NCBI GenBank assembly: GCA_938023735.1
Contig: CALJDK010000016.1
Location: 7,145-71,144 of the forward strand
DNA length: 64,000 nucleotides
Reading direction: 5' to 3'
Source of the DNA: an uncultured Acidimicrobiales bacterium
GTDB lineage: Bacteria > Actinomycetota > Acidimicrobiia > Acidimicrobiales > SHLQ01
The notes beneath the pieces are model-generated. The model ran no database searches. It saw only the letters and a program-made list of their open reading frames with translations, and was not told the DNA's origin. Made by a program: the position numbers and the translations under genes. How positions within the stretch are numbered: the first letter of the stretch is position 1; every line of letters starts with the position of its first letter. This document shows, piece by piece, positions 1-64,000 of this stretch.

Positions 1-48
1 AGGCAATGACATTTGGGGGTCTCGATTCGGGGAAGGTTGGTAGGGGAT

Positions 49-1209
49 TTAGCGCACGATCTGTTCGAGACGCTCATAAAGCGATCGGCCGGTTTCTGAC
101 GGCAAAAATGCCGTTTGGCACGCATCGGAAGCGGCATCGTGGAGCTTGTTGAGATGTTCGATGTCGTCGATTGTGGCCAAAATCTGTTCGGCTACGTCGA
201 CCGCTCGAGGTGCCGGCAGATAGTCGACATTGGGCTCGACGGGCACCCCGGCCATTGCCGAGGGGAGTCCGACAATGGGTACTCGATTGAATACGTAATC
301 AAGGATCTTCATCTTCAGGCCGCCGCCTTCGGGCTCAAACATTACCGCCATGCGAGAGTCACTGAGGTACTGCTGAAGATCGGGGACGAAGCCCGGAAAG
401 CTCACGGTGGGGAAGAGTTCGGCGGTTGGTTTGTTGATCTCGTCGTCGCCGCCCACGATGGCCAACTCGATGCCAGCATCGTGAAGTGGTTTGGCGGTGA
501 CCTCGAGAAGTTCGTGCATGTTGCGGCGCTTTACACCCCACACGAGGTTGTTCACGATGACGACCCGACGAGGCGTATCGGAGGTAATGGTGCGCTCTTG
601 CAACCTTTCGCCACGGTACGCCGGCGGCATCAACAGAAGTCGCTCGCGCTCGACATGGTTCTTCCGGTGATACGACTCGATGTCGGTCTCGGAGATGGCC
701 GTAACAAGAGCGGCCGAGTCGCACAGCTTTTGCTCGAACTGCCGCAGCTTTCGCAGATCGAGCGTAAAGGCGACCTTGTGATGGAACGATGGGTTGTTGT
801 CGAGCGTCGATTGCTTTACTGACGACTCGTGGTTGTGCGACATGTACACGATTGGTGCTACGGAGCGGAGCATGTCGATAGGTCCGCTCGATCGAAGATG
901 ATCGACGATGATCGCGTCGGGGTTGCTTCGCCTTACCAGTGGCCCCATGGCTTCCTGGGCCTCTTTGTTGTAGACCTCGCTGATCATGAACGGATACTTG
1001 GTGAGCTGACCACGGACCGTATGGCGAAACGCTGGGCCGAGAAGGGTCCAGTCGGGATCGTTTGGCCGCGCCACCTCGTCGCGCTCGTGGCCGATAAAGG
1101 AAATTTCAGCGCCGTGCTCGACGAGCGAACAGGCGACGCCTCGCGGATAGGTGAACAAGCCCATTGTTGCCGGCTCGAAATGGTGGCCGGCAAGCCAAAG
1201 AACTTTCAT
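49..1209 (-). CDS. Glycosyltransferase, GT1/GT4-like (GT-B fold)
   Basis: 386-aa ORF. The C-terminal half has the GT-B donor-binding pattern (FPGFVPDL..., EPEGGGLKMKILDYVFNRVPIVG). It lies in the glycan locus, divergent from the RTX gene. Confidence 0.65.
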   Translation of the reverse strand: MKVLWLAGHHFEPATMGLFTYPRGVACSLVEHGAEISFIGHERDEVARPNDPDWTLLGPAFRHTVRGQLTKYPFMISEVYNKEAQEAMGPLVRRSNPDAIIVDHLRSSGPIDMLRSVAPIVYMSHNHESSVKQSTLDNNPSFHHKVAFTLDLRKLRQFEQKLCDSAALVTAISETDIESYHRKNHVERERLLLMPPAYRGERLQERTITSDTPRRVVIVNNLVWGVKRRNMHELLEVTAKPLHDAGIELAIVGGDDEINKPTAELFPTVSFPGFVPDLQQYLSDSRMAVMFEPEGGGLKMKILDYVFNRVPIVGLPSAMAGVPVEPNVDYLPAPRAVDVAEQILATIDDIEHLNKLHDAASDACQTAFLPSETGRSLYERLEQIVR

Positions 1210-1408
1210 AGATTGACCTCACTGGGGGGAACGTGGGGAAGCGAGACGGGAAGCGGAACTAGGCCATCATACTAGGCCGGTAACGCGGGCCTTGGTGTCG
1301 ATATGGCCAATCTTGGGCGGTAGTGTGCATGACGCCAGAACACTGGATCTCCGCCGCAATGACGCCTATTATTGAAACACCGCGTTATTTACTGAAAGGT
1401 AATTAAAT

Positions 1409-2557
1409 ATGACTCCACGCTACGAACAACGTCCACATCGACTGGGCGAGTCGTTTGGGGTCTTCGTTGTGTTGGCTGCCACTTTGCTTCTCGCAGGATT
1501 GGTTGGGGGCGTCTCGACTGCCGAGGCAGCCGGAACAGCATGTCGAGGGGCCCAAGCCACAATCATTGGTACGTCCGGGAACGATCGACTCATCGGCACC
1601 GCAGGAAACGACGTCATCGTCGGCCTCGACGGCGACGATTTCATCAATGGCGGCGGCGGCAACGACATCATCTGCGGCGGTAGCGGTAAGGACCGCATCG
1701 CTGGTTCCACCGGAAACGACATCGTGAAAGGCGGCGGCGGCAACGACCGCATCTTTGGTGGCAGCGGAAACGACCAACTCTTTGGCGATGGCGGGAACGA
1801 CTTCATTATCGGCGACGCTGGAGCCGACAACATTCGCGGCTCGAAGGGTAACGACACGTTGGCCGGCGGCGCCGACAACGATCTGATCTTTGGCGACGGT
1901 GGCAGCGACCTCATCAACGGCGGTGGCGGAAACGACACCGTGGCCGGTGGCGGCGGAAACGACCGCATCAACGGCCAAAGCGGCGCCGACCGCCTTCTCG
2001 GCGGTGACGGCAACGACACCATCTTTGCCAGCGCTCCCGGCGCAGCACTCGGCCGGGTCGTTACCCGCGACCGCCTTGAAGGTGGCGCTGGTGCTGACTA
2101 TCTCGAAGGCGACTTCGGACCCGACGTGCTGCTTGGCGGTACCGGCAACGACGAACTCCACGATTTCAACGGTGCGAACCTGCTCGATGCCGGACCCGGC
2201 AACGACTTCATCGGAGGCGACGGCGTACTTCGTGGTCGGGCCGGAAACGACACGCTGTTCGGCGGGCCACAGAAAGATAAGTTGTTCGGCGATGAAGGGG
2301 TCGACTTCCTCATTGGTGGCCGCGCCAACGACGAGCTCAACGGCGGCGCCGGAAACCTCGATGTTTGCGCCGGAGGGCATTGGGCATCAATCGACGGAGG
2401 TGCCGACTTTGCGATCGCTGCTTCGCAACGGGGCGACAGCTTCGTCGGCTGCGACGATGTGCAGCGGCAGGAAACTCGAGCCAGCATCATTACCCCGTTC
2501 AAGCCCAACCAAGTAAACGGATTCTTGCTGCAAGACCTTGTGGGTCTGGGCGACTAA
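1409..2557 (+). CDS. Secreted calcium-binding protein with RTX-type (GGxGxD) nonapeptide repeats
   Basis: The N-terminus has a hydrophobic signal ending in AEA (VVLAATLLLAGLVGGVSTAEAAG). More than 20 consecutive repeats follow, of the type GGNDxIxGG / GNDxLxGG. An AT-rich leader sits upstream. Confidence 0.8.
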   Translation: MTPRYEQRPHRLGESFGVFVVLAATLLLAGLVGGVSTAEAAGTACRGAQATIIGTSGNDRLIGTAGNDVIVGLDGDDFINGGGGNDIICGGSGKDRIAGSTGNDIVKGGGGNDRIFGGSGNDQLFGDGGNDFIIGDAGADNIRGSKGNDTLAGGADNDLIFGDGGSDLINGGGGNDTVAGGGGNDRINGQSGADRLLGGDGNDTIFASAPGAALGRVVTRDRLEGGAGADYLEGDFGPDVLLGGTGNDELHDFNGANLLDAGPGNDFIGGDGVLRGRAGNDTLFGGPQKDKLFGDEGVDFLIGGRANDELNGGAGNLDVCAGGHWASIDGGADFAIAASQRGDSFVGCDDVQRQETRASIITPFKPNQVNGFLLQDLVGLGD

Positions 2558-2567
2558 CGCTAAGAAG

Positions 2568-3815
2568 CTACCCGTGCGGCCGGAAAGTATCGGTGGTCGC
2601 ACGGGTATACCACTCGTCGAGCGCCGACGCCGCCTCGTCGAGATGAAAGACCTCGCGTACCCGCTTGCGGCCGGCACGACTCATCGATGCTCGGCCTTCT
2701 GAATCGCGGGCTACCTCGATCATGGCTTCTGACAAACGATCGGACGCAACATCGCGGGGGCCAGGCTCGACCAACATCCCCGACTCGGAGCCGATCATCT
2801 GTTTTGCCGCGCCGGTATCGAAGCCAATGATGGGCAGGCCCATGGCCATGGCAAACACAAACAGCGTTGCGCCGCTGTCGCGCAGACTCGGAAACACAAA
2901 CACATGGCTTCGCGCGATGAGTGCCCGCTCGTCGTCGCGATGAAGCGATCCGTGGAGCGTTACCGAACGGCTGATGCCGAGTTGTGCAATGCGATCTTCG
3001 ATGGCCTCGCGCTCTGACCCTTCGCCGACCAGGTGAAAGTGAGCGTCGGGAAGATGCCTTAGGGCCTTGGCGAAGGCTTCGATGGCCAGGATGTGGCCTT
3101 TCCAGCCGATGAGGCGGCCAGAACTAACGAAAGATATTGGCGCGTCGAGGTCGGGGCCTTCGAGCGCTTCGAGCGCCTCGATCTGCTCGTCGTTGAGCGA
3201 GAAAGACGGGCGGTAGAGATGCACATAGGATGCACCGGCTTCGATCATGCGAGCGCGAGTTTGTTCGGTCCCCGCTACCCGAACCGCACGACGGGCCTTT
3301 GCCATGCGCTGCCAGTTGGTAGAGCGCATCGCCGACCACTGCAGGGCCTCGCGAGCGGCATTGCCCATGCGGCTCTTGGTGTTGAGCATGTGGCGGAAGG
3401 CGGGCGGGATGACTTCGCCGCCGGTAACCGGGCCAAAGACGTACGGCGGGCCGAGACGAACGATAGGGCTTGGCAGCCAGAATGCACCGAAGGACACGTG
3501 ATGCACAACGTCGAGCAGGTTCAGATCGTGGATCTTCTTTGCTTCGTCGTAGCCCTTGCTGAGCCAGCGCATCATGTGGACGGCGTCGCCCCAACTGGTC
3601 CCGGTGTGGAAGGGGCCGGAGTCCTCAGGGACATCGATATAGACCCAGTTGACTTTGTCCGAATCCGGATGCGCCTCGATGGCGAGCCGGTTGCTGGCTT
3701 TGGTCAAGGCCCAGACGGTGTGCTTCTTTGCAGCTATCTGGGTCCACTGCCACCCGAGGCCGGGTTCGGACCCGGCGTTCGGGATGCAGTCGTAGGCGAC
3801 GATGAGAACTTTCAC
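2568..3815 (-). CDS. Glycosyltransferase family 4 (GT-B)
   Basis: 415 aa. N-terminus is MKVLIVAYDCIPNAGSEPGLGW. The C-terminal half carries a typical GT4 block (HLVGEGSERE...VFVFPSLRDSGATLFVFAMAMGLPIIGFDTG...LVEP). Confidence 0.75.
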   Translation of the reverse strand: MKVLIVAYDCIPNAGSEPGLGWQWTQIAAKKHTVWALTKASNRLAIEAHPDSDKVNWVYIDVPEDSGPFHTGTSWGDAVHMMRWLSKGYDEAKKIHDLNLLDVVHHVSFGAFWLPSPIVRLGPPYVFGPVTGGEVIPPAFRHMLNTKSRMGNAAREALQWSAMRSTNWQRMAKARRAVRVAGTEQTRARMIEAGASYVHLYRPSFSLNDEQIEALEALEGPDLDAPISFVSSGRLIGWKGHILAIEAFAKALRHLPDAHFHLVGEGSEREAIEDRIAQLGISRSVTLHGSLHRDDERALIARSHVFVFPSLRDSGATLFVFAMAMGLPIIGFDTGAAKQMIGSESGMLVEPGPRDVASDRLSEAMIEVARDSEGRASMSRAGRKRVREVFHLDEAASALDEWYTRATTDTFRPHG

Positions 3816-3855
3816 TGCGCTCTAGCGTAACCAGGCCGACTCGGAAACGTCTCGG

Positions 3856-6156
3856 CTAGTTGTTTCGGCTCTTTGCAGCCGCTACTGCCGTGACTGCCAT
3901 GGCAAGCAAGGCCAGGCCAGCGACGATAAGCGGAAGCGGAAGCGAGCCGCCTTCGCTGATGGGTTGTTCGCCCAGGCTGAGCTCGGGAGCATCGGCCTGA
4001 ACGTCATCGCCACGCATTGCCGGGCCCTCGTCGACGAACGGAAGCTCGGTTGGTTCTTCGCCGATCCGGTCGGTGTCGATGGGTTCGGCATCTTCGTTGG
4101 CGGTGTCGGTCTGAGGATCTGGACGTTCGCCCAGGCTCTCGGCCGACTCGTCGGGACCGATATCGTCGAACAAGCCTTCGAGGCTAAAGCCGCTTTCGGG
4201 GGCCCGTCGCTCGATATGAGGCGTCCAACCTTCGGGAACGACCAGTTCGGGGACGGTGGTTGTCGTCGTAGTCGTGGTCGAGGTGGCGCCTGGGGTGGTG
4301 CTTGTTGTGGTCGACGGTGCCGCAGTTGTGGTTGGTGCTGCGGTGGTTACCGGCGCCTTGGTGGTTGGCACCACGATGATGAACGGTGCGGTAGTAGGCG
4401 CACTTGTAGTGGCTGGCGCCTGGGTGGTTGCTGGCGCCTTTGTTGTTGGTGCGTTAGTGGTGGCTGGCGCCTTGGTGGTAGCTGGTGCCTTGCTAGTAGC
4501 CGGCGCCTGAGTGGTTACCGGGGCTTTGGTGGTGGCAGGTGCTTTGGTTGTTGCGGGCGCCTGAGTCGTTACCGGGGCCTTGGTGGTAGCAGGTGCCTTG
4601 GTGGTGGCCGGGGCTTTGGTTGTTGCGGGCGCCTGAGTGGTAGCAGGAGCCTTGGTGGTGGCAGGTGCCTGGGTGGTTGCCGGCGCTTTGGTGGTGGCAG
4701 GTGCCTGGGTGGTGGCAGGTGCCTGGGTGGTTGCCGGTGCCTGGGTCACAGCCGGCGCCTTTGTGGTTGTGGGGGCCTGCGTGGTGGCTGGGGCCGCACC
4801 GGCGAACTCGAAGGCGCCGATGTCAGACTTTGCGCCGGCTGGGCGGTTCACGCCACCGAACGAGCTGTTCACCAGGTCCAGACCCTGATCGATGGCGGGC
4901 GACCAGCCCTGAAGCGAGAAGTCGGCCTTGCTGGGGTCGGTCGTAGGGTTGGTAAGACCGGGGTTGCTATCGACCCGGCGGTCATCGGGGTCGACATTTC
5001 CGCCCACGACGATGTTGTTGTAGCTCTCGAGGTTTGATCCGTTCTTCAGCACGATGCCGTCGGTGCCGTTGTGTGGCCACGCAATGTTGTTTGCTACCCG
5101 AACGTCGCGGGCATCAAAGGCATCGATTTCGGCGCGGGTACCCGTGAGCTTCGGGGTCCACGAGTTGTGCATGGTGGTGTTGTTGTACACATCGACATGG
5201 CTCGACATGAACACATGGATTCCCTTACCGCCGTTGTTGAACACCACGTTGTTGGCGATGAGGGTACGCAGGGTGTATCCGGTCAGGTTGTTCTGGTCGA
5301 GGATGATGCCGTTTCCGTCGGTGATGTCGTTGGGGAAACCGATTCCGGCACCGTTCACTTTGTTCTCGTTGGCGTACACGACGTTGCCGACGATGTAGTC
5401 GGAGTAGCCGTTGGCATCGTCGCCGAAGCCGTGATGCTGCGGACGCCAGATCGAAATGCCCGAGCCCTGGTTGTCGTTCCAGTACGAGTTCTCGTAGATC
5501 TCGTTGTACATGATGCGAGCATGGCTGATCTTCTGCGATCCGTATCCGCCTACCGGGAAACCGTGGATCTTGTTGTTGGAAACTAGAATGTGGTGGCCAG
5601 TGTTGGCGACAACGCCGTATCCGTAGCTATGGCCGGCGTGAAAGCCCCGTCCTTCAAGCTCGAAGCCCGAGACCTCGACATAGGACGAGTGATAGAGCTC
5701 GATGGCGCTGGTGTTGGTGGCAACGATCTTGGGGGAGTGCCCGGGCATGGCCTTGATACGGATCCACGCATCGGCGGTGCCGTTCTTGTTCGCGACCACG
5801 ATGTGGGCCTGACCGTTGTTGTTGTCGCCGGTGTAGGTGCCGTTCATCACAAACACCGTGTCGCCGGCCTGAAGACGGCTGACCGCCGTGGTGATGTAGC
5901 GAAGTGGGGCGTCCTGCGACGTTCCGCTGTTTCCGTCGTTGCCGAACTCGGCGCTGACGTAATAGGTGGTGCCCTGGGTTGCACCAAGCACGTCGGTGCG
6001 ATCATCGTCGCCCGATGGCTGCTGGGAGTCGACGGTGGGGGGCTCGTTGGTCGAGCACGCAGCGCCGAAGAGAGCAAGCGTAAGGAACAGAACGGCGAGT
6101 CGAATGAAGCCGTTGGTATGACGAGTTGAGGTGATCTGGGGGGCAGTCATGCCCAA
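3856..6156 (-). CDS. Right-handed parallel beta-helix lipoprotein with a long Pro/Thr/Ala linker, an acidic region and a C-terminal TM anchor; putative glycan-active enzyme
   Basis: Lipobox LFGAAC near the N-terminus. Beta-helix repeat signatures are present (NNKIHG, NEIYEN, ITDGNGIILDQN, ANNVVFNNGGKGIHV, VYNNTT). About 180 aa of APATT(Q/K) repeats follow. The C-terminus is LPLPLIVAGLALLAMAVTAVAAAKSRNN. Confidence 0.75.
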   Translation of the reverse strand: MGMTAPQITSTRHTNGFIRLAVLFLTLALFGAACSTNEPPTVDSQQPSGDDDRTDVLGATQGTTYYVSAEFGNDGNSGTSQDAPLRYITTAVSRLQAGDTVFVMNGTYTGDNNNGQAHIVVANKNGTADAWIRIKAMPGHSPKIVATNTSAIELYHSSYVEVSGFELEGRGFHAGHSYGYGVVANTGHHILVSNNKIHGFPVGGYGSQKISHARIMYNEIYENSYWNDNQGSGISIWRPQHHGFGDDANGYSDYIVGNVVYANENKVNGAGIGFPNDITDGNGIILDQNNLTGYTLRTLIANNVVFNNGGKGIHVFMSSHVDVYNNTTMHNSWTPKLTGTRAEIDAFDARDVRVANNIAWPHNGTDGIVLKNGSNLESYNNIVVGGNVDPDDRRVDSNPGLTNPTTDPSKADFSLQGWSPAIDQGLDLVNSSFGGVNRPAGAKSDIGAFEFAGAAPATTQAPTTTKAPAVTQAPATTQAPATTQAPATTKAPATTQAPATTKAPATTQAPATTKAPATTKAPATTKAPVTTQAPATTKAPATTKAPVTTQAPATSKAPATTKAPATTNAPTTKAPATTQAPATTSAPTTAPFIIVVPTTKAPVTTAAPTTTAAPSTTTSTTPGATSTTTTTTTTVPELVVPEGWTPHIERRAPESGFSLEGLFDDIGPDESAESLGERPDPQTDTANEDAEPIDTDRIGEEPTELPFVDEGPAMRGDDVQADAPELSLGEQPISEGGSLPLPLIVAGLALLAMAVTAVAAAKSRNN
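4250..4800 (-). repeat. In-frame 18-nt tandem repeat tract encoding (APATTQ/APATTK)n plus a poly-Thr run
   Basis: Repeated ggtggttgc/ggtggtggc-aggtgcctg units are directly visible. They translate to APATTQAPATTKAPATT... within the 766-aa ORF. Confidence 0.85.
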
Positions 6157-6280
6157 GAAATCGACGAATAAAAACCAGACCTTTACCAGATTTCGAGTGA
6201 TGTTCGCCTAGCGGGTCAATCGGACCACGACGGGAGACCTACGACCCGAAGTCCACATTGCACCTCGAAAAATGCCGGGT

Positions 6281-7723
6281 CTATTCGTCGGGCTGTTGCT
6301 TCTCGGCCACCGTCGATGGGGGTGAGGCTTCGACCGAACCTTCGCCCGTGCTGGCCTCATAGGCACCCGCATCGGGGAGCGGGCCGCGAGCGCGACCCTC
6401 GATGTCGTCGGGGTGCAGAAGCGTGGCTGCATCGATAGCCGGCGAAGAGATTCGAAGCCGGAAATCGGCCGCTGCCGGGTCGATCGAGGGGTTCACGAGG
6501 CCCGAAGTGCTCACCAGGATGTCGTTACCGCTGGTGCCGTCCTCGTCGCCAACGATGACGTTGGACTGGCGAGCCTGATCGTCGCCCCGTGTGGCGATGG
6601 CCTTGTTGCCTTCGGCCGGCACGATGAGGTTGTTGGCGATACGTATGTTGCGGGTATCGAACGTAGCGATTTCGGCATTCTCGCCTTCGAGTCCGGGCGT
6701 GAAGAGGTTCTGATAGGTGGTGTTGTGGAAGACGTCGACGTTGATCGACTGAAACACATTGATGGCCCGGCCACCGTTGTTGAAGGCAATGTTGTTGGCG
6801 ATAAGGGTGCGGCCCGAGTACTCGACCATGTCGCCCTCCTCGTTCATGGTGTTCTGATCGATGATGATGCCGTTGCCGTCGGTAATGATGTCCTCGCCGC
6901 AGAACCCACAGAAGACCCGGTTTTCGTTGCCGTACAGCGTGTTGCCAACGATGTAGTTGCTGTATCCGGCCGCATCATCGTCGAAGCCATGATCCTCGAG
7001 ACGCCAATAGGAAATACCCGAACCCTGGTTCGAGTCCCACAGCGCATTGCCGTGCACCACGTTGTTCAGCACATACAGGTGTGAGCTACCACGGGTGCCG
7101 AACCCACCGGTGGGGAACCCGTGGATCTCGTTGTCGGCCACAACAATGTGGTGCGACTGGGCCACAACAACGCCGTAGCCATAAGAGTTCTCGGCGGAGA
7201 AACCAACGCCTCGCATTTCGAATCCTTGAAGCTCGATGTAGTCGGCGGTGATCTCGAACGCACTGGTCACGTCGGCTTCGATAACCGGCCGGTGGCCAGG
7301 CATTGCCCGGTACCGGATCCAGTTGCTTTCCGTGCCCGGAACCTCAAGAACAAAATGCGCGGCCCCGCGCTCTTCCAGGCCATCGACTTCGTTGTAGATG
7401 CCGTCCATGATCCAAAAAACGTCGCCCGCCTTCTGCCTGTCGACCGCCTGCCCGATGGTCTGCCACGCCGACTCTGGCGACTTGCCATCATTATCGTCGC
7501 TGCCCTGTGGGCTGATGAAGAAATGGTTCGGAGCTGCCGGGTCGGGTTCGATATCGGGAAGACGCACGGCCTCGCCGGTTCCGGCGGGCACACCTCCGCC
7601 AGTGATCGCGAAGGAGTCGACGGGTAGCGGATCGATGCCACTGACACCGTCGCCACAAGCGGCGGCCATCAGGGACAGAAGCGTCAAGAGCGCGACAAAA
7701 AGAAAAGGACGGGGGGATCGCAT
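6281..7723 (-). CDS. Right-handed parallel beta-helix lipoprotein, paralog of 3856..6156 without the PT linker or anchor
   Basis: Lipobox LMAAAC. The catalytic-domain blocks are collinear with the neighbouring gene (WIRYRAMPGHRP, SYGYGVVV, HGFPTGG, NQGSGISYWR, ITDGNGIIIDQN, IANNIAFNNGGRAINVF, DPAAADFRL..SPAIDA). Confidence 0.75.
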   Translation of the reverse strand: MRSPRPFLFVALLTLLSLMAAACGDGVSGIDPLPVDSFAITGGGVPAGTGEAVRLPDIEPDPAAPNHFFISPQGSDDNDGKSPESAWQTIGQAVDRQKAGDVFWIMDGIYNEVDGLEERGAAHFVLEVPGTESNWIRYRAMPGHRPVIEADVTSAFEITADYIELQGFEMRGVGFSAENSYGYGVVVAQSHHIVVADNEIHGFPTGGFGTRGSSHLYVLNNVVHGNALWDSNQGSGISYWRLEDHGFDDDAAGYSNYIVGNTLYGNENRVFCGFCGEDIITDGNGIIIDQNTMNEEGDMVEYSGRTLIANNIAFNNGGRAINVFQSINVDVFHNTTYQNLFTPGLEGENAEIATFDTRNIRIANNLIVPAEGNKAIATRGDDQARQSNVIVGDEDGTSGNDILVSTSGLVNPSIDPAAADFRLRISSPAIDAATLLHPDDIEGRARGPLPDAGAYEASTGEGSVEASPPSTVAEKQQPDE

Positions 7724-7725
7724 AC

Positions 7726-9039
7726 CTACACCACAGTACCGACGGTTTCGCGATCAGATGGAGCGGGCTCGGCAGTTCTCAAACGAGCCGCAGCGACCCA
7801 CAGTGCCACCGCAAAGGCCAATTCTGCCGTAAGCGTGGTTCCAACGGCACCCTTCCATGAATAACGCGGAATGAAGTACAGGTTGAGAAGAAGGTTCAGC
7901 AGCATTGCGCCGACCATGATTACCAGTCGCACATTGTGGCGATCGCTGCCGGTAAGGGCGTTGGCCGGGAACATCTGAATACCGCGAAGCAGAGGCAGAA
8001 AGGCAACCAGTTGAAGGACGGTAGCGACGTCTTCAAACTTCTCGCCATCGGTAAACCAGAACACGATGGAGATGATGTCGGGCAAGAACGGCGCCACGAA
8101 AAACAAGACCAAGCCCACCACGAGGCCATAACCGGCCGACCGAACGGTGAGCCGCTTCGCAAACTCGTAAGCCTCGGCCGGGTTCCGCGCCCCTTTCTCG
8201 AAGAATGACGCGTCGGTTGCGCGGGCCATCGCCATGATCGGCAGAACCGAGATGGTGGCGATTCGGTACGCAATGGAATAGAAGCCCGCAGCCTCAACGA
8301 ACTTGTAGCGGGTAAGCAGCGGTCGGTCGATACTGTCGAGCACGCCATCGCTAGTGGCCGAGAGCACAAACGGTAGGCCCATGCGGATGTCGCTGATCGT
8401 GGGCGGATTGAACCGGGTCTTGATGTCGAAAGATCGTTGGGTGATGAGCATCGAGCCAAGTGCACCCAGAGCGGAGCCGCCGATTGCCCACCACGCCCAA
8501 CTGTCGAGCGTTCCTGCACCAAAGACGGTGAACCCAATCAGACTCGCCACCCGCAACGATGCGAAGGTGAGTTTGGATTTTGCGCCCACCTCGAGTCGGC
8601 GCATTGCTTGGCTTGCCTGCGTTGCTGCCTCGGCCAACCAAAAGAATGTGGTTTGCGAAAGCGAGAGCAAGACAAAGGTGCGCGGTGAGACCTGCGGCAC
8701 AAACAGGGTACGAAACACCAGCAGAATGAGTGTGCCGATAAGTGTTCCGAGCACCACGGTGGTGACCGTTCGCTGCCACTCGGGCTCAAGCGGCATGCCG
8801 CGGGCCACCCGTCGGATCATGAGAACGTGGCCGCCAACGTGGGCCAGGTTGGACATGATCAAGGCCATCGCAACCGTGGCGCTATACAGCCCAAAGTCGC
8901 TGGTTTCGAGAACCAGGGCCAGGCCGAGGAAGATCCCTAGGCTTACTACAAGCTGGCCAACCTCGGCGGCCATGCCCCAGAGCGCGTTACGTCCAGACTC
9001 TGATGATGCGTCGTTGCGAAGTGCGGCGAGCCGGCTCAT
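7726..9039 (-). CDS. Polysaccharide flippase, MOP/Wzx family (copy A)
   Basis: 437-aa polytopic membrane protein with about 12 or more hydrophobic segments. It sits in a Wzy/Wzz context, 2 nt upstream of the beta-helix gene. Confidence 0.65.
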   Translation of the reverse strand: MSRLAALRNDASSESGRNALWGMAAEVGQLVVSLGIFLGLALVLETSDFGLYSATVAMALIMSNLAHVGGHVLMIRRVARGMPLEPEWQRTVTTVVLGTLIGTLILLVFRTLFVPQVSPRTFVLLSLSQTTFFWLAEAATQASQAMRRLEVGAKSKLTFASLRVASLIGFTVFGAGTLDSWAWWAIGGSALGALGSMLITQRSFDIKTRFNPPTISDIRMGLPFVLSATSDGVLDSIDRPLLTRYKFVEAAGFYSIAYRIATISVLPIMAMARATDASFFEKGARNPAEAYEFAKRLTVRSAGYGLVVGLVLFFVAPFLPDIISIVFWFTDGEKFEDVATVLQLVAFLPLLRGIQMFPANALTGSDRHNVRLVIMVGAMLLNLLLNLYFIPRYSWKGAVGTTLTAELAFAVALWVAAARLRTAEPAPSDRETVGTVV

Positions 9040-9053
9040 AGGTGCCTGTCGGA

Positions 9054-10016
9054 CTACAAAGGGTTTGCGTGAGTGTCGTTGGCTGCGACGTGATAGCCAA
9101 GGACATCTTTACCCGCCACCGCTTTCAACTGACCAACGCCAATCAACGACGTCTTCAGGCCCCGCACGATTCCGCTCTTGCCCTGCTTCGCCCCAAACAA
9201 CACCGCCCGGGCTGCGCCGAGCGGGAGCTTTGCGAGGCCCTCGACCAAGTGATGAAAGCGCACCTTGTTTCGCTCGGCATCGGTGGTTGCGAACGACAGA
9301 TCGACAATGGCCAGCGTGTTGCCATCGCGCTGGAGACGCTTGGCAACGGTGCGCAACTCCATACGGTCGGCCGGAACCCACTCGGTGGTGAGCGCTCCAG
9401 TCGATTGCACCAATTTGTAGTTGCCGCGCACCAAGCGATGACCGAGATGGTGATCCTCGCCCCCGGTCTTACTGAACCGTTCGTCAAACAGCGGGCCCAG
9501 GTTGTCGACTAGCGCCGTTCGGAGAAGCAGGTTGTTGGTGGAGACATAGTCGGTATCTGCCTTGTCGGCCGAGTCTGGCGAGAAGTCATACACCCCAGAG
9601 TCGTCGAGCCAACCAGGTGGAGGCGACTCAAACGCAAAGGTGGTGTTTCCAACAACGGCATCGGCGTCGGTAGCAATCTGGGTTTGTGCGAGTTCCGCAA
9701 GCCACTGGCTGCTGGCTTCTTCGTCGTCGTCGATAAACGCCAGCCACGACGATGACGCGTCGATGGCGGCGTCGACCGCTCGATTGCGGGCCACCGAGAG
9801 TCCGGTGTTCTGTTCGGCGATGTAGGACAGGCCAGGAATACGATCGGACCATGCCTCGACGGTGGCCTTCGCCGACCCCGCAGGATCGTTATCGACCACC
9901 ACGGTATGGGACCATGTCCACGGCTCGGGCTGCGCCACGGCTTCGAGGCTGGCAAGAAGCCGAGCCAGTTTGTCGGGGCGTTGGTAGGTGATGACGCCGA
10001 CGGTAAGCGACGTCAT
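9054..10016 (-). CDS. Glycosyltransferase family 2
   Basis: N-terminus VGVITYQRPDKLARLL, followed by VVVDNDPAGSA and FIDDDE (DxD) motifs. There is a 4-nt overlap with the upstream Wzy-like gene. Confidence 0.8.
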   Translation of the reverse strand: MTSLTVGVITYQRPDKLARLLASLEAVAQPEPWTWSHTVVVDNDPAGSAKATVEAWSDRIPGLSYIAEQNTGLSVARNRAVDAAIDASSSWLAFIDDDEEASSQWLAELAQTQIATDADAVVGNTTFAFESPPPGWLDDSGVYDFSPDSADKADTDYVSTNNLLLRTALVDNLGPLFDERFSKTGGEDHHLGHRLVRGNYKLVQSTGALTTEWVPADRMELRTVAKRLQRDGNTLAIVDLSFATTDAERNKVRFHHLVEGLAKLPLGAARAVLFGAKQGKSGIVRGLKTSLIGVGQLKAVAGKDVLGYHVAANDTHANPL

Positions 10017-11353
10017 CGCGAGCGGCGGAGCGTATGCGGTGCCGGCGGAAGCTCTTCGTCGTTGATCTCAAGCACTCGTCGCGACAGCCGCGCTCCGTGG
10101 ACCGAGGCAACCACCAGTAGCGGCCAAAAGATGGTTCGACCCGCAACACCCGACTCGGTTACCGAAATCATCATCAGCATCGAGAAGAACCCGAGTGGCC
10201 AAAGCCCCACAGCGCCGTCGACGTAGCGGACATGGCGCGATGCTCGAACGATGCCTCGAGCTACCAAGACGATCATCGGCACGAAGCCCAGCAGTCCCAG
10301 CGAAAGGAACATGTCGAGAAAGACGTTGTGAGCGGTAGGTGGCAGCCAGTTGTGTGTGATCCAGATCTCGTGCGAGGGACTGAACCAGCCGCCCCAGAAC
10401 GCCTCCCAGCCGAAGCCGGTAAACGGACGGCTTGAACCCTCGGCGATGAGGTCTTCCCAGAGGATTGTCCGGCCGGTCAGGGTGACATCGCGATCGAGTG
10501 CCCGCGTGAGTTGATCAAGGCTGGCTGTTGCGACTGAGATTGCGAACGCGGCGCCACCAAACAGTGAAACCGCAACCGCGCCATAGAGGGTTTTGCGGGC
10601 CCGGAACGCCTGATAGATAAACAAAAAGACCGGAGTGATGAGGAAGCTCGCCAGTGATGTCTTCGATCCGGTGCCAAGAACAAGGGGCAGCTGAAGCCCG
10701 AGAAACAGTAGGTAGACAAGTCGCATTGAGCGGTGCTCGCGGTAGGCAACCGAGAACACCAGTGCCGACAGCACCGAGAGGCGGCCGAGCACGTTTCGCT
10801 GCGACGTGATGCCGGTCCAGTTGGCGTCGACACTCAGATCGATGCCGTATTGCGGAAGGCCAAACACCCAGAGGTAGTTGAGGATTGTTCCGATGATGAG
10901 CACGTACGCCAGCATCCGGTTGATCCGAGCAAGCTCGTACCGAACCACCAGGTAATAGCCGACCAACGTTGCGATCGCGAATGCTCCAAAGCGGCGAAAC
11001 GTTTGTATTGAATCGGGGCTCCACAGGATTGAGACCAACGCCACCGAAACAATGAAGGCAATAAGCCATTCGCGGCGCACCGCTTCGAGAACAAGGTTCC
11101 AGTTGCCGATGAGTCGAGTGCCCAGCAAGGTTCCAAGCAGCAAAAAAACGGCGGACGGAAGCGCGCTGTTTCCACCGGTATCGATGGCCTGAATGGGGTC
11201 GAACGCCTGAAACCACTCGTTCGGGAGACCGAGGGTAAGCGTGCCAATCGTGAAGACGGTGAGGAATTGCTCGAGCACACCCGGCCGACTAACAGTTGCG
11301 GGCCGGCTTCGTACCCCAGGGCTCATGCCGAACCGAGGTACCAGTGCGGTCAT
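10013..11353 (-). CDS. O-antigen ligase/polymerase-like (Wzy-type) membrane protein (copy A)
   Basis: 446-aa polytopic protein with a large loop. It is coupled (ATGA overlap at 11350-11353) to the Wzz/BY-kinase gene and is a paralog of 30412..31722. Confidence 0.6.
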   Translation of the reverse strand: MTALVPRFGMSPGVRSRPATVSRPGVLEQFLTVFTIGTLTLGLPNEWFQAFDPIQAIDTGGNSALPSAVFLLLGTLLGTRLIGNWNLVLEAVRREWLIAFIVSVALVSILWSPDSIQTFRRFGAFAIATLVGYYLVVRYELARINRMLAYVLIIGTILNYLWVFGLPQYGIDLSVDANWTGITSQRNVLGRLSVLSALVFSVAYREHRSMRLVYLLFLGLQLPLVLGTGSKTSLASFLITPVFLFIYQAFRARKTLYGAVAVSLFGGAAFAISVATASLDQLTRALDRDVTLTGRTILWEDLIAEGSSRPFTGFGWEAFWGGWFSPSHEIWITHNWLPPTAHNVFLDMFLSLGLLGFVPMIVLVARGIVRASRHVRYVDGAVGLWPLGFFSMLMMISVTESGVAGRTIFWPLLVVASVHGARLSRRVLEINDEELPPAPHTLRRSR

Positions 11354-13038
11354 GAGACCAGGTTCTTCGAGGCTCGCTCGTAGGCGTAGCGATCGCGGCG
11401 GCTAAAGAAACCAGCGTCGCGGCTGCGGTCGCGGTTGAGGATGGCGCCAAGTACCCGAGCGCCAGCCCGGTCGAGGTCGCTTCGCATCTGAAGGAGGGTG
11501 GACGTGTCGGTGCGCCGGCTATCGACCAACACCACAACGCCGCCAACGCTGGCACTAGCAGCAATGGCGTCGGCAGCCGAGAGAACTGGTGGCGTGTCGA
11601 CGACCACGTATTCGTAGGTGGCCTCGAGGCGACGAATAAGGTCGCGGAACCGAGCAGAACCGAGCAGTTCACCCGGGTTTGCTGGCGTCGGACCCGAAGG
11701 GATCACTGCGAGGTTCTCGACACCGACACTGACAATTGGGGGTGGCGTAACTTCGCGAGCCTGAAGTGCAGTCGAAAGGCCCTCGGTGTTCCCAATGCCA
11801 AAGAGGTTCTCGATGGATGGGCGACGCATATCGGCCGATACCAGCACGGTGGGGGATCCGCCCTGGGCGAGAGCGATTGCCAGGTTGGTGGCCGATACCG
11901 ATTTACCCTCAGCAGGCTGGGCACTTGTAACCAGAAGACTGTGGATGTTGTCGGTGGTGGCGAGGTACTGGAGCGAGGTGCGAAGCCGGCGGAATGACTC
12001 CCGTGCCCGTTGCACCGCGGTCGACTTGCTTGAACTGAGCATGACCAACGCCGAAGCACCGGTTCGGTTGCTGAAACCAAACGGCGGCACGGTTCCGAGA
12101 ACCGATGCGGCCATCGCCAACTCGACATCAGACTCTTCGCGAGCGGTGTTGTCGAGGCGGTCGAGCACGAACGCCGCCGCAATTCCCATCAGAAGACCCG
12201 CGATGAGGCCGGCAGCGCGGATCGCGTTACTGCCGAGCCCGTTGGGCTTTTCGGGAGTTGCAGCGGTCCGAAGGATTTCGGCCGGCGGAGCGTTTGTGAT
12301 TGCCGACTGCGACCGGAGGAGTCGAGAAAGACTTGCTCGAGCCGGATTTATCTGACCGAAGATTCCTTGGCGCTGCGTCGTCAAAGACTGAAGCTGGGCG
12401 TTAAGTGATGGCCGACTGGCAACTTCGCTGGCAGACGCCGTACTTGCGTTCGCACGAGCAAGTTGCTGCGTGACACTTGCCTGCTCTGCGCTAATTTCGT
12501 CGAGTTGAGCGGTGAGCGAGTCGACGTCGGTTTGGACGATCTCGATCTGATTTGCGTAGAACGAATCGGCGTCTCCGACGCGGTCCTCGGCGTAGGTTTC
12601 CATGAACGAGTTGATGATTCTCGCGGCGAGTTCGGGGTTTTCGTCGGTGAAGGTGCCTTCGAGAACAAAGCCGGTTGGAGCAAACTCAACCTTGAATACT
12701 GACGACTCAAGCAGTTCACGAGGCGAGCGTGAGAGCGAAAGTTCACGGGCCACCGTTTGCGCGATCGGAACCGATAACAGTTTGGCTCGCTCGGTTTCGA
12801 GATTCGGCAGTGCCGTGACACCGCTATCGATGCCGCTGTTGGAATCGACCGGGCTTGGGCCAAGGCGAATGGTGGCCGCGGCGTCATAACTCGACGTCCG
12901 CGATGCTGCGAACAGCGTGGCAAGAATAAGACCCAAAAGCGCACAGATGGCAATCAGGAGTTTCCGGGCTTGAATCGCCTTGAGATAGTCCTCAAGCCCT
13001 GGGGTCTCGTTGGCTTGACTATTCGCTTCGTACATCAC
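11350..13038 (-). CDS. Polysaccharide co-polymerase (Wzz domain) fused to a BY-type tyrosine autokinase (copy A)
   Basis: N-terminal TM, a coiled periplasmic-type region and a second TM. Kinase motifs: Walker A SAQPAEGKS, Walker A' VLVSADMRRP, Walker B VVVDTPPV. The C-terminal tail is RRDRYAYER. Confidence 0.85.
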   Translation of the reverse strand: MMYEANSQANETPGLEDYLKAIQARKLLIAICALLGLILATLFAASRTSSYDAAATIRLGPSPVDSNSGIDSGVTALPNLETERAKLLSVPIAQTVARELSLSRSPRELLESSVFKVEFAPTGFVLEGTFTDENPELAARIINSFMETYAEDRVGDADSFYANQIEIVQTDVDSLTAQLDEISAEQASVTQQLARANASTASASEVASRPSLNAQLQSLTTQRQGIFGQINPARASLSRLLRSQSAITNAPPAEILRTAATPEKPNGLGSNAIRAAGLIAGLLMGIAAAFVLDRLDNTAREESDVELAMAASVLGTVPPFGFSNRTGASALVMLSSSKSTAVQRARESFRRLRTSLQYLATTDNIHSLLVTSAQPAEGKSVSATNLAIALAQGGSPTVLVSADMRRPSIENLFGIGNTEGLSTALQAREVTPPPIVSVGVENLAVIPSGPTPANPGELLGSARFRDLIRRLEATYEYVVVDTPPVLSAADAIAASASVGGVVVLVDSRRTDTSTLLQMRSDLDRAGARVLGAILNRDRSRDAGFFSRRDRYAYERASKNLVS

Positions 13039-13239
13039 GGGTGGGGATACCTCGGTAGTAAGGGATCTATCTTACGGGAGCGCCCCGGCGAAAGGACGAC
13101 GCTCGCCAAGACGAACGGGTGCCAATCGGCCAGAGTTGCGCAAAATCGACTGATTGCCGCGGACAGATTCACCGCAAAACAATCACTACTGCCAACCCTA
13201 TTCGAGAAGGCGGTAACAGTGATGGCAATCGAAAGTTCG

Positions 13240-14328
13240 CTACGAGGCGGCAGAACCCTCGTGCTCAAGCCAGCGCTCGGCCATCTTGTCGTGAATCTCA
13301 GTGACGATGGTTTCGAGGCTATGGGTGAGCTTCCAGTCGGGGTAATGCGATTGGAACCGGCGAATATCGCTCACGTACCACTTGTGATCGCCGATGCGGT
13401 TCTCGTCGCTGTAGGTCCACGAGAGCTTTTTGCCCGAGATGCGCTCGGCCAAGTCGATTGCTTCAAGCATCGAGCAGTTGATGTGTCGACCGCCGCCAAT
13501 GTTGTAGACCTCGCCAACTCGCGGACTCTCGTAGAAGTGCTGAAAAGCACTGATGAGGTCGCTGGCGTGGATGTTGTCACGAACCTGTTTCGCTTTGTAC
13601 CCGAATACGGTGTAGGGATTGCCGGTGACCGTGCACTTGACTAGGTACGCAAGAAAGCCGTGAAGCTCGGCGCCGGCATGGTCTGGGCCGGTGAGGCATC
13701 CACCGCGGAACACCGCAGTCTTCATGTCGAAGTAGCGCCCGTACTCCTGGACCAATGCATCGGCGGCAAGTTTTGAGACGCCAAACAGGCTGTGCGTGGA
13801 CTGATCGATGGTCATCTCTTCGGGAATGCCGTGCTCGTGCCAGGGGTGGTTATCGTCGAGTTCCCAGCGGGTTTCGGTTTCGACCAGCGGTAGGTGGTTT
13901 GGTGTATCGCCATAGACCTTGTTGGTCGACGTGAAGATGAACACCGAATCGGGGCAATTCAGCCGAGCGGCCTCGAGAAGGTTGAGGGTTCCGTTGGCGT
14001 TAATCGTGAAATCGGTTTGAGGGTCGCGCGCCGCCCAATCGTGCGAAGGCTGCGCTGCGGTATGAATGATGAGCTTGATATCAGACCCATACTCGGCAAA
14101 CAGCCGGTCCATGGCCTTTTCGTCCCGGATGTCGAGACCAACATGGCGGTAGTTTGGCTGGGTGTTGATGAGGTCGTTAACGACCCAGTCGGTAGAAGCC
14201 TCGTCGCCAAAAAACTCGCGGCGCATATCGTTGTCGATACCTACGACTTCGTCGGCATCTTTGGCGAAATGGGTCACGGCTTGAGAACCGATTAACCCGC
14301 CTGATCCAGTTACGACAACAACCGACAT
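13240..14328 (-). CDS. NAD-dependent sugar-nucleotide epimerase/dehydratase (extended SDR)
   Basis: The start is refined to [15 protein letters not shown] (Rossmann GxGGxxG); the ATG at 14328 is preceded by GGAG. YxxxK is present ([11 protein letters not shown]). The track ORF extends to 14385. Confidence 0.8.
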
Positions 14329-14488
14329 GGTGTTAGAGCTCCGAAAGAATGAATGTAGGTGCGACAAGACGCACGGTTTCAGCATACTTCAGTGTCGGTC
14401 AAGTAAAAATAGGCCATTTGGCGCACTGAAGAACGTTTTTGCAATCGAGCTTGATGGGCAGCCGACCGCCTCAATCCGCTAGCCGAAA

Positions 14489-15394
14489 GTGCACTGTAGT
14501 ACAGTTACTATTTGGACGAGAGAGCCCCTAACTAGTCTCGGCTCACTCAGTACTAACTCAATGGCACAGACATTGTCGATGCGAACGAACAAGAAACGGA
14601 GTGAAGGGTCCTTGACGCCCTCTTCCCCAACGGCTTCCCCAACCGACAAGGCTGAACTGTTTGGCGTTCTTGTGTCGCCGACTACTTACGAAGACGTAGT
14701 CGATTCGGTACTCGTGGCAAGCAAGGATCAGTCGACCCTCGGAGTTACCGCGCTGGCCACGCATGGGCTGATGATCGCAAACGAGGATCCAGAGTTTCGC
14801 GATGTCGTGAATTCGCTCGATATCGTAACCCCCGATGGCCAGCCGGTCCGTTGGGCGCTGAATCGCTTCCACGGCACGGGTCTTGACGATCGGGTCTATG
14901 GCCCGAAGCTCATGTGGGAGATCTGTCGAGCGGCCGCCGACCACTCGATACCAATCTATTTGTTTGGTTCGACCCAGACGACCCTCGATCTGCTCGTCGA
15001 TGCTCTGAAGGCAGCGTTCCCAGGTATCGATATTGCTGGTGCGCAGGCCGATCGATTCCGCGATGCGACTCCCGACGAAGACCTGCTCGATATTGCGACA
15101 ATTCGCGAATCGGGTGCGGGGATCCTGTTCGTGGGACGGGGATGCCCGCTGCAAGAACGTTGGGTTTCCGAGCACTCCGACAGCATCGATATGCCGATGC
15201 TGGCGGTAGGAGCGGCGTTTGACTATCACGCCGGGTTGCTGCGGAAACCGCCCGAGGCGATGCAGCGGGTTGGCCTCGAATGGCTTTGGCGGCTCGGCCT
15301 CGAACCAAAGCGACTATGGCGTCGTTACTTCTCGACCAACTCGCAGTTTGTTGCTGCCTGGGTGCGCACCGAAATGGCTCGCCGTAACGGCTAA
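14489..15394 (+). CDS. WecG/TagA/CpsF-family glycosyltransferase (GT26)
   Basis: GT26 blocks are present: VTALATHGLM, DIVTPDGQPVRWA, ILFVGRGCPLQERW, LAVGAAFDYHAG, GLEWLWRL. The true start may be the ATG near 14551. Confidence 0.8.
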   Translation: MHCSTVTIWTREPLTSLGSLSTNSMAQTLSMRTNKKRSEGSLTPSSPTASPTDKAELFGVLVSPTTYEDVVDSVLVASKDQSTLGVTALATHGLMIANEDPEFRDVVNSLDIVTPDGQPVRWALNRFHGTGLDDRVYGPKLMWEICRAAADHSIPIYLFGSTQTTLDLLVDALKAAFPGIDIAGAQADRFRDATPDEDLLDIATIRESGAGILFVGRGCPLQERWVSEHSDSIDMPMLAVGAAFDYHAGLLRKPPEAMQRVGLEWLWRLGLEPKRLWRRYFSTNSQFVAAWVRTEMARRNG

Positions 15395-15402
15395 CCGGTT
15401 CG

Positions 15403-17547
15403 TTACCGACGGGGCGCAGCAAGCGCCGCTCGCACGCCCTCGCAAAACCGGCTGGCCATGTCTTCGGCCGACAACGTGCTTCCCGATGCGTAGGCGCCAT
15501 CACGAAGCCTGCTCAAGCGTTCGGTATCGCCCAGCAACTCGGCAACCGCAGTTGCATACTGCACCGGTGTGGGGTCGCCCGAAACGGTGATGCCGTTGAC
15601 GCCCTCTTCGAGGTAGTCGATTTCGGGGCTGTGATAGGCGATATCGGTGGTGACTGTAGGCAGTCCAAGGGCGAACGCATCGACGATGTTGAGCCCCACC
15701 ATGCCCGGCATCATCTGGAGGGTCGCCACCGAGGCCAGGCGCACACGCTCGTCGCCGTACTGGGCGCCCATCATATGGATCCAGTCGTTCGTCTCGGCCG
15801 CGTCGGCGACGAAGTGGGCAAGCGAACCGCTGCCGATAACCAGGAACTCGACATCGGGAACCAGTTGGCGAAGGTGTTTCGCCGCTTCGACGAGGAACTC
15901 GGGTCGCTTGTGCGGATACAGCCCGCCGATAAAGGTGACGACCGGCCCGCTCCCAATACCGACCTCGGCCCGGACTTGAGCATCGTTGTCGGAAGGCAAA
16001 GCAGCCATGACCTCGCGGATTCGACGCGTGTCGGTGGAGTTCATCACCGAGGTCACCCGATCGGCAGGCATGCCGGCATCGATGGCGGCATCGCGTGACA
16101 GGGCGTTATAGGCAAAGAACCAATGAGCTTTGGACGTGAGCTTCCGCTTGAGGCCCTCGCCGTCGCCGCCCTCGAATGGTGCATGGAAGTTTTTGCCGTG
16201 ACCCCAGAAGGCGTGTCGGGTTTTGAGAAAGCGTTGGCCGAATACCAACACGATGTTGAAGAGCTGTTTGGAGGCTTGCTCGGTGATGATGAGATCAGCA
16301 TCCCGAGCCGCATCGAATGCCGGCTGCCAGAGCAACGTCGAACCGCGAACCGAGATCTCCCGCATGGGGCGGTGCTCGGCCCAGTCGATGGCGGCTTGAT
16401 CGCCCTTGGCTCGATCTTCGTCGAGCCCGTCGGAGAAGATGAGGCGCAGCGAGATGCCGTGCTCGCGCAATTCCTCTCGAAGCAAGCCATAGAACGCAAC
16501 CCGGTACTGGTTGGAGTTCTTCAGCAGGATCACCACGGTCGCCGAGTCAGCGGCGTCGAGCGAGCCCTTCCCGTACTGATCGAGCACCTTATCGAAGAAG
16601 GCGGGAGGGTAGAGGACTGCGGCCCGAGCAAGATGTGTAGCACCGCCGAACCGGTCTCCCGACAGCGCCTTCGCGCCGCCAACCCGGAAATGCAGGCCCG
16701 AACGGTCGCGGAGGTTTCGAGCAACCCGCTCGGCGAGAGGCGCGTTATCTTCGGCCGCTCGAAACTCGGCCGCTGTTGGCTCGGGGCGACCCTCGACGTT
16801 GGCCTCCTGGCACGCAGCAACGAATCGCACGATGTGGCGCTGATCGCTCCACTTCGAGGTCGACAGCGAATTTTGATGAATGCGAAAGCCGAAGCTGCGG
16901 TCGGGTACCGCAAGGACCGGACCATGAAACGACATCTGCGAGAAGATCCGGTTGTCGAAGCTCAGCGCGAAGTCCGGCTCCCAACCGCCGATCTCGCGGA
17001 GCAGATCGGTGCGAAGCACAGCACCAGGCCACAAGATCTCGAATGCTTTGCCCGAGGCGTGCCATGCCCGCCATTCGTCGACCGTTGTAGGGCCGAGATC
17101 TTTGTTGGATCCGAGCACGGGGTCGTCGGGCGAACCCGCAATGCGGCGAGCGAACGACGTGACAACCGAAGGCACCGGATCGGTGGCGTTGAACGTTTCG
17201 ATAATGCGGGTGATGCGTTCGTCTAGAACCAGATCGTCGTCGCCCATGAAATTGACCAATGGCGTCTCGACGGCCGCAAGCGCCGCATTGTGCGATTCGT
17301 CGATCGGAAGGATCTGCTCGTGGTGAATGAACCGGGTGGGTCCGTTCCAAGCCTGAGCCTGCTCGATGGTGGCGTCGCGCGTTGCTTGACTTGAGCTGTT
17401 GAACAGAATTTGGAGCGTTACGCCGGGCGGCGTGGTTTCGAGAAGACTCGCCAGAGCCGCCCGAAGAAACTCGGGACGATCGACGGTGTTGAGCGCAATC
17501 GTGAGATCTTCGACCGTATAGGTCGGTCGCTCAGCGTCGGTGGTCAT
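15403..17547 (-). CDS. Bifunctional glycosyltransferase (N-terminal GT2-like, C-terminal GT4-like)
   Basis: 714 aa. The N-terminal part has TIALNTVDRPEFL and NFMGDDDLV (DxD). The C-terminal part has VTFIGGLYPHKRPEFL, FLVIGSGS and NIVDAFALGLPTVTTD...EEGVNG. It is the last gene of the kinase/nucleotidyltransferase operon. Confidence 0.7.
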   Translation of the reverse strand: MTTDAERPTYTVEDLTIALNTVDRPEFLRAALASLLETTPPGVTLQILFNSSSQATRDATIEQAQAWNGPTRFIHHEQILPIDESHNAALAAVETPLVNFMGDDDLVLDERITRIIETFNATDPVPSVVTSFARRIAGSPDDPVLGSNKDLGPTTVDEWRAWHASGKAFEILWPGAVLRTDLLREIGGWEPDFALSFDNRIFSQMSFHGPVLAVPDRSFGFRIHQNSLSTSKWSDQRHIVRFVAACQEANVEGRPEPTAAEFRAAEDNAPLAERVARNLRDRSGLHFRVGGAKALSGDRFGGATHLARAAVLYPPAFFDKVLDQYGKGSLDAADSATVVILLKNSNQYRVAFYGLLREELREHGISLRLIFSDGLDEDRAKGDQAAIDWAEHRPMREISVRGSTLLWQPAFDAARDADLIITEQASKQLFNIVLVFGQRFLKTRHAFWGHGKNFHAPFEGGDGEGLKRKLTSKAHWFFAYNALSRDAAIDAGMPADRVTSVMNSTDTRRIREVMAALPSDNDAQVRAEVGIGSGPVVTFIGGLYPHKRPEFLVEAAKHLRQLVPDVEFLVIGSGSLAHFVADAAETNDWIHMMGAQYGDERVRLASVATLQMMPGMVGLNIVDAFALGLPTVTTDIAYHSPEIDYLEEGVNGITVSGDPTPVQYATAVAELLGDTERLSRLRDGAYASGSTLSAEDMASRFCEGVRAALAAPRR

Positions 17548-17568
17548 CGAAGGGTTCCGAGTGGCTGA

Positions 17569-18318
17569 CTAATCTTCGAGTCGCGCCCGGATAGCCATAT
17601 CCTGGGCCGCTTCCATGCTGGCGACGTCGTTGAGGTTTAGGTAGTCGCCTTCCAGATCGAAGGCAGCGACCTCGTGTCCGTCGCGGATGAGATCGTCGAC
17701 AAAGGTGACGAAGTCGAGCGAGGTTCGACCCGACTGAAACGCGGTCTCAAGCAGCACCATCACATCAGGATGGATCACGAATGATGCCATGCCTAAGAGG
17801 TCGTTGGGCAACGAAACCGGGTTCTCGACCAATCGGATAACCCGCTCGCCATCGCGATCGACCGAGAAGTTCTTCTTGATGAGCTCGGGGTTGTCGACCG
17901 GCTTCACCGGCAGAACGGTGGTGAACCGCTGGTCGTCGAAGTTGATGATTTCGCCGAGGTTGGTGTTGAGATAAAACTCGTCGGCCAGCATGACCAAACC
18001 GTGTCGGCCTGCCATGTACGGCTTGGCCAGAAGTACCGACCACGCCCAGCCTTTGTCGAGGTGCTGGTTCTCGACGTAGGTGATGCGAACGCCGAAGTCG
18101 GAGCCATCGCCGAAGAACTCACGAATCGAGTCGGCCATATAGCCAAGGACGATGACGATCTCGGAAATGCCCGCTTCGTCGCGCATGAGCTCGACATGAC
18201 GCTCGATGTTTGGTTTGCCGTCGATGAGGAACATGCCCTTATGCACCTCATAGGTGTAGGGCCTGGCCCGGATACCGCTGCCCGCGGCGGGAATAATACC
18301 GATCAATGAATCGACCAT
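17569..18318 (-). CDS. Sugar-1-phosphate nucleotidyltransferase (NTP_transferase family, short form)
   Basis: N-terminal GIIPAAGSGIRARP matches the G-x-G-x-R pyrophosphorylase loop. At 249 aa it is the size of HddC / RmlA-N-domain proteins. Confidence 0.7.
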   Translation of the reverse strand: MVDSLIGIIPAAGSGIRARPYTYEVHKGMFLIDGKPNIERHVELMRDEAGISEIVIVLGYMADSIREFFGDGSDFGVRITYVENQHLDKGWAWSVLLAKPYMAGRHGLVMLADEFYLNTNLGEIINFDDQRFTTVLPVKPVDNPELIKKNFSVDRDGERVIRLVENPVSLPNDLLGMASFVIHPDVMVLLETAFQSGRTSLDFVTFVDDLIRDGHEVAAFDLEGDYLNLNDVASMEAAQDMAIRARLED

Positions 18319-18333
18319 GAGAGAACCCGTTTC

Positions 18334-19602
18334 TTAAAGGTTGATCGTTGCGTAGAGCGAGCGGACTGAAGCGACCAGGTCGTCGATGGACGACATGGTG
18401 TGGCGTTCGGCCATGATGTGCTTGCTGAGCCGCAGGTTGAGTACTTCCAGCTCGGAGCGCCGAGCAGGGTCTTCGATGTCGCGGACATCGGCCACACCGG
18501 CAATTCCGACGGTGCGGCGAGCCATCGAGCAGGCACAGAAGCCGGCCGACTCGCGTAACAGATCGAGCATGAACTCGGATTTCAACGTGGCGAACTCGTC
18601 GGGGGTGAGGAGCCCGGCGGTGAGCATGGTGGACTCTGCGGCGGCGTCCCAGAGCTCGATGAACCGCTGCTCGAAGGTGTTCCAGATCACCGGGATCTGC
18701 GCAAGAATCCACTCGCGATACTCCTGGCCGCCCGCCCGCTCGTAGTGCGCTGTGCATGCCAGCAGGAAGTTGGAGATGATTTTGCCGATATCGAACCCGA
18801 ATGGACCGAAGAAGGCGAACTCCATGTCGATGACGTAAGTGTCGTCCTGGTTCACCATGAGCGAGCCGGTGTGGAGATCGCCGTGGAGGAGCGCATCGGT
18901 CTTTGCGACAAACAGATCTTTGAAGCCAAGAACATCGAGCTTGTAGCGAGAATCGGTGTGAATGTTCTCGCGCACCCACTCGTCGGTTGCCGGATTCGAG
19001 TAGTTGGACTCGTGTTCCATGTAGGGGAACGTGAAGATGAACTCTTCGGTGAGCTTGCAGAGTTCGTCGTTTTTGACGAACTGCGCCATGAGGTCGCGGC
19101 GGGCCTCGCTGGGCATTGCCCACGCGCTGGTCGCAAACAGCGTCTCGGCCATGAACTTGCCGATTGCCTCGGCGGCGGTGGGGTAGGTGATGGCGTCGAT
19201 CATTCCGATGCGGAGAATGATGTGTTCGCTGAGGCATTCCATGATCAAGGTGCTCATGGCCTCGTCGGCGTGGAACACGCCAGGCACCAGGTCGGGAACG
19301 ATGTCGTTGTAGAGATTCAGCGCCCGGATCTCGTAGTTCATCCGGTCTCGGCTGAGCGGCCACGCTTCGCCAACCAACCGAAAATACGGCACGGCCTGCT
19401 TCACGATGACCTGCTTTGACGCGTCGGACGCGTTGGTCACCCGGTACACATAGTTGACGTTGCCGTCGCCGATCTCGTCGATGGTGATGGCGTCGCTCGC
19501 GAAGCCGGCCGAAAGCCCGAGCGCCTCGACCACGCTGGGAAGCTCGCCGAGGTAGGCCGGAAGCTTGTCGAGGTCGAGAATGTAGTAGTTGTCGTCGCTC
19601 AC
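18334..19602 (-). CDS. S-methyl-5-thioribose kinase (MtnK) family kinase
   Basis: It is collinear over the full length with MtnK hallmarks: IGDGNVNYVYRV, VKQAVPY, GEAWPLSRDR, HGDLHTGS, IDMEFAFFGPFGFDIG, RRTVGIAGVADV. The GTG start overlaps the stop of the upstream IMPase gene. Confidence 0.8.
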   Translation of the reverse strand: MSDDNYYILDLDKLPAYLGELPSVVEALGLSAGFASDAITIDEIGDGNVNYVYRVTNASDASKQVIVKQAVPYFRLVGEAWPLSRDRMNYEIRALNLYNDIVPDLVPGVFHADEAMSTLIMECLSEHIILRIGMIDAITYPTAAEAIGKFMAETLFATSAWAMPSEARRDLMAQFVKNDELCKLTEEFIFTFPYMEHESNYSNPATDEWVRENIHTDSRYKLDVLGFKDLFVAKTDALLHGDLHTGSLMVNQDDTYVIDMEFAFFGPFGFDIGKIISNFLLACTAHYERAGGQEYREWILAQIPVIWNTFEQRFIELWDAAAESTMLTAGLLTPDEFATLKSEFMLDLLRESAGFCACSMARRTVGIAGVADVRDIEDPARRSELEVLNLRLSKHIMAERHTMSSIDDLVASVRSLYATINL

Positions 19603-20426
19603 GAGTGAACGGGTTGCGCCTCGACAACACCCGCTTTCGCGAGCTCATCGAGCATGGCGGTATGGATCAGGCCATTGGTAACGAGGAGGTCGGTCTTTTG
19701 CAGGTCCCACGGGTTGCCGTGGAAGTCGCTGACCATTCCGCCAGCCTCTTCGACACAAAGCACGCCCGCAGCTACGTCCCAGGGCGAGATGGACAATGTG
19801 GTAAAGGCATCGACGCGGCCGGCCGCGACCATGTAGCACTCGACCGCAGCTGAACCGATTTTGCGGAAATCTTTGTTCTGCTTGTGAATGGCGTACTCGA
19901 GCTCGGCGAATCGAATGTTGTTCTTCTCGCCGCCGGGGCAACCAACGGCGTAAGACTTGGCGATCTCGTCGGTGGTGGACACCTGCACGGGGCGGCCGTT
20001 GATGGTGCAACCGTGATCGCGTCGAGCGACCACCATCTCCTCGAGGTACGGCGAGAAGATCACGCCGGTAATGGGCTTGTTCTGGAACGCCAGGGCAATC
20101 GACACTGCAAAGAACGGGTTGTGATTGAGGAAGTTGCTGCTGCCGTCGAGCGGGTCGATAATCCAGGTGAAATCGCTGCCATTGTCGATAAGACCCGTCT
20201 CTTCGGTAAGGAGATTGTGGTCGGGGCATCGCTCGGTGAGGACCTTGATGATGATGGCGTCCGCCTCGTGGTCGCTCGAAGACGTGACCTCTTTGGACAG
20301 GCTGCGGTTACCGACTGACTGCACCTGATTGCCGTACACGGTCGCTTGATGCGCCCGAAAGTTATCGACAAGGGATTTGCCAGCTAGCGTTGCGGCCTCA
20401 ACGGCTACATCTGCGAAATAATGCAT
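19599..20426 (-). CDS. Inositol monophosphatase (IMPase/SuhB) family phosphatase
   Basis: Classic motifs are present: LTEETG, WIIDPLDGSSNF, WDVAAG. Confidence 0.8.
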   Translation of the reverse strand: MHYFADVAVEAATLAGKSLVDNFRAHQATVYGNQVQSVGNRSLSKEVTSSSDHEADAIIIKVLTERCPDHNLLTEETGLIDNGSDFTWIIDPLDGSSNFLNHNPFFAVSIALAFQNKPITGVIFSPYLEEMVVARRDHGCTINGRPVQVSTTDEIAKSYAVGCPGGEKNNIRFAELEYAIHKQNKDFRKIGSAAVECYMVAAGRVDAFTTLSISPWDVAAGVLCVEEAGGMVSDFHGNPWDLQKTDLLVTNGLIHTAMLDELAKAGVVEAQPVHS

Positions 20427-20623
20427 AGTGGTTCAAGATACCACCCGACATGGGCGTGTGGAAGGCCGAGCGCAGAAGGGGCCCAATGGCCCAGCGGCAA
20501 GAAACGCGAATTTGGCGGGCGTCGAGCGGCGACCGACGATGCGAGCTTGTGTTCTGGCAAAGTAAACCACCAACCATAATCTGCCCGTAGACTTGCGACC
20601 GTGAGCAACCGGCTTGTTCGTCG

Positions 20624-21892
20624 ATGAACGACGAGTTAGATGATGACGTGCAACCGGGCGTTGTTGGACGGGCCTCTGTAGCAAAGAATACCAGTTTCGT
20701 GCTCGTGGCCGAGTTGGTGTTCTCGGCCGGTCGAATGCTCATTTTCGTGCTGCTTGGTAAGGCGCTCGGGCGCGTCGAACTGGGACGCTACGTCGCCGTG
20801 CTCGGAATGGTTCAACTGTTGTTTCCGCTTGCTCGGGTGGGGATCGCCCACGTCATGGTGCGGAGTATCGCCCAAGGCGGCAAATCCGGCTTCGGCGATG
20901 CCTGGTCGAAGAACGTCACCGTCCACGGACTCGGTGGAATCGTCGGCGCGGGCGTCAGCGTTGCGCTAGCGAAGATACTCTTCGACGTCAGCGCTTTCGC
21001 CGTCCTACTGATCGCCGCTGCTCAGTTTGTTGGGCTTGGCTTACAACAGGCCGGCGGCATGGCAGCGAACGCGTTTGGCAGGGCCGAGGTGGGGCTTGCA
21101 CTGAACGGTGCCAACACGATTCTGCGCGTGCTGGCGGTCCTGCTCTTCATACAGTCCGGCGGTGACTCGGTTGACTCGTGGGCGCTCTACCTTTTCGGCG
21201 CAGCAGGTCTCGGTGTTTTGTGCACGTTGCTGATCGTTGGCCGTTTCTTCGAGGTGCAGCTAAAGCTTCAGTTACCGACCCGGCCAGATCTGGTGCTTGC
21301 TACGCCTTTCGTGTTTGCCGACACGGCGAACTCGGCGCAGGCAGACATCGACAAGGTGGTCCTCGGAGGGCTCGGCCTTAACGCCGATAACGGGGTATAC
21401 GCGGCAGCCTACCGCGTCGCTGATCTTGCGAATCTCCCTCTGGCCGCGCTGGTTAAGGCAACCTATGGCGAGTTCTTCCGTCGGGGCGATAGTCCAATCG
21501 GTGAGATGCTTCGCTACTCAAAACGGCTGACCGGCGTCGCGATGAGCTACGGAGCCGTTATCGGTGTTGGGCTTTGGGTTGCAGCGCCACTAGTAGAGGT
21601 CGCGATGGGCGAAGAGTTCGATGATTCAATTTCTGCGCTCCGATGGATTGCAGTCGTGCCGTTTATCCGCGCCGCTCAGTACTTTCCGGCCAACGTGCTC
21701 GCAGGCGTAGGCCGCCAGTGGGAACGTGCACGATTGATGGGCTCGACCGCACTTCTCAACCTTGCTGCGAATCTTGCCTTGGCCCCGACGATGGGTTGGC
21801 GAGGCGCAGCGCTCAGTACCATCCTCGCCGAGATCGCTTTTGGAGTGCTCTTGTGGCGGAGAGTGGCGAAATTGGACCGAAATGTTGGGTGA
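20624..21892 (+). CDS. Polysaccharide flippase, MOP/Wzx family (copy B)
   Basis: 422-aa polytopic membrane protein. It is divergent from the IMPase operon and opens the second (plus-strand) module. Confidence 0.65.
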   Translation: MNDELDDDVQPGVVGRASVAKNTSFVLVAELVFSAGRMLIFVLLGKALGRVELGRYVAVLGMVQLLFPLARVGIAHVMVRSIAQGGKSGFGDAWSKNVTVHGLGGIVGAGVSVALAKILFDVSAFAVLLIAAAQFVGLGLQQAGGMAANAFGRAEVGLALNGANTILRVLAVLLFIQSGGDSVDSWALYLFGAAGLGVLCTLLIVGRFFEVQLKLQLPTRPDLVLATPFVFADTANSAQADIDKVVLGGLGLNADNGVYAAAYRVADLANLPLAALVKATYGEFFRRGDSPIGEMLRYSKRLTGVAMSYGAVIGVGLWVAAPLVEVAMGEEFDDSISALRWIAVVPFIRAAQYFPANVLAGVGRQWERARLMGSTALLNLAANLALAPTMGWRGAALSTILAEIAFGVLLWRRVAKLDRNVG

Positions 21893-21992
21893 GGGGCTAA
21901 AGGGGCAGGTAGATTGGTGGATTGAGACGACATCTGTCATGCCGCGATCGTTGAGAACTAGCCGCTGCTCTCACTAAAGATGCCTTCTGCGG

Positions 21993-23531
21993 GTGCCGAA
22001 ACCTTTGGGTATGTCCTCCAAGGCCCATATCCCATTCGGCCAGCGCTCTGCAATGGCCCGCAGATCCGTGCTCTTCGCTGTCACATCGATACTCTTGTTG
22101 CTTGTCCTTGCGCTGACAGCTACGTCCTTTGGTCGAACTGATGAGTTGTCTGCGGGGGAGTCGGTTCCGATCGGCGCAGTTGAAGAAGACGACCGACGCG
22201 TTGTCCGAGAACTCGAAGTCCCCACCGGTAACGCATCAAGTGACACGATCGCATCGTCGCCTACCGACTCCACCACACCGACATCGCTAGGTGTAGACCG
22301 GCCCCCAGTGGCCGACGTCCCTGCTGACGAATCACCGACAGCTAACGATGATGCGACCCAGCCGGTCGCAACGACGGCCTTGCCTTCGACCTCGACGGTT
22401 TCGCCAAGCTCGACGGTTTCGCCAAGCTCGACCGTGTCAGCCGTGCCGGTTCAGTCCGCTGATTCGACGGTTCCGTCTAGCGTGCCGGTGGTCGCTAACT
22501 CGTTGGCAGCGCAGCCCAGCAGTACCACGACACCGACCGTAGCGCTACAGCAGTCGACCGCTGACCTGCAAGCTGCATGGGCAGCGAGAAAACAGCCGAT
22601 GTCGAAGGACTTCACCTTGATGGGGCTGGTGGAGAATTCACAGCAAATGGATTTCGGCCAATCTGATTCACAAGTGAGGTCGGCGCTTGAAGACATCTTC
22701 GGTCCGGTGAAGTATGCGAACTCCGAGAACTGGCACAACTTGGCGGTTGTGGAAGACCCGACAGGCGACTACATCCGGTACCGCAGCAACGTTGGCAACA
22801 ACTCGCGCCAACAGTTCAACGTCCCGATAGTTCCGTCTCAGGAGTCCTACCTCGTGTATCGATTTCAGCTTGAGCCTGGATTCGATGCGGGCGACGGCGA
22901 TGGCTCCCATGGTTCGCCATCGTGGGGTACCGGGATCAAGATGCCCGGACTAATGAGGGGGGGCCCAGCGGCCAACACCGGCGGTAACCACACCGAAGGC
23001 GGATTTTCCGGGCGACTCATGATCCGCGGCACGCGCCATTCCGACGGGCGAAACGACTTGCCACGCGAAGGGATCTCTCTCGCAGCATATGTGTACGGGC
23101 AGAGGATCGACGGGGCCAATATAACGTCGGGCTTTGGCGAGGACTACTACTTCCTTGACGGTTTCGACACCACCCCCTTCGAGGGCATCAGAAGCGGAAT
23201 CAATGGTGGCGTTGGAGATCCGCGCATCTGGGACCTCGAGGTCGGCCGCTGGGTCACCGTCGTCCTCGGATATCGCGTCGAAGGCGGGAACGGATGGTTC
23301 AAAGCATGGACTATGACCGAGGGAATCGACGCTGCCCCACAGCCCCGACTGTTCATTGACAAGATCGACTGGACCGGCGGCTGGGAAGGACCAGACTCGC
23401 TCTTGATGCAGCAGTACTACGGAGGCAGCGGACCTGTTTGGCATCCTGACACGGAGTCCTATATCCGCTTTAAGGATTTCGGCGTGTTCCGTAATGAAAC
23501 CTCGGCACTCTCGTTCGCCGGTCAGAGTTAG
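21993..23531 (+). CDS. Secreted/anchored protein with a C-terminal PL14-like (Polysacc_lyase-type) domain; putative polysaccharide lyase
   Basis: Signal-anchor MARRSVLFAVTSILLLLVLAL (the likely start is 22011 or 22050). An S/T/P-rich linker follows. The C-terminal domain has IKMPGLMRGG..NTGGNHTEGGFSGRLMIRG..., YVYGQ and QQYYGGSGPVWHPD..YIRFKDFGVF, resembling the KLPGL / GFSxRLMWR / FFGG..W...Y..FKNF pattern of PL14. Confidence 0.5.
   Translation: MPKPLGMSSKAHIPFGQRSAMARRSVLFAVTSILLLLVLALTATSFGRTDELSAGESVPIGAVEEDDRRVVRELEVPTGNASSDTIASSPTDSTTPTSLGVDRPPVADVPADESPTANDDATQPVATTALPSTSTVSPSSTVSPSSTVSAVPVQSADSTVPSSVPVVANSLAAQPSSTTTPTVALQQSTADLQAAWAARKQPMSKDFTLMGLVENSQQMDFGQSDSQVRSALEDIFGPVKYANSENWHNLAVVEDPTGDYIRYRSNVGNNSRQQFNVPIVPSQESYLVYRFQLEPGFDAGDGDGSHGSPSWGTGIKMPGLMRGGPAANTGGNHTEGGFSGRLMIRGTRHSDGRNDLPREGISLAAYVYGQRIDGANITSGFGEDYYFLDGFDTTPFEGIRSGINGGVGDPRIWDLEVGRWVTVVLGYRVEGGNGWFKAWTMTEGIDAAPQPRLFIDKIDWTGGWEGPDSLLMQQYYGGSGPVWHPDTESYIRFKDFGVFRNETSALSFAGQS
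22391..22426 (+). repeat. Perfect 18-bp tandem duplication inside the PL14-like gene linker
   Basis: ctcgacggtttcgccaag occurs twice back-to-back, followed by a degenerate third unit. It encodes STVSPS-STVSPS-STVSAV. Confidence 0.85.
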
Positions 23532-23543
23532 AGCCGAACAGCT

Positions 23544-24446
23544 TTAGAGGCTTCTGGTCGTAACGACTCCCGCTACACCCTCAACCTTGCCAATGTTCGA
23601 CCACAGGCGCATGTGCGCTTCTGCGCGCCGGTGAGAGTGTCGTTTCCCCAAAGCGACAATCGGGGCCATAGCTACGATCTGCACGGTCGCTTTCACTAGG
23701 AGCGCCAGAACGCTTGGATTTGCCACGCTGCCGGTAAGGCTCACCGTTTGGCGGGCGTGATTTTGCCCCTGTCGACGCACCCGGTCTCGTATCCAAGGCC
23801 AGTTCGCCCTCGACTCCGGAACTGTCTCAACAACCGCTCCTTCACCGCAGTCGATGAACTTTGCCCCAAGGAGCTCGAGTTGGCGGAACAGCATCGAATC
23901 GGCCCCTCCCGACAAACCATACGAAGGGTCGAAGGGGCCAGGAACTTTCTGGAGAACGGCTGCCCTCACGAGCGTGTTCGAGGTTCGAAAGGCGCGTGCC
24001 CGTCGGCCAGTCTCATGGATCGAGCGGTTGAAAGCTGACGACGTCAGAATCCAACTTGGATGGTTTCCCTCGAACTTGGGAAGAACCGGACCGAAGACGC
24101 CATCGGCGTCGAAACGTTTCATCGCCTCGAGGAGTTCACTCAACGCTGCTGGAGTCGCCGTCTCATCATCGTCAACAAACCAAATCAGATCGCCGACCGC
24201 CATGCGGACGGCGAGATTTCGGGTGAGACTTATGTTTTGCTCTGCTTGGGTGTAGTAGTGAACATCGAAGCGACTCGCTTTTCTGAACTCGTCGACGGTG
24301 TCTCTCGCAGAATCCGGGTCGTTGTCGACGACGATGATGTCGACCACTACATCCGGCTCGAGTACCTGCCTCTCCAAGCTTTCGAGCAGGTCGCGAAGGC
24401 CTTTGTTTCGCTTATACGTCGCGATGCATACTGTGCACGTGGTCAT
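23544..24446 (-). CDS. Glycosyltransferase family 2
   Basis: VCIATYKRNKGLRDLL, IIVVDNDPDS and FVDDDE motifs. It is a paralog of 9054..10016. Confidence 0.8.
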   Translation of the reverse strand: MTTCTVCIATYKRNKGLRDLLESLERQVLEPDVVVDIIVVDNDPDSARDTVDEFRKASRFDVHYYTQAEQNISLTRNLAVRMAVGDLIWFVDDDETATPAALSELLEAMKRFDADGVFGPVLPKFEGNHPSWILTSSAFNRSIHETGRRARAFRTSNTLVRAAVLQKVPGPFDPSYGLSGGADSMLFRQLELLGAKFIDCGEGAVVETVPESRANWPWIRDRVRRQGQNHARQTVSLTGSVANPSVLALLVKATVQIVAMAPIVALGKRHSHRRAEAHMRLWSNIGKVEGVAGVVTTRSL

Positions 24447-24458
24447 GCCGCGGGATCG

Positions 24459-25475
24459 CTAAAGGCCCTTGGTCGGAATGTAGCTGCTGTGCACCGGGCC
24501 GCCGAGCACACAAATACCAACGACTCGAAGATCGACGGAAAGTCCGACCCGCGGGTGGCTGGCTAGGTGAGTCCATGCTCTCTTCATCCCGTCGGTCCAG
24601 TCGATATCGTCGAATACGACAACTGCGTCGTCGGATAGATACGGCAACATCTGCTGGAAGTACAAGACTGTCGCAGCCTCATCGTGATGGCCGTCAATGA
24701 ACGCATAGTCCACCGGGTTGAAGCGTTCCAGCGTATCTGCCAGCGTATCGCTGAACTTTCCGCGGACTATCTCGACCCGGTGAGCCAACTCGACTTCGTC
24801 GATGTTGGATTGAGAGGCGTCGGCAAGGGAAGGCGCCCCCTCCATTGTGACCAGGTGTCCGGCGCCATTTAGTTCGAGGGCGGCAGCCTGATAGCACGCC
24901 GAGACACCAAGGCACGTTCCCATTTCGATGGCGATCTCGGGTCGATACTCGGAAACGAGTTCGTGAAGGAACCGAGCCCAGAACTCCGGCTTTGATGCTT
25001 TGGTGACCTGCTGAATCGTCTTCGAGATTTTGACGCCGTCGTTCATTTCTTGCTCGGACCGGCTGTCACCGGCACTTCCAGCCCCGTAGTCCATTATTTC
25101 GACGGTGGTCGTAGCGTCGGCTTCTTGACGCGTGCGAACAGCTTCGATGCGGTCCAGCCACTTGCTTTGCATCGGAGTAACTTCGCCGTCTAGTGCCCGC
25201 TCGAAAGCGGAAGCGATCTTCGTTCCGCTGGGATTCGATGCGAGCTTGCGCACTTCGCGCCGAGCCCGAGCGGTAGCAAGTTGCCGCACGCTATCTGAAA
25301 CGAATGTCTGTGCGTCGAACATTGTGGTACTCCCAAGATGTAACAGGCTTGCCAGCATAACGGACGGCTCACTGTTAGCCGTCCAACAAGTGCTGAATGG
25401 AACACTGAAGCGATACCCGTTGTCAATGGGTATTTCGGGCCCAGCGTCGGCCCGCGGGTCAAACTTCGTGCACAT
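24459..25475 (-). CDS. Class I SAM-dependent methyltransferase-like protein (O-methyltransferase family 3-like)
   Basis: The C-terminal 200 aa contains AIEMGTCLGVS (motif I-like), VTMEG, DYAFIDGHHD and VVVFDDIDW. The N-terminal ~120 aa is unassigned and the start is uncertain. Confidence 0.55.
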   Translation of the reverse strand: MCTKFDPRADAGPEIPIDNGYRFSVPFSTCWTANSEPSVMLASLLHLGSTTMFDAQTFVSDSVRQLATARARREVRKLASNPSGTKIASAFERALDGEVTPMQSKWLDRIEAVRTRQEADATTTVEIMDYGAGSAGDSRSEQEMNDGVKISKTIQQVTKASKPEFWARFLHELVSEYRPEIAIEMGTCLGVSACYQAAALELNGAGHLVTMEGAPSLADASQSNIDEVELAHRVEIVRGKFSDTLADTLERFNPVDYAFIDGHHDEAATVLYFQQMLPYLSDDAVVVFDDIDWTDGMKRAWTHLASHPRVGLSVDLRVVGICVLGGPVHSSYIPTKGL

Positions 25476-25540
25476 TTTCGAATAGAATGAAAGGCACTGA
25501 GCGCCGAAGCGCTTTGTTGCGAACTACGAGGATTTTCGGA

Positions 25541-27415
25541 ATGCAATACAGGCCCGATATTGACGGCCTGCGGGCGCTAGCAATTGTGCCCGTGCTGCTC
25601 TACCACCTTGATGTTGACTCGGTTGCTGGCGGGTTCGTAGGCGTCGACGTGTTCTTTGTCATTTCCGGGTTCCTCATTACGTCGATCATTGCGAAGAACC
25701 TAGACACAGGGAATTTTACGTTCGCCGACTTCTATCGCAGGCGTGCGTTGCGAATCCTTCCTCCACTGTTCTTTCTACTCGCGGTGACGATGGTTGCGTC
25801 CTACCTACTGCTGTTGCCGTTCGAGGCGCATGAAATCGGCAAAACCGCGATTTCGGCAACGGTCTTCTACTCGAATATCGACCTCTGGCGATCGGCCGAT
25901 TACTTCAACCCCATCTCCGATACCAACCCGCTGCTCCACACGTGGTCACTCGGAATCGAGGAGCAGTTCTACATTCTGGTGCCGTTCCTGTTAGTGGCGC
26001 TTCACCTTAAATTCTGGAAACGACGGGTTGGAGTGTTTGCACTTTGTGTTGCGGGCTCGTTTCTCTTGAGCGTGATCGTGATAGCGCGCGAGCCAACCGG
26101 CACCTTCTACCTGCTTCCAACACGGTTTTGGGAAATGGCGGTGGGGTCAGTACTCGCACTGCTTGGAGTGCGAGCACAAGTTACCGGTCGCGCCGCCGAA
26201 GTGCTGTCAACGTTGGGCGTTTTGGGTATCGCTGGAGCAATCTTCCTGCTCGACGGCGGCTCCGTTTTTCCAGGGTACAACGCGCTTGCTCCGGTTCTCG
26301 GCACGGCGGCGCTTCTCGCCAGTGGTCAAACCTCATGGGTGGGCCGCCTGCTGTCCGCGAGGTTGCCAGTGGCAATCGGCAAGATCTCCTACTCGCTCTA
26401 CCTTTGGCATTGGCCGCTCATCGTCTTTTACAAACTCGAAACTGGGCCAGAGTTGAGGCTCGCCGAAATCGGCGGCCTCATTGCGGCTTCCTTTGCGTGC
26501 GCCATTGTCAGCTTTGCTCTGGTCGAGACACCATTTCGACGAATTTCTTATGCAGTATCGACTCCTCGGGTTTTGATGGGGGCGGCGGGATCGATGGCGA
26601 CTGTCGTCGTCGGCGCGCTCTTTCTTCAATGGGCAGCCGAGGAACGCCGCGACTTGCCGAACGAAGTCGTTGCCATGTCTGACTTCAACGATTACGAAGA
26701 AACCGAGCGATACCGAGAGCAGTTTCGCACCGACGAGTGTTTTCTTACATCCCGAACCGTTGGCGCGTTTTCGGCCTTCAATGCAGACTTCTGTCTTGCA
26801 GAAGACAATCAGACGCTACTCCTTGGCGATAGCCACGGAGCACACCTCGCCGGGCCTCTCGAAAAGGCGCTGCGCGAAAGCGACAACGAGATTGTAAGCG
26901 TCGGCCAGGCGACAGCGTCTGGCTGCAAGCCTCTCCGGAATGCGACAGGGGAGGCTCGCTGCACCGACCTGATGTCGTTCATATACGAAGACTGGCTTCC
27001 GTCGTCAGCGCCTCCCCGGGTGATCTTGGCCGGGAGATGGCAGGAGGCAGACATCGAGCCGCTCCGAACCTCGATCGACTACCTAAAGATCCATGGAGTA
27101 CGTGAGGTCGTCGTTCTGGGCCCGACCGTTGAATACTTCGGATCGGTTCCTTCACTTCTCGCTCGGGACGTTCTCGCCGGGACCGACTCTCTGGAGGCAT
27201 TTCAGGATAAAGCACGCTCGGAACTCGATGGCGAGATGCTGCGGAGACTGGAAACCGACGAGATTCAGTATGTCTCGGTACACCAACTCGTATGTCCCGC
27301 CGAGGGCTGCTTGTTAACCGTTGAAGATACGCCCTTTCAGTTCGACTACGGACATTTCACCGATGCTGGTGCGCACGTTGTGGCAGCCGGAATTGCGGCA
27401 CAGATTGAAAAATGA
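25541..27415 (+). CDS. O-acyltransferase, AT3 membrane domain fused to an SGNH-like domain (OafA/OatA type)
   Basis: The start is refined to MQYRPDIDGLRALAIVPVLLYH (AT3 signature). Also present: FFVISGFLIT and HTWSLGIEEQFY. The C-terminal soluble domain has LLLGDSHGAHL. The track ORF begins at 25487. Confidence 0.8.
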   Translation: MQYRPDIDGLRALAIVPVLLYHLDVDSVAGGFVGVDVFFVISGFLITSIIAKNLDTGNFTFADFYRRRALRILPPLFFLLAVTMVASYLLLLPFEAHEIGKTAISATVFYSNIDLWRSADYFNPISDTNPLLHTWSLGIEEQFYILVPFLLVALHLKFWKRRVGVFALCVAGSFLLSVIVIAREPTGTFYLLPTRFWEMAVGSVLALLGVRAQVTGRAAEVLSTLGVLGIAGAIFLLDGGSVFPGYNALAPVLGTAALLASGQTSWVGRLLSARLPVAIGKISYSLYLWHWPLIVFYKLETGPELRLAEIGGLIAASFACAIVSFALVETPFRRISYAVSTPRVLMGAAGSMATVVVGALFLQWAAEERRDLPNEVVAMSDFNDYEETERYREQFRTDECFLTSRTVGAFSAFNADFCLAEDNQTLLLGDSHGAHLAGPLEKALRESDNEIVSVGQATASGCKPLRNATGEARCTDLMSFIYEDWLPSSAPPRVILAGRWQEADIEPLRTSIDYLKIHGVREVVVLGPTVEYFGSVPSLLARDVLAGTDSLEAFQDKARSELDGEMLRRLETDEIQYVSVHQLVCPAEGCLLTVEDTPFQFDYGHFTDAGAHVVAAGIAAQIEK

Positions 27416-27470
27416 ACCGTCAGGAGCGGGCGACAATAGTAACGATCGTGCAACTGGCGCCTGGAGGCAA

Positions 27471-28604
27471 TTGACGAACGCTCACCGCGTAGTTTTTGTG
27501 CTCGCAGTTGCGTTGCTGTTGGTGCTGGCTTTCCTCGTGCTGGGAACAGGAGGCCAACCGTCGGGGCCTGATACCGGCGATCTGGAGGTCACCCTGCCCT
27601 CTAGTACAACGAGTCAAAAACCCCCGACTACGACGACCACCACCTCGACCACCACGACCACAGTGTTCGGCGGACCATTTGGCCAGCAGTTGCTGGACGC
27701 CCCGATCGTCGGTTTGCCGGAAACAGGCTTCGGGCAAACCGAGGACGATATTACTGCCGTTCTCGATGTCCAGTTTCCGGGACTGAGAGACTACGCCTCG
27801 AACCATGAGGACCTCGAGATCGTGACCAGCGACGAGCCTGCATATCTCCGGTATCGCTCAGACGTCGGTAACAACTCGCGCACGCAGTTCCAGGTTCCGA
27901 TCGAAGACCAGACCGAGTCCTATCTAGTGTATCGCTTCATGCTGGAACCGGGATTCGATGCGGGCGATGGCGACGGCTCGGACGGTTCGCCGTCTTGGGG
28001 GACCGGCGTGAAGTTGCCCGGTCTCATGCGGGGCGATGCGGCGGATAACACTGGCGGTAACCATACCGCCGGCGGGTTTTCCGGCCGGCTGATGATTCGT
28101 GGAACTCGCAAGTCGGATGGGCGATCGGGTCTGCCTCGCGAGGGAATCACCCTCTCGTCCTACATCTATGCGCAGTCGATAGATGGCCTAGACGTAGCAT
28201 CGGGATTCGGGCGAGATTACTACTTTCTGAACGGGTTCTCTCAGCAGCCATTCGAAGGCATCCGAAGTGGCCTGTCGGAAGGCGTGGGAGATGAGCGGAT
28301 TTGGGACCTACCCGTTGGGAAATGGATCACCGTGGTTCTCGGCTACCGAGTCGACGGCGAGAACGGTTGGTTTAAGGCATGGACCGCCGTCGACGGCGTA
28401 GACCGTTCGCCCGCCGAGCGACTCTTCGTACCATCGATCGACTGGTCGGGTGGCACCGATGGCGCGGACTCGCTGCTGTTTCAAGTCTTTTGGGGCGGTT
28501 CGGGGCCGGTATGGTACCCCGACTCACTTTCCTACGTGCGATTCAAAGACTTCGGTGTCTTCACCGATGAACGCGATGCGCTGCATGCGGCTAGGACGGG
28601 CTAA
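27471..28604 (+). CDS. PL14-like putative polysaccharide lyase, paralog of 21993..23531
   Basis: Same architecture as the paralog: TM anchor VVFVLAVALLLVLAFLVL, a poly-Thr linker, then a collinear domain (YLRYRSDVGNNSRTQFQVPI, VKLPGLMRGD..GGNHTAGGFSGRLMIRG, FWGGSGPVWYPD..YVRFKDFGVF). The track ORF starts at 27321 and overlaps the acyltransferase by 95 nt. The in-frame TTG at 27471 after GGAGG is my guess, so the start is uncertain. Confidence 0.5.
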   Translation: MTNAHRVVFVLAVALLLVLAFLVLGTGGQPSGPDTGDLEVTLPSSTTSQKPPTTTTTTSTTTTTVFGGPFGQQLLDAPIVGLPETGFGQTEDDITAVLDVQFPGLRDYASNHEDLEIVTSDEPAYLRYRSDVGNNSRTQFQVPIEDQTESYLVYRFMLEPGFDAGDGDGSDGSPSWGTGVKLPGLMRGDAADNTGGNHTAGGFSGRLMIRGTRKSDGRSGLPREGITLSSYIYAQSIDGLDVASGFGRDYYFLNGFSQQPFEGIRSGLSEGVGDERIWDLPVGKWITVVLGYRVDGENGWFKAWTAVDGVDRSPAERLFVPSIDWSGGTDGADSLLFQVFWGGSGPVWYPDSLSYVRFKDFGVFTDERDALHAARTG

Positions 28605-28771
28605 AAGGAAAGAATCCGGACGAAGTCGCCGCCCGTTTACTTGGAAAGAATACGTCCAGACGGCCCTGTTGCCGGGCGCCTAGCGCAGTGTACGATTGGA
28701 GACAATGGAATCTCCAGCGTCGGACCATCTCGGCCCCGTACTGGTCGGTGGACAGAGGTGCAACCGTGGTG

Positions 28772-30415
28772 ATGTATAGCGGATCGTTCGAGACGGTCGA
28801 GACCCCGGGTCTTCAAGATTATCTCAAGGCTGTCCAGGCGAGAAAGCTTCTCGTCATCCTGTTCTTGCTCGCTGGGCTTGGGCTCGCGTACCTCTTTACA
28901 ACCAATCGAACAGCCACGTATTCGGCCAGCACCCGCGTCCTCGTCAACCCAAGTCCGGCACGATCAGGCACCACCGGCAACTCGAGGCCCAACCTCGAGA
29001 CCGAACGCGAGATTCTGACATCGGAACCTATTGCCCGGGTTGTTGCCCAAGAAGTACCCGATGCGCCTTCGCCACGAGACATTCTCGCCGGACTTGATGT
29101 GAGCTTCCGGACGGGCAGCGAGGTCTTGTCCCTCACGTATACCTACAACGACCCAACTGTCACGGCCGAAGTTGTTAACGGCTTCGCTCGGACCTACACC
29201 CAAGATCGAATCGATGCGACGGCGGAGGTCTACACGGCGGAACGAGCGGCACTTGCGTCGTCAGCCGACGGAATCGGCGAACAGATCTCCGCTGTCGATG
29301 CTGCATTGGTCGATGTCAACGATTCGCTGGGCGAACTCACACCAGAGGACACCGTTGGTGCCGACGTGCTTCGCGCCGAACGCACGACGCTCTCCAGTCA
29401 GCGCAACCAACTCACGGCCGACTTGATTACGGTTCAGAAATCTCTCCGCGCGCTCACACAAACTGAAGACGGCGCTAGCTTGGCGGCCGAGGTTCTGCAA
29501 CTTGCCGACCCGCCGTCCGCCCCAGAGGGATTTCCCGACCGGCTCCTCTGGATCGTCGGCGGCATGCTCGGTGTCACCTTAGGAGTAATTGCGGCGTTTG
29601 TCGCAGACCGACTCGATACAACGGCGCGTGAGGAATCTGACGTCGAGCTAGCGCTCGGTAGTTCGGTGCTCGGCTCGGTGCCGCCATTCGGAAGATTTGG
29701 CGGAGCGAGCGACGGGCTCGTGATGCTAAGCGACAACACCAGCACCCGAACGCAGAGGGCACAAGAGTCGTTCCGACGTCTCCGAACCTCAATTCAGTTC
29801 GTAGGAAATTCTGACGGAATCCGCAGCTTATTGTTGACGAGTTCGCAGCCAGCCGAAGGAAAGTCCACAGTCTCGGCGAACCTTGCCGTTGCGCTTGCTC
29901 AGGCAGGCCAGACCGTCGTGCTTGTCTCAGCAGACATGCGTCGACCGACCCTCGAGACTATTTTCGGCATTCGCAACGTGACGGGTTTGAGCGATCATCT
30001 TCAGTCTGACTCCCAGAGTTACCCGCCCGTAATCAGCATCGGAGTCGAGAACCTCGCGATCCTGCCCAGCGGCCCGCCGCCACCAAACCCTGGAGAGCTT
30101 TTAGGGCTGCCGCGCTTCAAACAACTCATCGTTCAGCTTGAGGCCACGTATGACTTCGTCATCGTTGATACCCCGCCAGCGTTGTCCGCGGCCGATTCTG
30201 CAGCGGCTGCAATCAGCGTTGGTGGTGTACTTGTGGTTGTCGACTCGAAACGAACCGATACCGAGGCCCTCTTGCGGGTCCGTTCCGACCTTGAACGCTC
30301 AGGGGCTCGGGTAATCGGAGCACTGCTCAACAAGGATCGTTCTCGTTCCACGAAGTTCTGGTCGCGTCGCGATCGCTACGCGTACGAACGAGCAGCTGCC
30401 ACCGCCCGAAAGTGA
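28772..30415 (+). CDS. Polysaccharide co-polymerase (Wzz) fused to a BY-type tyrosine autokinase (copy B)
   Basis: It starts at MYSGSFETVETPGLQDYLKAVQARKLL, parallel to copy A (ETPGLEDYLKAIQARKLL). Motifs: Walker A SSQPAEGKS, VLVSADMRRP, VIVDTPPA, tail RRDRYAYER. Confidence 0.85.
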   Translation: MYSGSFETVETPGLQDYLKAVQARKLLVILFLLAGLGLAYLFTTNRTATYSASTRVLVNPSPARSGTTGNSRPNLETEREILTSEPIARVVAQEVPDAPSPRDILAGLDVSFRTGSEVLSLTYTYNDPTVTAEVVNGFARTYTQDRIDATAEVYTAERAALASSADGIGEQISAVDAALVDVNDSLGELTPEDTVGADVLRAERTTLSSQRNQLTADLITVQKSLRALTQTEDGASLAAEVLQLADPPSAPEGFPDRLLWIVGGMLGVTLGVIAAFVADRLDTTAREESDVELALGSSVLGSVPPFGRFGGASDGLVMLSDNTSTRTQRAQESFRRLRTSIQFVGNSDGIRSLLLTSSQPAEGKSTVSANLAVALAQAGQTVVLVSADMRRPTLETIFGIRNVTGLSDHLQSDSQSYPPVISIGVENLAILPSGPPPPNPGELLGLPRFKQLIVQLEATYDFVIVDTPPALSAADSAAAAISVGGVLVVVDSKRTDTEALLRVRSDLERSGARVIGALLNKDRSRSTKFWSRRDRYAYERAAATARK

Positions 30416-31722
30416 GCCTGAACGTCGCCGTCACCGCGACAGGGCCCAAACAAAGGGCCCAAGCACCGTCGACAATCGAACGTGCTGTATGCGTATCGAT
30501 GCTGTTCCTGTTGTCATTCAATACGCCCAACCGCTGGTTCCTCTCGCGGCGGGAAAGCCTTGACATAGCGATAGAGGCAGCCGCAGATCCGTTCGCTGTG
30601 ATACTGGTCTTGGGGCTTACCGGATTTTTCGCACACAAGCTCGCTGGAAACTGGCAGCCGATGTACTGGGTCGCCATGCAGGATCGACTCTTTCTTGCCT
30701 TCTTTGGGCTTGTCGGGCTGTCGACGCTGTGGTCGGTCGAACCCGTCGCAACGATTCGCGAGACTATTGTGACGCTCTTCGTAGTGTTCTTTGGCCTGTA
30801 CTTGGTTGTGCGTTTTTCTCTGCGGGATGTCCTATTTCTTTCCGGTGTTGCCTTTGGCATCGGTGTCATTGTCGATCTGTTCTTCGTGTTTGCTCTTCCT
30901 GACTATGGCGACACGTTCGCTGGATGGAGCGGAACACAGATCAACAAGAACAGCCTGGGGAGACTTCATGTCCTCACCGCGATCGTCTTTCTTGTTGGCG
31001 CACGTACCTTTCGCCGGTTCCGTGTTATCAACTACTTCCTGGCAGGGCTCTCGGTAGCTCTTGTAATCGGATCGACGTCGTCAACGTCGCTTGTTTCGCT
31101 GTTGCTAGCGCTAACGACCACGGTTGTTGCGCAGATCTTCCGAGCGAGAAAATCGTTGTTCCCGGCTGTTGTGCTGAGCACGATGTTGTCAGCGGTAACC
31201 GCCGTTGGTTTCGCTACCGCGAATCTGGGTGTGCTGACCGAACTGTTCGGCAAAGACGTGACATTCACCGGCCGCACACCGCTTTGGGACTTCACGATTG
31301 CCGAGTCGATGGAAAGGCCTTGGACTGGTTTTGGTTGGAACGCGTTCTGGAACGGCTTCGGGTCGCCTGCTCACGAGGTCTGGGTCGAATTCGCTTGGAC
31401 GCCGCCTCACGCGCATAACGCGTTCATCGATTACGCGCTCCAAGTAGGTTGGCCAGGAGTCATCTTGTTCATGATAATGATTCTGCGAGCGAGTTCGAGA
31501 AGCATTGCCTATGTCCGCGATACACCAGGCCCAACAGGGTTACTCCCTCTCGCCATCATCGTGTTCTCGCTGTTGTTCTCTCTGACCGAATCTGGGGTCG
31601 TCGGCCGAAATGGCTTCTTCCTTCTGGTCACGGTGTCTGTGTATTCCGTGGCGGTCGCGCGGGCTAGGCGGCAAACGGAGATGCGAACCGGCCCGTCATT
31701 GTCGATAAGCGAGAGCATCTAA
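30412..31722 (+). CDS. O-antigen ligase/polymerase-like (Wzy-type) membrane protein (copy B)
   Basis: 436-aa polytopic protein. Its GTG start overlaps the kinase stop (GTGA), the same junction as in copy A. Shared blocks with copy A include TGFGWNAFWNGFGSPAHEVW versus TGFGWEAFWGGWFSPSHEIW. Confidence 0.6.
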   Translation: MSLNVAVTATGPKQRAQAPSTIERAVCVSMLFLLSFNTPNRWFLSRRESLDIAIEAAADPFAVILVLGLTGFFAHKLAGNWQPMYWVAMQDRLFLAFFGLVGLSTLWSVEPVATIRETIVTLFVVFFGLYLVVRFSLRDVLFLSGVAFGIGVIVDLFFVFALPDYGDTFAGWSGTQINKNSLGRLHVLTAIVFLVGARTFRRFRVINYFLAGLSVALVIGSTSSTSLVSLLLALTTTVVAQIFRARKSLFPAVVLSTMLSAVTAVGFATANLGVLTELFGKDVTFTGRTPLWDFTIAESMERPWTGFGWNAFWNGFGSPAHEVWVEFAWTPPHAHNAFIDYALQVGWPGVILFMIMILRASSRSIAYVRDTPGPTGLLPLAIIVFSLLFSLTESGVVGRNGFFLLVTVSVYSVAVARARRQTEMRTGPSLSISESI

Positions 31723-31740
31723 GCGCGTTCGGGCAACTGC

Positions 31741-34479
31741 TTACGCGCTGGCCCGCGGCGACTCCTGGCGCACTGGTTGGTTGTCGGCGCTGGCTGGGTC
31801 GAGAGCCTCGGTGTCGAGGCCGTACTTGGCGATTGCTTCGCTGACCACGCTGGTATCGATAACGCCATCGCCCGCAAGTGCCGACAGGGTAGCTACCACG
31901 ATGTTTGCGGTGTCGACTTCGAAGAACGAACGCAGAGCTGTGCGGGTGTCTGAACGGCCATAGCCATCGGTTCCCAGCGGCACGAATGTGCCTGGCGCCC
32001 ACCGAGAGATCTGATCGGGCACCACCTTCATGAAGTCGGTTACCGCAATGATTGGCCCCGGCATCGACGCCAGCTTCTGCTCGCACGCCGAAACATCGGG
32101 CTCATCGCCTGGGTGCAGACGGTTCCAGCGCTCGGCGGCCAAAGCTTCGGTGCGCAGTGTCTTATACGACGTTGCGCTCCACAGCTCGGCCGATACCCCG
32201 TAGTGCTCGGCCAATTCGGCGGTTGCTTCGCGTGCAGCACCTTGGGCGCTGCCAGAGAACACGATGGTGGCGGGGTGGGCATCGGCTACTTCAGGAGCCT
32301 CGGCAAACCGGTAGAGGCCGCTGTTGATGTCGTCGTCGGTGACCCCGGCCGGACGCTCGGGCATCTCGTAATTCTCGTTGTAGATGGCGACGTAATAGAA
32401 CACATCCTCGGGGTTCTCGCCATACATCCGATGAAGACCGCGGCGCATAATGGCGCCAAGTTCATACGCAAACGCCGGGTCGTAGGCCTCGCAAGCCGGC
32501 ACGGTCGATGCCAACACAAGACTATGACCGTCTTGATGCTGTAAGCCCTCGCCCATAAGCGTCGTACGGCCTGCAGTTGCCCCCATCAGGAAGCCGCGGG
32601 CCCGAGAATCTGACGCCGACCAGATGAGGTCGCCCACCCGCTGGAAACCGAACATCGAATAGAAGGTGTAGAACGGCACCATCGGCACGCCGAGGTTCGC
32701 GTAGCTCGTTCCGGCGGCGATAAAGCTGGCCATCGAGCCCGCTTCGGTGATTCCCTCTTCGAGAATCTGACCATCGGTGTCCTCGGCGTAGGAGAGCAGC
32801 AGCTCGTGGTCGACAGGTTCGTATTTCTGGCCGAACGGGGCGTAAATCTCGAACTCGCGGAACATGGAGTCCATCCCAAACGTTCGAGCCTCGTCGGGCA
32901 CGATGGGCACAGCCCGAGAACCGAAATCATCATCGCGCATGAGTTCGCGCAGCAGGCTGGTGAACACCATCGTCGTGGACACTTCACGCCCGCCCGAACC
33001 GGCGTCGAACGCCTCGAACGGCGCATCGGCAGGCATCGAGAGCGGACGGCGAGCGGTCGTGACCCGGCGCGGCACATACCCATCGAGGGCCCGGCGCCGA
33101 TCCATCATGTAGTTGTACTCGTCGGAACCCTCGGCTGGCCGGTAGTACGGCGGGATGCCATCGGCGATCGCCGACTCGGGAATCTCCTCCTCGAGATGCA
33201 GGCGGGCCCGCAGATCGAGCATCTGTTCGGTGGTCATCTTCTTGATCTGGTGGGTTGAGTTTCGGGCCTCGAAGCCCTCGCCCAACGTCCAGCCCTTGAT
33301 GGTCTTGGCCAGAACCACGGTCGGCGCGCCGGTTGATTCACTTGCCGCCTTGTAGGCCGCATACACCTTGGAATAGTCGTGCCCGCCGCGCGGCAGGTTT
33401 CGAATCTCGTCGTCGGTGAGGTGGTCGACCATGGCCCGCAGGCGTGGATCGGGGCCAAAGAAGTGCTCGCGAACGTATGCGCCCGACTCTACGGCGTAGC
33501 GTTGGTACTCGCCATCGACGGTGCTGTGCATCTTGTTCAGCAACACACCGTCGACATCGCGTGCCAACAGCTCGTCCCACTTAGAGCCCCAGATCACCTT
33601 GATGACATTCCAGCCGGCACCCCGGAATACGCCCTCGAGCTCCTGAATGATCTTGCCGTTCCCTCGAACTGGGCCATCAAGACGCTGAAGGTTGCAGTTG
33701 ACCACCCAGACCAGGTTGTCGAGCCCCGACCGTCCAGCAAGCGAGATAGCGCCGAGGGTTTCGGGCTCGTCCGACTCGCCGTCGCCGATAAAGCACCACA
33801 CCTTCGATTTCGAGGTGTCGTCGATGCGGCGATCGGTCATGTATTTGTTGAACCGAGCGTGGTAGATCGAGTTGATCGGGCCCAAGCCCATCGACACCGT
33901 AGGGAACTCCCAGAAGTCGGGCATGAGGCGCGGGTGCGGGTAACTCGACAGTCCACCGCCACCGATCTCGGTACGGAACCGATCGAGGTTGTCCTCGCTC
34001 AGACGACCCTCGAGGAACGCTCGGGCGTACACGCCTGGGGCGGCATGACCTTGGAAATACACGTGATCGCCGGGGGTACCGTTTTCTTTACCGCGGAAGA
34101 AATGGTTGAAGCCCACCTCGTACAGCGACGCCGACGACGCAAAGGTCGACAGGTGACCGCCAAGGCCATCTGCCTTCTTGTTGGCCCGCACCACCATGGC
34201 GGCAGCGTTCCAGCGGATAAAGGCTCGGATGCGGCGCTCGATATGTTCGTCGCCGGGGAACCACGGTTGATCCTCGGTTGGGATGGTGTTGAGGTAGGGC
34301 GTGCGAACACCAGGGGAGATGCCGACCTGTTGTTCCTGGGCCCGTTCGACCATTCGGGCCATGATGAACCGGGCGCGAACCTTGCCTTTTTCGCCAATCA
34401 GCGCGTCGAGAGAATCGAGCCATTCCTGGGTTTCGTCGGGGTCGATATCGGGCAACTGATGCATGAACTGATCGAGCAT
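31741..34479 (-). CDS. aceE: Pyruvate dehydrogenase E1 component, homodimeric type
   Basis: 912 aa. N-terminus DIDPDETQEWLDSLDALI. ThDP motif region GDGESDEPE...NCNLQRLDGPVRGN. The length is typical of AceE. Confidence 0.9.
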   Translation of the reverse strand: MLDQFMHQLPDIDPDETQEWLDSLDALIGEKGKVRARFIMARMVERAQEQQVGISPGVRTPYLNTIPTEDQPWFPGDEHIERRIRAFIRWNAAAMVVRANKKADGLGGHLSTFASSASLYEVGFNHFFRGKENGTPGDHVYFQGHAAPGVYARAFLEGRLSEDNLDRFRTEIGGGGLSSYPHPRLMPDFWEFPTVSMGLGPINSIYHARFNKYMTDRRIDDTSKSKVWCFIGDGESDEPETLGAISLAGRSGLDNLVWVVNCNLQRLDGPVRGNGKIIQELEGVFRGAGWNVIKVIWGSKWDELLARDVDGVLLNKMHSTVDGEYQRYAVESGAYVREHFFGPDPRLRAMVDHLTDDEIRNLPRGGHDYSKVYAAYKAASESTGAPTVVLAKTIKGWTLGEGFEARNSTHQIKKMTTEQMLDLRARLHLEEEIPESAIADGIPPYYRPAEGSDEYNYMMDRRRALDGYVPRRVTTARRPLSMPADAPFEAFDAGSGGREVSTTMVFTSLLRELMRDDDFGSRAVPIVPDEARTFGMDSMFREFEIYAPFGQKYEPVDHELLLSYAEDTDGQILEEGITEAGSMASFIAAGTSYANLGVPMVPFYTFYSMFGFQRVGDLIWSASDSRARGFLMGATAGRTTLMGEGLQHQDGHSLVLASTVPACEAYDPAFAYELGAIMRRGLHRMYGENPEDVFYYVAIYNENYEMPERPAGVTDDDINSGLYRFAEAPEVADAHPATIVFSGSAQGAAREATAELAEHYGVSAELWSATSYKTLRTEALAAERWNRLHPGDEPDVSACEQKLASMPGPIIAVTDFMKVVPDQISRWAPGTFVPLGTDGYGRSDTRTALRSFFEVDTANIVVATLSALAGDGVIDTSVVSEAIAKYGLDTEALDPASADNQPVRQESPRASA

Positions 34480-34541
34480 GACGACAGTCTTTCAGAAGTT
34501 CCCGGGCTAACGGCGTACTCCCAGGCGTTACCTGCTGGTAA

Positions 34542-35651
34542 GTGACCAATTACCGCAGCGACCGCCTGCGATGTGGCAGAATCCGCCGGGTGACAACCCT
34601 CGTATATACCGACGGCGCATGCTCGGGAAACCCTGGCCCCGGCGGATGGGCCTGGATCGTCCCCGACGGCCCCTTCGGTGCCGGCTTCGCCGAGGACACC
34701 ACCAACCAGCGGATGGAGCTTCAAGCGGTGCTCGAGGCACTAACCGAATTGTCGGGACCGGTCGAAGTTGTGAGCGACTCAACCTATGTCGTCAACTGCT
34801 TCCGCGACGGCTGGTGGAAAGGCTGGCTCAAGCGGGGTTGGAAGAACAGTCAGAAAAAGCCGGTAGCCAACCAGGACCTCTGGGAACCGCTCATCGACCT
34901 TTACCAAGACCGCTCTGCCGAACTCACCTTCACCTGGGTGAAGGGCCACAGCGGGAATCAGTGGAACGACTATGCCGACCGGCTGGCAGTTGAAGCTGGG
35001 TATTTGCAGCAGCCCCGGTCTGGGGATTCCACGCCAACCGAAATCGGAGAACCCGACAAGAACCGTGGTCCATCGAAGGCTTCGGCGGCCGCTGGCTCGC
35101 CCGCTGACGGTACCGTCGTTGCCAAAAAGAACGGCCAAGGCATTCCTGACGGACACCTGGTGGCGGTTCTGGGTCATCAGCCACCAGAAATTGGCGGCTA
35201 CGACGCCAATCCGTTGGCCGACCGTATCCGTACGCGCCTCGTGCAGATCCTGCGGGCTAAGGCCGAGATGGACCCCGACCTCACCGTGCTGAGTGGACTC
35301 CGGCTGGGCGCTGAGCAACTAGGCGCCGAGGCGGCACTTGCCGCCGGCGTGCCGCTGGTTAGCGTGCTGCCATACCCAAATCCGGACAAGAAATGGCCCG
35401 AACTTTCCCGTCGGCGATTCGCCGAGCTAACCGCAAAGTCACGCGAAACCGTCGTGCTCGCCAAGTCCGAACCCGACAGCTCCGCCAAAGCGGGCGCAGC
35501 GATGCGCAAGCGCGATGCTTGGCTCGCCAAGGCTGCCGACGAAGCACTGATTGTTTGGGATGGCTCAGATGCCCGAGTCGGGAAGACCGTTCAGGCTTTT
35601 GAGACCGCGCTGGGCGATGACGTTTGGGTGGTCGACCCGAGCGAGGTTTAG
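34542..35651 (+). CDS. rnhA: Ribonuclease HI fused to a C-terminal YpsA/DUF1273-like SLOG domain
   Basis: N-terminal domain: VYTDGACSGNPGPGGWAW, NQRMELQAVLEAL, VSDSTYV, WVKGHSGNQWNDYADRLA. After a low-complexity linker comes LVAVLGHQPPEIGGYD...VLSGLRLGAEQLGAEAALAAGVPLVSVLPYPNPDKKW...ALIVWDG, collinear with B. subtilis YpsA. The start may be the in-frame GTG at 34590. Confidence 0.8.
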   Translation: MTNYRSDRLRCGRIRRVTTLVYTDGACSGNPGPGGWAWIVPDGPFGAGFAEDTTNQRMELQAVLEALTELSGPVEVVSDSTYVVNCFRDGWWKGWLKRGWKNSQKKPVANQDLWEPLIDLYQDRSAELTFTWVKGHSGNQWNDYADRLAVEAGYLQQPRSGDSTPTEIGEPDKNRGPSKASAAAGSPADGTVVAKKNGQGIPDGHLVAVLGHQPPEIGGYDANPLADRIRTRLVQILRAKAEMDPDLTVLSGLRLGAEQLGAEAALAAGVPLVSVLPYPNPDKKWPELSRRRFAELTAKSRETVVLAKSEPDSSAKAGAAMRKRDAWLAKAADEALIVWDGSDARVGKTVQAFETALGDDVWVVDPSEV

Positions 35652-35664
35652 CCGTCGAGCACTG

Positions 35665-35952
35665 TTATGCCTGAATCTCGACGAGGTTGCCGTAGAAGGC
35701 GACCCGGCCAGCGATTTCTTTCGCGCCTTCGAGCGGATCCGGGTAGAACCAGCCGCAGTTCTCGACGGTTTCACCATCGACGGTAAGGGTCATGTACGAC
35801 GCCTCGCCTTTCCAAGAACACATCGTGTGATGATCGTTGGGGGTGAAGAGTTCGCGGCGAAGCGACTCGCGCGGGAAGTAGAGATTTCCTTCGACTTCGA
35901 CGGTGTCGTCACTATTGGCCACAACCGTGCCGTTGAAAATGATCTTTGCCAT
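35665..35952 (-). CDS. DUF427 domain protein
   Basis: The start is refined to MAKIIFNG, with a strong AAGGAG SD upstream. Motifs VEGNLYFP, CSWKGEASY, GWFYPDP and GRVAFY match the DUF427 pattern. Confidence 0.7.
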   Translation of the reverse strand: MAKIIFNGTVVANSDDTVEVEGNLYFPRESLRRELFTPNDHHTMCSWKGEASYMTLTVDGETVENCGWFYPDPLEGAKEIAGRVAFYGNLVEIQA

Positions 35953-36120
35953 CGAATATCTCCTTGAAATGATGGTTCGTGCCGGTATCGCCCCGAAAAG
36001 ACGTGGCACGTTCTCCCTCAAACGATACGAGGGCAGCTCCTATTCCATCGGCTTCCACCAGCAATTTCCCAGACAAGTGCCACCAAAGACCCAAAGACCC
36101 GCCAAACGAGCACCAAACCG

Positions 36121-36232
36121 GTGCCTGGAACCTTGCGGCCAAATAGTACCTGGCACCCAGGGGCCACTTGGTACCTGGCACCTGGAGGGCGAAAGGTACC
36201 TGGCACCGAAGTGGGGGTTTGGTGCCAGGTAT
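36121..36232. promoter_or_regulatory. Array of five 25-bp-phased copies of an imperfectly palindromic GGTACCTGGCACC motif
   Basis: Copies begin at 36121 (GTGCCTGGAACC), 36146, 36171 and 36196 (all GTACCTGGCACC) and 36221 (GGTGCCAGGTAT, inverted). The array is intergenic, upstream of the DUF427 gene and downstream of the SRPBCC gene. Confidence 0.7.
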
Positions 36233-36253
36233 AAATGTCCAGATGTGCGAAAA

Positions 36254-36703
36254 CTAGGGTTCTAGGAGCTTCTTTAGGCGGTCGAGGGTGGCGGTGATGG
36301 ACTTTAGGTTTTTGGCTGGGTAGCCGGCCTTTTCGATGGCTTTGGGGACCAGCGCTGTCGACCAGTCGAACGACTCGGTGACCAGCGTTTCGGTATCGGA
36401 GATCGGCTCGAGCTCGTACCGCCAACGGTGGCGTCCCATATGCCGCCACGCAATGCGACGATCCTCTTCGTACTCGACCACCACATTGCTGATGCTGTAA
36501 GGGATGCCGAATCGCATGTTCATGCCGAACTTGGTGCCCATTGTGAGTTTCTCGACATCGCCTTTGGCCCGTTGAACCGTGCCTGACCCATCGATACGGG
36601 CGTGTCCCTCGGGGCTGGCGAGGATCGCGAAGATTTCGGCCGGAGTGGCTTCGACCACAACGCTGTCGCTGACGCATCGTTCGTTTCCGTCGCAGCCGGT
36701 CAT
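36254..36703 (-). CDS. SRPBCC (START/polyketide cyclase-like) family protein
   Basis: 149 aa, with the size and pattern of an SRPBCC ligand-binding protein (VVVEATPAEIFAILASPEGHARIDG...WRYELEP). ATGA overlap with the upstream gene. Confidence 0.6.
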   Translation of the reverse strand: MTGCDGNERCVSDSVVVEATPAEIFAILASPEGHARIDGSGTVQRAKGDVEKLTMGTKFGMNMRFGIPYSISNVVVEYEEDRRIAWRHMGRHRWRYELEPISDTETLVTESFDWSTALVPKAIEKAGYPAKNLKSITATLDRLKKLLEP

Positions 36704-37593
36704 TTGTTCAACTCGGCAGCGAGGGCTTCATCGATGGTGGAATGGGTGAAGTCGAATCCCGAATCGAGGAGAACGTTGGGTACGACCCGAGTGCTTGCGA
36801 ACAAGAGCTCGCGAGCGAGCTCTTTGCCGAGCATGAGATAGAGCGCTGGGGTGGGCGTCGGCAGGAGCGTCGGGCGACCGAGAGTCTTTCCGAGGGATTT
36901 GGTGAACTCGTTGTTCGACACGGGATTGGGCGCCGTGAGGTTGACCGGGCCCGACAGATCGGATTCGAGTAGATGGATGAGTCCTCGAACCATGTCGTTC
37001 ATCGAGATCCAGCTCATCTGCTGTTTGCCGTTACCGATTCGGCCACCGATACCAAGTTTGAAGAACGGCAGCATGGTGCCAAGGGCACCACCGCTGGTCG
37101 ACATGACAATGCCAGTCCGGGAGAAGGCCACCCGAATTCCGGCGTCGATCGCTGGTTGGGCAGCGGCCTCCCACGCAACGACGACGTCGGCCAAGAACCC
37201 GGCGCCCCGGTCGCTGGTTTCGTCGAGTTCGTCCTGGCCGCGGTCGCCGTACACGCCGATCCCCGAACCTGACACCAGAACCGAGGGAGGGGTGGACATG
37301 CTTGCAAGCGTTCGGGCCACCAATGCGGTTCCGTCGACGCGACTGTCGAGGATCTTTCGTTTCTGCTCGTCGTTCCACTTCTTTTCGGAGATACCCTCGC
37401 CGGCGAGATGGACGAACCCATCGACGCCTTCGAGTGCGTCGGCATCGAGGTCGTCGTTCGCTGGGTCCCAGCGAAGCGTGCCCGGGCCGCTGATGCTCCG
37501 GCCGATCTTGAGGGTGGTGTGTCCGTCGGCTTCGAGCGCTTTGACAAGCGCTGACCCGATGAGACCGGTGGCTCCAGTAATCGCTACGTGCAT
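36700..37593 (-). CDS. TIGR01777/YfcH-like epimerase-family protein (SDR with C-terminal DUF1731)
   Basis: MHVAITGATGLIGSAL Rossmann motif. The C-terminus RVVPNVLLDSGFDFTHSTIDEAL is typical of DUF1731. Confidence 0.75.
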   Translation of the reverse strand: MHVAITGATGLIGSALVKALEADGHTTLKIGRSISGPGTLRWDPANDDLDADALEGVDGFVHLAGEGISEKKWNDEQKRKILDSRVDGTALVARTLASMSTPPSVLVSGSGIGVYGDRGQDELDETSDRGAGFLADVVVAWEAAAQPAIDAGIRVAFSRTGIVMSTSGGALGTMLPFFKLGIGGRIGNGKQQMSWISMNDMVRGLIHLLESDLSGPVNLTAPNPVSNNEFTKSLGKTLGRPTLLPTPTPALYLMLGKELARELLFASTRVVPNVLLDSGFDFTHSTIDEALAAELNK

Positions 37594-37659
37594 GGGCTCA
37601 GTCTGGCTTTTCTTTCGGGTTTCCGATGAGTTCAGCCGGGGGAACTATGGTGCGACGTC

Positions 37660-38148
37660 ATGGCCGATCATGACACCAGCGGACTCCAGGCAAAAGTACT
37701 CACCGTCTCCGATGGAGTGATCCACGGGACTCGCGAAGACAAGTCAGGTGAGGCGCTTGCCGACTACCTGGTCGGCGAAGGCTTTGAGGTGGTCGAGCGC
37801 CGAGCCGTCGCCGATGGCGTCGAAAACGTGCAGGAGGCCCTGACCGATCTCACCGCAGATTTCAACGGACTGGTGGTGACCACCGGTGGAACCGGCTTTG
37901 GCCCACGAGACCTGACGCCCGAGGGAACCAGGGCGGTACTCGAACGCGAAGCCCCGGGTCTGGCCGAAGCAATGCGGCTCATCAACCCACTCGGCCGACT
38001 GTCGCGCGGTCTCGCAGGCACGGTCGGCCATGCGCTGGTTCTCAACACACCAGGATCCACCAAAGGCTGCGTGGAAATGACGAGTGCGATTATCGACGTC
38101 GTGCCCCACGCCATCCGCCTTATGGCCGATACCCCCACCGACCACTAG
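37660..38148 (+). CDS. Molybdopterin adenylyltransferase-like protein (MogA/MoaB family)
   Basis: VLTVSDG, EDKSG, VVTTGGTGFGPRDLTPE and LNTPGS motifs. Confidence 0.8.
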   Translation: MADHDTSGLQAKVLTVSDGVIHGTREDKSGEALADYLVGEGFEVVERRAVADGVENVQEALTDLTADFNGLVVTTGGTGFGPRDLTPEGTRAVLEREAPGLAEAMRLINPLGRLSRGLAGTVGHALVLNTPGSTKGCVEMTSAIIDVVPHAIRLMADTPTDH

Positions 38149-38175
38149 GGCGGTCCGCGCGATTCTGGACACGAC

Positions 38176-39264
38176 ATGACCGACGCAAACCATCCCAGCC
38201 CGTCCGGAGATACGGCGTCTGCCGGCTCAGCCGGTTTCAGCACCGAGCGCGATGCACACTTCATGCGGCGGGCCGTGATGGCCGCATCCGATGCCCGACT
38301 CTTGGCGCCACCGAACCCTTGGGTCGGGACGGTCATCGTGGCGACCGACGGCACCGCCGCGACCGGGTGTACCGAACCGCCGGGCGGTCGACTTGCCGAA
38401 ATTGTGGCGCTCGACAACCTATCTGCGGTGGGAGTGTCGCCTGCTGGCGCAACGGTCTACACCACCCTTGAGCCAGGTAGCTCCCAAGGTGGCAGCGACT
38501 CCTGTGTCGCAGCACTCATCGATGCTGGCGTACGCCGAGCTGTCGTTGGCCTCGTCGACCCCGGCGATGACGCTGCGGGCCGGGGCATCGAAGCTCTTCG
38601 GGCCGCTGGTATTGCTGTGGATGTCGGATGCGAGGCCTCTCGGGTCACCCGACAGCTCGCCCCGTACCTCACCCATCGCTCAACGGGCCGACCACTGGTG
38701 GTGCTGAAGCTTGCCGGAACACTCGATGGTTACTTGGCGGCTCCCGACGGCACGAGCAAGTGGATAACGGGCGCCGAAGCCCGCTCGGACACCCATCGAC
38801 TTCGAGCTGAAAGCGGCGCCATCATTGTGGGAGCGGGAACCGTACGGGCCGACGACCCAAGCCTCACGGTTCGCGATTTCACTCCTCCGGTCGACACGTC
38901 GTCGCTTGGCGAGGGCGGCCTCAACCCGCTTCGTGTCGTGCTGGGGTCCGCCGGCCCCGGCGCAAGGATTCAGCCGGTCTTGGAACACCAGGGCGACCTG
39001 GGCGAACTGCTCGACCAGCTTGGTGAGCAGGGAATTCTTCAGGTGCTGGTGGAAGGCGGGGGAGTGGTGGCCGGATCGTTCCACCGTGCGGGCCTGGTCG
39101 ACCGGTATGTGCTGTATCTGGCGCCAGCGTTCCTTGGTGGCGCCGACGGTGTGCCGCTACTGAGTGGTCCCGCCGTGGTCACCATGGCCGAACTGAAGCG
39201 CGGCCGTTTCGAATCGGTGGTGCAACTCGGCGAGGACCTGCGCATTGAAGTGGTGTTCGACTAG
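38176..39264 (+). CDS. ribD: RibD-like bifunctional riboflavin biosynthesis protein; the deaminase domain has substituted zinc ligands and the reductase domain looks intact
   Basis: Collinear with E. coli RibD (PNPWVGTVIV, TLEP, LKLAGTLDG, SKWITG, VRADDPSLTVR). However, HAE is replaced by LAE (GGRLAEIVAL), and PCxHxGxTPPC by PGSSQGGSDSC. Confidence 0.75.
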   Translation: MTDANHPSPSGDTASAGSAGFSTERDAHFMRRAVMAASDARLLAPPNPWVGTVIVATDGTAATGCTEPPGGRLAEIVALDNLSAVGVSPAGATVYTTLEPGSSQGGSDSCVAALIDAGVRRAVVGLVDPGDDAAGRGIEALRAAGIAVDVGCEASRVTRQLAPYLTHRSTGRPLVVLKLAGTLDGYLAAPDGTSKWITGAEARSDTHRLRAESGAIIVGAGTVRADDPSLTVRDFTPPVDTSSLGEGGLNPLRVVLGSAGPGARIQPVLEHQGDLGELLDQLGEQGILQVLVEGGGVVAGSFHRAGLVDRYVLYLAPAFLGGADGVPLLSGPAVVTMAELKRGRFESVVQLGEDLRIEVVFD

Positions 39265-39309
39265 CGCTCACCCGGTGCTCGCTTTGGGTTCGGGCGGAAG
39301 TAACTTTGA

Positions 39310-40188
39310 GTGATGCTTCGTCTTGTACTGCCGAAAGGGTCGCTCGAAAAGGCGACCTTCCAACTCTTTGAAGACGCCGACCTGGCGATCCAGCGCGACT
39401 CAAGCGTTGCCTACAAGGCGACCATCAAGGATCCGCGGATTAGCGAAGTTCGAATCCTTCGCCCCCAAGAAATCGGTAGCTACGTTTCGGAAGGCCTGTT
39501 CGACATCGGCGTGACCGGTCGCGACTGGATCGAAGAGCCATCATGTGAGGTCGAGAGCTTGGGCGAGCTTCGCTACTCGAAAGCCACCGCCAAGCCCGTG
39601 CGAATTGTCGTGGCCGTGCCCGGCGACAGCGAGTACAACTCGGTGGCCGAATTGCCCGACGGCGTTCGGGTGTCGACCGAGTATCCCGAACTCACCAAGC
39701 GCTTCTTCGCCGAGAAGGGTGTCGACGCCGACATCCGTCTGTCCTACGGCGCGACCGAGGCCAAGGTGCCCGACATCGTCGATGTGGTTGTCGACATCAC
39801 CGAAACCGGACGGGCTCTCCGAGCCGCCGGTCTGAAGGTTATCGACGAGATTCTGCAGAGCTATACCGAACTCATCGCGAACCCGGTCTCGGCCGCCGAT
39901 CCTGAGAAGCGTCACGCGATGGAGCAGATCAACACGCTGCTGCAAGGCGTTCTCGATGCTCGTGGCAAGGTCCTCGTGAAGATGAATGTGCCCGGCGCCT
40001 CACTCGAGAACGTGATCGACATCATCCCCTCGATGAAATCGCCGACGGTGAACGAACTCTTCGGCGGAAACGGCTTTGCGGTGGAAACCGTGGTGCCAAA
40101 GAGCGAAATCAACATCTTGATTCCCGCATTGAAAGATCAGGGAGCCGAAGACATCATCGAGCTCCCCATCCTCAAGATCGTCGAGTAA
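39310..40188 (+). CDS. hisG: ATP phosphoribosyltransferase, long form
   Basis: LRLVLPKGSLEKATFQLF, RPQEIGSYVSEGLFDIGVTGRDW, and the C-terminal regulatory domain. 292 aa. Confidence 0.9.
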   Translation: MMLRLVLPKGSLEKATFQLFEDADLAIQRDSSVAYKATIKDPRISEVRILRPQEIGSYVSEGLFDIGVTGRDWIEEPSCEVESLGELRYSKATAKPVRIVVAVPGDSEYNSVAELPDGVRVSTEYPELTKRFFAEKGVDADIRLSYGATEAKVPDIVDVVVDITETGRALRAAGLKVIDEILQSYTELIANPVSAADPEKRHAMEQINTLLQGVLDARGKVLVKMNVPGASLENVIDIIPSMKSPTVNELFGGNGFAVETVVPKSEINILIPALKDQGAEDIIELPILKIVE

Positions 40189-40197
40189 ACCAGACCG

Positions 40198-40926
40198 CTA
40201 GTCGGGAAGATCCAGAACCTGGCCGGGCAAAAGAAGATCGGGGTTTCCCGGATCGACCAAACGGTGCTGGTTTCGCTCGATCAGTCGGCGCCAGTATGCA
40301 TCGATCTCGGCTTCGGCTGGTGCCGTTCCCGAGCGCTCTTCGAGTACCTCGGTGGCGATCTGCCAGAAGTGCTCGCCCTTGGTGACACTCCACGATGTTG
40401 CCGCGGGCAAGGTCGGAGCCTCGGTGGGCCCAAGTCTGGTCATGACCATGGTGTCCGGTTCGACCGCGGCCGGTTGGCGGGAACGTTCTGGGCTGAAAAC
40501 CGGTGCAGGTGCGTCGGCTGGTGAATCGTCGTCGATACGCACCATCGTGACCGGGGGACTCTCGGCGGCGCTGGCCGACGAGACGAACGCGGGCACGCTG
40601 AGCGAGATGGTTAGCGATGCGCCAAGAAACTGTTTGACCAGCGTCGGGGTTACGGCATCGAGTAGACGTGGACGCCAGCCCAACAATCCGGCCAGCAGCT
40701 GAAGTCCCACCACTGCCGCTAGGTACCAGGCCAAACCGATCGCCACCGCACGAAACGCAGTCATCACTACATCGGCCGGATCGGCCGTGGTGAACCAGTC
40801 GACGAGTTCGCCGCCCGAGAAGTTGGGGAACGGGAGGCGTCGGCCAACGACCCCGTGGAGAAGCCACAACGCGCCTAGGCAGAATAGGAACAGTGGCGTG
40901 GCCCGAGCGGCGGTGCGGGTGTTCAT
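40198..40926 (-). CDS. Membrane protein with a C-terminal LysM-like domain
   Basis: The start is refined to MNTRTAARATPLFLF; its ATG overlaps the upstream stop (ATGA at 40923-40926). There are 2-3 TM segments. The C-terminus is WSVTKGEHFWQIATEVL...LLLPGQVLDLPD (LysM-like with an insertion). Confidence 0.5.
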   Translation of the reverse strand: MNTRTAARATPLFLFCLGALWLLHGVVGRRLPFPNFSGGELVDWFTTADPADVVMTAFRAVAIGLAWYLAAVVGLQLLAGLLGWRPRLLDAVTPTLVKQFLGASLTISLSVPAFVSSASAAESPPVTMVRIDDDSPADAPAPVFSPERSRQPAAVEPDTMVMTRLGPTEAPTLPAATSWSVTKGEHFWQIATEVLEERSGTAPAEAEIDAYWRRLIERNQHRLVDPGNPDLLLPGQVLDLPD

Positions 40927-42080
40927 GAGTCGGCTCCTGAATTGGCGTGCACAACATTGAGGGTGACGGCTTCGCCTGCGGCATCGACGAGTACAAGGCG
41001 ACCGCAATCGGTGCCCGCATCGAGTGTGGCGGTTGAATTGGGAATGGTGAGCGGCGTCACCCTTGCGGTTTCGCTATCGGTTGGCCACGTGTCGAACAGG
41101 TACACCTGACCCGAGTGGGGGCGCAGTATCGCTGCCGTCTCGGCGCCGTCGCAGTCCCAGTCGCCGATGGCCGCGCTATCTCCGGATTGGCCGACCGCAT
41201 AGCGGAAGCCGTCGTGCTCAAGAACCAGCGGTTCGACCGGGATTTCGATAGCCACGGTGGTTGATGGAGTCGTCGGTCGGTCAGCGGCTTGGGTAGACAG
41301 TGCTGGCGCCGGTGATGGCGGATTCGTAACCGGTAGCGCTTCGTCGAGTGTTGCGATGGCGAGGGGGTCGTCGGCCGACGGCCAGAAAAGCACGGCGAGT
41401 GCGGCCATAAGTACGGCGGCCCCGGCAAGGACTTTGATCGATGAGCCCGAAGAGCGGCCTGCGGTTGGCTGGGAGGTCTGCACAAGCTGTCGACTCGCCG
41501 CCGCCAACGCTGCCGCACTGGGTCGTTTCTCGGGGTCGGTGTGCGACGCTCGGTCGGCTAAGGCTGCAAGAGCTTTGCGAGTCGATGGCTTGCCGTCGCC
41601 GATCTGGTCAAGGCACTCGTGGATAACCGCACCAAGCGCTGCGACATCGATGCTCGGATCTTGGTCGCCTGCCTGGCTGAGATCGCAAAGAATGGGACGC
41701 CGGTCGGCGCCGAGAACGATGTGGTCTGCGGTGAGCGACGCGTGGGTGATGGCCAGCGTGTGAAGATCGCTGAGGGTTGCAGCAACCGAAGCAACGCCTT
41801 TCGCTAGTTCGCTTAAGGTTTCGGGAGGGCTGCTCTTCCATGTCTGATCGCCAGCGAACTGGGTGCGCAACGTTCCGGTCTCGTCATCGAAGGAGATGAA
41901 CTCGACGACGCCGGGGTGCGATGCCCGCTGAAGCATGTGAGCCTCGTGGGCGAAGCGTTCGTGCTCGTGGTCGGAGGTGGCCCGTTTCCTGACCACGACT
42001 TTGCCTTGGGTTTCCGCGGCGTGCTGGTCGTCAAGAGCGGTACCGTTGTCGGCTTCGAGGATTTCGAGTTCTGCGGCCAT
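40923..42080 (-). CDS. Single-pass membrane protein with an N-terminal degenerate protein-kinase-like domain and an extracytoplasmic C-terminal domain
   Basis: Start at MAAELEIL. Kinase-like blocks are present (VVVRKR, HEAHMLQRASHPGVVEF, DLHTLAITHASLTADHIVL) but lack HRD/DFG. TM segment VLAGAAVLMAALAVLFW. The C-terminal domain has an FG-GAP-like GDWDCDGAETAAIL. Confidence 0.5.
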   Translation of the reverse strand: MAAELEILEADNGTALDDQHAAETQGKVVVRKRATSDHEHERFAHEAHMLQRASHPGVVEFISFDDETGTLRTQFAGDQTWKSSPPETLSELAKGVASVAATLSDLHTLAITHASLTADHIVLGADRRPILCDLSQAGDQDPSIDVAALGAVIHECLDQIGDGKPSTRKALAALADRASHTDPEKRPSAAALAAASRQLVQTSQPTAGRSSGSSIKVLAGAAVLMAALAVLFWPSADDPLAIATLDEALPVTNPPSPAPALSTQAADRPTTPSTTVAIEIPVEPLVLEHDGFRYAVGQSGDSAAIGDWDCDGAETAAILRPHSGQVYLFDTWPTDSETARVTPLTIPNSTATLDAGTDCGRLVLVDAAGEAVTLNVVHANSGADS

Positions 42081-42179
42081 GAAGGAAATGTACTGAAAGT
42101 GCATGAAAAGCACTAATCGACATCACGTCTGCCCGTTTCCCTCGTCGTTTCCCTCGTCGTTTCCATTGAACATTTCAGC

Positions 42180-43055
42180 TCAGCCATGTTCCAGTCGTGT
42201 GCCGGCAATGCTGACCGCTTCGGGCACCGCTGCGATCGTTAGTGGGGCGCTTCCGTAGGGTTCGCCATCGGCCCAAAGGTCGGTCGATCCGCCCTCGATG
42301 GTGACCTCGGATCCTGAAAACACCTGCGTGCGATGGTTCTGAAGAAAGCTCTGATCGGGAACGGTGTCGTAGAAGGTCACCAGTTCTCGCCGGGTCAGTG
42401 GGCCGATGGCCACAATGTCGAGCAGGCCGTTGGTGGGGTCGGCCGCTGGGCATATCGGGGTTCCCGATCCGAAGAAGCGAGTGTTGCCGATGGCCAGAAA
42501 GGTGTTGTCGAGTTCGTGCCGAACCCCGTCGACCACCAGGGTTAGCGGCACGGTCTTCAGCGCCGGAAGCGCCAGGCCGGTGGCCACCACATAGCGACGT
42601 CCATCCTTGGGCCACGGAAGCCGGTTTGCTACCTGATTGGTAAGAACCGAGAAACCCTGCGTGATGATCGATGCTGCCCAACCGGCTGAGCTCTGCATGG
42701 CGTCGATTGGTCTGGCCTCAGCGAGCGCTGCGTCGACCGCCGCCACCGTGTCGGTGGGAAGTCCAAGACCTCGGGCGAAGTCGTTCCCGGTGCCAGCGGG
42801 CACGATGCCCAAGGTGAGCGATGTTTGGGCAACGTGTTGGAGCGCCAGGTTCACCAACCCGTCGCCGCCAACAACGACGAGGCGATCGATGTTGTCAAGC
42901 GATGAGATGAGCGTTTGCTGGGTGGCCTCCGGCGTGGGCTCGGCGACGACGGTTGGCTGGTGGCCGCGCTCGCGGAGAAGTTGCTCGACCTTTGCTCCCT
43001 CGCCAACAGCTCCGCCTTTGGCAGCTGCTGGATTCAGAAGAAGGCCGACCCGCAT
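42180..43055 (-). CDS. Diacylglycerol kinase family lipid kinase (YegS/BmrU-like)
   Basis: Start at MRVGLLLNPAAAKGG. Motifs VVVGGDGLVNLALQ and LGIVPAGTGNDFARGLG. The 527-aa track ORF is an upstream over-extension into the neighbouring gene. Confidence 0.8.
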   Translation of the reverse strand: MRVGLLLNPAAAKGGAVGEGAKVEQLLRERGHQPTVVAEPTPEATQQTLISSLDNIDRLVVVGGDGLVNLALQHVAQTSLTLGIVPAGTGNDFARGLGLPTDTVAAVDAALAEARPIDAMQSSAGWAASIITQGFSVLTNQVANRLPWPKDGRRYVVATGLALPALKTVPLTLVVDGVRHELDNTFLAIGNTRFFGSGTPICPAADPTNGLLDIVAIGPLTRRELVTFYDTVPDQSFLQNHRTQVFSGSEVTIEGGSTDLWADGEPYGSAPLTIAAVPEAVSIAGTRLEHG

Positions 43056-43063
43056 CAGATTCC

Positions 43064-44245
43064 CTAGAACGAGGCGGCAGGAGCAGGGGCGACCGGATCG
43101 GGTCCATCGCGGCGCGGCCCGCCGGTTTCGCGATAGAGCGCAGCGGTTCCGGCGGTCTGGAGCGCAGCGACGATTGAACTGGTGAGCGTGTTGATAAGCA
43201 CCATGCTGATCGCCAACGACGACGGGTTGGTGATGAGGTCGGCGATGGCGAAAGACTCGGGTGAGCGATCTTCGGTGATGATGTCTTCGGCGAGCCCCTC
43301 GTTGATTCCGGGGCCGACGATAAGGCCCAACGGGAACGAGAACGCCTGGCTTCCGATGAGTACCGCAATGCTTAGTAGGACGAGTAGAAGGAGTCGGCCA
43401 AAGATGGCGGGGAATCGGCCGTCGCTTACCGACGAACTTGCCGAAAGCAGGTTGGTCTTTGGCGGTGCAACGGCCGCAGCGACGGTGAGGAAGCTCAGCT
43501 TCACCCAGAGAAAAACGGCCAGCGGAATCCAGAGCAGCCCGATGATCGCAACTGCTACAGCGCCAGCGGCGGCGCCGACCGCGATTGAAATTCCATAGGC
43601 CAACGCCATAACTACCAGAATCCCGATGCCATACAGCAGGAAGCGGGGGAGCCCTCGAAGTCCGGCACGAAGCGAGGTCGCCCACGAGGGTTTGTCGTCG
43701 TCGAGAGCCCCGTAGAGCTGATGGCCGGTTGCCAGGTGGAACACGGCGGTGCCGAGAAGCCACCAGATGATGGCAAGCACCAACGGGATGACGTAGTTGC
43801 CGCTGAATCCGCTGAAGGTGAGGCAGTCGGGGTCCTGCTCTTCAAACAACACACAGCTGAGGTTGTTTACGCGGGCGCCACGAACCGTAAGCCACGCAAA
43901 CAACGCCGTCAGGAACGCGCTGGGAAGCACCGTGACCATCATGATGGGAAGGAGGTGCCCGGCCCGACCAATGGCGGTTCGAAACACGATGCCAAGCCAC
44001 TCAGAAATCTCCGACAGACGGCCATCGGCCCCGGCGGTGCCAGGCGAATCGCCCTGCCAATCGGTACCCGGAGCGCCCTGCTGACCCGGGTTCGGGCGGA
44101 CGGTGCTCGCCGTCCAGGCCGCGCCGTCCCACCACCGTTGCGAACCGGGCTCCCACGGATCGTCGTACCAGCCGGCTGGGGTCGACTCGCTGGGGTTCGG
44201 GGCGTCGGAGTTGCCGGTAGATCCGGGCGGGGAGAAGTCGTTCAT
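43064..44245 (-). CDS. Polytopic membrane protein with an N-terminal DUF2510-like motif
   Basis: Start at MNDFSPPG. GWYDDPWEPGSQRWWDGAAWT matches the DUF2510 pattern. About 6 TM segments follow. Confidence 0.55.
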   Translation of the reverse strand: MNDFSPPGSTGNSDAPNPSESTPAGWYDDPWEPGSQRWWDGAAWTASTVRPNPGQQGAPGTDWQGDSPGTAGADGRLSEISEWLGIVFRTAIGRAGHLLPIMMVTVLPSAFLTALFAWLTVRGARVNNLSCVLFEEQDPDCLTFSGFSGNYVIPLVLAIIWWLLGTAVFHLATGHQLYGALDDDKPSWATSLRAGLRGLPRFLLYGIGILVVMALAYGISIAVGAAAGAVAVAIIGLLWIPLAVFLWVKLSFLTVAAAVAPPKTNLLSASSSVSDGRFPAIFGRLLLLVLLSIAVLIGSQAFSFPLGLIVGPGINEGLAEDIITEDRSPESFAIADLITNPSSLAISMVLINTLTSSIVAALQTAGTAALYRETGGPRRDGPDPVAPAPAASF

Positions 44246-44282
44246 TCGGTGAGGTCTACTAGGTGGGCTGTGAGTGCGAGGG

Positions 44283-45182
44283 CTAGAAGTGCCACGGGAA
44301 TGCGGAGAAATCCTGGTCGCGTTTCTCGAGGAAGGCATCGCGTCCCTCGACCGCTTCGTCGGTCATGTACGCCAGGCGGGTGGCCTCGCCGGCAAAGACC
44401 TGCTGGCCGATAAGGCCATCGTCGATCAGGTTGAAGGAGAACTTGGCCATCCGTTGCGCGGTGGGGCTCTTCGAAACGATGGTGGCACCCCATTCGAGTG
44501 CGGTGGTTTCGAGGTCGGCATGGGGCACCACGGCATTCACCATGCCCATTTGGTGAGCCTCATCGGCCGAGTAGTTCCGGCCGAGGAAGAAGATTTCGCG
44601 AGCTCGCTTCTGGCCGACCTGGCGGGCCAGGTATGCCGAGCCGAACCCGCCATCGAAGCTGGCGACGTCGGTGTCGGTCTGTTTGAACACGGCGTGTTCG
44701 GCGCTTGCGAGCGTGAGGTCGCACACCACATGAAGACTGTGTCCTCCGCCAACCGCCCAGCCGGGCACCGCGGCGATAACGACTTTGGGCATGGTACGGA
44801 TAAGTCGCTGCACTTCGAGAATATGGAGCCGGCCGACCCGGGCGCCGTCGATAGAATCGGCGGTCTCGCCTTCGGCATACTTGTAGCCGTCTTTGCCGCG
44901 GATCCGCTGGTCGCCGCCCGAGCAGAACGCCCAGCCACCATCTTTGGGCGACGGTCCGTTGCCGGTGATGATGACGCAGCCGACATCGGGGGTCATGCGG
45001 GCGTGGTCGAGGGTTCGGTAGAGCTCGTCGACGGTTTGTGGTCGGAACGCGTTGCGGACCTCGGGCCGGTTAAACGCGATACGAACCACGCCGTGATCGT
45101 TGGACCGGTGGTAGGTGATATCGGCAAGATCAAAGCCAGGAACTTCAGTCCAGAGGCTGTCGTCGAAGATTTCAGAGATCAT
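44283..45182 (-). CDS. menB: 1,4-dihydroxy-2-naphthoyl-CoA synthase
   Basis: Start at MISEIFDD. Motifs RIAFNRPEVRNAF, AFCSGGDQRIRG, and C-terminus FLEKRDQDFSAFPWHF. Confidence 0.9.
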   Translation of the reverse strand: MISEIFDDSLWTEVPGFDLADITYHRSNDHGVVRIAFNRPEVRNAFRPQTVDELYRTLDHARMTPDVGCVIITGNGPSPKDGGWAFCSGGDQRIRGKDGYKYAEGETADSIDGARVGRLHILEVQRLIRTMPKVVIAAVPGWAVGGGHSLHVVCDLTLASAEHAVFKQTDTDVASFDGGFGSAYLARQVGQKRAREIFFLGRNYSADEAHQMGMVNAVVPHADLETTALEWGATIVSKSPTAQRMAKFSFNLIDDGLIGQQVFAGEATRLAYMTDEAVEGRDAFLEKRDQDFSAFPWHF

Positions 45183-45310
45183 CAAGCCGGAGCTTACGAT
45201 CCGCGCCCGCCCCGACACGAAGTGAGACAAAAACGCCACCCCAAAAACGAAAGACGGTTCCAGACACCGTATTCATATCGTATTTCGCTGGCACGTTGTT
45301 TCGTCTTGGG

Positions 45311-46426
45311 TTAGCGGAGGTGGGGGGAGCAGTGGCCTACCAGGTCCCACCGTTCGGCGGCGCGGATTGACCGGTCGAGGAAGGCGCGGAATCGGCGACG
45401 GCTGCGCTCGCCGGCCTCGCCCTCGGCATCGGCGGCGCCGACGTTGGGAACCGGCTGGCAGGCAGCGGGATACAGCGTTCCCCACGCCAACTCCTCAATG
45501 ACCTCGTCGTAGCTCCAGCTGGGCCCGCCACTCGACTCGAGGGTGGCGCGGTAGTGGTCGATCAACTCGGATTCGCGGGCAACGGTTTCGTCGCACTCGC
45601 TGGTGGCGAGGAGCCAGGCGAGATCGACGCCGGGAAAGCTCCGGAGACAGGTTTGCCAGTCGAGCACGACCGTTTCGGAATCGGTGTGGATCATGTTGTC
45701 AAGCTCGAAATCGATGTGGGTGAAGGTCCACGGTCGCTCTTCGTATTTGTCGAGCCAGAACTCGGTGTCGTTAATCCAGCTGGCGCTACAGAACTCGGCG
45801 AGCGCCGTGGAGTACACGTCGGGCTCGGCGGCCTGGAACGTGGCCCACGACTCCTGGGTGATCGGAATGCCGAGCTTCAGCGACTCGGTCTTCCAATCGA
45901 GCATCCAGTCGATCGACAGGAGTTGATCGCTCATCCAGAACTGCCCGTGCATCGTGGCCATCTTGCCGACAAGTTCGGCCATCGTCTCGAACGAAGGGGC
46001 ATTGAAGATGTTGCCATCGGTACCGTCGATTCGTTCGATGAGCAGCATGTGAGCCGATTTGTCGTCGGCCTCTTCGTTCACAAAGCACTGCGGAACGCGC
46101 ATGGGGACGGCATCGGCCAGATCGCGATAGAACCCGGCCTCGCGGATGTAGTTCTGCATGACCGAGTTGTAGAGCTGCGCCATGGGGTCATCGAGGGGAC
46201 ACTTGGCCACCATCGAGGTGGGGAGGTCGGTGGCGCCAGCCCACGTGATATCGACAATCCCGACCTCACCGAGCGCACCGACGATGCCCGGCATGGCACT
46301 TGTGGTGAGTTGTTGCACGCCAGGATGCTCGACGCCGTTGCGTTCGAGGGCCCCGTCGAGCCAGTCGGCGGTAATGCCCGAGACCGAACCGGGGATAGAA
46401 GATGCGCTGGCAGGTGAAGACGTCAT
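45311..46426 (-). CDS. Phosphotransferase, APH/CHK (EcKinase-like) family
   Basis: Start at MTSSPAS. LLIERIDG hinge-like block, and HIDFELDNMIH (HxDxxxxN catalytic loop). The track ORF is over-extended to 46765. Confidence 0.6.
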   Translation of the reverse strand: MTSSPASASSIPGSVSGITADWLDGALERNGVEHPGVQQLTTSAMPGIVGALGEVGIVDITWAGATDLPTSMVAKCPLDDPMAQLYNSVMQNYIREAGFYRDLADAVPMRVPQCFVNEEADDKSAHMLLIERIDGTDGNIFNAPSFETMAELVGKMATMHGQFWMSDQLLSIDWMLDWKTESLKLGIPITQESWATFQAAEPDVYSTALAEFCSASWINDTEFWLDKYEERPWTFTHIDFELDNMIHTDSETVVLDWQTCLRSFPGVDLAWLLATSECDETVARESELIDHYRATLESSGGPSWSYDEVIEELAWGTLYPAACQPVPNVGAADAEGEAGERSRRRFRAFLDRSIRAAERWDLVGHCSPHLR

Positions 46427-46503
46427 GCCGGGAGATCGTAGTGACGAACGCCACACCGGCACAATGTTCCCAGATCGGTGTTCCCAGATCGGTGTTCCCG
46501 GAT

Positions 46504-47568
46504 CTACAGCAGGTGGGCGCCGAGTCCTGGCTCGGCTCGAGTACTCAACATGCCGTCGACGAGCTCGAACCCGCCGGTGGCAACATCGCGCGCCAGGTCG
46601 AGGCTTCCGTCGAGATCGAGGTAGCGGGTAGCGGGCGAGGCGAGCGCGGCATGAAGCGCGGCCGAGATGCTCACAACACTTTCGTCCATGCATCCCCACA
46701 TAAGGTCGATGCCGGTGGCGTCGGCAACGTCGGCAATGCCTAGCGCCGGGCTGATTCCGCCACACTTCATGAGCTTGATATTGAAAATTCCAGCCAGTGC
46801 CGGCGGCCCAGCAAGTCGATGAGCATCGCCGGGGGAGTGCAGGGACTCATCGGCAGCGATGAGGCGGCGGTCGTCGTCGCTCAGCCGGAGAAGGTCGTCG
46901 TCGCGGTCGTCGGCCAGGGGTTGTTCGACAAACTCCACGCCGAACGGTTCGGTTTCGACGAAGAATCTGGCCAGCTCTTCGATGTTGTACCCCTGGTTCG
47001 GGTCGACGCGGATGGTGGGATCGGGGCCGATGCTGGCTCGTAGTTGTTCGAGTCGGGCGATGTCGTCGTCGATCGACTTGCCGAGCTTTACCTTGAGCGA
47101 CCGGAAGCCGCGGCCCAGGTACTCCCGGGCCTCCTCGATGACTTCGTCGACCGTGTCTTTGATGCCGATGGTGATCGATGTGGGAAGCGACGTATGGCTC
47201 CGGCCGAGCAGATCGACCACGCTGAGTCCGGCGGCCTTTGCGACCAGGTCGTGAAATGCAATATCGAGCGCGGCCCTGGCGGCTGGCGCACCGGGGTAGG
47301 CCGCCAGGATGTGCGCCCCGAGGTCCTCGAGGTCGACGTCGCAGCCGATCAAGTCGGCCGCGGCTTCGGTGAGCGCTGCGCTGGCATCGTCATTGGTTTC
47401 GCCGGTGATGAGTGGAGCGGCCGACCCGGTGCCGATGCCGACGAGTCCGCTATCGGTGTGGATCTCGACCACGTGATTCGATACCGATGTAAAGGTGGTG
47501 AACGCAATCGTGTAGGGCCGAACGAGCTCCATATCGACGAGACGATGGGTGATCTTGCTGATTTTCAT
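46504..47568 (-). CDS. Enolase-superfamily dipeptide epimerase / N-acyl-amino-acid racemase-like enzyme (MLE subgroup)
   Basis: Start at MKISKITH. Motifs SLKVKLG (KxK), RVDPNQGY, FVEQPL, AADES and MWGCMDES. Confidence 0.75.
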   Translation of the reverse strand: MKISKITHRLVDMELVRPYTIAFTTFTSVSNHVVEIHTDSGLVGIGTGSAAPLITGETNDDASAALTEAAADLIGCDVDLEDLGAHILAAYPGAPAARAALDIAFHDLVAKAAGLSVVDLLGRSHTSLPTSITIGIKDTVDEVIEEAREYLGRGFRSLKVKLGKSIDDDIARLEQLRASIGPDPTIRVDPNQGYNIEELARFFVETEPFGVEFVEQPLADDRDDDLLRLSDDDRRLIAADESLHSPGDAHRLAGPPALAGIFNIKLMKCGGISPALGIADVADATGIDLMWGCMDESVVSISAALHAALASPATRYLDLDGSLDLARDVATGGFELVDGMLSTRAEPGLGAHLL

Positions 47569-47584
47569 CGGGCGATCCTGAGGG

Positions 47585-48685
47585 TCATTCGGAGGGTTGG
47601 GTGTGAGCTGCGATGTAGGCGGTGATGGGCGCAATAAGGTCGTCGACACCGTCGAGAAGTGGAGCCACGACCGGAATGCCGAGTGTGTCACGCAGCGCAT
47701 CTCGCTCGGCTACGAGTTGTTCGGTGGTGAGATTCTCGCCGCTGAGACACACGCCCAGCACATCGCTGCCATAGTGCGAGATGAGGGCAATCTCGTCGGC
47801 GACGGGCGGGATCCGTTTGTCGATGTCCTCACAGCCATCGAACCAGGTGCGGCCCGGAGCATGTTGCAACACGGTTGCCCGAGCATCGCCCGACAACAAC
47901 AGTTCGGACCCGCAGGGCCCCGACGGGTTCCGAAGCGACGATTGTCCTTCGAGAAGAATGAGTTGGGGCTGTTCGGCCCGCCAACAGGTGACGATGGCGT
48001 GCTCGAGTTCGCCGCTCACGAAATCGTTGGGAACCGAATCGAGCACAAAGCCGTAGGTGGCGCCCTGGAGCCAGCCGGTCTGGCCGGTGGAAATCAGGGC
48101 CGACTCGACCCCGGCGTTCTGGAGTGCATGGTGCAGGAATCGAGTGGTGGTTCGTTTGCCAACCGCGCAGTCGGTGCCGAGAACCGCAAGGCGAGGAGCG
48201 CCAACGGTGTCGATCGCGCCGGTCCAGAAATGCAGCTCTGAGGCCGGCTTAGGTTTGCGAAGGTCGAGGAGTTCGAGCCCGCGCTCGTGGGCGAGGTCGA
48301 CCAGTAGCGGCGAGTCGGACAGGTACTCGTGCACGCCGGCGGCCACCGACATGTCGTGGCGAAGCGCTTCGGCGGCGGCATCGACAAGTTGCTGGGAGAG
48401 TAGTCCGCCGTGGGTGGCGACCCCGATGATGGCCCACGTGGGCTTGGTTGCACCTGCCTCGACGAGGCCAGCGAGTTCGTCAAGCGATGCGAGAACCGGA
48501 ATATCACGGGTGGTGCCGTCGAGAACAACACCGGCGTCCTGGCCAGCGTTGTTGTTGTCGACGACGGCCACGATCTCAAATCGTTCGGAGTCACGGATGA
48601 GGCCATGCGCAACTTTGGAGTAGGGCTCGTGAAGTCGCCCGCCGGTGAGTAGGACCGCCCCGGGGCGGTCATCGTCGATATCCAT
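47585..48685 (-). CDS. DUF1611 domain protein (DgcN-like)
   Basis: 366 aa. N-terminal Rossmann-like part plus a VLGTDCAVGKRTT P-loop-like block typical of DUF1611. It lies immediately upstream of the epimerase on the same strand. Confidence 0.65.
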   Translation of the reverse strand: MDIDDDRPGAVLLTGGRLHEPYSKVAHGLIRDSERFEIVAVVDNNNAGQDAGVVLDGTTRDIPVLASLDELAGLVEAGATKPTWAIIGVATHGGLLSQQLVDAAAEALRHDMSVAAGVHEYLSDSPLLVDLAHERGLELLDLRKPKPASELHFWTGAIDTVGAPRLAVLGTDCAVGKRTTTRFLHHALQNAGVESALISTGQTGWLQGATYGFVLDSVPNDFVSGELEHAIVTCWRAEQPQLILLEGQSSLRNPSGPCGSELLLSGDARATVLQHAPGRTWFDGCEDIDKRIPPVADEIALISHYGSDVLGVCLSGENLTTEQLVAERDALRDTLGIPVVAPLLDGVDDLIAPITAYIAAHTQPSE

Positions 48686-48914
48686 GTGCTGACACTAACG
48701 GCTACGGCGCGGGCGTCGAAAAGGGTGCTCGTGTTCTTGCAGGCCGGTGCTCTTGCTGGTGTTGTTTGTGTTGCTAATGTTGCTGCTGTTTGCATTGTGG
48801 CCAGTGGGAAAATTGTGTCGTATGTTGCGAAAGGGGGTCATGTTGACCAATGTGACACATGGCTTTCCTGCGGATTTTGTCATTGATGTAATCCATCCGT
48901 AATGTTTGGAGGTC

Positions 48915-49892
48915 ATGCAGCAAACTCAGGTTCCGAAAGGACCCGCAAACCGTCCGGCGGCTGGCGCCCCGTCGGGCCCGCAGGCAGCGTCTTCATCCCG
49001 CTCTCACGCAGGTGCTCGCTGGAGTGCCGAACTTCGAGCCGCAGAGATTCGCGACGTGGCCCGCCGGCGGGTTGGTTTCGTCCTTATCTTCGTCGCCACG
49101 CTGGTTCTCCTTCTCGTGCTCATCGGCCCCAGCACGGCCTCGGCCCAGCCCGAGGCGCAAGGCGCCACCGCAAACGGAGGCCCCATTGATCTGAGCGGGA
49201 TTGATCTCAACGGTGTCCAGCCTGCCGGTCCAAGTGGTGCCGCTATCGACCTGGTTCACCTTCGTATCGAACTGATCGAGAGCGAACGGATCGAATTTGA
49301 GGGCCTAGCCCAAGGCGCTGTCGATGCATCGGCTCGCGGCGATATCGACCCCAGGAAGGCAAACGAAGTTTTCCGCTTCGCCCTTGCTCAGACCCGACAG
49401 AGCGACGAAGAACTCCGCCGCCTCAACAGCATGGTGAACGCCGGCGTGCCTTGGGGGCTGTCGGTTGCCGTGTTCCCCGTCGCCGACGTGAGCGAATTTA
49501 TCGACAGCTGGGGCTTCTCCCGATCGGGCGGACGTCGCCACAAAGGCACCGACGTGCTGGCACCCCGTGGAGCCGACCTCTTCGCTATTGAAGGCGGGGT
49601 CATCGAACGTCAGGGCAACAGTCGGCTCGGCGGTTTGTCGGTCTACCTTCTTGGCGACTCCGGCGCCCGGTACTACTACACCCACCTTGACGAACTCGGT
49701 CCACAGGTTGCCGGCGAGCGCGTTGTCGCCGGCGACGTGGTGGGTGCTGTTGGCGACTCTGGCAACGCACGCGGAACCCCACATCTGCACTTCCAATGGG
49801 CCCCAGACGGTAAGACCGGATGGCAAAACCCTTATCCACTACTCGAAGCGCTGTGGGAAGCCGAGAACGGTAACCCGCCGCCAGTTCGTTAG
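48915..49892 (+). CDS. M23 family metallopeptidase (peptidoglycan endopeptidase-like)
   Basis: ATG at 48915 after GGAGG. TM/signal segment VGFVLIFVATLVLLLVLIG. Motifs HKGTDVLA (HxxxD) and PHLHFQW (HxH). Confidence 0.8.
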   Translation: MQQTQVPKGPANRPAAGAPSGPQAASSSRSHAGARWSAELRAAEIRDVARRRVGFVLIFVATLVLLLVLIGPSTASAQPEAQGATANGGPIDLSGIDLNGVQPAGPSGAAIDLVHLRIELIESERIEFEGLAQGAVDASARGDIDPRKANEVFRFALAQTRQSDEELRRLNSMVNAGVPWGLSVAVFPVADVSEFIDSWGFSRSGGRRHKGTDVLAPRGADLFAIEGGVIERQGNSRLGGLSVYLLGDSGARYYYTHLDELGPQVAGERVVAGDVVGAVGDSGNARGTPHLHFQWAPDGKTGWQNPYPLLEALWEAENGNPPPVR

Positions 49893-51109
49893 CGAAAGCG
49901 CTGGAGAGCCTCTTGCGCGCCGTCCGCCATTACCAATACCGCAGCGGAGCCGCGGGTGGCGTTGGCCACGGGCAACTCGACGGTTTCCGGACTCGTCTCG
50001 CTCATCTTCCGACCAAAGGCCACCGCGTCACTAAAGCTGAGCGTCTCGTCGATACGAATATCGCCGGTGATCGAACTGGCGATGCTGTTGAGCTTCAACG
50101 GATCGCGGACTCCCGACATCTTTCCCAAGGTTGCTCGCAGGAAGATCTGCTGCCGTTCGATACGGCCCAGATCGCCGGTTCCGTCTACTCGGGGCTGGCC
50201 ATCGATAACCTCGGTGTAGGCCCGAGAGCGCACGTAAGCCAAGGCCTGCACGCCGTCGAGGGTGGTTACACCGGGCGATGTGATGTCGAGGCCCGACTTT
50301 CGGTCGTAGGTGACATGGTCGAAGTTGACATCGATGCCGCCGACCGCGTCGACCAGATTCTTGAACCCCGCGAAGTCGACCTCGGCGTAGTGGTGGATGG
50401 GAACGCCGAGCGCATCTTGCACCGTGTTGATGAGCCGTTCGGGCCCGCCCTGAATCGCGGTATTGATACGTTGCTCTCCGCTGGTTCCCGAAATCGGCAC
50501 CCACAGATCGCGGGGCAGCGGAAGCATCAGGTTGCCGCCGTCCTGCACCCGCACAACAATGAGGGTGTCGGTGCGTTCGCCACCGACGTCGCCGATGGCT
50601 CCCGCGTCGGGAGAGTCCGGATCAAGGTTGGCCCGAGAGTCCGAGCCGACCACCAGGAAGTTGATGCCACTGGCAGCCAATCCGCCGTTGGCTCCACCCG
50701 ACGGATCGGTAAGCGCTTGCTCAACCGGTACCCGGTCGATCGACGAGAAGTTTCTGGTGAGGTACAGCAATTCGCCGACGATGCCGATGAGCAGCACCAA
50801 CACGCCGATAACGATCCAGCGGCCGTAGCGGCGACGGCGACGGGGCGGGCGTTGCAACGGAGGCTGCGAGGGCGGTTGGTGCGCGGAAAGTGCACCAGCC
50901 TCATGGGCGTCAGTCGGAGGAGCAGGCACCGAGAACGACCGTTGATCGTGGTTGGCGTGCCCGCCGTCGTCGAAGACCGACGCACCAGCCGGGGGATCGA
51001 AATCCGAGGCTCGCGGGCGGGTGGTTCGGTCGGTCCGGTTGTGAGTCGAGGGTCGTGTACGACGCCCCCGACCCTCGCTATCGGCTGTCATGCATTCCTT
51101 TACCGCCAA
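49889..51109 (-). CDS. LytR-CpsA-Psr (LCP) family cell-wall glycopolymer ligase
   Basis: N-terminal cytoplasmic tail and a TM segment (WIVIGVLVLLIGIVG). Motifs INFLVVGSDSR, RTDTLIVVRV, RINTAIQGG and HHYAEVDFAGF. Confidence 0.85.
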   Translation of the reverse strand: MAVKECMTADSEGRGRRTRPSTHNRTDRTTRPRASDFDPPAGASVFDDGGHANHDQRSFSVPAPPTDAHEAGALSAHQPPSQPPLQRPPRRRRRYGRWIVIGVLVLLIGIVGELLYLTRNFSSIDRVPVEQALTDPSGGANGGLAASGINFLVVGSDSRANLDPDSPDAGAIGDVGGERTDTLIVVRVQDGGNLMLPLPRDLWVPISGTSGEQRINTAIQGGPERLINTVQDALGVPIHHYAEVDFAGFKNLVDAVGGIDVNFDHVTYDRKSGLDITSPGVTTLDGVQALAYVRSRAYTEVIDGQPRVDGTGDLGRIERQQIFLRATLGKMSGVRDPLKLNSIASSITGDIRIDETLSFSDAVAFGRKMSETSPETVELPVANATRGSAAVLVMADGAQEALQRFR

Positions 51110-51174
51110 AGGGGCGGTAGATTAGTCAACTGCGGGCGGAGCCTCTTTTCGGCAACCGCATTTGGGACATCATT

Positions 51175-52350
51175 GTGCCTGTCATTTTGAACAATTCCGT
51201 CGCGCGGCGCATAACCGCCGTGGTGATGAGCATGCTGTTGCTCCTCACGTCCTCTGCTGGCGCGTCTGAGGAAGCCGATCTGAAGACCGAAATCGAGCAA
51301 GCCAAAGAGGCCAAGAAGGTCGCACAGGCCGAAGCTGCCGCAGCCGCCGCCCAAGTCGACGTGGCCAAAGTTGAAGCCCAGGAAGTGCAGGATGCGCTCG
51401 ATGCCATCACCGAAGCTGTCGATGCCCAGGAAGCCCGAGTCGAACGAGTAAAGCTCGAGTTGGCCAACGCTCGGCAGTTCGTCAAAGACAACAAAGTTCG
51501 CCAAGACCTCATCGCGGCAACCATCGAACAAGCTGCTCTCGACGCCAAGCGTTTCGCCGTCGACGCCTACATGGGCACCAGCGACCCCAAAGAGGTTTGG
51601 CTCGAAAACTCTGACCTTTCGCAGTCGGTTCGCAAAGTGAGCTACCTCGGCGTGGTCAACCAGGATCGAGGCGACAGCTTCGACGACCTCCGCCAACTTC
51701 GGGCCGACCAGGACGACGCCACGCAGGCCGCAAAGCAGGCTCGAGCCGATGTGAAGGCATTGTCCGACCAGGTGAAATCCGAGCTTACGTTGCTCGAACA
51801 GCGTCAAGCCGTACAGGCCGAGTTGCGCATAAAGGCCCAAGCCCGACTCGATGAATGGATCGCCAAGCAGGCCGATTCACTCGAAGATGAGGAAGAGTTC
51901 GAGGCCATTATCCGCAAGAAAGAAGCTGCGCTCGATGAGTTGCTGAATCCGCCGCCTCGCAACGGTTGGGTTCGACCAACCGCCGGAGCCGTTGGGTCGG
52001 GCTTTGGTCTACGTCGTCACCCCATCCTTGGTTATAGCCGCATGCATAACGGGATAGACATGAGTGGTGGCTTCGGCGCCGCTATCGTTGCCGCCGCGAA
52101 CGGCGAGGTTATTCACGCGGGCTGGTTCGGAGGATGCGGTTACACCGTCATCATCGCCCACGGCGGTGGCATCACCTCTCGTTACTGTCACCAGGGCGAA
52201 GGAACAATCCAGGTGAGTGTTGGTCAGAAAGTGTCTGCTGAGCAGCGCATCGGTAGCGTGGGCAGCACCGGACTCTCAACCGGGCCCCATCTGCACTTTG
52301 AAATTCGCATCAATGGGGTTGCGGTAAACCCGCTCGACTACATCCCCTAA
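51175..52350 (+). CDS. M23 family metallopeptidase with an N-terminal coiled-coil region
   Basis: A signal-like N-terminus is followed by a long heptad-rich region. Motifs HNGIDMSG and GPHLHFEIRINGVAVNP. Confidence 0.85.
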   Translation: MPVILNNSVARRITAVVMSMLLLLTSSAGASEEADLKTEIEQAKEAKKVAQAEAAAAAAQVDVAKVEAQEVQDALDAITEAVDAQEARVERVKLELANARQFVKDNKVRQDLIAATIEQAALDAKRFAVDAYMGTSDPKEVWLENSDLSQSVRKVSYLGVVNQDRGDSFDDLRQLRADQDDATQAAKQARADVKALSDQVKSELTLLEQRQAVQAELRIKAQARLDEWIAKQADSLEDEEEFEAIIRKKEAALDELLNPPPRNGWVRPTAGAVGSGFGLRRHPILGYSRMHNGIDMSGGFGAAIVAAANGEVIHAGWFGGCGYTVIIAHGGGITSRYCHQGEGTIQVSVGQKVSAEQRIGSVGSTGLSTGPHLHFEIRINGVAVNPLDYIP

Positions 52351-52541
52351 GGCAATCTCCTAAGCCGGTGATTCTTCGTCCGCGTGGCGGGATTCTCACG
52401 CAGTGTGTTAGCAATGTTGCTGATGTAAAACGTCGCAGACGTTAGTGGGTCATTGGACCCAAATCGCGGACTGCACTGGTATTTGATGGTTTCGTGCGCC
52501 AACATTGGGGTTCGGCATCTATTTGGGAGTGATGAAAACAC

Positions 52542-53282
52542 ATGGCAGCAGACCGAGGCCTTACGGGGCGCGATGTGATCGCCAAGACCTTTTCGAGCAA
52601 GAACCGAAAGGGCTATGACCCGACTGAAGTCGATACCTACCTTGAACAGGTGGCTTCGCAGATCGACTCGCTTCACGCAGAAATCGGTCGGCTAAGCGCC
52701 GAGCTCGACGCCTGTGTCGTCGAACGGAACAAGCTGGCTTCGGCACCACCGCCGCCGGCACCAGAGCCCGCCCCGCTCCCCGAGCCCGAGCCAATGGTCG
52801 CCGCTGCACCAGTAGCGCCCGTCGCTGCGGTAGCCGCAGCGCCAGCGCCCGCTCCCGCCGACGAGGGACCCGTTCAGCAAGCCGCCAACGAAGAGGCTTC
52901 CGAAGTGATCCTCCGTATGGCGCAGCGTGCCTCCGCCGATGCGATCGGCGAAGCCCGAGCACGGGCAAACGAGATCATCGCCGAAGCCGAGGTCCGCTCC
53001 ACCGAGATCGCTCGCGAGTCCGATCGCAAGGCGTTCGAAGCAGCTAGCCGTCTCCAGTCTGACCTTCGTGCCCTCGAGGGCGAGGTCGACAACCGCAAGC
53101 TCGAACTCGAGCGGGTCGAAGGCGCAATCGTGGTCGAACAACACCGACTTCGTCAGATGGCCGACGACCTCATGAGCTTGGCATCCACCTACAGCCCGCC
53201 CATGCCTGCACCGGCCGGCGACAACAACGTTATCGACCTCACCGCCAACGAAGACGCAAACGACGCACCTTCAATCGGCTAG
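52542..53282 (+). CDS. DivIVA domain-containing protein
   Basis: N-terminus FSSKNRKGYDPTEVDTYLEQVASQI. A coiled coil and an Ala/Pro-rich linker follow. Confidence 0.8.
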   Translation: MAADRGLTGRDVIAKTFSSKNRKGYDPTEVDTYLEQVASQIDSLHAEIGRLSAELDACVVERNKLASAPPPPAPEPAPLPEPEPMVAAAPVAPVAAVAAAPAPAPADEGPVQQAANEEASEVILRMAQRASADAIGEARARANEIIAEAEVRSTEIARESDRKAFEAASRLQSDLRALEGEVDNRKLELERVEGAIVVEQHRLRQMADDLMSLASTYSPPMPAPAGDNNVIDLTANEDANDAPSIG

Positions 53283-53318
53283 ATCGTTCATCCCGGCTCG
53301 ATCGCACAAACCGGCAAG

Positions 53319-54215
53319 ATGGCTGAACCCACCAGTGGTAGTGGGCTTCTCGCTTCCATTGGTGACCTGGTCGAGGATGTGGTCGTTCACCTGAACGCCG
53401 ATCCGCGGAAAGGCACCGACACGCCGGCTGCCATCGTGCGGCGGCGTGGTGGTAGCGCCGCAAATGTTGCTGCGCTAGCGGCCCGTTCGGGTACGCCGAG
53501 CCGCTTTATTGGTCAGGTCGGTAGCGACGCTCTTGGAGCGCTACTCGTTGACGACCTGTCCCGTGATGGCGTCGACACGGTCGTCACTACGCACGGCACC
53601 ACCGGCTCCATCGTGGTGCTGGTTGATCACAAGGGTGAACGGACCTTTCTCACCGACCGCGGCGCCGCCTCGGCGCTGGCATCGGTTGGCGCCGAAGCTC
53701 TCGACAACGTCGGCGTCCTCCATATGCCCGTGTACTGCCTAGCGGCCGACCCTCTGGCCCGTACCGCTTCTCGGCTCGTTGGTGATGCTTCGGCCCATCA
53801 GATTCCGGTAAGCGTCGATCTCTCATCGGTAGCAGTAATCGAAGAGTTCGGACGCGCCGAGTTGCGATCGTTTCTCGAGACACTGGCGCCAACCGTGGTA
53901 TTTGCCAACCAGGACGAACATCGGGCCATTGGCTTGGGCGAACGCGATCCCGTTCCCGGCGCTGCAGTCACCATCGTAAAGGGCGGTGCCGAGCCGACCT
54001 TGATCATCTCGCCCAAGGGCGACGTGCTGCCGGTGGCGGTGCGTCCGGTGCAAAACGTGGTCGATACCACCGGCGCCGGCGATGCCTTTGCTGCGGGTTA
54101 CCTGGGCGCACTTCTCACCGGATCTTCGCCCCGCATCGCCGTCGATGCCGCCCACCGACTTGCGGCCCGAGTGCTCGGCTCACCGGGAGCTTCGTTCGAC
54201 GCAGCACCCTGCTAG
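53319..54215 (+). CDS. psuK: PfkB-family carbohydrate kinase, probable pseudouridine kinase
   Basis: GGSAANVA and DTTGAGDAFAAGYL motifs. It lies 10 nt upstream of psuG on the same strand. Confidence 0.65.
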   Translation: MAEPTSGSGLLASIGDLVEDVVVHLNADPRKGTDTPAAIVRRRGGSAANVAALAARSGTPSRFIGQVGSDALGALLVDDLSRDGVDTVVTTHGTTGSIVVLVDHKGERTFLTDRGAASALASVGAEALDNVGVLHMPVYCLAADPLARTASRLVGDASAHQIPVSVDLSSVAVIEEFGRAELRSFLETLAPTVVFANQDEHRAIGLGERDPVPGAAVTIVKGGAEPTLIISPKGDVLPVAVRPVQNVVDTTGAGDAFAAGYLGALLTGSSPRIAVDAAHRLAARVLGSPGASFDAAPC

Positions 54216-54224
54216 GAAGAGGCC

Positions 54225-55139
54225 ATGACTTCACCTTCGCCCCTCATCGTCGTCAGCGACGCGGTGCAAGCAGCGCTGCAGGAAGGTCGCCCGGTGGTTG
54301 CGCTCGAGAGCACCATCTTCTCGCACCTGGGCTTACCATCGCCTGCCAACGAGGAAGCACTTTCTCGCTGCATCGCCGCCATTGAAGATGGCGGCGGGGT
54401 GGCCGCAATCACCGTTGTACTCGACGGAGTGCCGCGTGTTGGTCTCGACCCCTCCGAGCACCACCGGATTCTGGGCGCAGCCAACAAGGCCGCCGAACGA
54501 GAGCTGCCTGTGGCGGTGGCTGCTGGCTGGCCGGTGGGTGCAACCACGGTGTCGGCCTCATTGTTTCTGGCCGCTCAGGCCGGGGTGCGGGTATTTGCCA
54601 CCGGCGGCATCGGCGGCGTGCATCGGGGCGACGCCAACGATGTGAGCGCCGACCTTGGAGCTCTGGCCGAACACTCGGTGGTCACCGTATGTGCTGGCGC
54701 AAAGAACTTTCTCGACCTGGCCCGCACGGTCGAACACCTTGAGACGCTCGGCGTGCCGGTACTTGGCCTGCAAACCGACGACTTTCCCGCGTTCTACGCT
54801 CGGACCAGCGGCGTAGCTGTTCCGCAGCGTATCGAGTCGGCTGCCGAGGCGGCCGCGATCGCCGACGCCCAGCACCGCTTGGGTCGGTCTGGCGGAATTC
54901 TGGTGACGGTGCCCATCCCCGAACCCGATGCCATCGACGCCGAGGTCATCGATACCGCCATCGAGACCGCGTTGGCCGAGGCCGAGGACGCCGGACTCGT
55001 CGGTGCTGCGGTCACTCCGGCCGTGCTTTCAGCCATTGGTAATGCGACCGGCGGGGCCACGGTTCCGGCCAACCTTGCGCTGGCCGAAAACAACGCTCGC
55101 GTCGCGGTGGAGATAGCGGCCGCCCTCGCGGCCAGCTAA
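54225..55139 (+). CDS. psuG: Pseudouridine-5'-phosphate glycosidase
   Basis: VVALESTIFSHLGLP, ATGGIGGVHRG, DVSADL and VCAGAKNFLD motifs. Confidence 0.9.
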   Translation: MTSPSPLIVVSDAVQAALQEGRPVVALESTIFSHLGLPSPANEEALSRCIAAIEDGGGVAAITVVLDGVPRVGLDPSEHHRILGAANKAAERELPVAVAAGWPVGATTVSASLFLAAQAGVRVFATGGIGGVHRGDANDVSADLGALAEHSVVTVCAGAKNFLDLARTVEHLETLGVPVLGLQTDDFPAFYARTSGVAVPQRIESAAEAAAIADAQHRLGRSGGILVTVPIPEPDAIDAEVIDTAIETALAEAEDAGLVGAAVTPAVLSAIGNATGGATVPANLALAENNARVAVEIAAALAAS

Positions 55140-56527
55140 CTCTGGTCGAGCTTCCCCCGAAGCCACTCAGCCTCTTCGACGCCCTTCGGAGTCGAGGGTT
55201 CTCCATCGACCCACGGCCATAGCTCGCCGGCGATTCGGCGCCAGTTGGCGGTGGCCTCGAGGTGGGCAAGCAGTGCGTAGAGCCCCAAGTTGATGCGCTG
55301 TATCAGCGCAAACGATGGTGGGACGTTTGCGTACTTGAGGATCTCGTTGGTCTTGTGATCGAACGTGCGACGGAGCGTCTCTGATGCGTACTCGGCGTCG
55401 AGGGTGGTGGGGCCGTCATGACGGACAATCTCATAGAAGTGGAGAAACCAGTCGTGGATCTCGTCGTCGCTGAACGGCGCGCCGGTGCGAAGAAGTTCGC
55501 CACCCTCGAGCGCTTTTCGAAAGGCCGACTTTTTGTCGGCCAGAACCGTCTGGATGAGCTGCCCGAAGAACTCGGTTTCGTCCTCGTCGAACCGGCGCAC
55601 AAGGCCAAAGTCAAGGAACGTGACCTGGCCGCCCGGGCGAAAGAGGTAGTTGCCCGGATGCGGATCGCCGTTGAACGCTCGCAGGCGATACAGGCTGCGA
55701 AACACGAACCGGAACATGGTTTCCGCAGCCTGGTTCTGCTCGTCCTGGCTCCACGTTTCGAGCTCGCTGAAGCGGGCACCCTCGGCGAACTCGGTAGTGA
55801 GTACCCGACCCGACGAGAGGTCGTCGCAGACCTCGGGCACATGGATGAAGGGATGGTCCCGGTAGAAATCGGCAAAGAGCCGCTGGTTGTCGGCTTCGAG
55901 CTCATAGTCGAGCTCTTCGCCGATGCGAAGTTTCAGTTCTTTGGCCAACGGACCGGGGTCGAGCCCGGGGAAGATCATCGCCATAAGACGGCCTACGAGG
56001 TCGGTGTTGTCGAGGTCGGCGGCGATGGCCTCATCGATGCCCGGATACTGCACCTTCACCACCACCTCACGGCCATCGTGGGTGGTTGCCCGGTGCACCT
56101 GCCCGATCGATGCCGCCGCGATTGGTTCCGGAGAATACGAAGAGAACAGCGAGTCGAGGTCGTACCCAAGCTCACGCTCGATAGCCCACCGCGCTAACGC
56201 TGGCTCCATCGGCGGCGCATCCTGTTGGAGCTGCCCAAGGGCAAGTTTGACCGGCTCAGGAAGGCCGTCGTCGAGGTAGCTGGCCATCTGGCCCAGCTTC
56301 ATCAGGGCGCCTTTCATCTCGCCCAACTCATCGGCCACCTGCTGAGCCGTGCGCGCCTGGAACTCGGCATCGAGTTCTTCGCGCCGCGCCTTCGGGGTAA
56401 CCGCACGACGGGCTTTGTGGGCGGCGGCTGCCGCGCCGAAGCGGGCCGTCATTTGAGCAACCGACTTGTTGCGCTGGAACCGGCTGGTCAGACGCAGGCC
56501 TTTGGGGTCTTTCCCAGATGACGACAT
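55136..56527 (-). CDS. ABC1/UbiB (AarF) family atypical kinase
   Basis: Start at MSSSGKD. Motifs GALMKLGQMASY, AAASIGQVHRA, VVKVQYPG and GDPHPGNYLF. Confidence 0.8.
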   Translation of the reverse strand: MSSSGKDPKGLRLTSRFQRNKSVAQMTARFGAAAAAHKARRAVTPKARREELDAEFQARTAQQVADELGEMKGALMKLGQMASYLDDGLPEPVKLALGQLQQDAPPMEPALARWAIERELGYDLDSLFSSYSPEPIAAASIGQVHRATTHDGREVVVKVQYPGIDEAIAADLDNTDLVGRLMAMIFPGLDPGPLAKELKLRIGEELDYELEADNQRLFADFYRDHPFIHVPEVCDDLSSGRVLTTEFAEGARFSELETWSQDEQNQAAETMFRFVFRSLYRLRAFNGDPHPGNYLFRPGGQVTFLDFGLVRRFDEDETEFFGQLIQTVLADKKSAFRKALEGGELLRTGAPFSDDEIHDWFLHFYEIVRHDGPTTLDAEYASETLRRTFDHKTNEILKYANVPPSFALIQRINLGLYALLAHLEATANWRRIAGELWPWVDGEPSTPKGVEEAEWLRGKLDQS

Positions 56528-56583
56528 CACGAAAGCGTGGCACACGCGTGCAAGCAGGCCCGGTCGAGTCGGAGAAACTTCGA

Positions 56584-57144
56584 ATGTGTCACTATGCGAG
56601 GGTGGATCGTCAACGAGCGCTTACCGTTCTGCAGCTCGGTGCTGAAGCCAACCTCGACGAGGCCCGCGATGCTTACCGTCGTTTGGTACGAACGAATCAC
56701 CCTGATCTCATCGGCAGCGACGGCACCGAAGCGATGATTTTGCTGAACCAAGCAATGGCCGTGCTTGAGGCCAACCCGGAGCCCGGGGCTGCGGAGCCAG
56801 TGGCCGAAACGTCGCTGGCCACGAGCGACGGCCATCCCGACCTGGTGGTGTTCGACGATGGGCTTACCCTGAATGCACCGGCCGACGAGCTGTTTCCTCG
56901 CTTGGCCGAAGCCCTCGATGTCGTGGGGGACCTCACCTACGCCGACGCGTCATCGGGATACCTTGAGGCGGCGGTTTCGTTCGGGAATCCGAGTCCGAGT
57001 CAACTAGTGGTGAGCTTGCAGGGGCGCGGCGAGCACACCGAAGCGTTCTTCACCCTCGAATCGATGGGCATCGAGACCCCACCTGACCTCGTCGAGGTGG
57101 TTGCGGCTATCGGCAGGGCGCTCCAGAACCCAAACGGTTCCTGA
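56584..57144 (+). CDS. J-domain (DnaJ-like) protein
   Basis: LGAEANLDEARDAYRRLVRTNHPDL contains the HPD tripeptide. The rest is unassigned and the start is uncertain. Confidence 0.55.
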   Translation: MCHYARVDRQRALTVLQLGAEANLDEARDAYRRLVRTNHPDLIGSDGTEAMILLNQAMAVLEANPEPGAAEPVAETSLATSDGHPDLVVFDDGLTLNAPADELFPRLAEALDVVGDLTYADASSGYLEAAVSFGNPSPSQLVVSLQGRGEHTEAFFTLESMGIETPPDLVEVVAAIGRALQNPNGS

Positions 57145-57184
57145 GTAGTTCTGAGTTGTTTGTCGCCTCTGGCGTCGTGGCGAA

Positions 57185-57754
57185 CTAGGCCGTGAGGCGA
57201 AGCTGGCGACTATGAGCAACTGCGGCGCACGCATCGGCGCGGGCGGCTGCCCCATGCAGGCCAGCACCGTCTTGTCGGCGAAGCGCAAACCCGATCGCGG
57301 CACGGATACCGGCGGAGCGCAGCGCTTTGTCGATGGCCCGGGCGAGTTGCTCGGTGGCGCCAACGGTGGCGACCGGGATCATCAGAATTGAGAGTTCGTT
57401 CTCGTTGAGCACACCAACACGATGGGTGAACTGAAGGTGCCGGTCGAGGACAGCCAGCACGGTAGCGGTCCGCTCGTCGGTGCCGGTCGGCCCATGGTCG
57501 ATGCTGATAACACCGGCCTGAAAGCCCGTGCGCTCGCAGCGAAGATCTTCTTCGGTTAGCAGCTGGCTCCATGCAGCCGCACCCTGAAGCACCGGTGCGG
57601 ACATGCGGGATGCCGTGCTTGGTGCGGAGTTGCTGGTTGCGGAGTTGCTGGCTTCTGCGTTTTTGGTGGTTTCGTTTGGTTGACTGCTCACGGTGATCCC
57701 GTTCGTTGCTGGTTGGCAGTTCTGCTGATCGAGCGTCTGCCGGTTGAGTTTCAA
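57185..57754 (-). CDS. Hypothetical protein, possibly a degenerate GGDEF-like domain
   Basis: The layout resembles a GGDEF domain (SIDH..., VLAVLDRHL, RVGVLNENELSILM in place of RxGGDEF, AIGFAL, ADACAAVA), but the signature is lost. This is a weak by-eye call. Confidence 0.3.
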   Translation of the reverse strand: MKLNRQTLDQQNCQPATNGITVSSQPNETTKNAEASNSATSNSAPSTASRMSAPVLQGAAAWSQLLTEEDLRCERTGFQAGVISIDHGPTGTDERTATVLAVLDRHLQFTHRVGVLNENELSILMIPVATVGATEQLARAIDKALRSAGIRAAIGFALRRQDGAGLHGAAARADACAAVAHSRQLRLTA

Positions 57755-58021
57755 GGCCCCGGATTCCGCCCGTAACGTTGATATGGGCCATTCGGCGCAA
57801 ATCGTTGGGTCGTGAGGACTTTCGCTGAAGAAATCGGATTCGGAACCGAAAAGCCCCCAACTTGGGGCAGTCGGCCACTACCGACGAGAAAATCCAGCGT
57901 TTGGCGAAAAGTCCTCTGAACTGGGGAAATAGCGCCTGGTTGGGGAGTTGGGATGCGGATTCGGCGGTTGAATCGGCTGTTTTCGCCCGAGTGTGTCATA
58001 GGGGGTCGCCATGATGGTCCT

Positions 58022-58447
58022 ATGCACACCACGACCCCCGACCTGTCACCCACGCTCGCCGCACGCGACGTACTTAGCGCCGACCATCGTCGGTTCCGTC
58101 GTCAGATCCTCGAGCACTGCTTTGCGGCGGGTACGCCGATCGACCGTGAGGTCCTCACCGTGATCCTGGCCGCCAAAGCGCAGCGCGATGAGCCGTTTCG
58201 TTGGTGGACGGCGCCGACAGTTCGCGAACTGCTGTGGGTCGATGTTGTCGAATGGTGCCTGGTGAACGCCGTCGATGTTCCCGGCAACGTGCCCGAAGCA
58301 ATGTGGGCGCTCGTTGGTGCCTTGCCGGTCAGCGACGACCAGATTCGCGAACTCCGCGAACCGCTAAACCAGGAGGCTGGCCTTGACCGCAACGGTCGTC
58401 GCAAGGCAGCAAAGCGGCGGCACCCCAGTCGGAAGAACGTCAGCTGA
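58022..58447 (+). CDS. Hypothetical protein
   Basis: An ORF with coding-like composition, a basic C-terminal tail and no recognised motifs. The ATG at 58022 is preferred over the track start at 57953. Confidence 0.35.
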   Translation: MHTTTPDLSPTLAARDVLSADHRRFRRQILEHCFAAGTPIDREVLTVILAAKAQRDEPFRWWTAPTVRELLWVDVVEWCLVNAVDVPGNVPEAMWALVGALPVSDDQIRELREPLNQEAGLDRNGRRKAAKRRHPSRKNVS

Positions 58448-58467
58448 CCTGGTGGCCAGAAAAACGA

Positions 58468-58500
58468 CCGTGGCCCCGGGCGAAACGCCCGGGGCCACGG
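58468..58500. terminator. Bidirectional intrinsic-terminator-like hairpin between convergent genes
   Basis: Perfect 15-bp inverted repeat CCGTGGCCCCGGGCG-aaa-CGCCCGGGGCCACGG. It is flanked by an A-run upstream and aattt downstream. Confidence 0.65.
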
Positions 58501-58544
58501 AATTTGTGAGGGTTGCGGAGACTCTCTACAAAGAGATGGGGCTG

Positions 58545-60641
58545 CTAGCCAACAAATGCTGAAGCAAACACCAACGACACGATGGTCATAACCTTCAACA
58601 AGATGTTCATGGCTGGGCCCGAGGTGTCCTTGAAGGGGTCACCAACGGTGTCACCAACAACGGCAGCCTTATGAGCATCGGAGCCCTTGCCGCCGTGGGC
58701 GCCAGCTTCGATGTACTTCTTGGCGTTGTCCCAGGCACCACCGGCGTTGGCCATGAAGATGGCCAGTGCGAAGCCAGTAACAAGCGCGCCGGCCAGCAGG
58801 CCGCCGAGTGCATCGACATCGACAAAGCCCACAACCAGAGGCACAACGACAGCGAGAGCGCCAGGAATAATCATTTCCTTCAGCGACGCTGCAGTTGAGA
58901 TCTCGACGCAACGAGCAGAGTCAGGGATAACGCCCTCTTTGCCCTCGCGAAGTCCGGGGATCTCACGGAATTGGCGACGAACTTCCTCGATCATCTCGGT
59001 CGCAGCACGGCCGACGGCGTCGATGGTGAGCGCTGCAAACAGGAACGGCAGGCCGGCACCGAGGAACAAGCCGATGAACACATCGACCTCGCCCACGTTG
59101 AGGTTGAGTTCGCCGCCAGCTTCCTGGATGGCAAACTCAAAGCTCTTAAACAGTGCCAGAGCGGTGAGTGCCGCCGAGCCAACGGCGAAGCCCTTTGCTA
59201 CAGCAGCCGTGGTGTTTCCGAGGCTGTCGAGTGCGTCGGTGACTTCGCGAACCGACGGATCGAGTTCGGCCATTTCGGCGATACCACCGGCGTTGTCGGC
59301 GATAGGTCCGTAGGCGTCGACCGACACAACCACACCGGTGGTTGCAAGCATGCCGATTGCGGCAACCGCAATGCCGTAGATACCGCCGTTGAGGTTGCCG
59401 ATGTCGTTGGCGAATGCGTACTCGCCGCCCCAGTAGGCCACGCCCACGCCGACGAGGATCAGGATCACCGATGCGGCAACCGAGACCATGCCGGCGCTGA
59501 TGCCCGCCAGAACTGTGGTGGCCGGTCCGGTTTCGGTCTGCGCCGCAATCTTCTTCACGGGACTGAAGTGATCGGAGGTGTAGAACTCGGCGGTCTTTCC
59601 AAGTGCCCAACCAACGATGAGGCCACCGATGACCGAGAAGGCCAAGCCGATGGGGTTGTCGAACGTGTCGCTATCGCCAAAGAGCCAGAACGCAATGCCG
59701 ATGGTGGCCACGATGGTGATTGCCATGGCCACGTTGGTGCCCATATGCAGCGCCCGGCTGAGGGCCTTCGAGTCGGTGGACTCGCCGCCCTTCACCAGGA
59801 ACGAACCAATGATCGAGGCGATCATGCCAACAAAAGCAATGGCCATCGGGAACATGAGCAGCGACAGGGCGTCGTCGCCGATGTCGTCGGCGGAGAGGCC
59901 AACGGCGAACGCAACCAGCGAGATCGGCGCAATGATGGATCCGGCGTAGCTCTCGAAGAGGTCGGCACCCATACCGGCGACGTCGCCCACGTTGTCGCCA
60001 ACGTTGTCAGCGATGGTGGCCGGGTTGCGAGGATCGTCCTCGGGAATGCCAGCTTCGACCTTACCGACAAGGTCGGCGCCAACATCGGCTGCCTTGGTGT
60101 AGATACCGCCACCGACACGGGAGAACAGCGCAATCGACGAAGCGCCAAGGCCGTAGGCCGTGACAACTTCGAACGCTTCGCTGTGCTCGCCGATGACGAC
60201 AAAGATGATGTAGACGGCCATAAGACCAAGCAATGCGAGTCCGGCAACCGAAAAGCCCATAACGGCGCCACCGCGGAATGCGATGGGCAGCGCCTTACCG
60301 GGGCCATCTTTGGCGGCTTCGGTGGTGCGAGCGTTGGCCATAGTGGCCACGGTCATGCCGATATAACCGGCCAGTGCCGAGAGAACTGCGCCGATCAGGT
60401 ACGTGATGGCAGCCGCCGGCGTGATGACGAAGAACAGCAGGATCATCATCGCAACGACGAACACCGAAACCCAGGTGTACTCCGCTTTCAAGAAGGCCTT
60501 TGCGCCCTTTTGGATCTCGGTCATCAGGAAGACCATGCGCTCGTCGCCAGGAGACGCAGCCTTCACATTGGTAAAGAAAAACCCGGCTAGGCCAAGCGCT
60601 GCGAGCGCTGACACTAGGGCGAGATACGGAATTGAACTCAA
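58545..60641 (-). CDS. hppA: Membrane-bound ion-translocating pyrophosphatase, K+-dependent-type signature
   Basis: Motifs GGIYTKAADVGADLVGKVE, DNVGDNVGD, GNTTAAVAKGFA and GGAWDNAKK. The probable TTG start at 60641 follows GGAGA. The track ORF reaches 60692. Confidence 0.9.
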   Translation of the reverse strand: MSSIPYLALVSALAALGLAGFFFTNVKAASPGDERMVFLMTEIQKGAKAFLKAEYTWVSVFVVAMMILLFFVITPAAAITYLIGAVLSALAGYIGMTVATMANARTTEAAKDGPGKALPIAFRGGAVMGFSVAGLALLGLMAVYIIFVVIGEHSEAFEVVTAYGLGASSIALFSRVGGGIYTKAADVGADLVGKVEAGIPEDDPRNPATIADNVGDNVGDVAGMGADLFESYAGSIIAPISLVAFAVGLSADDIGDDALSLLMFPMAIAFVGMIASIIGSFLVKGGESTDSKALSRALHMGTNVAMAITIVATIGIAFWLFGDSDTFDNPIGLAFSVIGGLIVGWALGKTAEFYTSDHFSPVKKIAAQTETGPATTVLAGISAGMVSVAASVILILVGVGVAYWGGEYAFANDIGNLNGGIYGIAVAAIGMLATTGVVVSVDAYGPIADNAGGIAEMAELDPSVREVTDALDSLGNTTAAVAKGFAVGSAALTALALFKSFEFAIQEAGGELNLNVGEVDVFIGLFLGAGLPFLFAALTIDAVGRAATEMIEEVRRQFREIPGLREGKEGVIPDSARCVEISTAASLKEMIIPGALAVVVPLVVGFVDVDALGGLLAGALVTGFALAIFMANAGGAWDNAKKYIEAGAHGGKGSDAHKAAVVGDTVGDPFKDTSGPAMNILLKVMTIVSLVFASAFVG

Positions 60642-60835
60642 GTAAATTGTCTCCTTGGAAGGTCCGACAGGTATACGGCCGGGGTGCCGCACCCGCCAGT
60701 CGGTAACGGATCAAAGGTAATATTGGCGACTTCTCGGCACAAACACAGGGGAACCGTCGTTGAACCGAAGCGGTTCGAGTGATCTGTCCCTTGTCGCTAG
60801 TGTGAGTTGTCCCCGTACCCGAGGAAGTACTGATC

Positions 60836-61435
60836 ATGTCCGAACCGTCGACAGCGCGGGGCGATAGTGCTTCCGAGATCCGGCGTCAGATGAAGTCGCG
60901 CCGCCGCACACTCGACGCCGCCACCCGCAGCGGCAACGCCGACCGGGTCGCACATCACCTCCTGGATGTACCCCAAATACTCGCGGCGCGGACTATCGGT
61001 GCCTATGTTGCCGTCGACGGCGAGCTCGACCCAGAGCCATCGCTCGGGCTTCTTACGGCGGTGCGTTACCTGCCGCTAGTCGGCGACGATTTCTCTATGG
61101 AGTTCCGATTGGCGTCGGACGAGTACCCCCTGATTCCCAATCGATATGGCATCGACGAACCGCCACCCTCGGCCCCACGAACCGAACCCGGCGATCTCGA
61201 TGTGGTGCTGGTGCCGCTGGTGGCATTCGATCGTCATGGGTCGCGCATTGGCATGGGCGCCGGCTACTACGACCGATGCTTCGCGTTCCGTCAAACACAG
61301 AAAACTGCGCCGCTGCTCGTTGGTGTCGCCCATGGGTTTCAGGAAGTCGCTGCGATCGAGAGTCAGCCGTGGGATGTTGCACTCGACATGGTGGTTACCG
61401 AACAGGGAATTGTGGCGGGAGAAATTGGTGCCTGA
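60836..61435 (+). CDS. 5-formyltetrahydrofolate cyclo-ligase
   Basis: VLVPLVAFDRHGSRIGMGAGYYDR motif, and a size of about 200 aa. Confidence 0.8.
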   Translation: MSEPSTARGDSASEIRRQMKSRRRTLDAATRSGNADRVAHHLLDVPQILAARTIGAYVAVDGELDPEPSLGLLTAVRYLPLVGDDFSMEFRLASDEYPLIPNRYGIDEPPPSAPRTEPGDLDVVLVPLVAFDRHGSRIGMGAGYYDRCFAFRQTQKTAPLLVGVAHGFQEVAAIESQPWDVALDMVVTEQGIVAGEIGA

Positions 61436-61462
61436 TACTCCATTCCCGGTGGTGCACAGGCA

Positions 61463-62818
61463 ATGATGGGATCAATGCACATCATTGTCATCGGCGCCGG
61501 TGAGGTTGGAAGCCATGTGGCTCAGCGATTGGCGCGCGATGGACACGATGTTGTGGTGGTCGAGCGCAGCACACAGGCCCGCCGAAAGATCGAGAGCGAA
61601 ACGGCGCTTCAGGTAGTTGCCGGAAGCGGTACCCATCCCTCGGTACTCAAGGCGGCAGGGCTCGAAAAGGCCCAAATGGTCATCGCAGTCACCACCAACG
61701 ACGAGGTGAATCTGGTGGCGTCGAAGCTGGCCAAACAAGCCGGCGTAGCCAAAACCATCGTGCGGGTTGAATCCGAAGAGCTGCGCGGACGAAACGGCGC
61801 CGCCGTGCGAGACGCAATGGAGGTCGACCTGGTTATTGACCCCGATGATGCCACCGCCCACGAGCTGATGAGTTTGCTCGAGTTCCCCGGCGCCAGCGAA
61901 GTAGTGGTGATGTGCGGTGGCGAGGTCGTGGTGCTCGGTTCGCGTCTGGCTGAGGGCGCGCCGCTGGTAGGCATGCAGCTCTCCGAGGTGGGTGAAATGT
62001 TCGAACCCGACTGGCAGTTCATGGTGGGCGCTATCACTCGCGACGGAAAGACCGTGATCCCTCGAAGCGAACATGTGCTTGAGGCCAACGATCGGCTCCG
62101 GATGGTTGCCCTTCGCGATGCCCGTCGCCAGGTCGTCACCCTTTTGGGCCTGGCTCGGGATCTTCCCCGTCGCATCATGTTGCTCGGCGGTGGGCGAACT
62201 GCGCTGGTACTTGCCCGACTGCTCGATAAACAGGGAGCCGAGGTTGTGCTGGTCGACCGCGATCCCGATCGTTGTGACGAACTCGCCGAGAAGCTCGACA
62301 ACGCCCTGGTGATCCACGGTGACATCACCGATGGCGAGATCCTTCGCGACGCAAACGTCGGCGACTTCGACGTGGTTATTGCGCTCACCGGCGAAGACGA
62401 CGCGAACATTCTGGCGTGCATGTTCGCGAAGTCCGAGGGGGCTGTCGAGACGATCTCTCTCGCTCACCGGCTTGAACTGTTGCCACTGCTCCACGAGGTC
62501 GGCATCGACGCAGCAACGTCGCCGCGAACCGCTGCTGCAAACAGCGTGCTCCGTCAGGTGCGGGATGACGTGGCGGAAGTCAGGACCTTCCTCGAAGGTG
62601 AGGCCGAAGTGGTGGAGTTTGAGGTGAAAGCCGGAAGCGCCGCCGATGGCCAGAAGGTTCGCGACCTGCATCTCGACCACGACGTGCTCATCGGCGCGGT
62701 CTTCCGCGACGGAAACGCACAGATCGCCAGGGGTCGCACAAAGCTGCGCGAGCGCGATCACATTGTTGCCATTGCGATGCCCGGCGCCATCGAAGAAGCA
62801 GCGCACGTCTTCGGGTGA
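61463..62818 (+). CDS. trkA: Trk system potassium uptake protein TrkA (tandem RCK domains)
   Basis: MHIIVIGAGEVGSHVA and a second Rossmann motif IMLLGGGRTALVLA. 451 aa. Confidence 0.9.
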   Translation: MMGSMHIIVIGAGEVGSHVAQRLARDGHDVVVVERSTQARRKIESETALQVVAGSGTHPSVLKAAGLEKAQMVIAVTTNDEVNLVASKLAKQAGVAKTIVRVESEELRGRNGAAVRDAMEVDLVIDPDDATAHELMSLLEFPGASEVVVMCGGEVVVLGSRLAEGAPLVGMQLSEVGEMFEPDWQFMVGAITRDGKTVIPRSEHVLEANDRLRMVALRDARRQVVTLLGLARDLPRRIMLLGGGRTALVLARLLDKQGAEVVLVDRDPDRCDELAEKLDNALVIHGDITDGEILRDANVGDFDVVIALTGEDDANILACMFAKSEGAVETISLAHRLELLPLLHEVGIDAATSPRTAAANSVLRQVRDDVAEVRTFLEGEAEVVEFEVKAGSAADGQKVRDLHLDHDVLIGAVFRDGNAQIARGRTKLRERDHIVAIAMPGAIEEAAHVFG

Positions 62819-64000
62819 TTTCGCAGACCCGCCCGGGCACCTCTTCTCGGTCGGCCTTTGACCCGAACCGGTTCGTGCGGAAGCGGTCAAACCTTGCCTA
62901 CCCGCTGGCCATAACGCTGATCTCGGTGGGCGCCATGATTGCGGTTGCCGGGTTGGCCGGCATTGATGACCCGGCAGGCAAGGGACTCAACGACGGTGTG
63001 GCGTTTCTTCTTGTCGGGGCCATTGCCGCCACTGCAGGATTGGTCTGGTCTCGCTACTACCGGCCGCCCCGAACGCTGACGTCGCGCAACGCGATGGCCA
63101 TCGCCACCTCGGTGTGGTGCCTTATGATTGTGCTGTCGGCGCTGGCGTACATCGTCAGCGGTGAACTGAGCGTTGCGTCGGCCCTGTTCGAGTCGGCATC
63201 GGGCATCACGACGACCGGAATGACGGCGTTGGAGAATCCGGCTGAGGCCAGCACAACCCTTCTCACGTGGCGCGCGATTTCGCAATGGGCCGGAGGGCTC
63301 GGAGTCCTCCTCATCGGGTTTGGGTTGTTGCCGCTTTATGGCGGCGCCTACTCACTCCGTGCCGGTTGGGGTCGACCCGGACCAAGTGGAACCCTGGGGC
63401 AGAGGTTCGATGTTGTCGCCCGCCGAGTTTTGCTGCTCTATGGAGTGTTCACGGCCATCATGTTCGCGGCCTACCTGCTGGCGGGGGCCAACGGGTTTGA
63501 CTCGTTTGTTCTGTCGCTCACCACCGTGTCGACCGGCGGGTTCACCAACCGTGCTGGTTCGTTCAAGTTGTACGAATCCGCTGCCATGCAGTGGGTGGCC
63601 ATTGGCGGGATGGCGGTTGCCGGCTCTTCGATCGCCATTTGGTGGTGGGCCTTCTCAGGGTCGGCGAAGCGAGCGATCTCATCGGTGCAGCTCCGTTCGT
63701 ACGTCGGCCTGTTGGTTGTGGTGAGCTTCATCGCAGCAGTGGTGAACGGGGGCGACGCCGACGATGTTCGGCGTTCGATTTTTACCGTGGTGTCGTATTC
63801 ATCGACCACCGGCTACGAGGTGGTCGACGCAGGCACGTGGCCGGCCACGCTCGACGCGATCTTGTTCCTGTTGATGGTGGTCGGCGCCATGTCGGGATCG
63901 GCCGGGGGAGGGTTGCACATCAGTCGCATCCGCCTCCTCATTTTGTATCTGCGTCGTGTGCTCTACCACCAGGTGCACCCTGCCTCGGTACTCCATGTAA
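62815..64000 (+). CDS. trkH: Trk system potassium uptake protein TrkH (partial, runs off the window end)
   Basis: This frame is open from the GTG at 62815 (GTGA overlap with the trkA stop) to the window end, and is absent from the ORF track because no stop is reached. My translation contains selectivity-filter-like FESASGITTTG, SLTTVSTGGF and GAMSGSAGGG. Confidence 0.85.
   Translation, partial: MISQTRPGTSSRSAFDPNRFVRKRSNLAYPLAITLISVGAMIAVAGLAGIDDPAGKGLNDGVAFLLVGAIAATAGLVWSRYYRPPRTLTSRNAMAIATSVWCLMIVLSALAYIVSGELSVASALFESASGITTTGMTALENPAEASTTLLTWRAISQWAGGLGVLLIGFGLLPLYGGAYSLRAGWGRPGPSGTLGQRFDVVARRVLLLYGVFTAIMFAAYLLAGANGFDSFVLSLTTVSTGGFTNRAGSFKLYESAAMQWVAIGGMAVAGSSIAIWWWAFSGSAKRAISSVQLRSYVGLLVVVSFIAAVVNGGDADDVRRSIFTVVSYSSTTGYEVVDAGTWPATLDAILFLLMVVGAMSGSAGGGLHISRIRLLILYLRRVLYHQVHPASVLHV

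Follow-up and report, generated by a model that had tools for sequence, protein, structure and literature searches.

The 64,000-nucleotide stretch of DNA analysed here (the window), from an Acidimicrobiales (Actinomycetota) genome, carries beside the aceE gene a region of about 32 kb that is best read as two adjoining Wzx/Wzy-dependent glycan-assembly clusters, probably serving two different polymers. Cluster A spans positions ~49 to 13038, perhaps up to 15394, and comprises the following genes:

49..1209, minus: GT4_a, GT4 glycosyltransferase (Pfam Glyco_trans_1_4 and Glyco_transf_4)
1409..2557, plus: RTX calcium-binding repeat protein (Pfam HemolysinCabind, E 2.8e-56)
2568..3815, minus: GT4_b, GT4 glycosyltransferase (Pfam Glycos_transf_1, E 1e-25)
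3856..6156, minus: surface-anchored right-handed beta-helix protein, 766 aa (Pfam Beta_helix)
6281..7723, minus: secreted beta-helix protein, 480 aa, PL9/pectate-lyase-like (Pfam Beta_helix and NosD)
7726..9039, minus: Wzx1, flippase of the MOP family (Pfam Polysacc_synt and MatE)
9054..10016, minus: GT2_1, glycosyltransferase (Pfam Glycos_transf_2)
10013..11353, minus: Wzy1, multi-pass Wzy_C membrane protein, putative polymerase (Pfam Wzy_C, 49.4 bits against a cut-off of 31.7)
11350..13035 (ORF to 13038), minus: Wzc1, fused chain-length determinant and predicted BY-kinase, 561 aa (Pfam Wzz and P-loop)
13240..14385, minus: NAD-dependent sugar epimerase/dehydratase, membership tentative (Pfam Epimerase, E 2.6e-37)
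14489..15394, plus: WecG/TagA/CpsF-family glycosyltransferase, linkage-unit type, membership tentative (Pfam Glyco_tran_WecG, E 2.7e-51)

Cluster B runs from ~15403 to 31722 and is followed by aceE:

15403..17547, minus: GT2+GT4 fusion glycosyltransferase, 714 aa (Pfam GT2, N-terminal, and GT4, C-terminal)
17569..18318, minus: sugar-1-phosphate nucleotidyltransferase (Pfam NTP_transferase)
18334..19602, minus: S-methyl-5-thioribose-kinase-family (MtnK) sugar kinase (NCBIfam TIGR01767, E 3.9e-133, 444 bits against a cut-off of 275)
19599..20426, minus: inositol-monophosphatase-family phosphatase (Pfam Inositol_P, E 6e-58)
20624..21892, plus: Wzx2, flippase (Pfam Polysacc_synt)
21993..23531, plus: membrane-anchored PL14-like lyase paralogue, 512 aa (weak Pfam PL14 match)
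23544..24446, minus: GT2_2, glycosyltransferase (Pfam Glycos_transf_2)
24459..25475, minus: methyltransferase (Pfam Methyltransf_24, E 7e-21)
25487..27415, plus: AT3-SGNH O-acyltransferase (Pfam Acyl_transf_3 and SGNH)
27321..28604, plus: membrane-anchored polysaccharide lyase-like protein of predicted PL14 fold, 427 aa (Pfam PL14, 32.6 bits)
28772..30415 (ORF from 28688), plus: Wzc2, fused chain-length determinant and predicted BY-kinase, 547 aa from the ATG at 28772 (Pfam Wzz and P-loop)
30412..31722, plus: Wzy2, Wzy_C membrane protein, putative polymerase (Pfam Wzy_C, 57.6 bits)
31741..34479, minus: aceE, pyruvate dehydrogenase E1 (Pfam PDH_E1_M, E 6e-91)

The open reading frames lie where a preliminary description of this DNA had placed them, and its two Wzx, two Wzy-like, two Wzz-kinase and two GT2 genes are all eight backed by Pfam. 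At 18.3-19.6 kb the real gene is the 422-aa MtnK-family frame, a longer overlapping ORF having been rejected. Profile searches of the window found neither an initiating phosphoglycosyl transferase nor a phosphotyrosine phosphatase, which leaves both pathways incomplete as far as the window shows them.

Cluster A recurs gene by gene in the relatives, as Wzc1-Wzy1-GT2-Wzx1, a pair of PL9-like beta-helix proteins, GT4, RTX protein and GT4, and its proteins are conserved at 62-88%. Orthologues of GT4_a (81%) and of the RTX protein (64%) occupy matching positions in L001 and L010, and those of GT4_b (81-87%) occur in L001, L010 and L005, as do orthologues of the 766-aa beta-helix protein. The latter consists of a signal/anchor, the beta-helix, a Thr/Pro/Ala-rich linker (APATTK-type) and a C-terminal transmembrane segment (TM segments 16-34 and 743-761). 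The 480-aa protein has an N-terminal signal segment and matches NCBIfam PelN under the cut-off (E 1.3e-15), its orthologues in relatives carrying Pel9A-like_beta_helix; the two beta-helix proteins are 43% identical, a paralogue pair missed in the preliminary description. The RTX gene lies antisense to its neighbours and encodes a single N-terminal hydrophobic segment (residues 17-35). Wzx1 orthologues are 71-78% identical, and those of GT2_1 (62-73%) directly follow Wzy1 in all relatives. The epimerase and WecG-family genes are tentatively assigned to cluster A: the epimerase has 64-81% homologues beside WecG in beta-helix-type loci elsewhere and is absent beside Wzc1 in the closest relatives, and the WecG-family gene (NCBIfam TIGR00696, over cut-off) occurs together with the epimerase in such beta-helix/WecG-type (type II) loci.

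The only constants of cluster B among relatives are Wzc2 and Wzy2; the genes for glycosyltransferases and modification have been reshuffled, as in a serotype-determining locus, and the interior is different in each relative compared. The GT2+GT4 fusion has full-length homologues (52-53%) beside Wzx2-like flippases in the AceE-linked loci L022, L023, L026 and L034. The phosphatase is the first gene of a conserved phosphatase-MtnK-nucleotidyltransferase cassette, which probably supplies an unusual NDP-sugar; the kinase has a 61% homologue in L021 with the same neighbours on both sides, and the nucleotidyltransferase, 72% identical in L021 and 64-74% in eight metagenome contigs, always directly follows an MtnK homologue. 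Homologues of the methyltransferase (52-53%) adjoin the GT2_2 orthologue in L021 and L020. The acyltransferase starts at window position 25541 in an independent assembly, and the database version of the 27321..28604 protein starts at 27363 (413 aa). The AlphaFold model of this protein (pLDDT 70.9 overall, >85 in the core) finds its best Foldseek matches in the PL14 alginate lyase 5gmt (E 2.4e-15, TM 0.73) and Aly36B, which points to a PL14 fold. It is 60% identical to the 512-aa protein, which has an N-terminal transmembrane segment and a Ser/Thr/Pro linker, and the two form a second pair missed before. The lyase-like proteins have extracytoplasmic topology.

Both Wzc proteins are fusions resembling CapA-CapB and exceed the NCBIfam TIGR01007 cut-off of 108 bits (147.7 for Wzc1, 164 for Wzc2, to which P0017 is identical); Wzc1 has two transmembrane segments, and its closest solved relative is the CapA/CapB chimera in the PDB (E 1.8e-42). 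The Walker blocks said to be common to both kinases are present in each, as Walker A and Walker B together with ExxRxxR, and the BY-kinase motifs are conserved in both copies; Walker A', however, is without the first Asp (S/N-x-D), which makes kinase activity only putative. Both proteins end in SRRDRYAYER, as described earlier, and the reported 4-nt overlap of kinase stop and Wzy start is seen as ATGA at 11350-11353 and GTGA at 30412-30415. The two-tyrosine tail had been called atypical for BY-kinases; the tail is real but is the family norm, with exactly two tail tyrosines in 77 of 107 members and YxY in 99. Since the overlap and the tail are found across the whole Acidimicrobiales family, where Wzy lies directly downstream of the kinase gene in 55 of 71 loci, they are uninformative about this locus in particular. 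The Wzy_C domain occurs also in ligases and O-oligosaccharyltransferases, and the polymerase role of Wzy1 and Wzy2 is thus only putative. Wzy2 is fast-evolving, as its orthologues are just 45-63% identical; those of Wzy1 are 70-81% identical.

The preliminary description took the assembly and export genes to be diverged duplicates, and offered either two polymers or a retained, duplicated module as the reading. Duplication in place of the whole module (Wzc, Wzy, Wzx and GT2 together) within a single cluster, followed by divergence, accords with the significant homology of all four pairs in BLASTP (Wzc 48.7% identity over 559 aa, E 3e-153; Wzy 38.4% over 406 aa, E 2e-73; Wzx 33.0% over 400 aa, E 7e-54; GT2 32.6% over 239 aa, E 9e-21), with the overlap and tail shared by both Wzc-Wzy junctions, family-wide though these are, and with neighbour-joining trees, the method used throughout, that place Wzc1, Wzc2 and an AceE-linked outgroup in one subclade (100% bootstrap). 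Wzc1 and Wzc2 are sisters at 64%, and the pair looks like an old lineage-specific duplicate that arose within the AceE-linked lineage. The idea of duplication stands for Wzc only. Wzx1 and Wzx2 are sisters in 0 of 200 bootstraps, Wzx2 grouping in 179 of 200 with flippases of distant AceE-linked loci; Wzy1 and Wzy2 are likewise sisters in 0 of 200, although the Wzy sequences diverge too far to settle this firmly; and GT2_2 is 55-58% identical to its orthologues in L064, L020, L021 and L025 versus 33% to GT2_1. Whole-module duplication is therefore quite unlikely, being largely refuted for Wzx and GT2, and the Wzy, Wzx and GT2 counterparts appear to have been recruited from different lineages. 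It is also unlikely that cluster A was acquired whole from a type II locus by horizontal transfer, landing beside a resident AceE-linked cluster without any duplication. Type II loci (e.g. L041, L048, L054, L058, L079) do hold the nearest non-orthologous relatives of Wzx1, of the beta-helix proteins and of the GT2_1-like gene, as well as those of the epimerase and WecG, but Wzc1 groups with Wzc2 and the AceE-linked outgroup rather than with type II kinases, Wzy1 is closest to L099 (60%) and to the outgroup loci L014, L015 and L017, and GC is even along the locus at ~0.58-0.62.

That one set is redundant or decaying, with a single polymer made, is very unlikely. Wzc2 and Wzy2 do evolve faster than Wzc1 and Wzy1, and the cluster B of one relative is minimal and lacks a flippase, which makes some sharing of components between the clusters possible; but every ORF is intact, none of the catalytic motifs and neither of the tail tyrosines varies within the Wzc1 and Wzc2 clades, and at least five genomes have kept both copies from a time preceding synonymous-site saturation. 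Both sets are under purifying selection, with pN far below pS and dN/dS of 0.06-0.16 (Wzc1 0.06-0.08, Wzy1 0.09, Wzc2 0.10-0.12, Wzy2 0.13-0.16). No gene conversion between the paralogues was found: between-paralogue identity is equal within and between genomes, and tail codons differ synonymously. The mirrored layout described earlier holds here for the Wzc-Wzy pairs, which are oppositely oriented, but in four other related genomes or assemblies with both copies the order is AceE→Wzc2→Wzy2→variable→Wzc1→Wzy1→GT2→Wzx→BH→BH→GT4 on one strand. The mirror orientation is, on this gene order, a later, derived inversion of the Wzc2-Wzy2 pair in this genome only and not a design feature. An assembly artefact (such as a chimeric join or mis-oriented segment) is barely credible as the source of the side-by-side, mirrored arrangement. 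The sequence is a metagenome-assembled contig, the only one to support the Wzy2/aceE junction, which was sought and not found in a second assembly; against this, the clusters are adjacent in the four other assemblies, no repeats flank the inverted segment, and an independent assembly at 99.2-99.7% identity reproduces 8860-16035 and 24901-28804, including the junction from PL14 to the Wzc2 start, which is specific to the inverted arrangement. Other parts of the mirror image do not survive: GT2_2 lies on the minus strand like GT2_1, and the halves do not simply face away from a neutral central block at 13.2-20.4 kb, since its part at 15.4-20.4 kb runs in the same direction as the left half. Nor is that block one for shared precursors, the genes at 15.4-25.5 kb travelling with cluster B in the distant genome L021, where the phosphatase, MtnK, nucleotidyltransferase, methyltransferase, GT4 and GT2_2 lie within a single AceE-linked cluster.

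Of the two readings first offered, that of two polymers, extracellular or of the cell wall, is the better one and, from the gene content of clusters A and B, the most likely: the two halves are each equipped with a flippase lineage, polymerase, co-polymerase/kinase, glycosyltransferases and secreted lyase-like family of their own, and both are under purifying selection. If the clusters work like their characterised homologues, Wzx/Wzy systems and CapAB/Wzc, repeat units would be assembled on a polyprenyl carrier after priming by a phosphoglycosyl transferase whose gene lies beyond the window; the cognate Wzx would then flip each unit and the cognate Wzy polymerise it. Each Wzy would be translationally coupled to its own Wzc, whose ring assembly and YxY-tail phosphorylation may gate polymerisation, and the lyase-like proteins may trim or release the polymer. 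The locus is an ordinary, if tidy, case of an already known kind; aceE is the immediate upstream neighbour of Wzc in 19 of 78 loci of the family and in every close relative, and its flank is a conserved insertion hot spot for these clusters.

The interval 49-31722 holds an unbroken series of glycan-biosynthesis genes, catalogued from an ORF listing combined with Pfam and NCBIfam scans, and probably represents two Wzx/Wzy-dependent clusters that lie next to each other and make two polymers. Cluster A lies to the left (about 49-13038, perhaps to 15394) and cluster B to the right (about 15403-31722), each with its own fused chain-length/kinase protein (Wzc), putative polymerase (Wzy), flippase (Wzx) and GT2 gene. 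All genes named in the preliminary description were recovered in the window, in which GC content is uniform at about 0.58-0.64 and no tRNA genes were found. The features on which the comparison relies are the following.

7726-9039, minus strand: Wzx1 (Pfam Polysacc_synt)
9054-10016, minus strand: GT2_1
10013-11353, minus strand: Wzy1 (Pfam Wzy_C)
11350-13038, minus strand: Wzc1 (Pfam Wzz plus P-loop kinase)
17569-20426, minus strand: conserved trio of IMPase-family phosphatase, MtnK-family kinase and sugar-1-phosphate nucleotidyltransferase, in that order
20624-21892, plus strand: Wzx2 (Pfam Polysacc_synt)
23544-24446, minus strand: GT2_2
28688/28772-30415, plus strand: Wzc2 (Pfam Wzz plus P-loop kinase)
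30412-31722, plus strand: Wzy2 (Pfam Wzy_C)
31741-34479, minus strand: aceE, right boundary of the glycan run

Two open reading frames without a Pfam family are probably spurious: a 325-aa frame at 1403-2380 (minus), antisense to an RTX gene at 1409-2557 (plus) that has a strong Pfam match (E 2.8e-56), and a 466-aa frame at 18248-19648 (minus), which overlaps the real 422-aa frame of the MtnK-family kinase.

The two gene sets had been described as diverged paralogues, read either as two distinct polymers built from shared precursors or as a duplicated module that has diverged. All-against-all BLASTP aligned each of the four proposed pairs and added two pairs, one in each cluster, that the earlier list did not contain.

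Paralogue pairs within the locus
Wzc1/Wzc2: 48.7% identity over 559 aa
Wzy1/Wzy2: 38.4% identity over 406 aa
Wzx1/Wzx2: 33.0% identity over 400 aa
GT2_1/GT2_2: 32.6% identity over 239 aa
beta-helix proteins 6281-7723 and 3856-6156 (cluster A, newly listed): 43%, E 2e-104
PL14-like proteins 27321-28604 and 21993-23531 (cluster B, newly listed): 60%, E 3e-136

Neighbour-joining trees with bootstraps, built from ORFs called in 86 fetched loci, separate these pairs by history. The Wzc tree consists of three big clades, two from AceE-linked loci (X and Y) and one from beta-helix/WecG-type loci (Z), with clade X holding Wzc1, Wzc2 and the single-copy outgroups L014, L016 and L017. The grouping of Wzc1, Wzc2 and outgroup has 100% bootstrap support, within which Wzc1 and Wzc2 are sisters at 64%, against 36% for the alternative of Wzc1 with the outgroup. 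Since the topologies inside the Wzc1 and Wzc2 clades match each other, and identity between the two proteins is equal within and between genomes, the Wzc duplication appears to be old and to have proceeded without gene conversion. The remaining pairs do not behave as duplicates of one another. Wzy1 and Wzy2 are sisters in 0/200 replicates, Wzy2 grouping weakly with locus L079 and clade Y; Wzx1 and Wzx2 are likewise sisters in 0/200, with Wzx2 joining the clade-Y flippases in 179/200 and Wzx1 joining those of L054/L079 in 132/200; and GT2_2 has orthologues at 55-58% identity in L064, L020, L021 and L025, as against 33% to GT2_1. Of the proposed duplication, only the Wzc pair thus remains tenable, placed in one subclade at 100% and as sisters at 64%, while for the other three of the four pairs the members are not each other's closest homologues. 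Read from these comparisons, the history of the locus is probably that of one anciently duplicated Wzc, the other parts having been recruited independently. The Wzc1-Wzy1 unit is older than the clade of the window, because the more distant contig L099 carries a Wzc1-like (50-55%) and Wzy1-like (60%) pair, situated behind a very different Wzc and ahead of a Bac_transf priming transferase. On that contig (1304-6520) two consecutive Wzc genes overlap by 4 nt; the one in front is only 28-31% identical to Wzc1/Wzc2 and ends in the tail YGYGYG; adjacent Wzc copies also occur in L046 and L074. In both gene sets dN/dS is 0.06-0.16, with pN far below pS and dS saturated.

The mirrored arrangement of the two sets, in which the preliminary description saw halves facing away from a central block, is not general. 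Within the window itself GT2_2 lies on the minus strand and is therefore unmirrored. Database searches with Wzc1 matched solely MAG proteins of Acidimicrobiales/Acidimicrobiia, and the orthologues of Wzc1 (68-88% identity) and Wzc2 (60-75%) form two clean groups that co-occur on the same contigs. Every relative with both copies has the order aceE (plus), Wzc2, Wzy2, a variable block, Wzc1, Wzy1, GT2, Wzx, two beta-helix genes, GT4, RTX (minus) and GT4; the closest relative, CAZGVQ01/L007, agrees within the reach of its short contigs. The sole departure of the window from this order is that Wzc2-Wzy2 is flipped, with Wzy2 converging on aceE. Because relatives (CALLQB01, CALHTF01 and the L008/L012 genome) carry both Wzc-Wzy pairs on one strand, the mirror layout is a derived inversion of two genes, recent and local. 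The junction between the PL14-like gene and the start of Wzc2 is reproduced by a second assembly at 99.2% identity (via protein P0121). For the Wzy2/aceE junction, exact-protein look-ups (P0017, AceE and the AT3 protein) gave no match in a second assembly, nor did a 41-nt pattern in JGI metagenomes. The ends of the inverted segment show only chance-sized inverted-repeat matches. When the sequence ahead of Wzc2 was aligned to the relatives' aceE-Wzc2 spacers, in case the promoter had moved along with the gene pair, no usable similarity emerged beyond the start-codon region.

The genes between the two Wzc-Wzy pairs can largely be assigned to cluster B. The 4.9-Mb Acidimicrobiia contig L021, with a Wzc at only 43% identity, has a single AceE-linked cluster that reads Wzc, Wzy, IMPase (72%), MtnK (61%) and NTP-transferase (72%), followed further on by methyltransferase (52%), GT4 (50%) and GT2_2 (55%), and the 714-aa GT2+GT4 fusion protein of the window has full-length homologues beside Wzx2-like flippases in L022, L023, L026 and L034. 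This synteny and the position of the fusion homologues place 15403-25475 with cluster B. The epimerase and WecG genes (13240-15394) co-occur elsewhere with beta-helix-type loci, at 64-81% and 48-57% identity, respectively; their cluster assignment is tentative, as they are not beside Wzc1 in the nearest relatives.

At the core of the trio, 18334-19602 encodes a full-length MtnK-family kinase (TIGR01767, 444 bits). The order of the three genes is kept in L021, and eight metagenome contigs have the nucleotidyltransferase immediately behind the kinase, with the phosphatase ahead of the kinase in all four that extend upstream. A specific tie of the trio to glycan loci was considered and rejected, since the copies in L092 and L094, near-identical sequences that may come from one genome, sit among unrelated metabolic genes; this context points to a portable cassette that is no marker of glycan loci. 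The trio may constitute a route, so far undescribed, by which a 5-methylthio- or 5-deoxy-pentose is NDP-activated for incorporation into polymer B. Methylthioxylose addition in mycobacteria takes a different route (PMC11127046).

Across relatives the proteins of cluster A are 62-88% identical with gene order kept, whereas the interior of cluster B is unlike in each. In CALLQB01 it contains two PL14-like genes, several glycosyltransferases, a Wzx and a set of GT2-GtrA, GtrA, large membrane protein and FAD-oxidoreductase genes; in CALHTF01 it is reduced to a 336-aa protein and two glycosyltransferases, with no flippase; and in L008 it holds another gene set again. This pattern is one of a conserved polymer beside a serotype-like variable polymer. 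The part of the variable block of the CALLQB01 relative at L001 4828-9744, which includes a GT2-GtrA fusion, a 547-aa protein without a Pfam family, a GtrA-like protein and the FAD oxidoreductase, is reminiscent of three-component pentofuranose side-chain systems (PMC11127046). The window forms part of ENA contig ERZ6864144:c_000000835432 (186 kb), and the same assembly, ERZ6864144, also yields a relative's contig with a Wzc1 at 70% and a minimal cluster B; since these two loci (L005 and L087) share an assembly, related populations with differing cluster B coexist in one sample. Homologues of the cluster B methyltransferase, GT2_2 and PL14-like proteins at 53-59% are found in L020 (JBLIMK010000057.1), which is labelled Verrucomicrobiales. 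Its aceE-Wzc-Wzy synteny, however, is that of Acidimicrobiales, and the contig has probably been mis-binned.

Both flippases exceed the PF01943 cut-off of 28.2 bits (Wzx1 54.7, Wzx2 38.8), and both Wzy proteins are multi-pass membrane proteins above the cut-off for PF04932 (Wzy_C). The Wzy_C domain is also found in ligases and O-oligosaccharyltransferases; the locus holds no polymerase candidate besides Wzy1 and Wzy2. The locus encodes a second-step enzyme of the WecG/TagA type, and no priming phosphoglycosyl transferase of the Bac_transf or WecA/MraY type was found among the gene-sized ORFs of the 64-kb window. A six-frame motif scan likewise found no LMW-PTP or CX5R phosphatase. An LCP (LytR-CpsA-Psr) ligase encoded at 49889-51109 (minus) is a candidate for wall attachment of the polymers. 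It is flanked by two M23 peptidase genes (48906-49892 and 51175-52350) and a DivIVA-domain gene (52542-53282). Within the two clusters, the predicted transcription units are AT3-PL14-Wzc2-Wzy2 and a second one that runs from the epimerase through Wzc1 to GT4_b.

Wzc1 and Wzc2 score as BY-kinases (TIGR01007, 147.7 and 164.0 bits against a cut-off of 108.05; NCBIfam), with Pfam Wzz (PF02706) above cut-off in both and two transmembrane segments by hydropathy, as expected for two-pass proteins (about 27-45 and 275-293 in Wzc1, 46-64 and 287-305 in the long ORF of Wzc2). The closest solved sequences are 4jlv, 3bfv and 2ved (E about 1e-42) and Wzc 7nhr (2e-25), and the match to the S. aureus CapA/CapB chimera extends over the juxtamembrane activator segment of CapA. 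In alignment A1 of the Wzc proteins, Walker A (G377-K378-S379), Walker B (D480-x-x-P483) and the ExxRxxR residues E346, R349 and R352 are invariant; among 107 family members GKS occurs in 104, DxPP in all and ExxRxxR in 105. Walker A' reads S-A-D-M-R-R-P with D402 and the Arg-Arg-Pro invariant, and departs from DxDxR at the position of the first Asp (S400 in Wzc1): among the 105 of 107 members in which the motif was found, 63 have Ser and 42 have Asn there, and none has Asp. The tail has two tyrosines only, Y550 and Y552, both invariant; family-wide there are two in 77 members, three in 26 and four in one, with YxY in 99. The preliminary description was right that both proteins end in the same tail (SRRDRYAYER) and that both Wzc-Wzy junctions have 4-nt stop/start overlaps (ATGA and GTGA). 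Of 71 loci, 55 have Wzy immediately after Wzc, 20 with a 4-nt overlap. The short tail, the S/N-x-D motif and the overlap are lineage traits and no sign of local duplication.

With S. aureus CapA/CapB and E. coli Wzc, the two proteins have in common a membrane domain of two passes and, behind it, a juxtamembrane activator segment bearing the conserved Phe; the GKS of Walker A, the DxxP of Walker B, the ExxRxxR ring-interface motif and a tyrosine tail at the C terminus are shared as well (PMC2422856). In contrast to the S. aureus pair (Cap5A1-Cap5B2), the CapA-like and CapB-like parts are naturally fused in one protein, and the catalytic DxD of CapB, D77/D79 (PMC2422856), is replaced by S/N-x-D. 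Unlike both CapA/CapB and E. coli Wzc, the tail usually has two tyrosines as YxY rather than four or more, there is neither a Wza partner nor a phosphatase gene nearby, and wzc is translationally coupled to a Wzy_C gene. The Acidimicrobiales Wzc may form a distinct BY-kinase subclass, marked by the S/N-x-D Walker A', a two-Tyr YxY switch and translational fusion to Wzy. The tails of the co-resident Wzc1 and Wzc2 are identical despite 49% overall identity, which suggests that the two may cross-phosphorylate or form mixed rings; if so, one phosphorylation circuit would set the balance of conserved versus variable polymer. That the Wzc subclass, such cross-talk and the MtnK cassette as an undescribed NDP-pentose route should all hold together is improbable.

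A separate pair of lyase-like proteins, extracytoplasmic in both cases, belongs to each cluster, which argues for two different polymers. Signal or anchor segments occur in all four. Because PDB sequence searches with the PL14-like and beta-helix proteins were uninformative, a predicted structure was used for the 427-aa protein (27321-28604), modelled from 22 homologues with core pLDDT >85. The structures it matches best are alginate/glucuronan lyases of families PL14 and PL36 (Foldseek: 5gmt, E 2.4e-15, target TM 0.73; 3gne (vAL-1), 2.9e-10) and Pfam PF21294 scores 32.6 bits against a cut-off of 27, so that the modelled protein is assigned the PL14 beta-jelly-roll fold. This protein and its 512-aa paralogue are each anchored in the membrane at the N terminus and carry a Ser/Thr/Pro linker. 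The beta-helix proteins of cluster A are similar to pectate lyases of family PL9 (their counterparts in relatives are Pel9A-like; PelN match at E 1e-15). The 3856-6156 (minus) product has a long Thr/Pro/Ala-rich linker of 'APATTK/Q' repeats at about residues 460-620, which caused a spurious Pfam 'Cementoin' match, then an acidic region and a C-terminal transmembrane anchor; it looks like a surface-tethered beta-helix enzyme. The two polymers probably contain uronic acid, and polymer B is predicted to bear O-methyl and O-acyl groups.

The locus resembles documented kinds, since adjacent cps clusters, paired Wzy and BY-kinase duplications are already known. Lactiplantibacillus plantarum WCFS1 carries several adjacent Wzx/Wzy-type clusters, cps1-cps2-cps3, in a 49-kb region (PMC3539956), and is likewise a Gram-positive chromosome in which each cluster has its own chain-length/kinase, flippase and polymerase and in which cps content is strongly strain-variable. 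Its clusters, however, are separated by transposases and have split kinases (CpsC/CpsD type), whereas here no mobile-element genes were seen at the locus, one cluster is conserved and the other variable, and the kinase pair probably goes back to an old duplication specific to the lineage. In Agrobacterium tumefaciens, two Wzy each specify one of two unipolar polysaccharides (UPP-GlcN or UPP-GalN), with two Wzx and partly common machinery (bioRxiv 10.1101/2021.04.22.440995). The likeness lies in the two Wzy and two Wzx; in that diderm with a Wza secretin, the genes are spread over six loci, the flippases are not polymer-specific and no BY-kinase is duplicated. More than one BY-kinase copy was present in 27.5% of the BY-kinase-bearing genomes surveyed, the paralogues arising via duplication and transfer, for example in Burkholderia (PMC4007543); in contrast to the Burkholderia expansions, the paralogues here share one locus at a distance of about 16 kb, and a start/stop overlap ties each of them to its own Wzy. 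Taken as a whole, the preliminary description was largely accurate in what it observed and partly so in its interpretation.

Seen at a single locus, the short Tyr tail, the start/stop overlap and the mirror symmetry stand out, and they are not to be over-read. Two points could be of specialist interest if put to the test: that the first Asp of DxD has been lost across the family, and the conserved MtnK-containing cassette. For Acidimicrobiales, an actinobacterial order that is mostly uncultured, the analysis provides a comparative view of how surface-glycan genes are organised, comprising a fixed hot spot beside aceE, a conserved and a serotype-like cluster, and the Wzc-Wzy unit as the constant core.

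What the first reader, a model, noticed from the sequence alone, without database searches (positions are those of the whole stretch)
15403..20426. MtnK-family kinase + nucleotidyltransferase + IMPase-family phosphatase operon feeding a GT2-GT4 fusion: a possible salvage-to-glycan activation route
**Seen in the sequence.** Four minus-strand genes are packed as one unit.
- The IMPase-family gene stop overlaps the kinase GTG start (GTGA at 19599-19602).
- The kinase-to-nucleotidyltransferase gap is 15 nt.
- The nucleotidyltransferase-to-GT2-GT4 gap is 21 nt.
- The 422-aa kinase is collinear end to end with methylthioribose kinase hallmarks (GDGNxNYVxR, KQAxPY, GExWPLxxDR, HGDLHTGS, ExAFxGPxGFD).

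**Established knowledge.** MtnK makes a pentose-1-phosphate in methionine salvage and is normally followed by MtnA/MtnB-type enzymes. None of those is in this window. An anomeric kinase plus a sugar-1-P nucleotidyltransferase is the standard logic of salvage-type NDP-sugar formation. Kinase/phosphatase/nucleotidyltransferase trios also exist for heptoses (HddA/GmhB/HddC) but use unrelated kinase and phosphatase folds.

**Inference.** This cassette may convert a free sugar into an NDP-sugar that the adjacent bifunctional GT installs in the locus polymer. The sugar could be a 5-modified pentose such as methylthioribose or 5-deoxyribose (SAM by-products). I do not know of a described pathway with this composition, but I cannot search to confirm novelty.
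Basis: partly seen in the sequence, partly recalled or inferred. Interest (0 to 1): 0.78.

Follow-up and report, generated by a model that had tools for sequence, protein, structure and literature searches.

The report
MtnK-like kinase sugar-nucleotide cassette
A phosphatase, a methylthioribose-kinase-like sugar kinase and a sugar-phosphate nucleotidyltransferase move together as one gene block across three bacterial phyla, usually next to glycosyltransferases and never next to methionine-salvage genes, so they most likely make an undescribed nucleotide-activated ribose-type sugar for a glycan.

Summary
In detail: coordinates, strand, the 21-nt and 15-nt gaps, the GTGA overlap and all family assignments are correct.

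**Conserved unit.** It is the triad IMPase–kinase–NTase, not the four genes.
- The triad is collinear in all 28 related loci examined. They come from Acidimicrobiales, several Gammaproteobacteria and Nitrospirales.
- The three proteins diverge together (r = 0.82–0.91).

**Kinase.** It scores above the curated MtnK threshold, but it belongs to a separate clade.
- The clade is monophyletic (30/30 bootstraps).
- Relatives at least 51% identical always have IMPase and NTase neighbours and never MtnA (0/24).
- Relatives at most 50% identical never have them, and 44 of 74 have MtnA.
- The clade keeps every MTR-contacting residue, including the hydrophobic cap over the 5-substituent.
- It has an invariant Ser where MTR kinases have Lys or Glu.

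**Partners.** The next gene is usually a glycosyltransferase: GT2 in Acidimicrobiales (the N-terminal half of this window's fusion) and GT61 elsewhere.

**Best reading.** This is a salvage-type route to an NDP-activated 5-substituted ribofuranose for a glycan. The sugar identity and the phosphatase's step are unresolved. I found no prior description in the searchable literature. I rate it a new variant of a known pathway logic, of high interest.

The parts
19599..20426 (-). First gene of the cassette: an IMPase-family phosphatase, 275 aa. Its stop overlaps the kinase start.
   Evidence: - PF00459 scores 197 bits. No NCBIfam equivalog cut-off is reached: SuhB 153/332, HisN 148/275, FBPase/IMPase 141/264, CysQ 95/229.
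- The catalytic motifs EE, DPLDGSSNF and WDVAAG are present.
- The best solved relatives are IMPase/SuhB proteins at E 4e-43.
- It lies adjacent to the kinase in every triad-type locus with contig room, at 58-81% identity.
18334..19602 (-). MtnK-family (APH-fold) anomeric sugar kinase, 422 aa, from a distinct triad-linked clade.
   Evidence: - TIGR01767 scores 444 bits against a cut-off of 275.
- H240/D242, D259-x-E261-F262, R362-R363, W81, F188 and I367 are conserved. Ser359 replaces the Lys/Glu of MTR kinases.
- Twelve positions are clade-specific.
- The clade is monophyletic in 30/30 bootstraps.
17569..18318 (-). Sugar-1-phosphate nucleotidylyltransferase, 249 aa, RmlA/GalU/MurU fold.
   Evidence: - PF00483 scores 59 bits. 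No NCBIfam cut-off is reached (best: rmlA_long 99/320).
- The AF2 model has pLDDT 84.5. Foldseek finds RmlA, GalU and MurU at TM 0.76-0.82 and about 20% identity.
- The family is tight: 295 hits, and the top 120 are at least 69% identical.
- It follows the kinase in every triad-type locus with room.
15403..17547 (-). GT2-GT4 fusion glycosyltransferase, 714 aa, last gene of the operon.
   Evidence: Pfam finds GT2 at residues 21-129 and GT4 at residues 531-686. The fusion is specific to this contig.
16558..17520 (-). GT2 domain of the fusion (residues 10-330). This is the conserved candidate acceptor-side enzyme in Acidimicrobiales.
   Evidence: It is 62% identical over 321 aa to the stand-alone GT2 that follows the NTase in L005. 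The same gene is present in L006, L008, L101 and L102.
15490..15957 (-). GT4 (GT-B) C-terminal domain of the fusion.
   Evidence: PF00534 and PF13692 match residues 531-686. It is about 33% identical to the separate, oppositely oriented GT4 next to the triad in L005, L006 and L008.
20427..20623 (.). Divergent intergenic region between the cassette and the Wzx gene at 20624-21892. A promoter function is inferred.
   Evidence: The sequence is. No sigma-70 consensus match was found, which is uninformative for this lineage.
1..31722 (.). Surrounding Wzx/Wzy-type polysaccharide locus (context only).
   Evidence: It holds GT4, GT2, two Wzx, two Wzy and two Wzc genes, plus WecG, an SDR epimerase/dehydratase, a methyltransferase, AT3-SGNH, two PL14-like genes and beta-helix proteins.

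Best explanation
The three translationally coupled genes form a mobile, self-contained module. It turns a free furanose sugar into a nucleotide-activated donor for a glycosyltransferase.

**Proposed steps.**
1. The MtnK-clade kinase phosphorylates O1 of an alpha-D-ribo-configured furanose that carries a small hydrophobic 5-substituent. The best candidates are 5-methylthioribose or 5-deoxyribose, the nucleosidase products of the SAM by-products MTA and 5'-deoxyadenosine.
2. The RmlA/GalU-fold NTase condenses the sugar-1-phosphate with an NTP. The N-terminal region is most GalU/UGPase-like, which leans weakly towards UTP.
3. The gene that follows is an inverting GT-A enzyme: the GT2 domain in this window and in other Acidimicrobiales, GT61 in Gammaproteobacteria. 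It transfers the furanose to a glycan or another acceptor.
4. The IMPase-family phosphatase is an obligatory fourth activity whose step is not identified. I think it most likely acts on a phosphorylated precursor or intermediate of the same sugar.

**Shown:** gene anatomy, families, conservation of the triad, its separation from MtnA-linked kinases, retention of the pocket residues, and the glycosyltransferase context.

**Inferred:** the substrate, the nucleotide, the order of the steps and the acceptor.
For: **Conservation of the triad.**
- The triad is collinear and on one strand in 15/15 genome loci from Acidimicrobiales, Granulosicoccaceae, Thiotrichales, other Gammaproteobacteria and Nitrospirales.
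- The same holds in 6 metagenome loci and in 7 contigs with precomputed gene calls.
- IMPase-to-kinase junctions are overlaps or gaps of at most 18 nt in nearly all loci.
- Identities of the three proteins to the window co-vary (r = 0.82-0.91).

**Separation from canonical MtnK.**
- Kinases at least 51% identical: IMPase and NTase are present wherever the contig allows, and 0/24 have MtnA.
- Kinases at most 50% identical: 0/74 have IMPase or NTase, and 44/74 have MtnA. Those MtnA proteins pass TIGR00512 at 392-443 bits against a cut-off of 279.
- The clade is monophyletic in 30/30 bootstraps.

**Kinase pocket.**
- D242, R362/R363 and F262 are invariant, and the methylthio cap W81/F188/I367 stays hydrophobic. 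Residue roles come from PMC2194712.
- MtnK-family kinases take 5-deoxyribose as well as MTR and reject ordinary pentoses and hexoses (PMC6079011).

**NTase.** The fold is that of sugar-1-phosphate thymidylyl/uridylyltransferases.

**Neighbours.** GT2, GT61, GT4, DUF5672, Wzm/Wzt, Wzy, WecG and PL14 genes flank the triad. The GT2 domain is conserved.
Against: - A phosphatase is not needed for MTR or 5-deoxyribose to go to sugar-1-P and then NDP-sugar. The most conserved partner is therefore unexplained.
- No nucleosidase, phosphorylase, radical-SAM gene or MTA-producing gene recurs near the triad.
- One SAM by-product per repeat unit would be a costly supply for a bulk polymer.
- Ser359 and Lys274, next to the O2/O3-binding RR motif, show that the sugar site is not identical to that of MTR kinases.
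- Some loci have no exporter or polymerase within 10 kb.
- No enzyme activity, NDP-sugar or glycan composition has been measured.
Confidence: 0.5

Rival explanations
1. **Mutase bypass.** The cassette logic is the same, but the sugar comes from central metabolism and not from SAM by-products.
1. The IMPase first removes a non-anomeric phosphate from a sugar phosphate, for example a pentose 5-phosphate.
2. The kinase re-phosphorylates the free sugar at C1.
3. The NTase activates it.

This is an ATP-driven bypass of a phosphomutase, the same logic as MupP, AmgK and MurU.
For: - It gives the IMPase a necessary step that matches the gene order and the translational coupling.
- It supplies sugar stoichiometrically for a polymer.
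- The clade-specific changes K/E to S359 and A to K274 beside the sugar-binding RR motif allow an altered substrate.
- The precedent is the MupP pathway (PMC5371407).
Against: - The 5-substituent cap remains hydrophobic and is indistinguishable from MtnA-linked kinases.
- Characterised family members reject ribose and other ordinary sugars (PMC6079011).
Confidence: 0.22
2. **Heptose-like bisphosphate route.** The kinase phosphorylates C1 of a sugar that is already phosphorylated. The IMPase then removes the other phosphate to leave a sugar-1-phosphate for the NTase, following HddA/GmhB/HddC logic.
For: - The IMPase superfamily contains bisphosphatases (FBPase, PAP phosphatase). The NF009321 FBPase/IMPase model scores 141 bits.
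- Losing the acidic or basic residue at position 359 and gaining K274 could reshape the charge near O2/O3.
Against: - There is no basic pocket where a 5-phosphate would sit: W81, F188 and I367 are hydrophobic.
- No isomerase or synthase for a special sugar phosphate recurs in the loci.
Confidence: 0.08
3. **Non-polymer acceptor.** The module makes an NDP-sugar, but the acceptor is not an exported polysaccharide. It could be a small molecule, a glycolipid, a protein, or a phosphorylated acceptor that the IMPase dephosphorylates after transfer, as in the sucrose-P, trehalose-P and GlcNAc-Ins-P synthase/phosphatase pairs.
For: - In L020 the triad plus GT61 stands alone beside an FMO and a PKS.
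- In L101 and L102 the triad plus GT2 and GT4 sits among housekeeping genes with no exporter within 10 kb.
- L016 and L023 have no glycosyltransferase among the few flanking ORFs that were scanned.
- This reading would give the IMPase a post-transfer role.
Against: - In this window and in L004, L009, L013, L015, L018, L103 and L104 the triad is embedded in Wzx/Wzy or ABC-type polysaccharide loci.
- The glycosyltransferase families differ between lineages while the IMPase stays constant.
Confidence: 0.12
4. **Ordinary MtnK.** The kinase works in methionine salvage (or the DHAP shunt), and its neighbours are coincidental.
For: It passes the TIGR01767 equivalog cut-off. JGI names clade members '5-methylthioribose kinase'.
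Against: - Adjacency to IMPase and NTase holds in 28/28 loci across three phyla, with co-divergence.
- MtnA is present in 0/24 triad-type flanks against 44/74 for the rest of the family.
- The clade is separate and carries its own signature residues.
Confidence: 0.03

Closest known systems
MtnK, 5-methylthioribose kinase (B. subtilis 2olc; A. thaliana 2pyw)
   Same: - Same fold and family: 36-39% identity, above the TIGR01767 cut-off.
- Same catalytic H-x-D, DxE-F and RR motifs, and the same hydrophobic cap over the 5-substituent.
   Different: - It forms a separate monophyletic clade.
- Ser359 replaces the Lys/Glu reported for all MTR kinases (PMC2194712). Eleven further positions are clade-specific, including A to K274.
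- It is never next to MtnA and always lies between an IMPase and an NTase.
DrdK / DHAP-shunt kinase (kinase-isomerase-class II aldolase trios; PMC6079011)
   Same: It is an MtnK paralogue recruited to a task other than methionine salvage. The nearest non-triad relatives (43-47% identity) sit in kinase-MtnA-like-Aldolase_II clusters.
   Different: In DrdK clusters the sugar-1-phosphate is isomerised and cleaved, which is catabolic. Here the downstream enzyme is a nucleotidylyltransferase, which is anabolic, and no isomerase or aldolase is present.
MupP / AmgK / MurU (MurNAc recycling in Pseudomonas; PMC5371407)
   Same: - Both combine a phosphatase, an APH-fold anomeric kinase and a small NTP_transferase to give an NDP-sugar.
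- MurU is among the best structural matches of the NTase (TM 0.76).
   Different: - The phosphatase fold is different: HAD in MupP, IMPase here.
- The kinase belongs to the MtnK clade, not the AmgK clade.
- The NTase scores 58.5 bits against the MurU cut-off of 250.
- The three genes form one operon beside glycosyltransferases and are not peptidoglycan-recycling genes.
HddA / GmhB / HddC (GDP-D-glycero-alpha-D-manno-heptose pathway; from my own knowledge)
   Same: It is a kinase, phosphatase and NTase trio inside polysaccharide loci that makes an NDP-sugar.
   Different: - The kinase is GHMP and the phosphatase is HAD, so both folds are unrelated to those here.
- The substrate is a heptose bisphosphate.
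- The HddC model scores 26.5 bits against a cut-off of 300.
5-Methylthioxylofuranose (MTX) capping of M. tuberculosis lipoarabinomannan (as summarised in PMC11127046)
   Same: It is the only known glycan built from an MTA-derived 5-methylthio-pentofuranose. It would be the chemical precedent if the sugar here is MTR.
   Different: - That route goes from MTA to a decaprenyl-phosphate-linked donor and a periplasmic GT-C enzyme.
- It has no kinase, NTase or NDP-sugar.
- PMC11127046 states it is unclear whether the modification exists outside LAM.
LipP / LipM / LipN (UDP-5-amino-5-deoxyribose in caprazamycin-type nucleoside antibiotics; recalled from memory, not checked here)
   Same: A 5-modified alpha-D-ribose-1-phosphate is converted by an NTP_transferase-family enzyme into a UDP-ribofuranose, which a glycosyltransferase then uses.
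   Different: The sugar-1-phosphate comes from a nucleoside phosphorylase, not a kinase. There is no phosphatase, and the setting is secondary metabolism. Homology to LipM was not tested.
PRPP-dependent ribofuranose incorporation (gPRT-PRP enzymes and undP-Ribf three-component systems; PMC11127046)
   Same: It supplies a pentofuranose to bacterial glycans and involves a phosphatase step.
   Different: The donor is PRPP or a polyprenyl-phosphate sugar, not an NDP-sugar. The phosphatase is HAD-type and acts after transfer. None of the enzymes are homologous.

Membership tests
MtnK (S-methyl-5-thioribose kinase, TIGR01767) | Full-length match above the curated equivalog score | tested here: met
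   444.4 bits against a cut-off of 275; residues 6-413 match profile positions 1-400 of 401.
MtnK (S-methyl-5-thioribose kinase, TIGR01767) | Catalytic and MTR-contacting residues: G-loop GDGN, H-G-D Asp, DxE-F, RR motif, and the W-loop Trp plus two aliphatic cap residues | tested here: met
   All are invariant or conservatively replaced in 59 clade members: W81, F188, D242, D259/E261/F262, R362/R363 and I367. HGD reads HAD in 35 of the 59.
MtnK (S-methyl-5-thioribose kinase, TIGR01767) | Lys or Glu three residues before the RR motif ('always' in known MTR kinases, PMC2194712) | tested here: not met
   Ser in 59/59 and in 22/23 triad-type loci. K or E in 68/72 evaluable other family members.
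MtnK (S-methyl-5-thioribose kinase, TIGR01767) | Pathway context: product consumed by MtnA (MTR-1-P isomerase) | tested here: not met
   0/24 triad-type loci and 0 hits in the window, against 44/74 other loci. MtnA identity was confirmed. Whole genomes were not searched.
MtnK (S-methyl-5-thioribose kinase, TIGR01767) | ATP-dependent phosphorylation of MTR at C1 | not testable with these tools
   This needs an enzyme assay.
Sugar-1-phosphate nucleotidylyltransferase (PF00483, RmlA/GalU type) | Pfam gathering score and the Rossmann-like NTase fold | tested here: met
   59.4 bits against a cut-off of 21.2. The AF2 model has pLDDT 84.5, and Foldseek gives TM 0.76-0.82 to RmlA, GalU and MurU.
Sugar-1-phosphate nucleotidylyltransferase (PF00483, RmlA/GalU type) | Membership of a characterised equivalog (RmlA, GalU, MurU, HddC, ManC, GlmU, G1P-cytidylyltransferase) | tested here: not met
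   The best is rmlA_long at 98.8/320. Others: AglF 92.5/400, MurU 58.5/250, galU 47.7/327, HddC 26.5/300.
Inositol monophosphatase family (PF00459) | Pfam gathering score and the metal-binding motifs (EE; DPxDG[ST]; WDxA[AG]G) | tested here: met
   196.9 bits against a cut-off of 27. The sequence contains LLTEETG, DPLDGSSNF and WDVAAG.
Inositol monophosphatase family (PF00459) | Membership of a characterised equivalog (SuhB/IMPase, HisN, CysQ, FBPase/IMPase) | tested here: not met
   SuhB 152.6/332, HisN 148/275, FBPase/IMPase 141.4/264 and CysQ 95/229.
MupP/AmgK/MurU anomeric-kinase salvage system | APH-fold anomeric kinase together with an NTP_transferase | tested here: met
   The kinase matches PF01636 and the NTase matches PF00483; the genes are adjacent.
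MupP/AmgK/MurU anomeric-kinase salvage system | HAD-type MurNAc-6-P phosphatase and a MurU-equivalog NTase | tested here: not met
   The phosphatase is IMPase-fold. The MurU model scores 58.5 bits against a cut-off of 250.
HddA/GmhB/HddC heptose activation | GHMP kinase, HAD phosphatase and an HddC-equivalog NTase | tested here: not met
   The kinase is APH-fold and the phosphatase is IMPase-fold. HddC scores 26.5 bits against a cut-off of 300.
GT2-GT4 fusion as partner of the cassette | Conserved adjacency of the same glycosyltransferase to the triad | tested here: inconclusive
   The GT2 half is conserved in Acidimicrobiales (62% identity; L005, L006, L008, L101, L102). The GT4 is separate and on the opposite strand there. 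Other lineages have GT61 or no GT in that position.

The most novel reading that the evidence does not exclude
Uncultured Acidimicrobiales, Gammaproteobacteria and Nitrospirales build a SAM-by-product sugar into their glycans through a nucleotide-activated pentofuranose. The sugar would be 5-methylthio-D-ribofuranose or 5-deoxy-D-ribofuranose, and the donor would be made by a repurposed MtnK-clade kinase and a dedicated NTase. This would be the first NDP-pentofuranose salvage route for bacterial glycans and the first thio- or 5-deoxy-pentose glycan outside mycobacterial LAM. The IMPase-family enzyme would catalyse a step with no counterpart in known sugar-nucleotide pathways.
Probability: 0.3. 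Interest if true: 0.85.

Novelty: new variant of a known kind. Interest (0 to 1): 0.72.

Why it matters
**Glycobiology.** Pentofuranoses are thought to enter bacterial glycans through PRPP or polyprenyl-phosphate donors, not through NDP-sugars. The only methylthio-pentose glycan known is the MTX cap of M. tuberculosis LAM, and it is reported as unclear whether that chemistry exists elsewhere (PMC11127046). A horizontally mobile three-gene module would add a new nucleotide sugar, and a new link between SAM by-product disposal and cell-surface chemistry.

**Annotation.** The kinase clade passes the curated MtnK equivalog threshold, and JGI names some members 5-methylthioribose kinase. Methionine-salvage capacity may therefore be over-called in these genomes. 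Ser359, Lys274 and the IMPase/NTase neighbours give a simple rule for separating the clade.

**Enzymology.** The IMPase-family partner is translationally coupled and better conserved than the kinase, yet it has no assigned reaction.

Tried and rejected
- **5-phosphate substrate (ribose-5-P to ribose-1,5-bisP).** I looked for basic residues at the 5-substituent cap. The cap is W81/F188/I367 and looks the same as in MtnA-linked kinases, so I downgraded this idea.
- **Recurrent source enzyme.** I looked for a nucleosidase, a phosphorylase, radical-SAM genes or an MTA-producing enzyme near the triad. None recurs among 57 flanking proteins or in seven Pfam-labelled neighbourhoods.
- **Inositol/CDP-inositol reading.** IMPase plus an IPCT-like NTase would suggest it. 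The NTase scores only 31.7 bits against a cut-off of 580 on the IPCT/DIPPS model, and the kinase keeps its ribofuranose-binding residues. Rejected as unlikely.
- **MshA-like GT4 with a phosphatase.** The MshA model scores 37.5 bits against 462, and the GT4 is not conserved with the triad. Rejected.
- **Literature.** These term combinations returned no relevant description:
  - MtnK + nucleotidyltransferase
  - methylthioribose kinase + nucleotidyltransferase + polysaccharide
  - methylthioribose + glycosyltransferase + sugar nucleotide
  - methylthioribose + glycan
  - ribofuranose / nucleotidyltransferase / anomeric kinase
  - 5-amino-5-deoxyribose + nucleotidylyltransferase
- **Promoter and terminator scan of the operon.** Uninformative.
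- **ORF caller.** My greedy ORF caller missed some kinases in GC-rich loci, so I replaced it with tblastn-based scoring.
- **First residue mapping.** The mapping made with mafft --keeplength was wrong. I redid it.

Full report
**1. Observation**

- GT fusion, 15403-17547, 714 aa
- NTase, 17569-18318, 249 aa
- Kinase, 18334-19602, 422 aa, GTG start
- IMPase-family gene, 19599-20426, 275 aa

Reading the junctions directly confirms a 21-nt gap, a 15-nt gap and the GTGA stop/start overlap. The unit is bounded upstream by a 197-nt divergent intergenic region shared with a Wzx gene. Downstream it meets a convergent WecG-family gene that ends 8 nt away.

Profile searches confirm every family call:
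- The fusion has GT2 (residues 21-129) and GT4 (residues 531-686).
- The NTase matches PF00483.
- The kinase matches PF01636 and, end to end, TIGR01767 MTRK at 444 bits against a cut-off of 275.
- The IMPase matches PF00459 at 197 bits.

The kinase aligns over its full length with A. thaliana MTK (2pyw, E 1.7e-85) and B. subtilis MtnK (2olc, E 1.1e-72).

The cassette lies inside a polysaccharide locus of at least 31 kb. That locus holds two Wzx, two Wzy and two Wzc genes, several GTs, an SDR epimerase/dehydratase, a methyltransferase, an AT3-SGNH acyltransferase and two PL14-like genes. No MtnA or class-II-aldolase-type salvage gene is present anywhere in the 64-kb window.

The window comes from a 186-kb metagenomic contig. 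Its closest relatives are Acidimicrobiales MAGs.

**2. What is conserved**

*Genome loci.* A genome-collection scan with the kinase returned 15 loci. They come from Acidimicrobiales, Granulosicoccaceae, Thiotrichales, other Gammaproteobacteria and Nitrospira/Nitrospirales.
- In all of them the IMPase, kinase and NTase homologues lie in the same order on the same strand.
- The IMPase (60-81% identity) and the NTase (64-80%) are better conserved than the kinase (54-70%).
- Clustering all flanking ORFs showed that these three genes are the only universally shared ones.

*Contigs with precomputed gene calls.* Seven further contigs gave the same picture.

*Junctions.* IMPase-to-kinase junctions are overlaps or gaps of at most 18 nt in nearly all loci. 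Translational coupling is therefore a conserved trait.

*Co-divergence.* Identities of the three proteins to the window co-vary (r = 0.82-0.91). That is the expected pattern for a cassette transferred as a unit between phyla.

*The fourth gene is not conserved as such.*
- The GT2 half of the fusion (residues 10-330) is 62% identical to a stand-alone GT2 that directly follows the NTase in other Acidimicrobiales (L005, L006, L008, L101, L102).
- In those loci the GT4 is a separate gene on the opposite strand.
- In Gammaproteobacteria the position after the NTase is often taken by a GT61 (L010, L011, L018-L020).
- Elsewhere it is taken by Wzm/Wzt ABC-exporter genes (L013, L015) or by sulfotransferase and Wzy genes (L009).

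*Flank families.* Among 57 flanking proteins, the commonest families include GT2, GT61 and GT4.

*Loci without export genes.* In a minority of loci the triad, with or without a GT, sits among housekeeping genes with no exporter nearby.

**3. Where the clade ends**

A family-wide alignment (this clade plus the At and Bs enzymes) was used to scan metagenome contigs. It returned 80 loci spanning 35-59% identity to the window kinase. Scoring all loci by tblastn gave a sharp split.

| Kinase identity to window | Loci | IMPase + NTase adjacent | MtnA in flanks |
|---|---|---|---|
| at least 51% | 24 | yes, wherever the contig leaves room | 0/24 |
| at most 50% | 74 | 0/74 | 44/74 (44 of the 62 with room) |

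- The neighbours of the second group pass the MtnA equivalog cut-off (392-443 bits against 279). They are followed by class-II-aldolase-family genes. These are methionine-salvage or DHAP-shunt clusters of the kind described in PMC6079011.
- In a neighbour-joining tree the 82 triad-type kinases are monophyletic in 30/30 bootstrap replicates.

**4. The kinase's substrate site**

The residue roles below come from the structure paper for the A. thaliana enzyme (PMC2194712).

| Role in MTR kinases | A. thaliana | This clade (59 sequences) |
|---|---|---|
| Binds O1/O2 (Asp of HGD) | D238 | D242, invariant |
| Binds O2/O3 (RR motif) | R365 | R362/R363, invariant |
| Packs on the hydrophobic face of the sugar | F258 | F262, invariant |
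| Caps the 5-methylthio group | W76, V184, V370 | W81, F188, I367, still hydrophobic |
| Three residues before RR, 'always' Lys or Glu | K362 | Ser359 in 59/59 |

- Across the loci, position 359 is Ser in 22/23 triad-type kinases. It is Lys or Glu in 68/72 evaluable kinases of the other group.
- A systematic comparison found 12 positions that are at least 95% conserved in the clade and at most 5% shared with the rest of the family. They include K274, which is Ala in the rest.
- S359 and K274 could amount to a relocation of a positive charge next to the O2/O3-binding arginines. I could not test this in three dimensions.
- The cap residues do not distinguish the clade. The site still looks built for an alpha-ribofuranose with a small apolar 5-substituent, and not for a 5-phosphate.
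- Characterised family members accept both MTR and 5-deoxyribose and reject ordinary pentoses and hexoses (PMC6079011).

**5. The other two enzymes**

*NTase.*
- It reaches no NCBIfam equivalog cut-off. The best is rmlA_long at 99 bits against 320.
- By sequence it is only remotely similar to any solved structure, at about E 1e-10.
- Its family is small and tight: 295 hits, with the top 120 at least 69% identical. Many hits carry the same longest-contig lengths as the kinase hits.
- An AlphaFold model (pLDDT 84.5) superposes on RmlA, GalU/UGPase and MurU at TM 0.76-0.82 and about 20% identity. It is therefore a sugar-1-phosphate nucleotidylyltransferase.
- Its N-terminal nucleotide-binding region matches GalU/UGPase models best. 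That is only a weak pointer to UTP.

*IMPase.*
- It keeps all catalytic motifs.
- It is roughly equidistant from the SuhB, HisN and FBPase/IMPase models, all below their cut-offs.
- Its identity of 58-81% across phyla is far above what I would expect for housekeeping orthologues at that taxonomic distance. That expectation rests on my own judgement; no reference set was compared here. It marks the IMPase as a dedicated pathway enzyme.

**6. Mechanism**

*Best-supported reading (confidence about 0.5).* This is a salvage-type sugar-nucleotide route.
1. A free 5-substituted ribofuranose (MTR or 5-deoxyribose) is phosphorylated at C1.
2. The sugar-1-phosphate is converted into an NDP-furanose.
3. 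An inverting GT-A enzyme (GT2 or GT61) transfers the furanose.

*Weak point.* The IMPase is a problem for this model because neither candidate sugar needs a phosphatase. The alternatives that give the IMPase a role are:
- **Phosphatase first.** The route runs phosphatase, then anomeric kinase, then NTase, from a central sugar phosphate. This is the MupP/AmgK/MurU logic (PMC5371407). The unchanged hydrophobic cap argues against it.
- **Bisphosphate route.** This is the HddA/GmhB/HddC logic. The same cap residues argue against it.
- **Post-transfer dephosphorylation.** The phosphatase would act on a phosphorylated acceptor after glycosyl transfer. This fits the loci that lack export genes, but it is hard to reconcile with the changing GT families.

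*Rejected.* Ordinary methionine salvage is effectively excluded by the context data.

**7. Comparison with known systems and novelty**

- The logic (anomeric kinase plus NTase, with a phosphatase) is known.
- The enzyme combination (MtnK-clade kinase, IMPase-fold phosphatase, orphan RmlA-fold NTase) and the implied product were not found in any of six literature searches.
- PMC11127046 states that bacterial pentofuranoses enter glycans from PRPP or polyprenyl-phosphate donors. It adds that the MTA-derived MTX route is not known outside LAM.
- I therefore classify this as a new variant of a known kind.
- It also corrects annotation. This clade passes the MtnK equivalog threshold, and JGI names some members 5-methylthioribose kinase.

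**8. Limits**

- No whole genome could be searched for mtnN, mtnP or mtnA-D.
- No coordinates were available to place S359 and K274 in the pocket.
- Nothing here measures activity, nucleotide choice or glycan composition.

Noticed in passing
window 3856-6156 (-), repeat array 4415-4785: A 766-aa beta-helix protein with Cementoin-like repeats. It contains an 18-nt (6-aa) tandem array of about 20 copies. That array probably accounts for the AT skew of -0.28 at 4001-6000. A second beta-helix/NosD-like paralogue lies at 6281-7723.
   Followed up: partly
window 21993-23531 (+) and 27321-28604 (+): Two PL14-like polysaccharide-lyase paralogues, 63% identical over 305 aa. PL14-like genes also lie near the triad in L009 and in L018/L019. 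They may be a recurrent partner of these loci.
   Followed up: partly
window 7726-13038 and 20624-31722: The locus looks like two Wzx/Wzy gene sets side by side: Wzc at 11350-13038 and 28688-30415, Wzy at 10013-11353 and 30412-31722, and Wzx at 7726-9039 and 20624-21892.
   Followed up: no
window 34542-35651 (+): A 369-aa fusion of an RNase H domain with a YpsA/SLOG-family domain.
   Followed up: no
window 45311-48685 (-): A second, unrelated APH-fold kinase (45311-46765) lies next to an enolase-superfamily MR_MLE gene (46504-47700) and a DUF1611 P-loop gene (47585-48685). The function is unknown.
   Followed up: no
L020 7159-11316; L101 9162-14156; L102 9164-14237: In some lineages the triad plus its GT(s) is a stand-alone island with no exporter or polymerase within 8-10 kb. 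L020 has GT61 and lies beside an FMO and a large PKS. L101 and L102 have GT2 and GT4 among housekeeping genes.
   Followed up: partly
L014 7995-8858: An rve-family integrase/transposase lies immediately upstream of the triad in a Nitrospirales MAG. This is consistent with the cassette being mobile.
   Followed up: no
alignment A1, kinase position 241: The HGD catalytic motif, described as strictly conserved, reads HAD in 35 of 59 clade members. This window has HGD.
   Followed up: no

Follow-up and report, generated by a model that had tools for sequence, protein, structure and literature searches.

Ribonuclease H fusions and SLOG domains

In eukaryotic RNase H1, a small basic dsRNA/hybrid-binding domain at the N-terminus is followed by a disordered linker and the catalytic domain. 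RNase HI acts on R-loops and in primer removal; it is a target for drug potentiation in Actinomycetota (10.1101/2022.11.09.515703). The known actinobacterial fusion is RnhC of mycobacteria and Streptomyces (Rv2228c and MSMEG_4305), in which an N-terminal RNase HI is joined through a hypervariable linker to a CobC-type acid phosphatase, as an earlier note on the DNA described here had correctly stated (PMC7466739; 10.1101/2022.11.09.515703). Homologs of RnhC have been reported only in Actinomycetales (PMC7466739).

The clades of the SLOG superfamily are nucleotide sensors or nucleotide processors (PMC9503650). In ThsA, from the Thoeris system, binding of a cADPR variant to the SLOG domain alters the oligomeric state and activates the fused Sir2 NADase (PMC9503650). 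Bacillus subtilis YpsA carries a GxD/E motif, the predicted substrate-binding motif, and depends on it both to function and to form foci; residue W87 is also needed for function (PMC6459960). According to the legend of Fig. 1B in the same paper, an aromatic residue of the first loop is conserved in the YpsA family (PMC6459960).

The window, a stretch of 64,000 nucleotides from an uncultured Acidimicrobiales bacterium, encodes a protein which combines these two themes. It almost certainly consists of an rnhA-type housekeeping RNase HI, a linker (24 to 61 residues long in the family) and a YpsA-family SLOG domain, and is an old, vertically inherited combination which is common in Acidimicrobiia. 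It shares with RnhC the phylum, Actinomycetota, and the layout: RNase HI at the N-terminus, then a hypervariable linker, then an accessory domain with ties to nucleotide chemistry at the C-terminus. In each protein the rate of evolution differs between the two domains. However, the C-terminal domain is a SLOG Rossmannoid and is unrelated to the histidine phosphatase of RnhC, and the SLOG fusion is found in Acidimicrobiia. RnhC and the RNase HI-SLOG protein are separate fusion events: two actinomycetotal lineages have independently joined nucleotide-chemistry domains to RNase HI, CobC in Actinomycetales and SLOG in Acidimicrobiia.

Two further comparisons are analogies. As in ThsA, a SLOG domain and a catalytic effector lie on one polypeptide, and ThsA could serve as a model for a ligand-controlled RNase H. 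The effector here is RNase HI and not Sir2, and it is encoded by a monocistronic housekeeping gene, whereas ThsA belongs to a two-gene, TIR-containing defence operon. The protein may also be likened to eukaryotic RNase H1, in that an RNase H1-type catalytic domain is tethered via a disordered linker to what may be an accessory binding domain; in contrast to RNase H1, the accessory domain lies at the C-terminus and is an acidic domain of the SLOG fold.

The fusion gene and its RNase HI domain

The gene and the features of its N-terminal half are as follows:

34542..35651, + strand: whole open reading frame, RNase HI-linker-SLOG fusion of 369 aa with a GTG start and its stop codon at 35649-35651
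34590..34592, + strand: alternative GTG start codon, yielding a 353-aa protein beginning MTTLVYTDGAC; probable on the basis of homolog starts
34593..35021, + strand: RNase HI domain, residues 18-160 (Pfam, PDB, Foldseek, catalytic residues)
34611-34613, 34716-34718, 34776-34778, 34947-34949 and 34977-34979, + strand: catalytic codons of D24, E59, D79, H136 and D146, respectively

The reading frame comprises 369 codons without an internal stop or frameshift. The protein (P0001) is encoded, identical in sequence, on six contigs, which represent three or more assemblies made independently (ERZ6864144, ERZ6864376 and ERR9287621 among them); the RNase HI/SLOG junction is therefore not an assembly artefact. 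The intact frame, the homologs and the independent assemblies rule out a frameshift or a chimeric assembly as the source of the fusion. A frameshift or stop between the halves, which the earlier note had named as grounds for doubting the fusion, is thus absent. The first 16 residues of the called open reading frame are not conserved among homologs, and homolog P0003 begins MTTLVYTDGAC; the equivalent codon here is the GTG at 34590, which is the probable true start.

Residues 19-152 match Pfam RNase_H (PF00075) with E=2e-35 and 122.4 bits against a cutoff of 25.8. In the PDB, 3h08, RNase HI of Chlorobium tepidum, is matched with E=8e-33. In Foldseek comparisons the RNase HI part superimposes on 3H08, 1RIL and E. 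coli RNase HI with a TM score of 0.75-0.88 and an rmsd of 1.8-2.6 Å. The NCBIfam equivalog PRK00203 is matched with 136 bits, below its cutoff of 160, which is a naming threshold only. The canonical RNase HI that the earlier note placed at residues ~17-160 is thus borne out by Pfam, NCBIfam, PDB and Foldseek matches alike.

D24, E59, D79, D146 and H136 are the counterparts of E. coli D10, E48, D70, D134 and His124, and they align with the catalytic residues of PDB RNase HI sequences. Four of them, D24, D79, H136 and D146, do not vary among 45 homologs, and E59 is conserved to at least 90%. The blocks DGAC, MELQAV, SDSTYV and NDYADRLA, already picked out in the earlier note, are present and hold D24, E59, D79 and D146, and H136 lies near. 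Segment GWWKGWLKRGWKNSQKKPVANQDLW, conserved among homologs, supplies the basic protrusion that characterises RNase HI of bacteria. The RNase HI domain is complete and is predicted to be catalytically competent. It shares 36-45% identity, the fold, the catalytic residues and the protrusion with RNase HI of E. coli (RnhA), T. thermophilus (1RIL) and Chlorobium tepidum (3H08); unlike these enzymes, it is extended by a linker of about 44 residues and a C-terminal SLOG domain of 165 residues.

The surroundings of the gene are those of a housekeeping locus:

31741..34479, - strand: aceE, divergent neighbour of the fusion gene
34480..34589, no strand: divergent intergenic region between the fusion gene and aceE, the presumed promoter site

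The intergenic region showed no sigma-70-type consensus, and a promoter and terminator scan gave nothing meaningful. The divergent arrangement with aceE is kept in relatives. In the loci examined, the fusion gene is monocistronic, divergent from aceE (or valS) and convergent with genes for DUF427, SRPBCC and DUF1731 proteins. The context is syntenic in these loci; neither defence genes nor TIR or other signal generators were found near the fusion gene, and gpsB is not beside it. Other Acidimicrobiia have a stand-alone RNase HI, 60-68% identical, in the same aceE-adjacent slot, and the fused protein is the positional ortholog of this stand-alone rnhA in sister lineages. The common aceE-adjacent position supports orthology with rnhA despite the sub-equivalog NCBIfam score. 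The stand-alone RNase HI genes have no separate SLOG gene closer than 3 kb, which speaks against a split gene with SLOG beside rnhA.

The fusion is common in Acidimicrobiia: all 120 of the best-scoring 90%-identity clusters listed are fusions, and the closest relatives of the SLOG half are, without exception, RNase H fusions or fragments thereof, in favour of a functional link between the two halves. It should be noted that a database search with the SLOG half alone returned only entries of up to 296 aa and missed full-length proteins, and is not a census. Three candidates for a stand-alone SLOG of the fused type (P0276, P0322 and P0334) proved to be mis-called or frameshifted fusions. L091 carries an intact fused open reading frame of 343 aa with a mis-called start, and in L089 and L090 the RNase H half lies in another frame. 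The fusion has been retained across deep Acidimicrobiia divergence (aceE ~60-80% identical). This distribution suggests a single ancient fusion followed by repeated loss of SLOG in sister lineages. Apparently SLOG was lost several times with RNase HI kept in place, so that SLOG is dispensable.

Linker and SLOG domain

The C-terminal part of the protein contains the following features:

35022..35153, + strand: linker, residues 161-204, Gly/Ala/Pro-rich, with a predicted disordered core
35154..35639, + strand: YpsA-family SLOG domain, residues 205-366 (Pfam, profile A3, AF2, Foldseek)
35307..35315, + strand: G256-A257-E258, GxD/E signature, aligned to 2NX2 (G53-V54-E55 of B. subtilis YpsA)
35394..35399, + strand: W285-P286, invariant pair, aligned with YpsA W87

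The linker had been described in the earlier note as a low-complexity stretch of ~50 aa. Its composition agrees with that description, being rich in Gly, Ala and Pro with a core (175-197) of pLDDT <50 in the full-length model; its length is about 44 residues, and ranges from 24 to 61 across homologs. In the full-length model both domains are confident but pTM is only 0.51, and no fixed inter-domain geometry is predicted. In this model SLOG is thus predicted to be tethered flexibly to RNase HI rather than rigidly docked. Mean pairwise identity among homologs is 71% in RNase H, 55% in SLOG and 32% in the linker, so that SLOG is under purifying selection.

Pfam YpsA (PF06908, DUF1273) matches residues 207-343 with E=2.8e-6 and 27.9 bits, barely above the gathering score of 27.7, and a precomputed PF06908 match is lacking for about half of the homologs. 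A single-sequence search of the PDB with this half gave only chance matches to WDR5 (E ~0.1); YpsA was reached with a bridging profile (A3) that took in stand-alone relatives. With this profile, B. subtilis YpsA (PDB 2NX2) is matched over residues 4-155 with E=2e-16, and DprA/ShosA with ~2e-6. SLOG was also modelled separately, because matches to RNase HI saturated the fold search with the full-length model. The AF2 model of SLOG alone has a pLDDT of 95.8; its top Foldseek match is again 2NX2 (E=4e-10, TM 0.83/0.79, rmsd 2.6 Å), followed by ShosA, DprA, MCP and LOG with TM 0.45-0.61.

Other families were rejected. DprA (PF02481) scores 11.3 bits against a cutoff of 29.6 (E=0.19), and its fold agrees with a TM of ~0.6. 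DprA itself has flanking SAM and winged-helix (DML1-like) domains. The LOG family has the signature PGGxGTxxE; Pfam LOG is unmatched, the motif is absent and the fold match is poor (TM ~0.5, E ~5e-3). The Pfam scan of the protein did not find a histidine-phosphatase (His_Phos/CobC) domain. In PHROGs the SLOG half is unmatched, whereas stand-alone relatives match phrog_289; phage relatives are only 21-36% identical. Profile and fold confirm that the C-terminal half belongs to the YpsA family and not to DprA or LOG. The YpsA/DUF1273 assignment proposed in the earlier note is upheld by the Pfam match, by the profile match to 2NX2 and by the fold (TM 0.83), and its block-by-block pairing with B. 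subtilis YpsA agrees with the profile alignment. DprA or LOG, which it had considered as other homes for this half, come behind YpsA in both profile and fold.

The whole domain is collinear with YpsA, and the two have the same fold (TM 0.83, rmsd 2.6 Å). They also have in common the GxD/E motif, a Trp (W87 in YpsA, with which that of the fused protein aligns), an acidic charge and, by alignment, a Gly-x-x-Pro in the first loop with an aromatic residue after it. In contrast, the identity is only ~18%, YpsA is not fused to RNase HI, the gpsB neighbour is missing here, and the hosts are Acidimicrobiia rather than Firmicutes. In view of these differences the SLOG half is not a YpsA ortholog, and the phenotype of YpsA in cell division and oxidative stress is not transferable to it.

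Conserved residues cluster in the putative pocket. Across 45 fused homologs G256 and E258 are invariant; the invariant residues of SLOG are G211, P214, G218, G219, G252, G256, E258, W285, P286, R324, W327, W339 and W362, most of which lie at the C-termini of strands and in the loops that follow, which form the ligand crevice of a Rossmannoid fold. Candidates for the aromatic residue of the first loop are Y220, which aligns with YpsA F17 and is conserved to at least 90%, and H212, which aligns with YpsA Y9 but is His, Leu, Val or Met in fused homologs. Other parts of the pocket differ. The loop after the last core strand is GGT in the nearest stand-alone relatives, with conservation of at least 90%, and GSP in YpsA; here it is A-R-V, and the consensus of the fused family is WDGxDxRxG. 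The His-Arg of GHRP is also variable in the fused family. With the GGT loop lost and the His-Arg variable, the SLOG pocket has been remodelled, and part of it may be degenerate.

All 45 homologs have an acidic SLOG domain, with a mean pI of 5.4 and a net charge of -8 to -1. Stand-alone SLOG relatives average pI 8.4; YpsA is acidic. Judged by its composition, an acidic SLOG would favour a small ligand or a protein over DNA as partner.

Possible roles of the SLOG domain

The preferred reading is that the RNase HI domain would degrade the RNA in RNA/DNA hybrids (R-loops and primers, for example), and that SLOG would be a non-essential accessory module on a flexible tether. The SLOG crevice would hold a nucleotide-derived small ligand or a partner; as the GxD/E crevice has been kept, this is most likely where it binds. 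SLOG could then modulate the place, the timing or the oligomeric state of RNase HI action. Direct allosteric control is doubtful because the linker is long, variable and partly disordered; with a linker of 24-61 residues and no fixed geometry predicted (pTM 0.51), tight allosteric gating is disfavoured. It is more plausible that a ligand drives self-association or recruitment than that it gates the active site through rigid allostery. Identity and mechanism taken together are the best explanation, with a probability of roughly 0.55. The mechanism as a whole, in which RNase HI is modulated by a tethered SLOG that binds a ligand or a partner, is inferred and stays tentative, a little short of even odds.

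To our knowledge, no member of the YpsA family has a known ligand. RNase H activity would give a tractable biochemical read-out for this poorly understood family, and could help to find the ligand of YpsA. If SLOG does regulate or target RNase HI, the fusion would show how bacteria tune R-loop processing.

The strongest competing explanation is a bifunctional protein, in which SLOG would have a job of its own (in nucleotide or NAD metabolism, or in oxidative stress like YpsA) independent of hybrid cleavage. Co-expression or drift would then be what maintains the fusion, an explanation already put forward for mycobacterial RnhC (RNase HI-CobC). RnhC is the best-studied analogue, and its two domains act independently of each other, which counts against the preferred reading. 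The domains of RnhC/MSMEG_4305 are functionally dissociated in vivo, and the authors ascribe fixation to drift; they differ in evolutionary rate and their linker is hypervariable (PMC7466739). RnhC phenotypes trace to the phosphatase domain and not to RNase HI (10.1101/2022.11.09.515703). The SLOG fusion follows the same pattern, with 71% versus 55% identity and a hypervariable linker; no fixed RNase HI/SLOG interface is predicted, and SLOG has apparently been lost repeatedly with RNase HI retained. Free-standing copies of such an independent module would be expected at least sometimes, yet the fused-type SLOG was never met as a separate gene: its close relatives are fusions, fragments or frameshifted fusions, and the 3 kb around stand-alone RNase HI genes hold no SLOG gene. 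Retention of the fusion over deep divergence also speaks against independence, which we consider somewhat unlikely. If the domains are independent, the protein would be a second instance of neutral domain accretion on RNase HI.

A more specific form of the preferred reading is that SLOG senses a metabolite or signal derived from a nucleotide, for instance an alarmone or a derivative of NAD/ADP-ribose, and thereby changes the oligomeric state or the localisation of RNase HI. The invariant GxD/E motif and the invariant residues in the Rossmannoid crevice favour such ligand gating; the lost GGT loop and the apparent repeated loss of SLOG in sister lineages count against it, and in this precise form it is unlikely. 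If true, SLOG sensing would extend beyond anti-phage systems, and the metabolic or stress state of Acidimicrobiia would feed into their removal of R-loops and primers. RNase HI would then be the first nucleic-acid enzyme with a housekeeping role shown to be under SLOG-type control outside immunity.

SLOG could instead be a DprA/ShosA-like module which targets RNase HI by binding RecA, ssDNA (such as the displaced R-loop strand) or both. It would then be a functional counterpart of the hybrid-binding domain of eukaryotic RNase H1. DprA and ShosA belong to the same superfamily and are the next-best profile and fold matches after YpsA, and the fold binds ssDNA and RecA in both (PMC12961424, PMC11961720). 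The helix Arg R324 ('RN' motif) is shared with DprA/ShosA in alignments, and the beads-on-a-string architecture fits a targeting domain. However, the domain is acidic in 45/45 homologs (pI 5.4 versus 8.4 in stand-alone relatives), Pfam DprA reaches only 11 bits (11.3 against 29.6), the TM is ~0.6 as opposed to 0.83 to YpsA, and the additional SAM and winged-helix (DML1-like) domains of DprA are absent; nucleic-acid or RecA targeting is quite improbable. That SLOG might be a LOG-like N-glycosidase/phosphoribohydrolase, with nucleotides or the ribonucleotide ends that RNase HI leaves behind as substrates, is highly improbable: the LOG clade of the superfamily does cut N-glycosidic bonds of nucleotides (PMC9503650) and LOG structures are among the distant fold matches, but Pfam LOG is unmatched, the fold match is weak (TM ~0.5, E ~5e-3), PGGxGTxxE is missing, and so is even the GGT loop that the closest relatives have.

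In the literature searched, there is no study of the RNase HI-SLOG fusion. The combination of RNase H and SLOG is, however, already labelled by automated pipelines: JGI names some copies 'ribonuclease HI/uncharacterized phage-like protein YoqJ', and NCBI names one copy 'SLOG family protein'. Some copies are annotated only as 'ribonuclease H' or only as 'SLOG family protein', and start codons are mis-called.

Gene integrity and domain identity

The ORF at 34542..35651 (+) encodes an intact orthologous RNase HI (residues 18-160) and a conserved YpsA-type SLOG domain with a crevice motif (205-366), joined by a linker with a disordered core (161-204) and set in a housekeeping context. Both domains clearly belong to known families. 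The frame is single and uninterrupted over 369 aa, and an identical database protein, P0001, is present on six contigs, of which the three shown are independent assemblies. The RNase H-SLOG junction is therefore neither an assembly nor a frameshift artefact, and the single-gene fusion described in the earlier note stands, with no stop or frameshift between the halves. The start was probably mis-called in the window (34542-34592) and in P0001. The N-terminal 16 residues of the ORF are not conserved in the homolog alignment, homologs start directly upstream of 'VYTDGAC', and translation from a GTG at 34590 would yield 'MTTLVYTDGAC', the same N-terminus as homolog P0003; this GTG, rather than the annotated GTG at 34542, is the likely true start.

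The N-terminal half is a canonical RNase HI, as the earlier note proposed. Pfam RNase_H (PF00075) covers residues 19-152 (E=2e-35), and NCBIfam also assigns RNase HI, at 136 bits, under the equivalog cutoff of 160. In an alignment of 45 fused homologs (55-84% identity to the window protein), D24, D79, H136 and D146 show no variation, and E59 reaches at least 90% conservation; together these correspond to E. coli D10/E48/D70/H124/D134. The basic protrusion is retained, and the domain superimposes on solved RNase HI structures with TM 0.75-0.88 and rmsd 1.8-2.6 Å.

The C-terminal half had been assigned to the YpsA family, and profile and fold bear this out. Pfam YpsA (PF06908) covers residues 207-343 (E=2.8e-6; 27.9 bits vs a gathering score of 27.7), and NCBIfam also gives a faint YpsA-like match. 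As a single-sequence PDB query the SLOG half did not reach YpsA; a profile bridging the fused SLOG half and its stand-alone relatives reaches B. subtilis YpsA (2NX2) at E=2e-16 over nearly the whole length, with DprA/ShosA next at about 2e-6. Modelled alone, the domain has pLDDT 95.8 and pTM 0.90, and the structure comparison suggested in the earlier note places it closest to 2NX2.

Table. Structural comparison of the SLOG model
B. subtilis YpsA (2NX2): E=4e-10, TM 0.83/0.79, rmsd 2.6 Å, 174 columns
ShosA and DprA: TM about 0.55-0.61
LOG: TM about 0.5
Moco-carrier protein: TM about 0.45

With the Pfam DprA model the score is well under threshold. With profile and fold favouring YpsA, the assignment to DprA or LOG proper that the earlier note named as a refutation does not arise.

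Motifs, linker and possible function

GxD/E is the signature of the YpsA family; in YpsA, G53 and E55 are required for function and focus formation (PMC6459960). In the fused protein the motif is G256-A-E258, with G256 and E258 invariant. W285-P286, aligned with YpsA W87, is also invariant, and conservation extends to the first-loop pattern G211-x-x-P214…G218-G219-Y220. The majority of the invariant SLOG residues map to the C-terminal ends of β-strands and to the loops after them, where a Rossmannoid fold usually has its ligand crevice. In the nearest stand-alone relatives the motifs read 'TGHRPxKLGGY', 'ISGMALGxDQ' and 'WDGxxGGT'. In the fused family the near-invariant GGT loop is replaced (A-R-V in the window protein, consensus WDGxDxRxG) and the His-Arg of GHRP is variable.

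In the full-length AlphaFold2 model both domains have pLDDT >90 and the linker core (175-197) has pLDDT <50; the pTM of only 0.51 suggests that the domains have no fixed mutual orientation. The linker is Gly/Ala/Pro-rich and 24 to 61 residues long among fused homologs. Pairwise identity averages 71% in RNase H, 55% in SLOG and 32% in the linker; both globular parts are under purifying selection.

The earlier note raised the possibility of gating by, or targeting through, a small nucleotide ligand. On the most likely reading, the SLOG domain would be an accessory module with a partner or a nucleotide-derived ligand bound in its crevice, and would act on how RNase HI is recruited or self-associates, not as a rigid gate on its active site. 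Precedents are ThsA, in which a SLOG sensor controls a fused effector (PMC9503650), and the dependence of YpsA focus formation on GxD/E (PMC6459960). That the domain senses a metabolite or signal and so couples R-loop processing to cell state is unlikely.

The main rival is that the two domains are functionally separate. The RNase HI-CobC fusion cited in the earlier note is real (RnhC); it is an independent fusion event, and the CobC fold is unrelated to SLOG. In mycobacterial RnhC the domains are functionally dissociated, evolve at unequal rates and are joined by a hypervariable linker (PMC7466739), and the phosphatase domain alone accounts for its phenotypes (10.1101/2022.11.09.515703). The fused protein has the same pattern and tolerates SLOG loss; however, the fused-type SLOG is never seen alone. 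Targeting to ssDNA or RecA, in the manner of DprA/ShosA, is weakened by the weaker similarity to these proteins than to YpsA and by the uniform acidity of the SLOG domain (45/45 homologs; mean pI 5.4, net charge -8 to -1). YpsA is likewise acidic, whereas the stand-alone relatives of the fused SLOG average pI 8.4. A LOG-like enzymatic role is unlikely, as the relevant motifs are absent.

Distribution and evolution of the fusion

The combination of RNase HI with a SLOG accessory domain is real, widespread and uncharacterised. The 120 top-scoring clusters (90% identity) listed for the whole protein are all full-length fusions, about 336-409 aa long, and their named sources are Acidimicrobiales, Acidimicrobiia or Actinomycetota MAGs. 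Automated annotation already catalogues the architecture implicitly; JGI names some fusions 'ribonuclease HI/uncharacterized phage-like protein YoqJ', and one is a 'SLOG family protein' at NCBI. No paper describing or testing it was found, and an earlier mention in a figure of the 2015 SLOG classification is possible.

Among 1.84 billion cluster representatives, 1628 are relatives of the SLOG half. Those nearest to it (E below about 1e-20) are, almost without exception, RNase H fusions or fusion fragments. Further out come stand-alone YpsA-like proteins (160-200 aa) and other architectures, and some of these remoter relatives are phage-borne. These other architectures (P0194, 320 aa; P0161, 780 aa; P0214, 576 aa; P0203/P0217/P0223, 344-406 aa) include DUF4326+YpsA, also found in Myxococcus phage Mx1, proteins with SLOG repeated in two or three copies, and proteins in which uncharacterised C-terminal extensions follow an N-terminal SLOG. 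Three candidate stand-alone SLOGs of the fused type (P0276, P0334, P0322) were rejected as artefacts on long contigs. The first is an intact 343-aa fused ORF (L091, 3590-4618) with a mis-called start in the database protein; in the others (L090, 3417-4561, P0334; L089, 3508-4522, P0322) RNase H and SLOG lie in different frames, through either long-read frameshift errors or pseudogenes.

Among the matches listed from GTDB species genomes, a sample rather than a census, full-length fusions are confined to Acidimicrobiia-type MAGs, Microthrixaceae and Ca. Poriferisodalis among them. In Acidimicrobiaceae, Ilumatobacteraceae and others, RNase HI is a stand-alone protein of 140-160 aa that shares 60-68% identity with the RNase H half of the fusion; among these matches, no SLOG gene lies within 3 kb of the stand-alone gene.

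Fused and stand-alone genes share one slot, divergent from aceE (pyruvate dehydrogenase E1) and often convergent with DUF427, SRPBCC and DUF1731-epimerase genes; the fused gene is thus the positional ortholog of housekeeping rnhA. The stand-alone state occupies this slot in other Acidimicrobiia, at loci L017, L018, L022, L023, L025-L028, L030, L033, L034, L037, L038, L042, L043 and L048; in most of these the match lies near 3001-3450. The two states are interspersed on an aceE tree (single gene, neighbour-joining, without support values, from MAG data), and the fused SLOG domains are mutual closest relatives. This suggests, as the most parsimonious history, one ancient fusion followed by several SLOG losses. 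The SLOG domain is dispensable in some lineages, from which it has apparently been lost.

Loci labelled as Verrucomicrobiales (L037) and Polyangiaceae (L021) MAGs carry an Acidimicrobiia-like rnhA, 64-68% identical to the window RNase H half. In L037 the aceE shares 74.6% identity with that of the window, and the SRPBCC and epimerase synteny is present too; L037 is therefore probably a mis-binned contig.

The fused gene is monocistronic, and genes of conflict systems (TIR, Sir2, PRTase or others) are absent from its vicinity in every locus examined. It differs in this from the defence-associated YpsA branches and from Firmicutes YpsA, which is gpsB-linked (PMC6459960).

Other features of the window

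3859-6156 (-): 766-aa right-handed beta-helix protein with Cementoin-like short repeats
10016-13038 (-) and 28688-31722 (+): paralogous pairs of a Wzz/BY-kinase-like P-loop protein and a Wzy_C O-antigen-ligase-like membrane protein
58548-60692 (-): membrane H+-translocating pyrophosphatase (PF03030, 852 bits)

In the composition profile, the beta-helix gene coincides with an anomaly at 4-6 kb that is strong in AT skew and GC skew. The two paralogous pairs suggest that the window holds two exopolysaccharide modules. The pyrophosphatase is ordinary.
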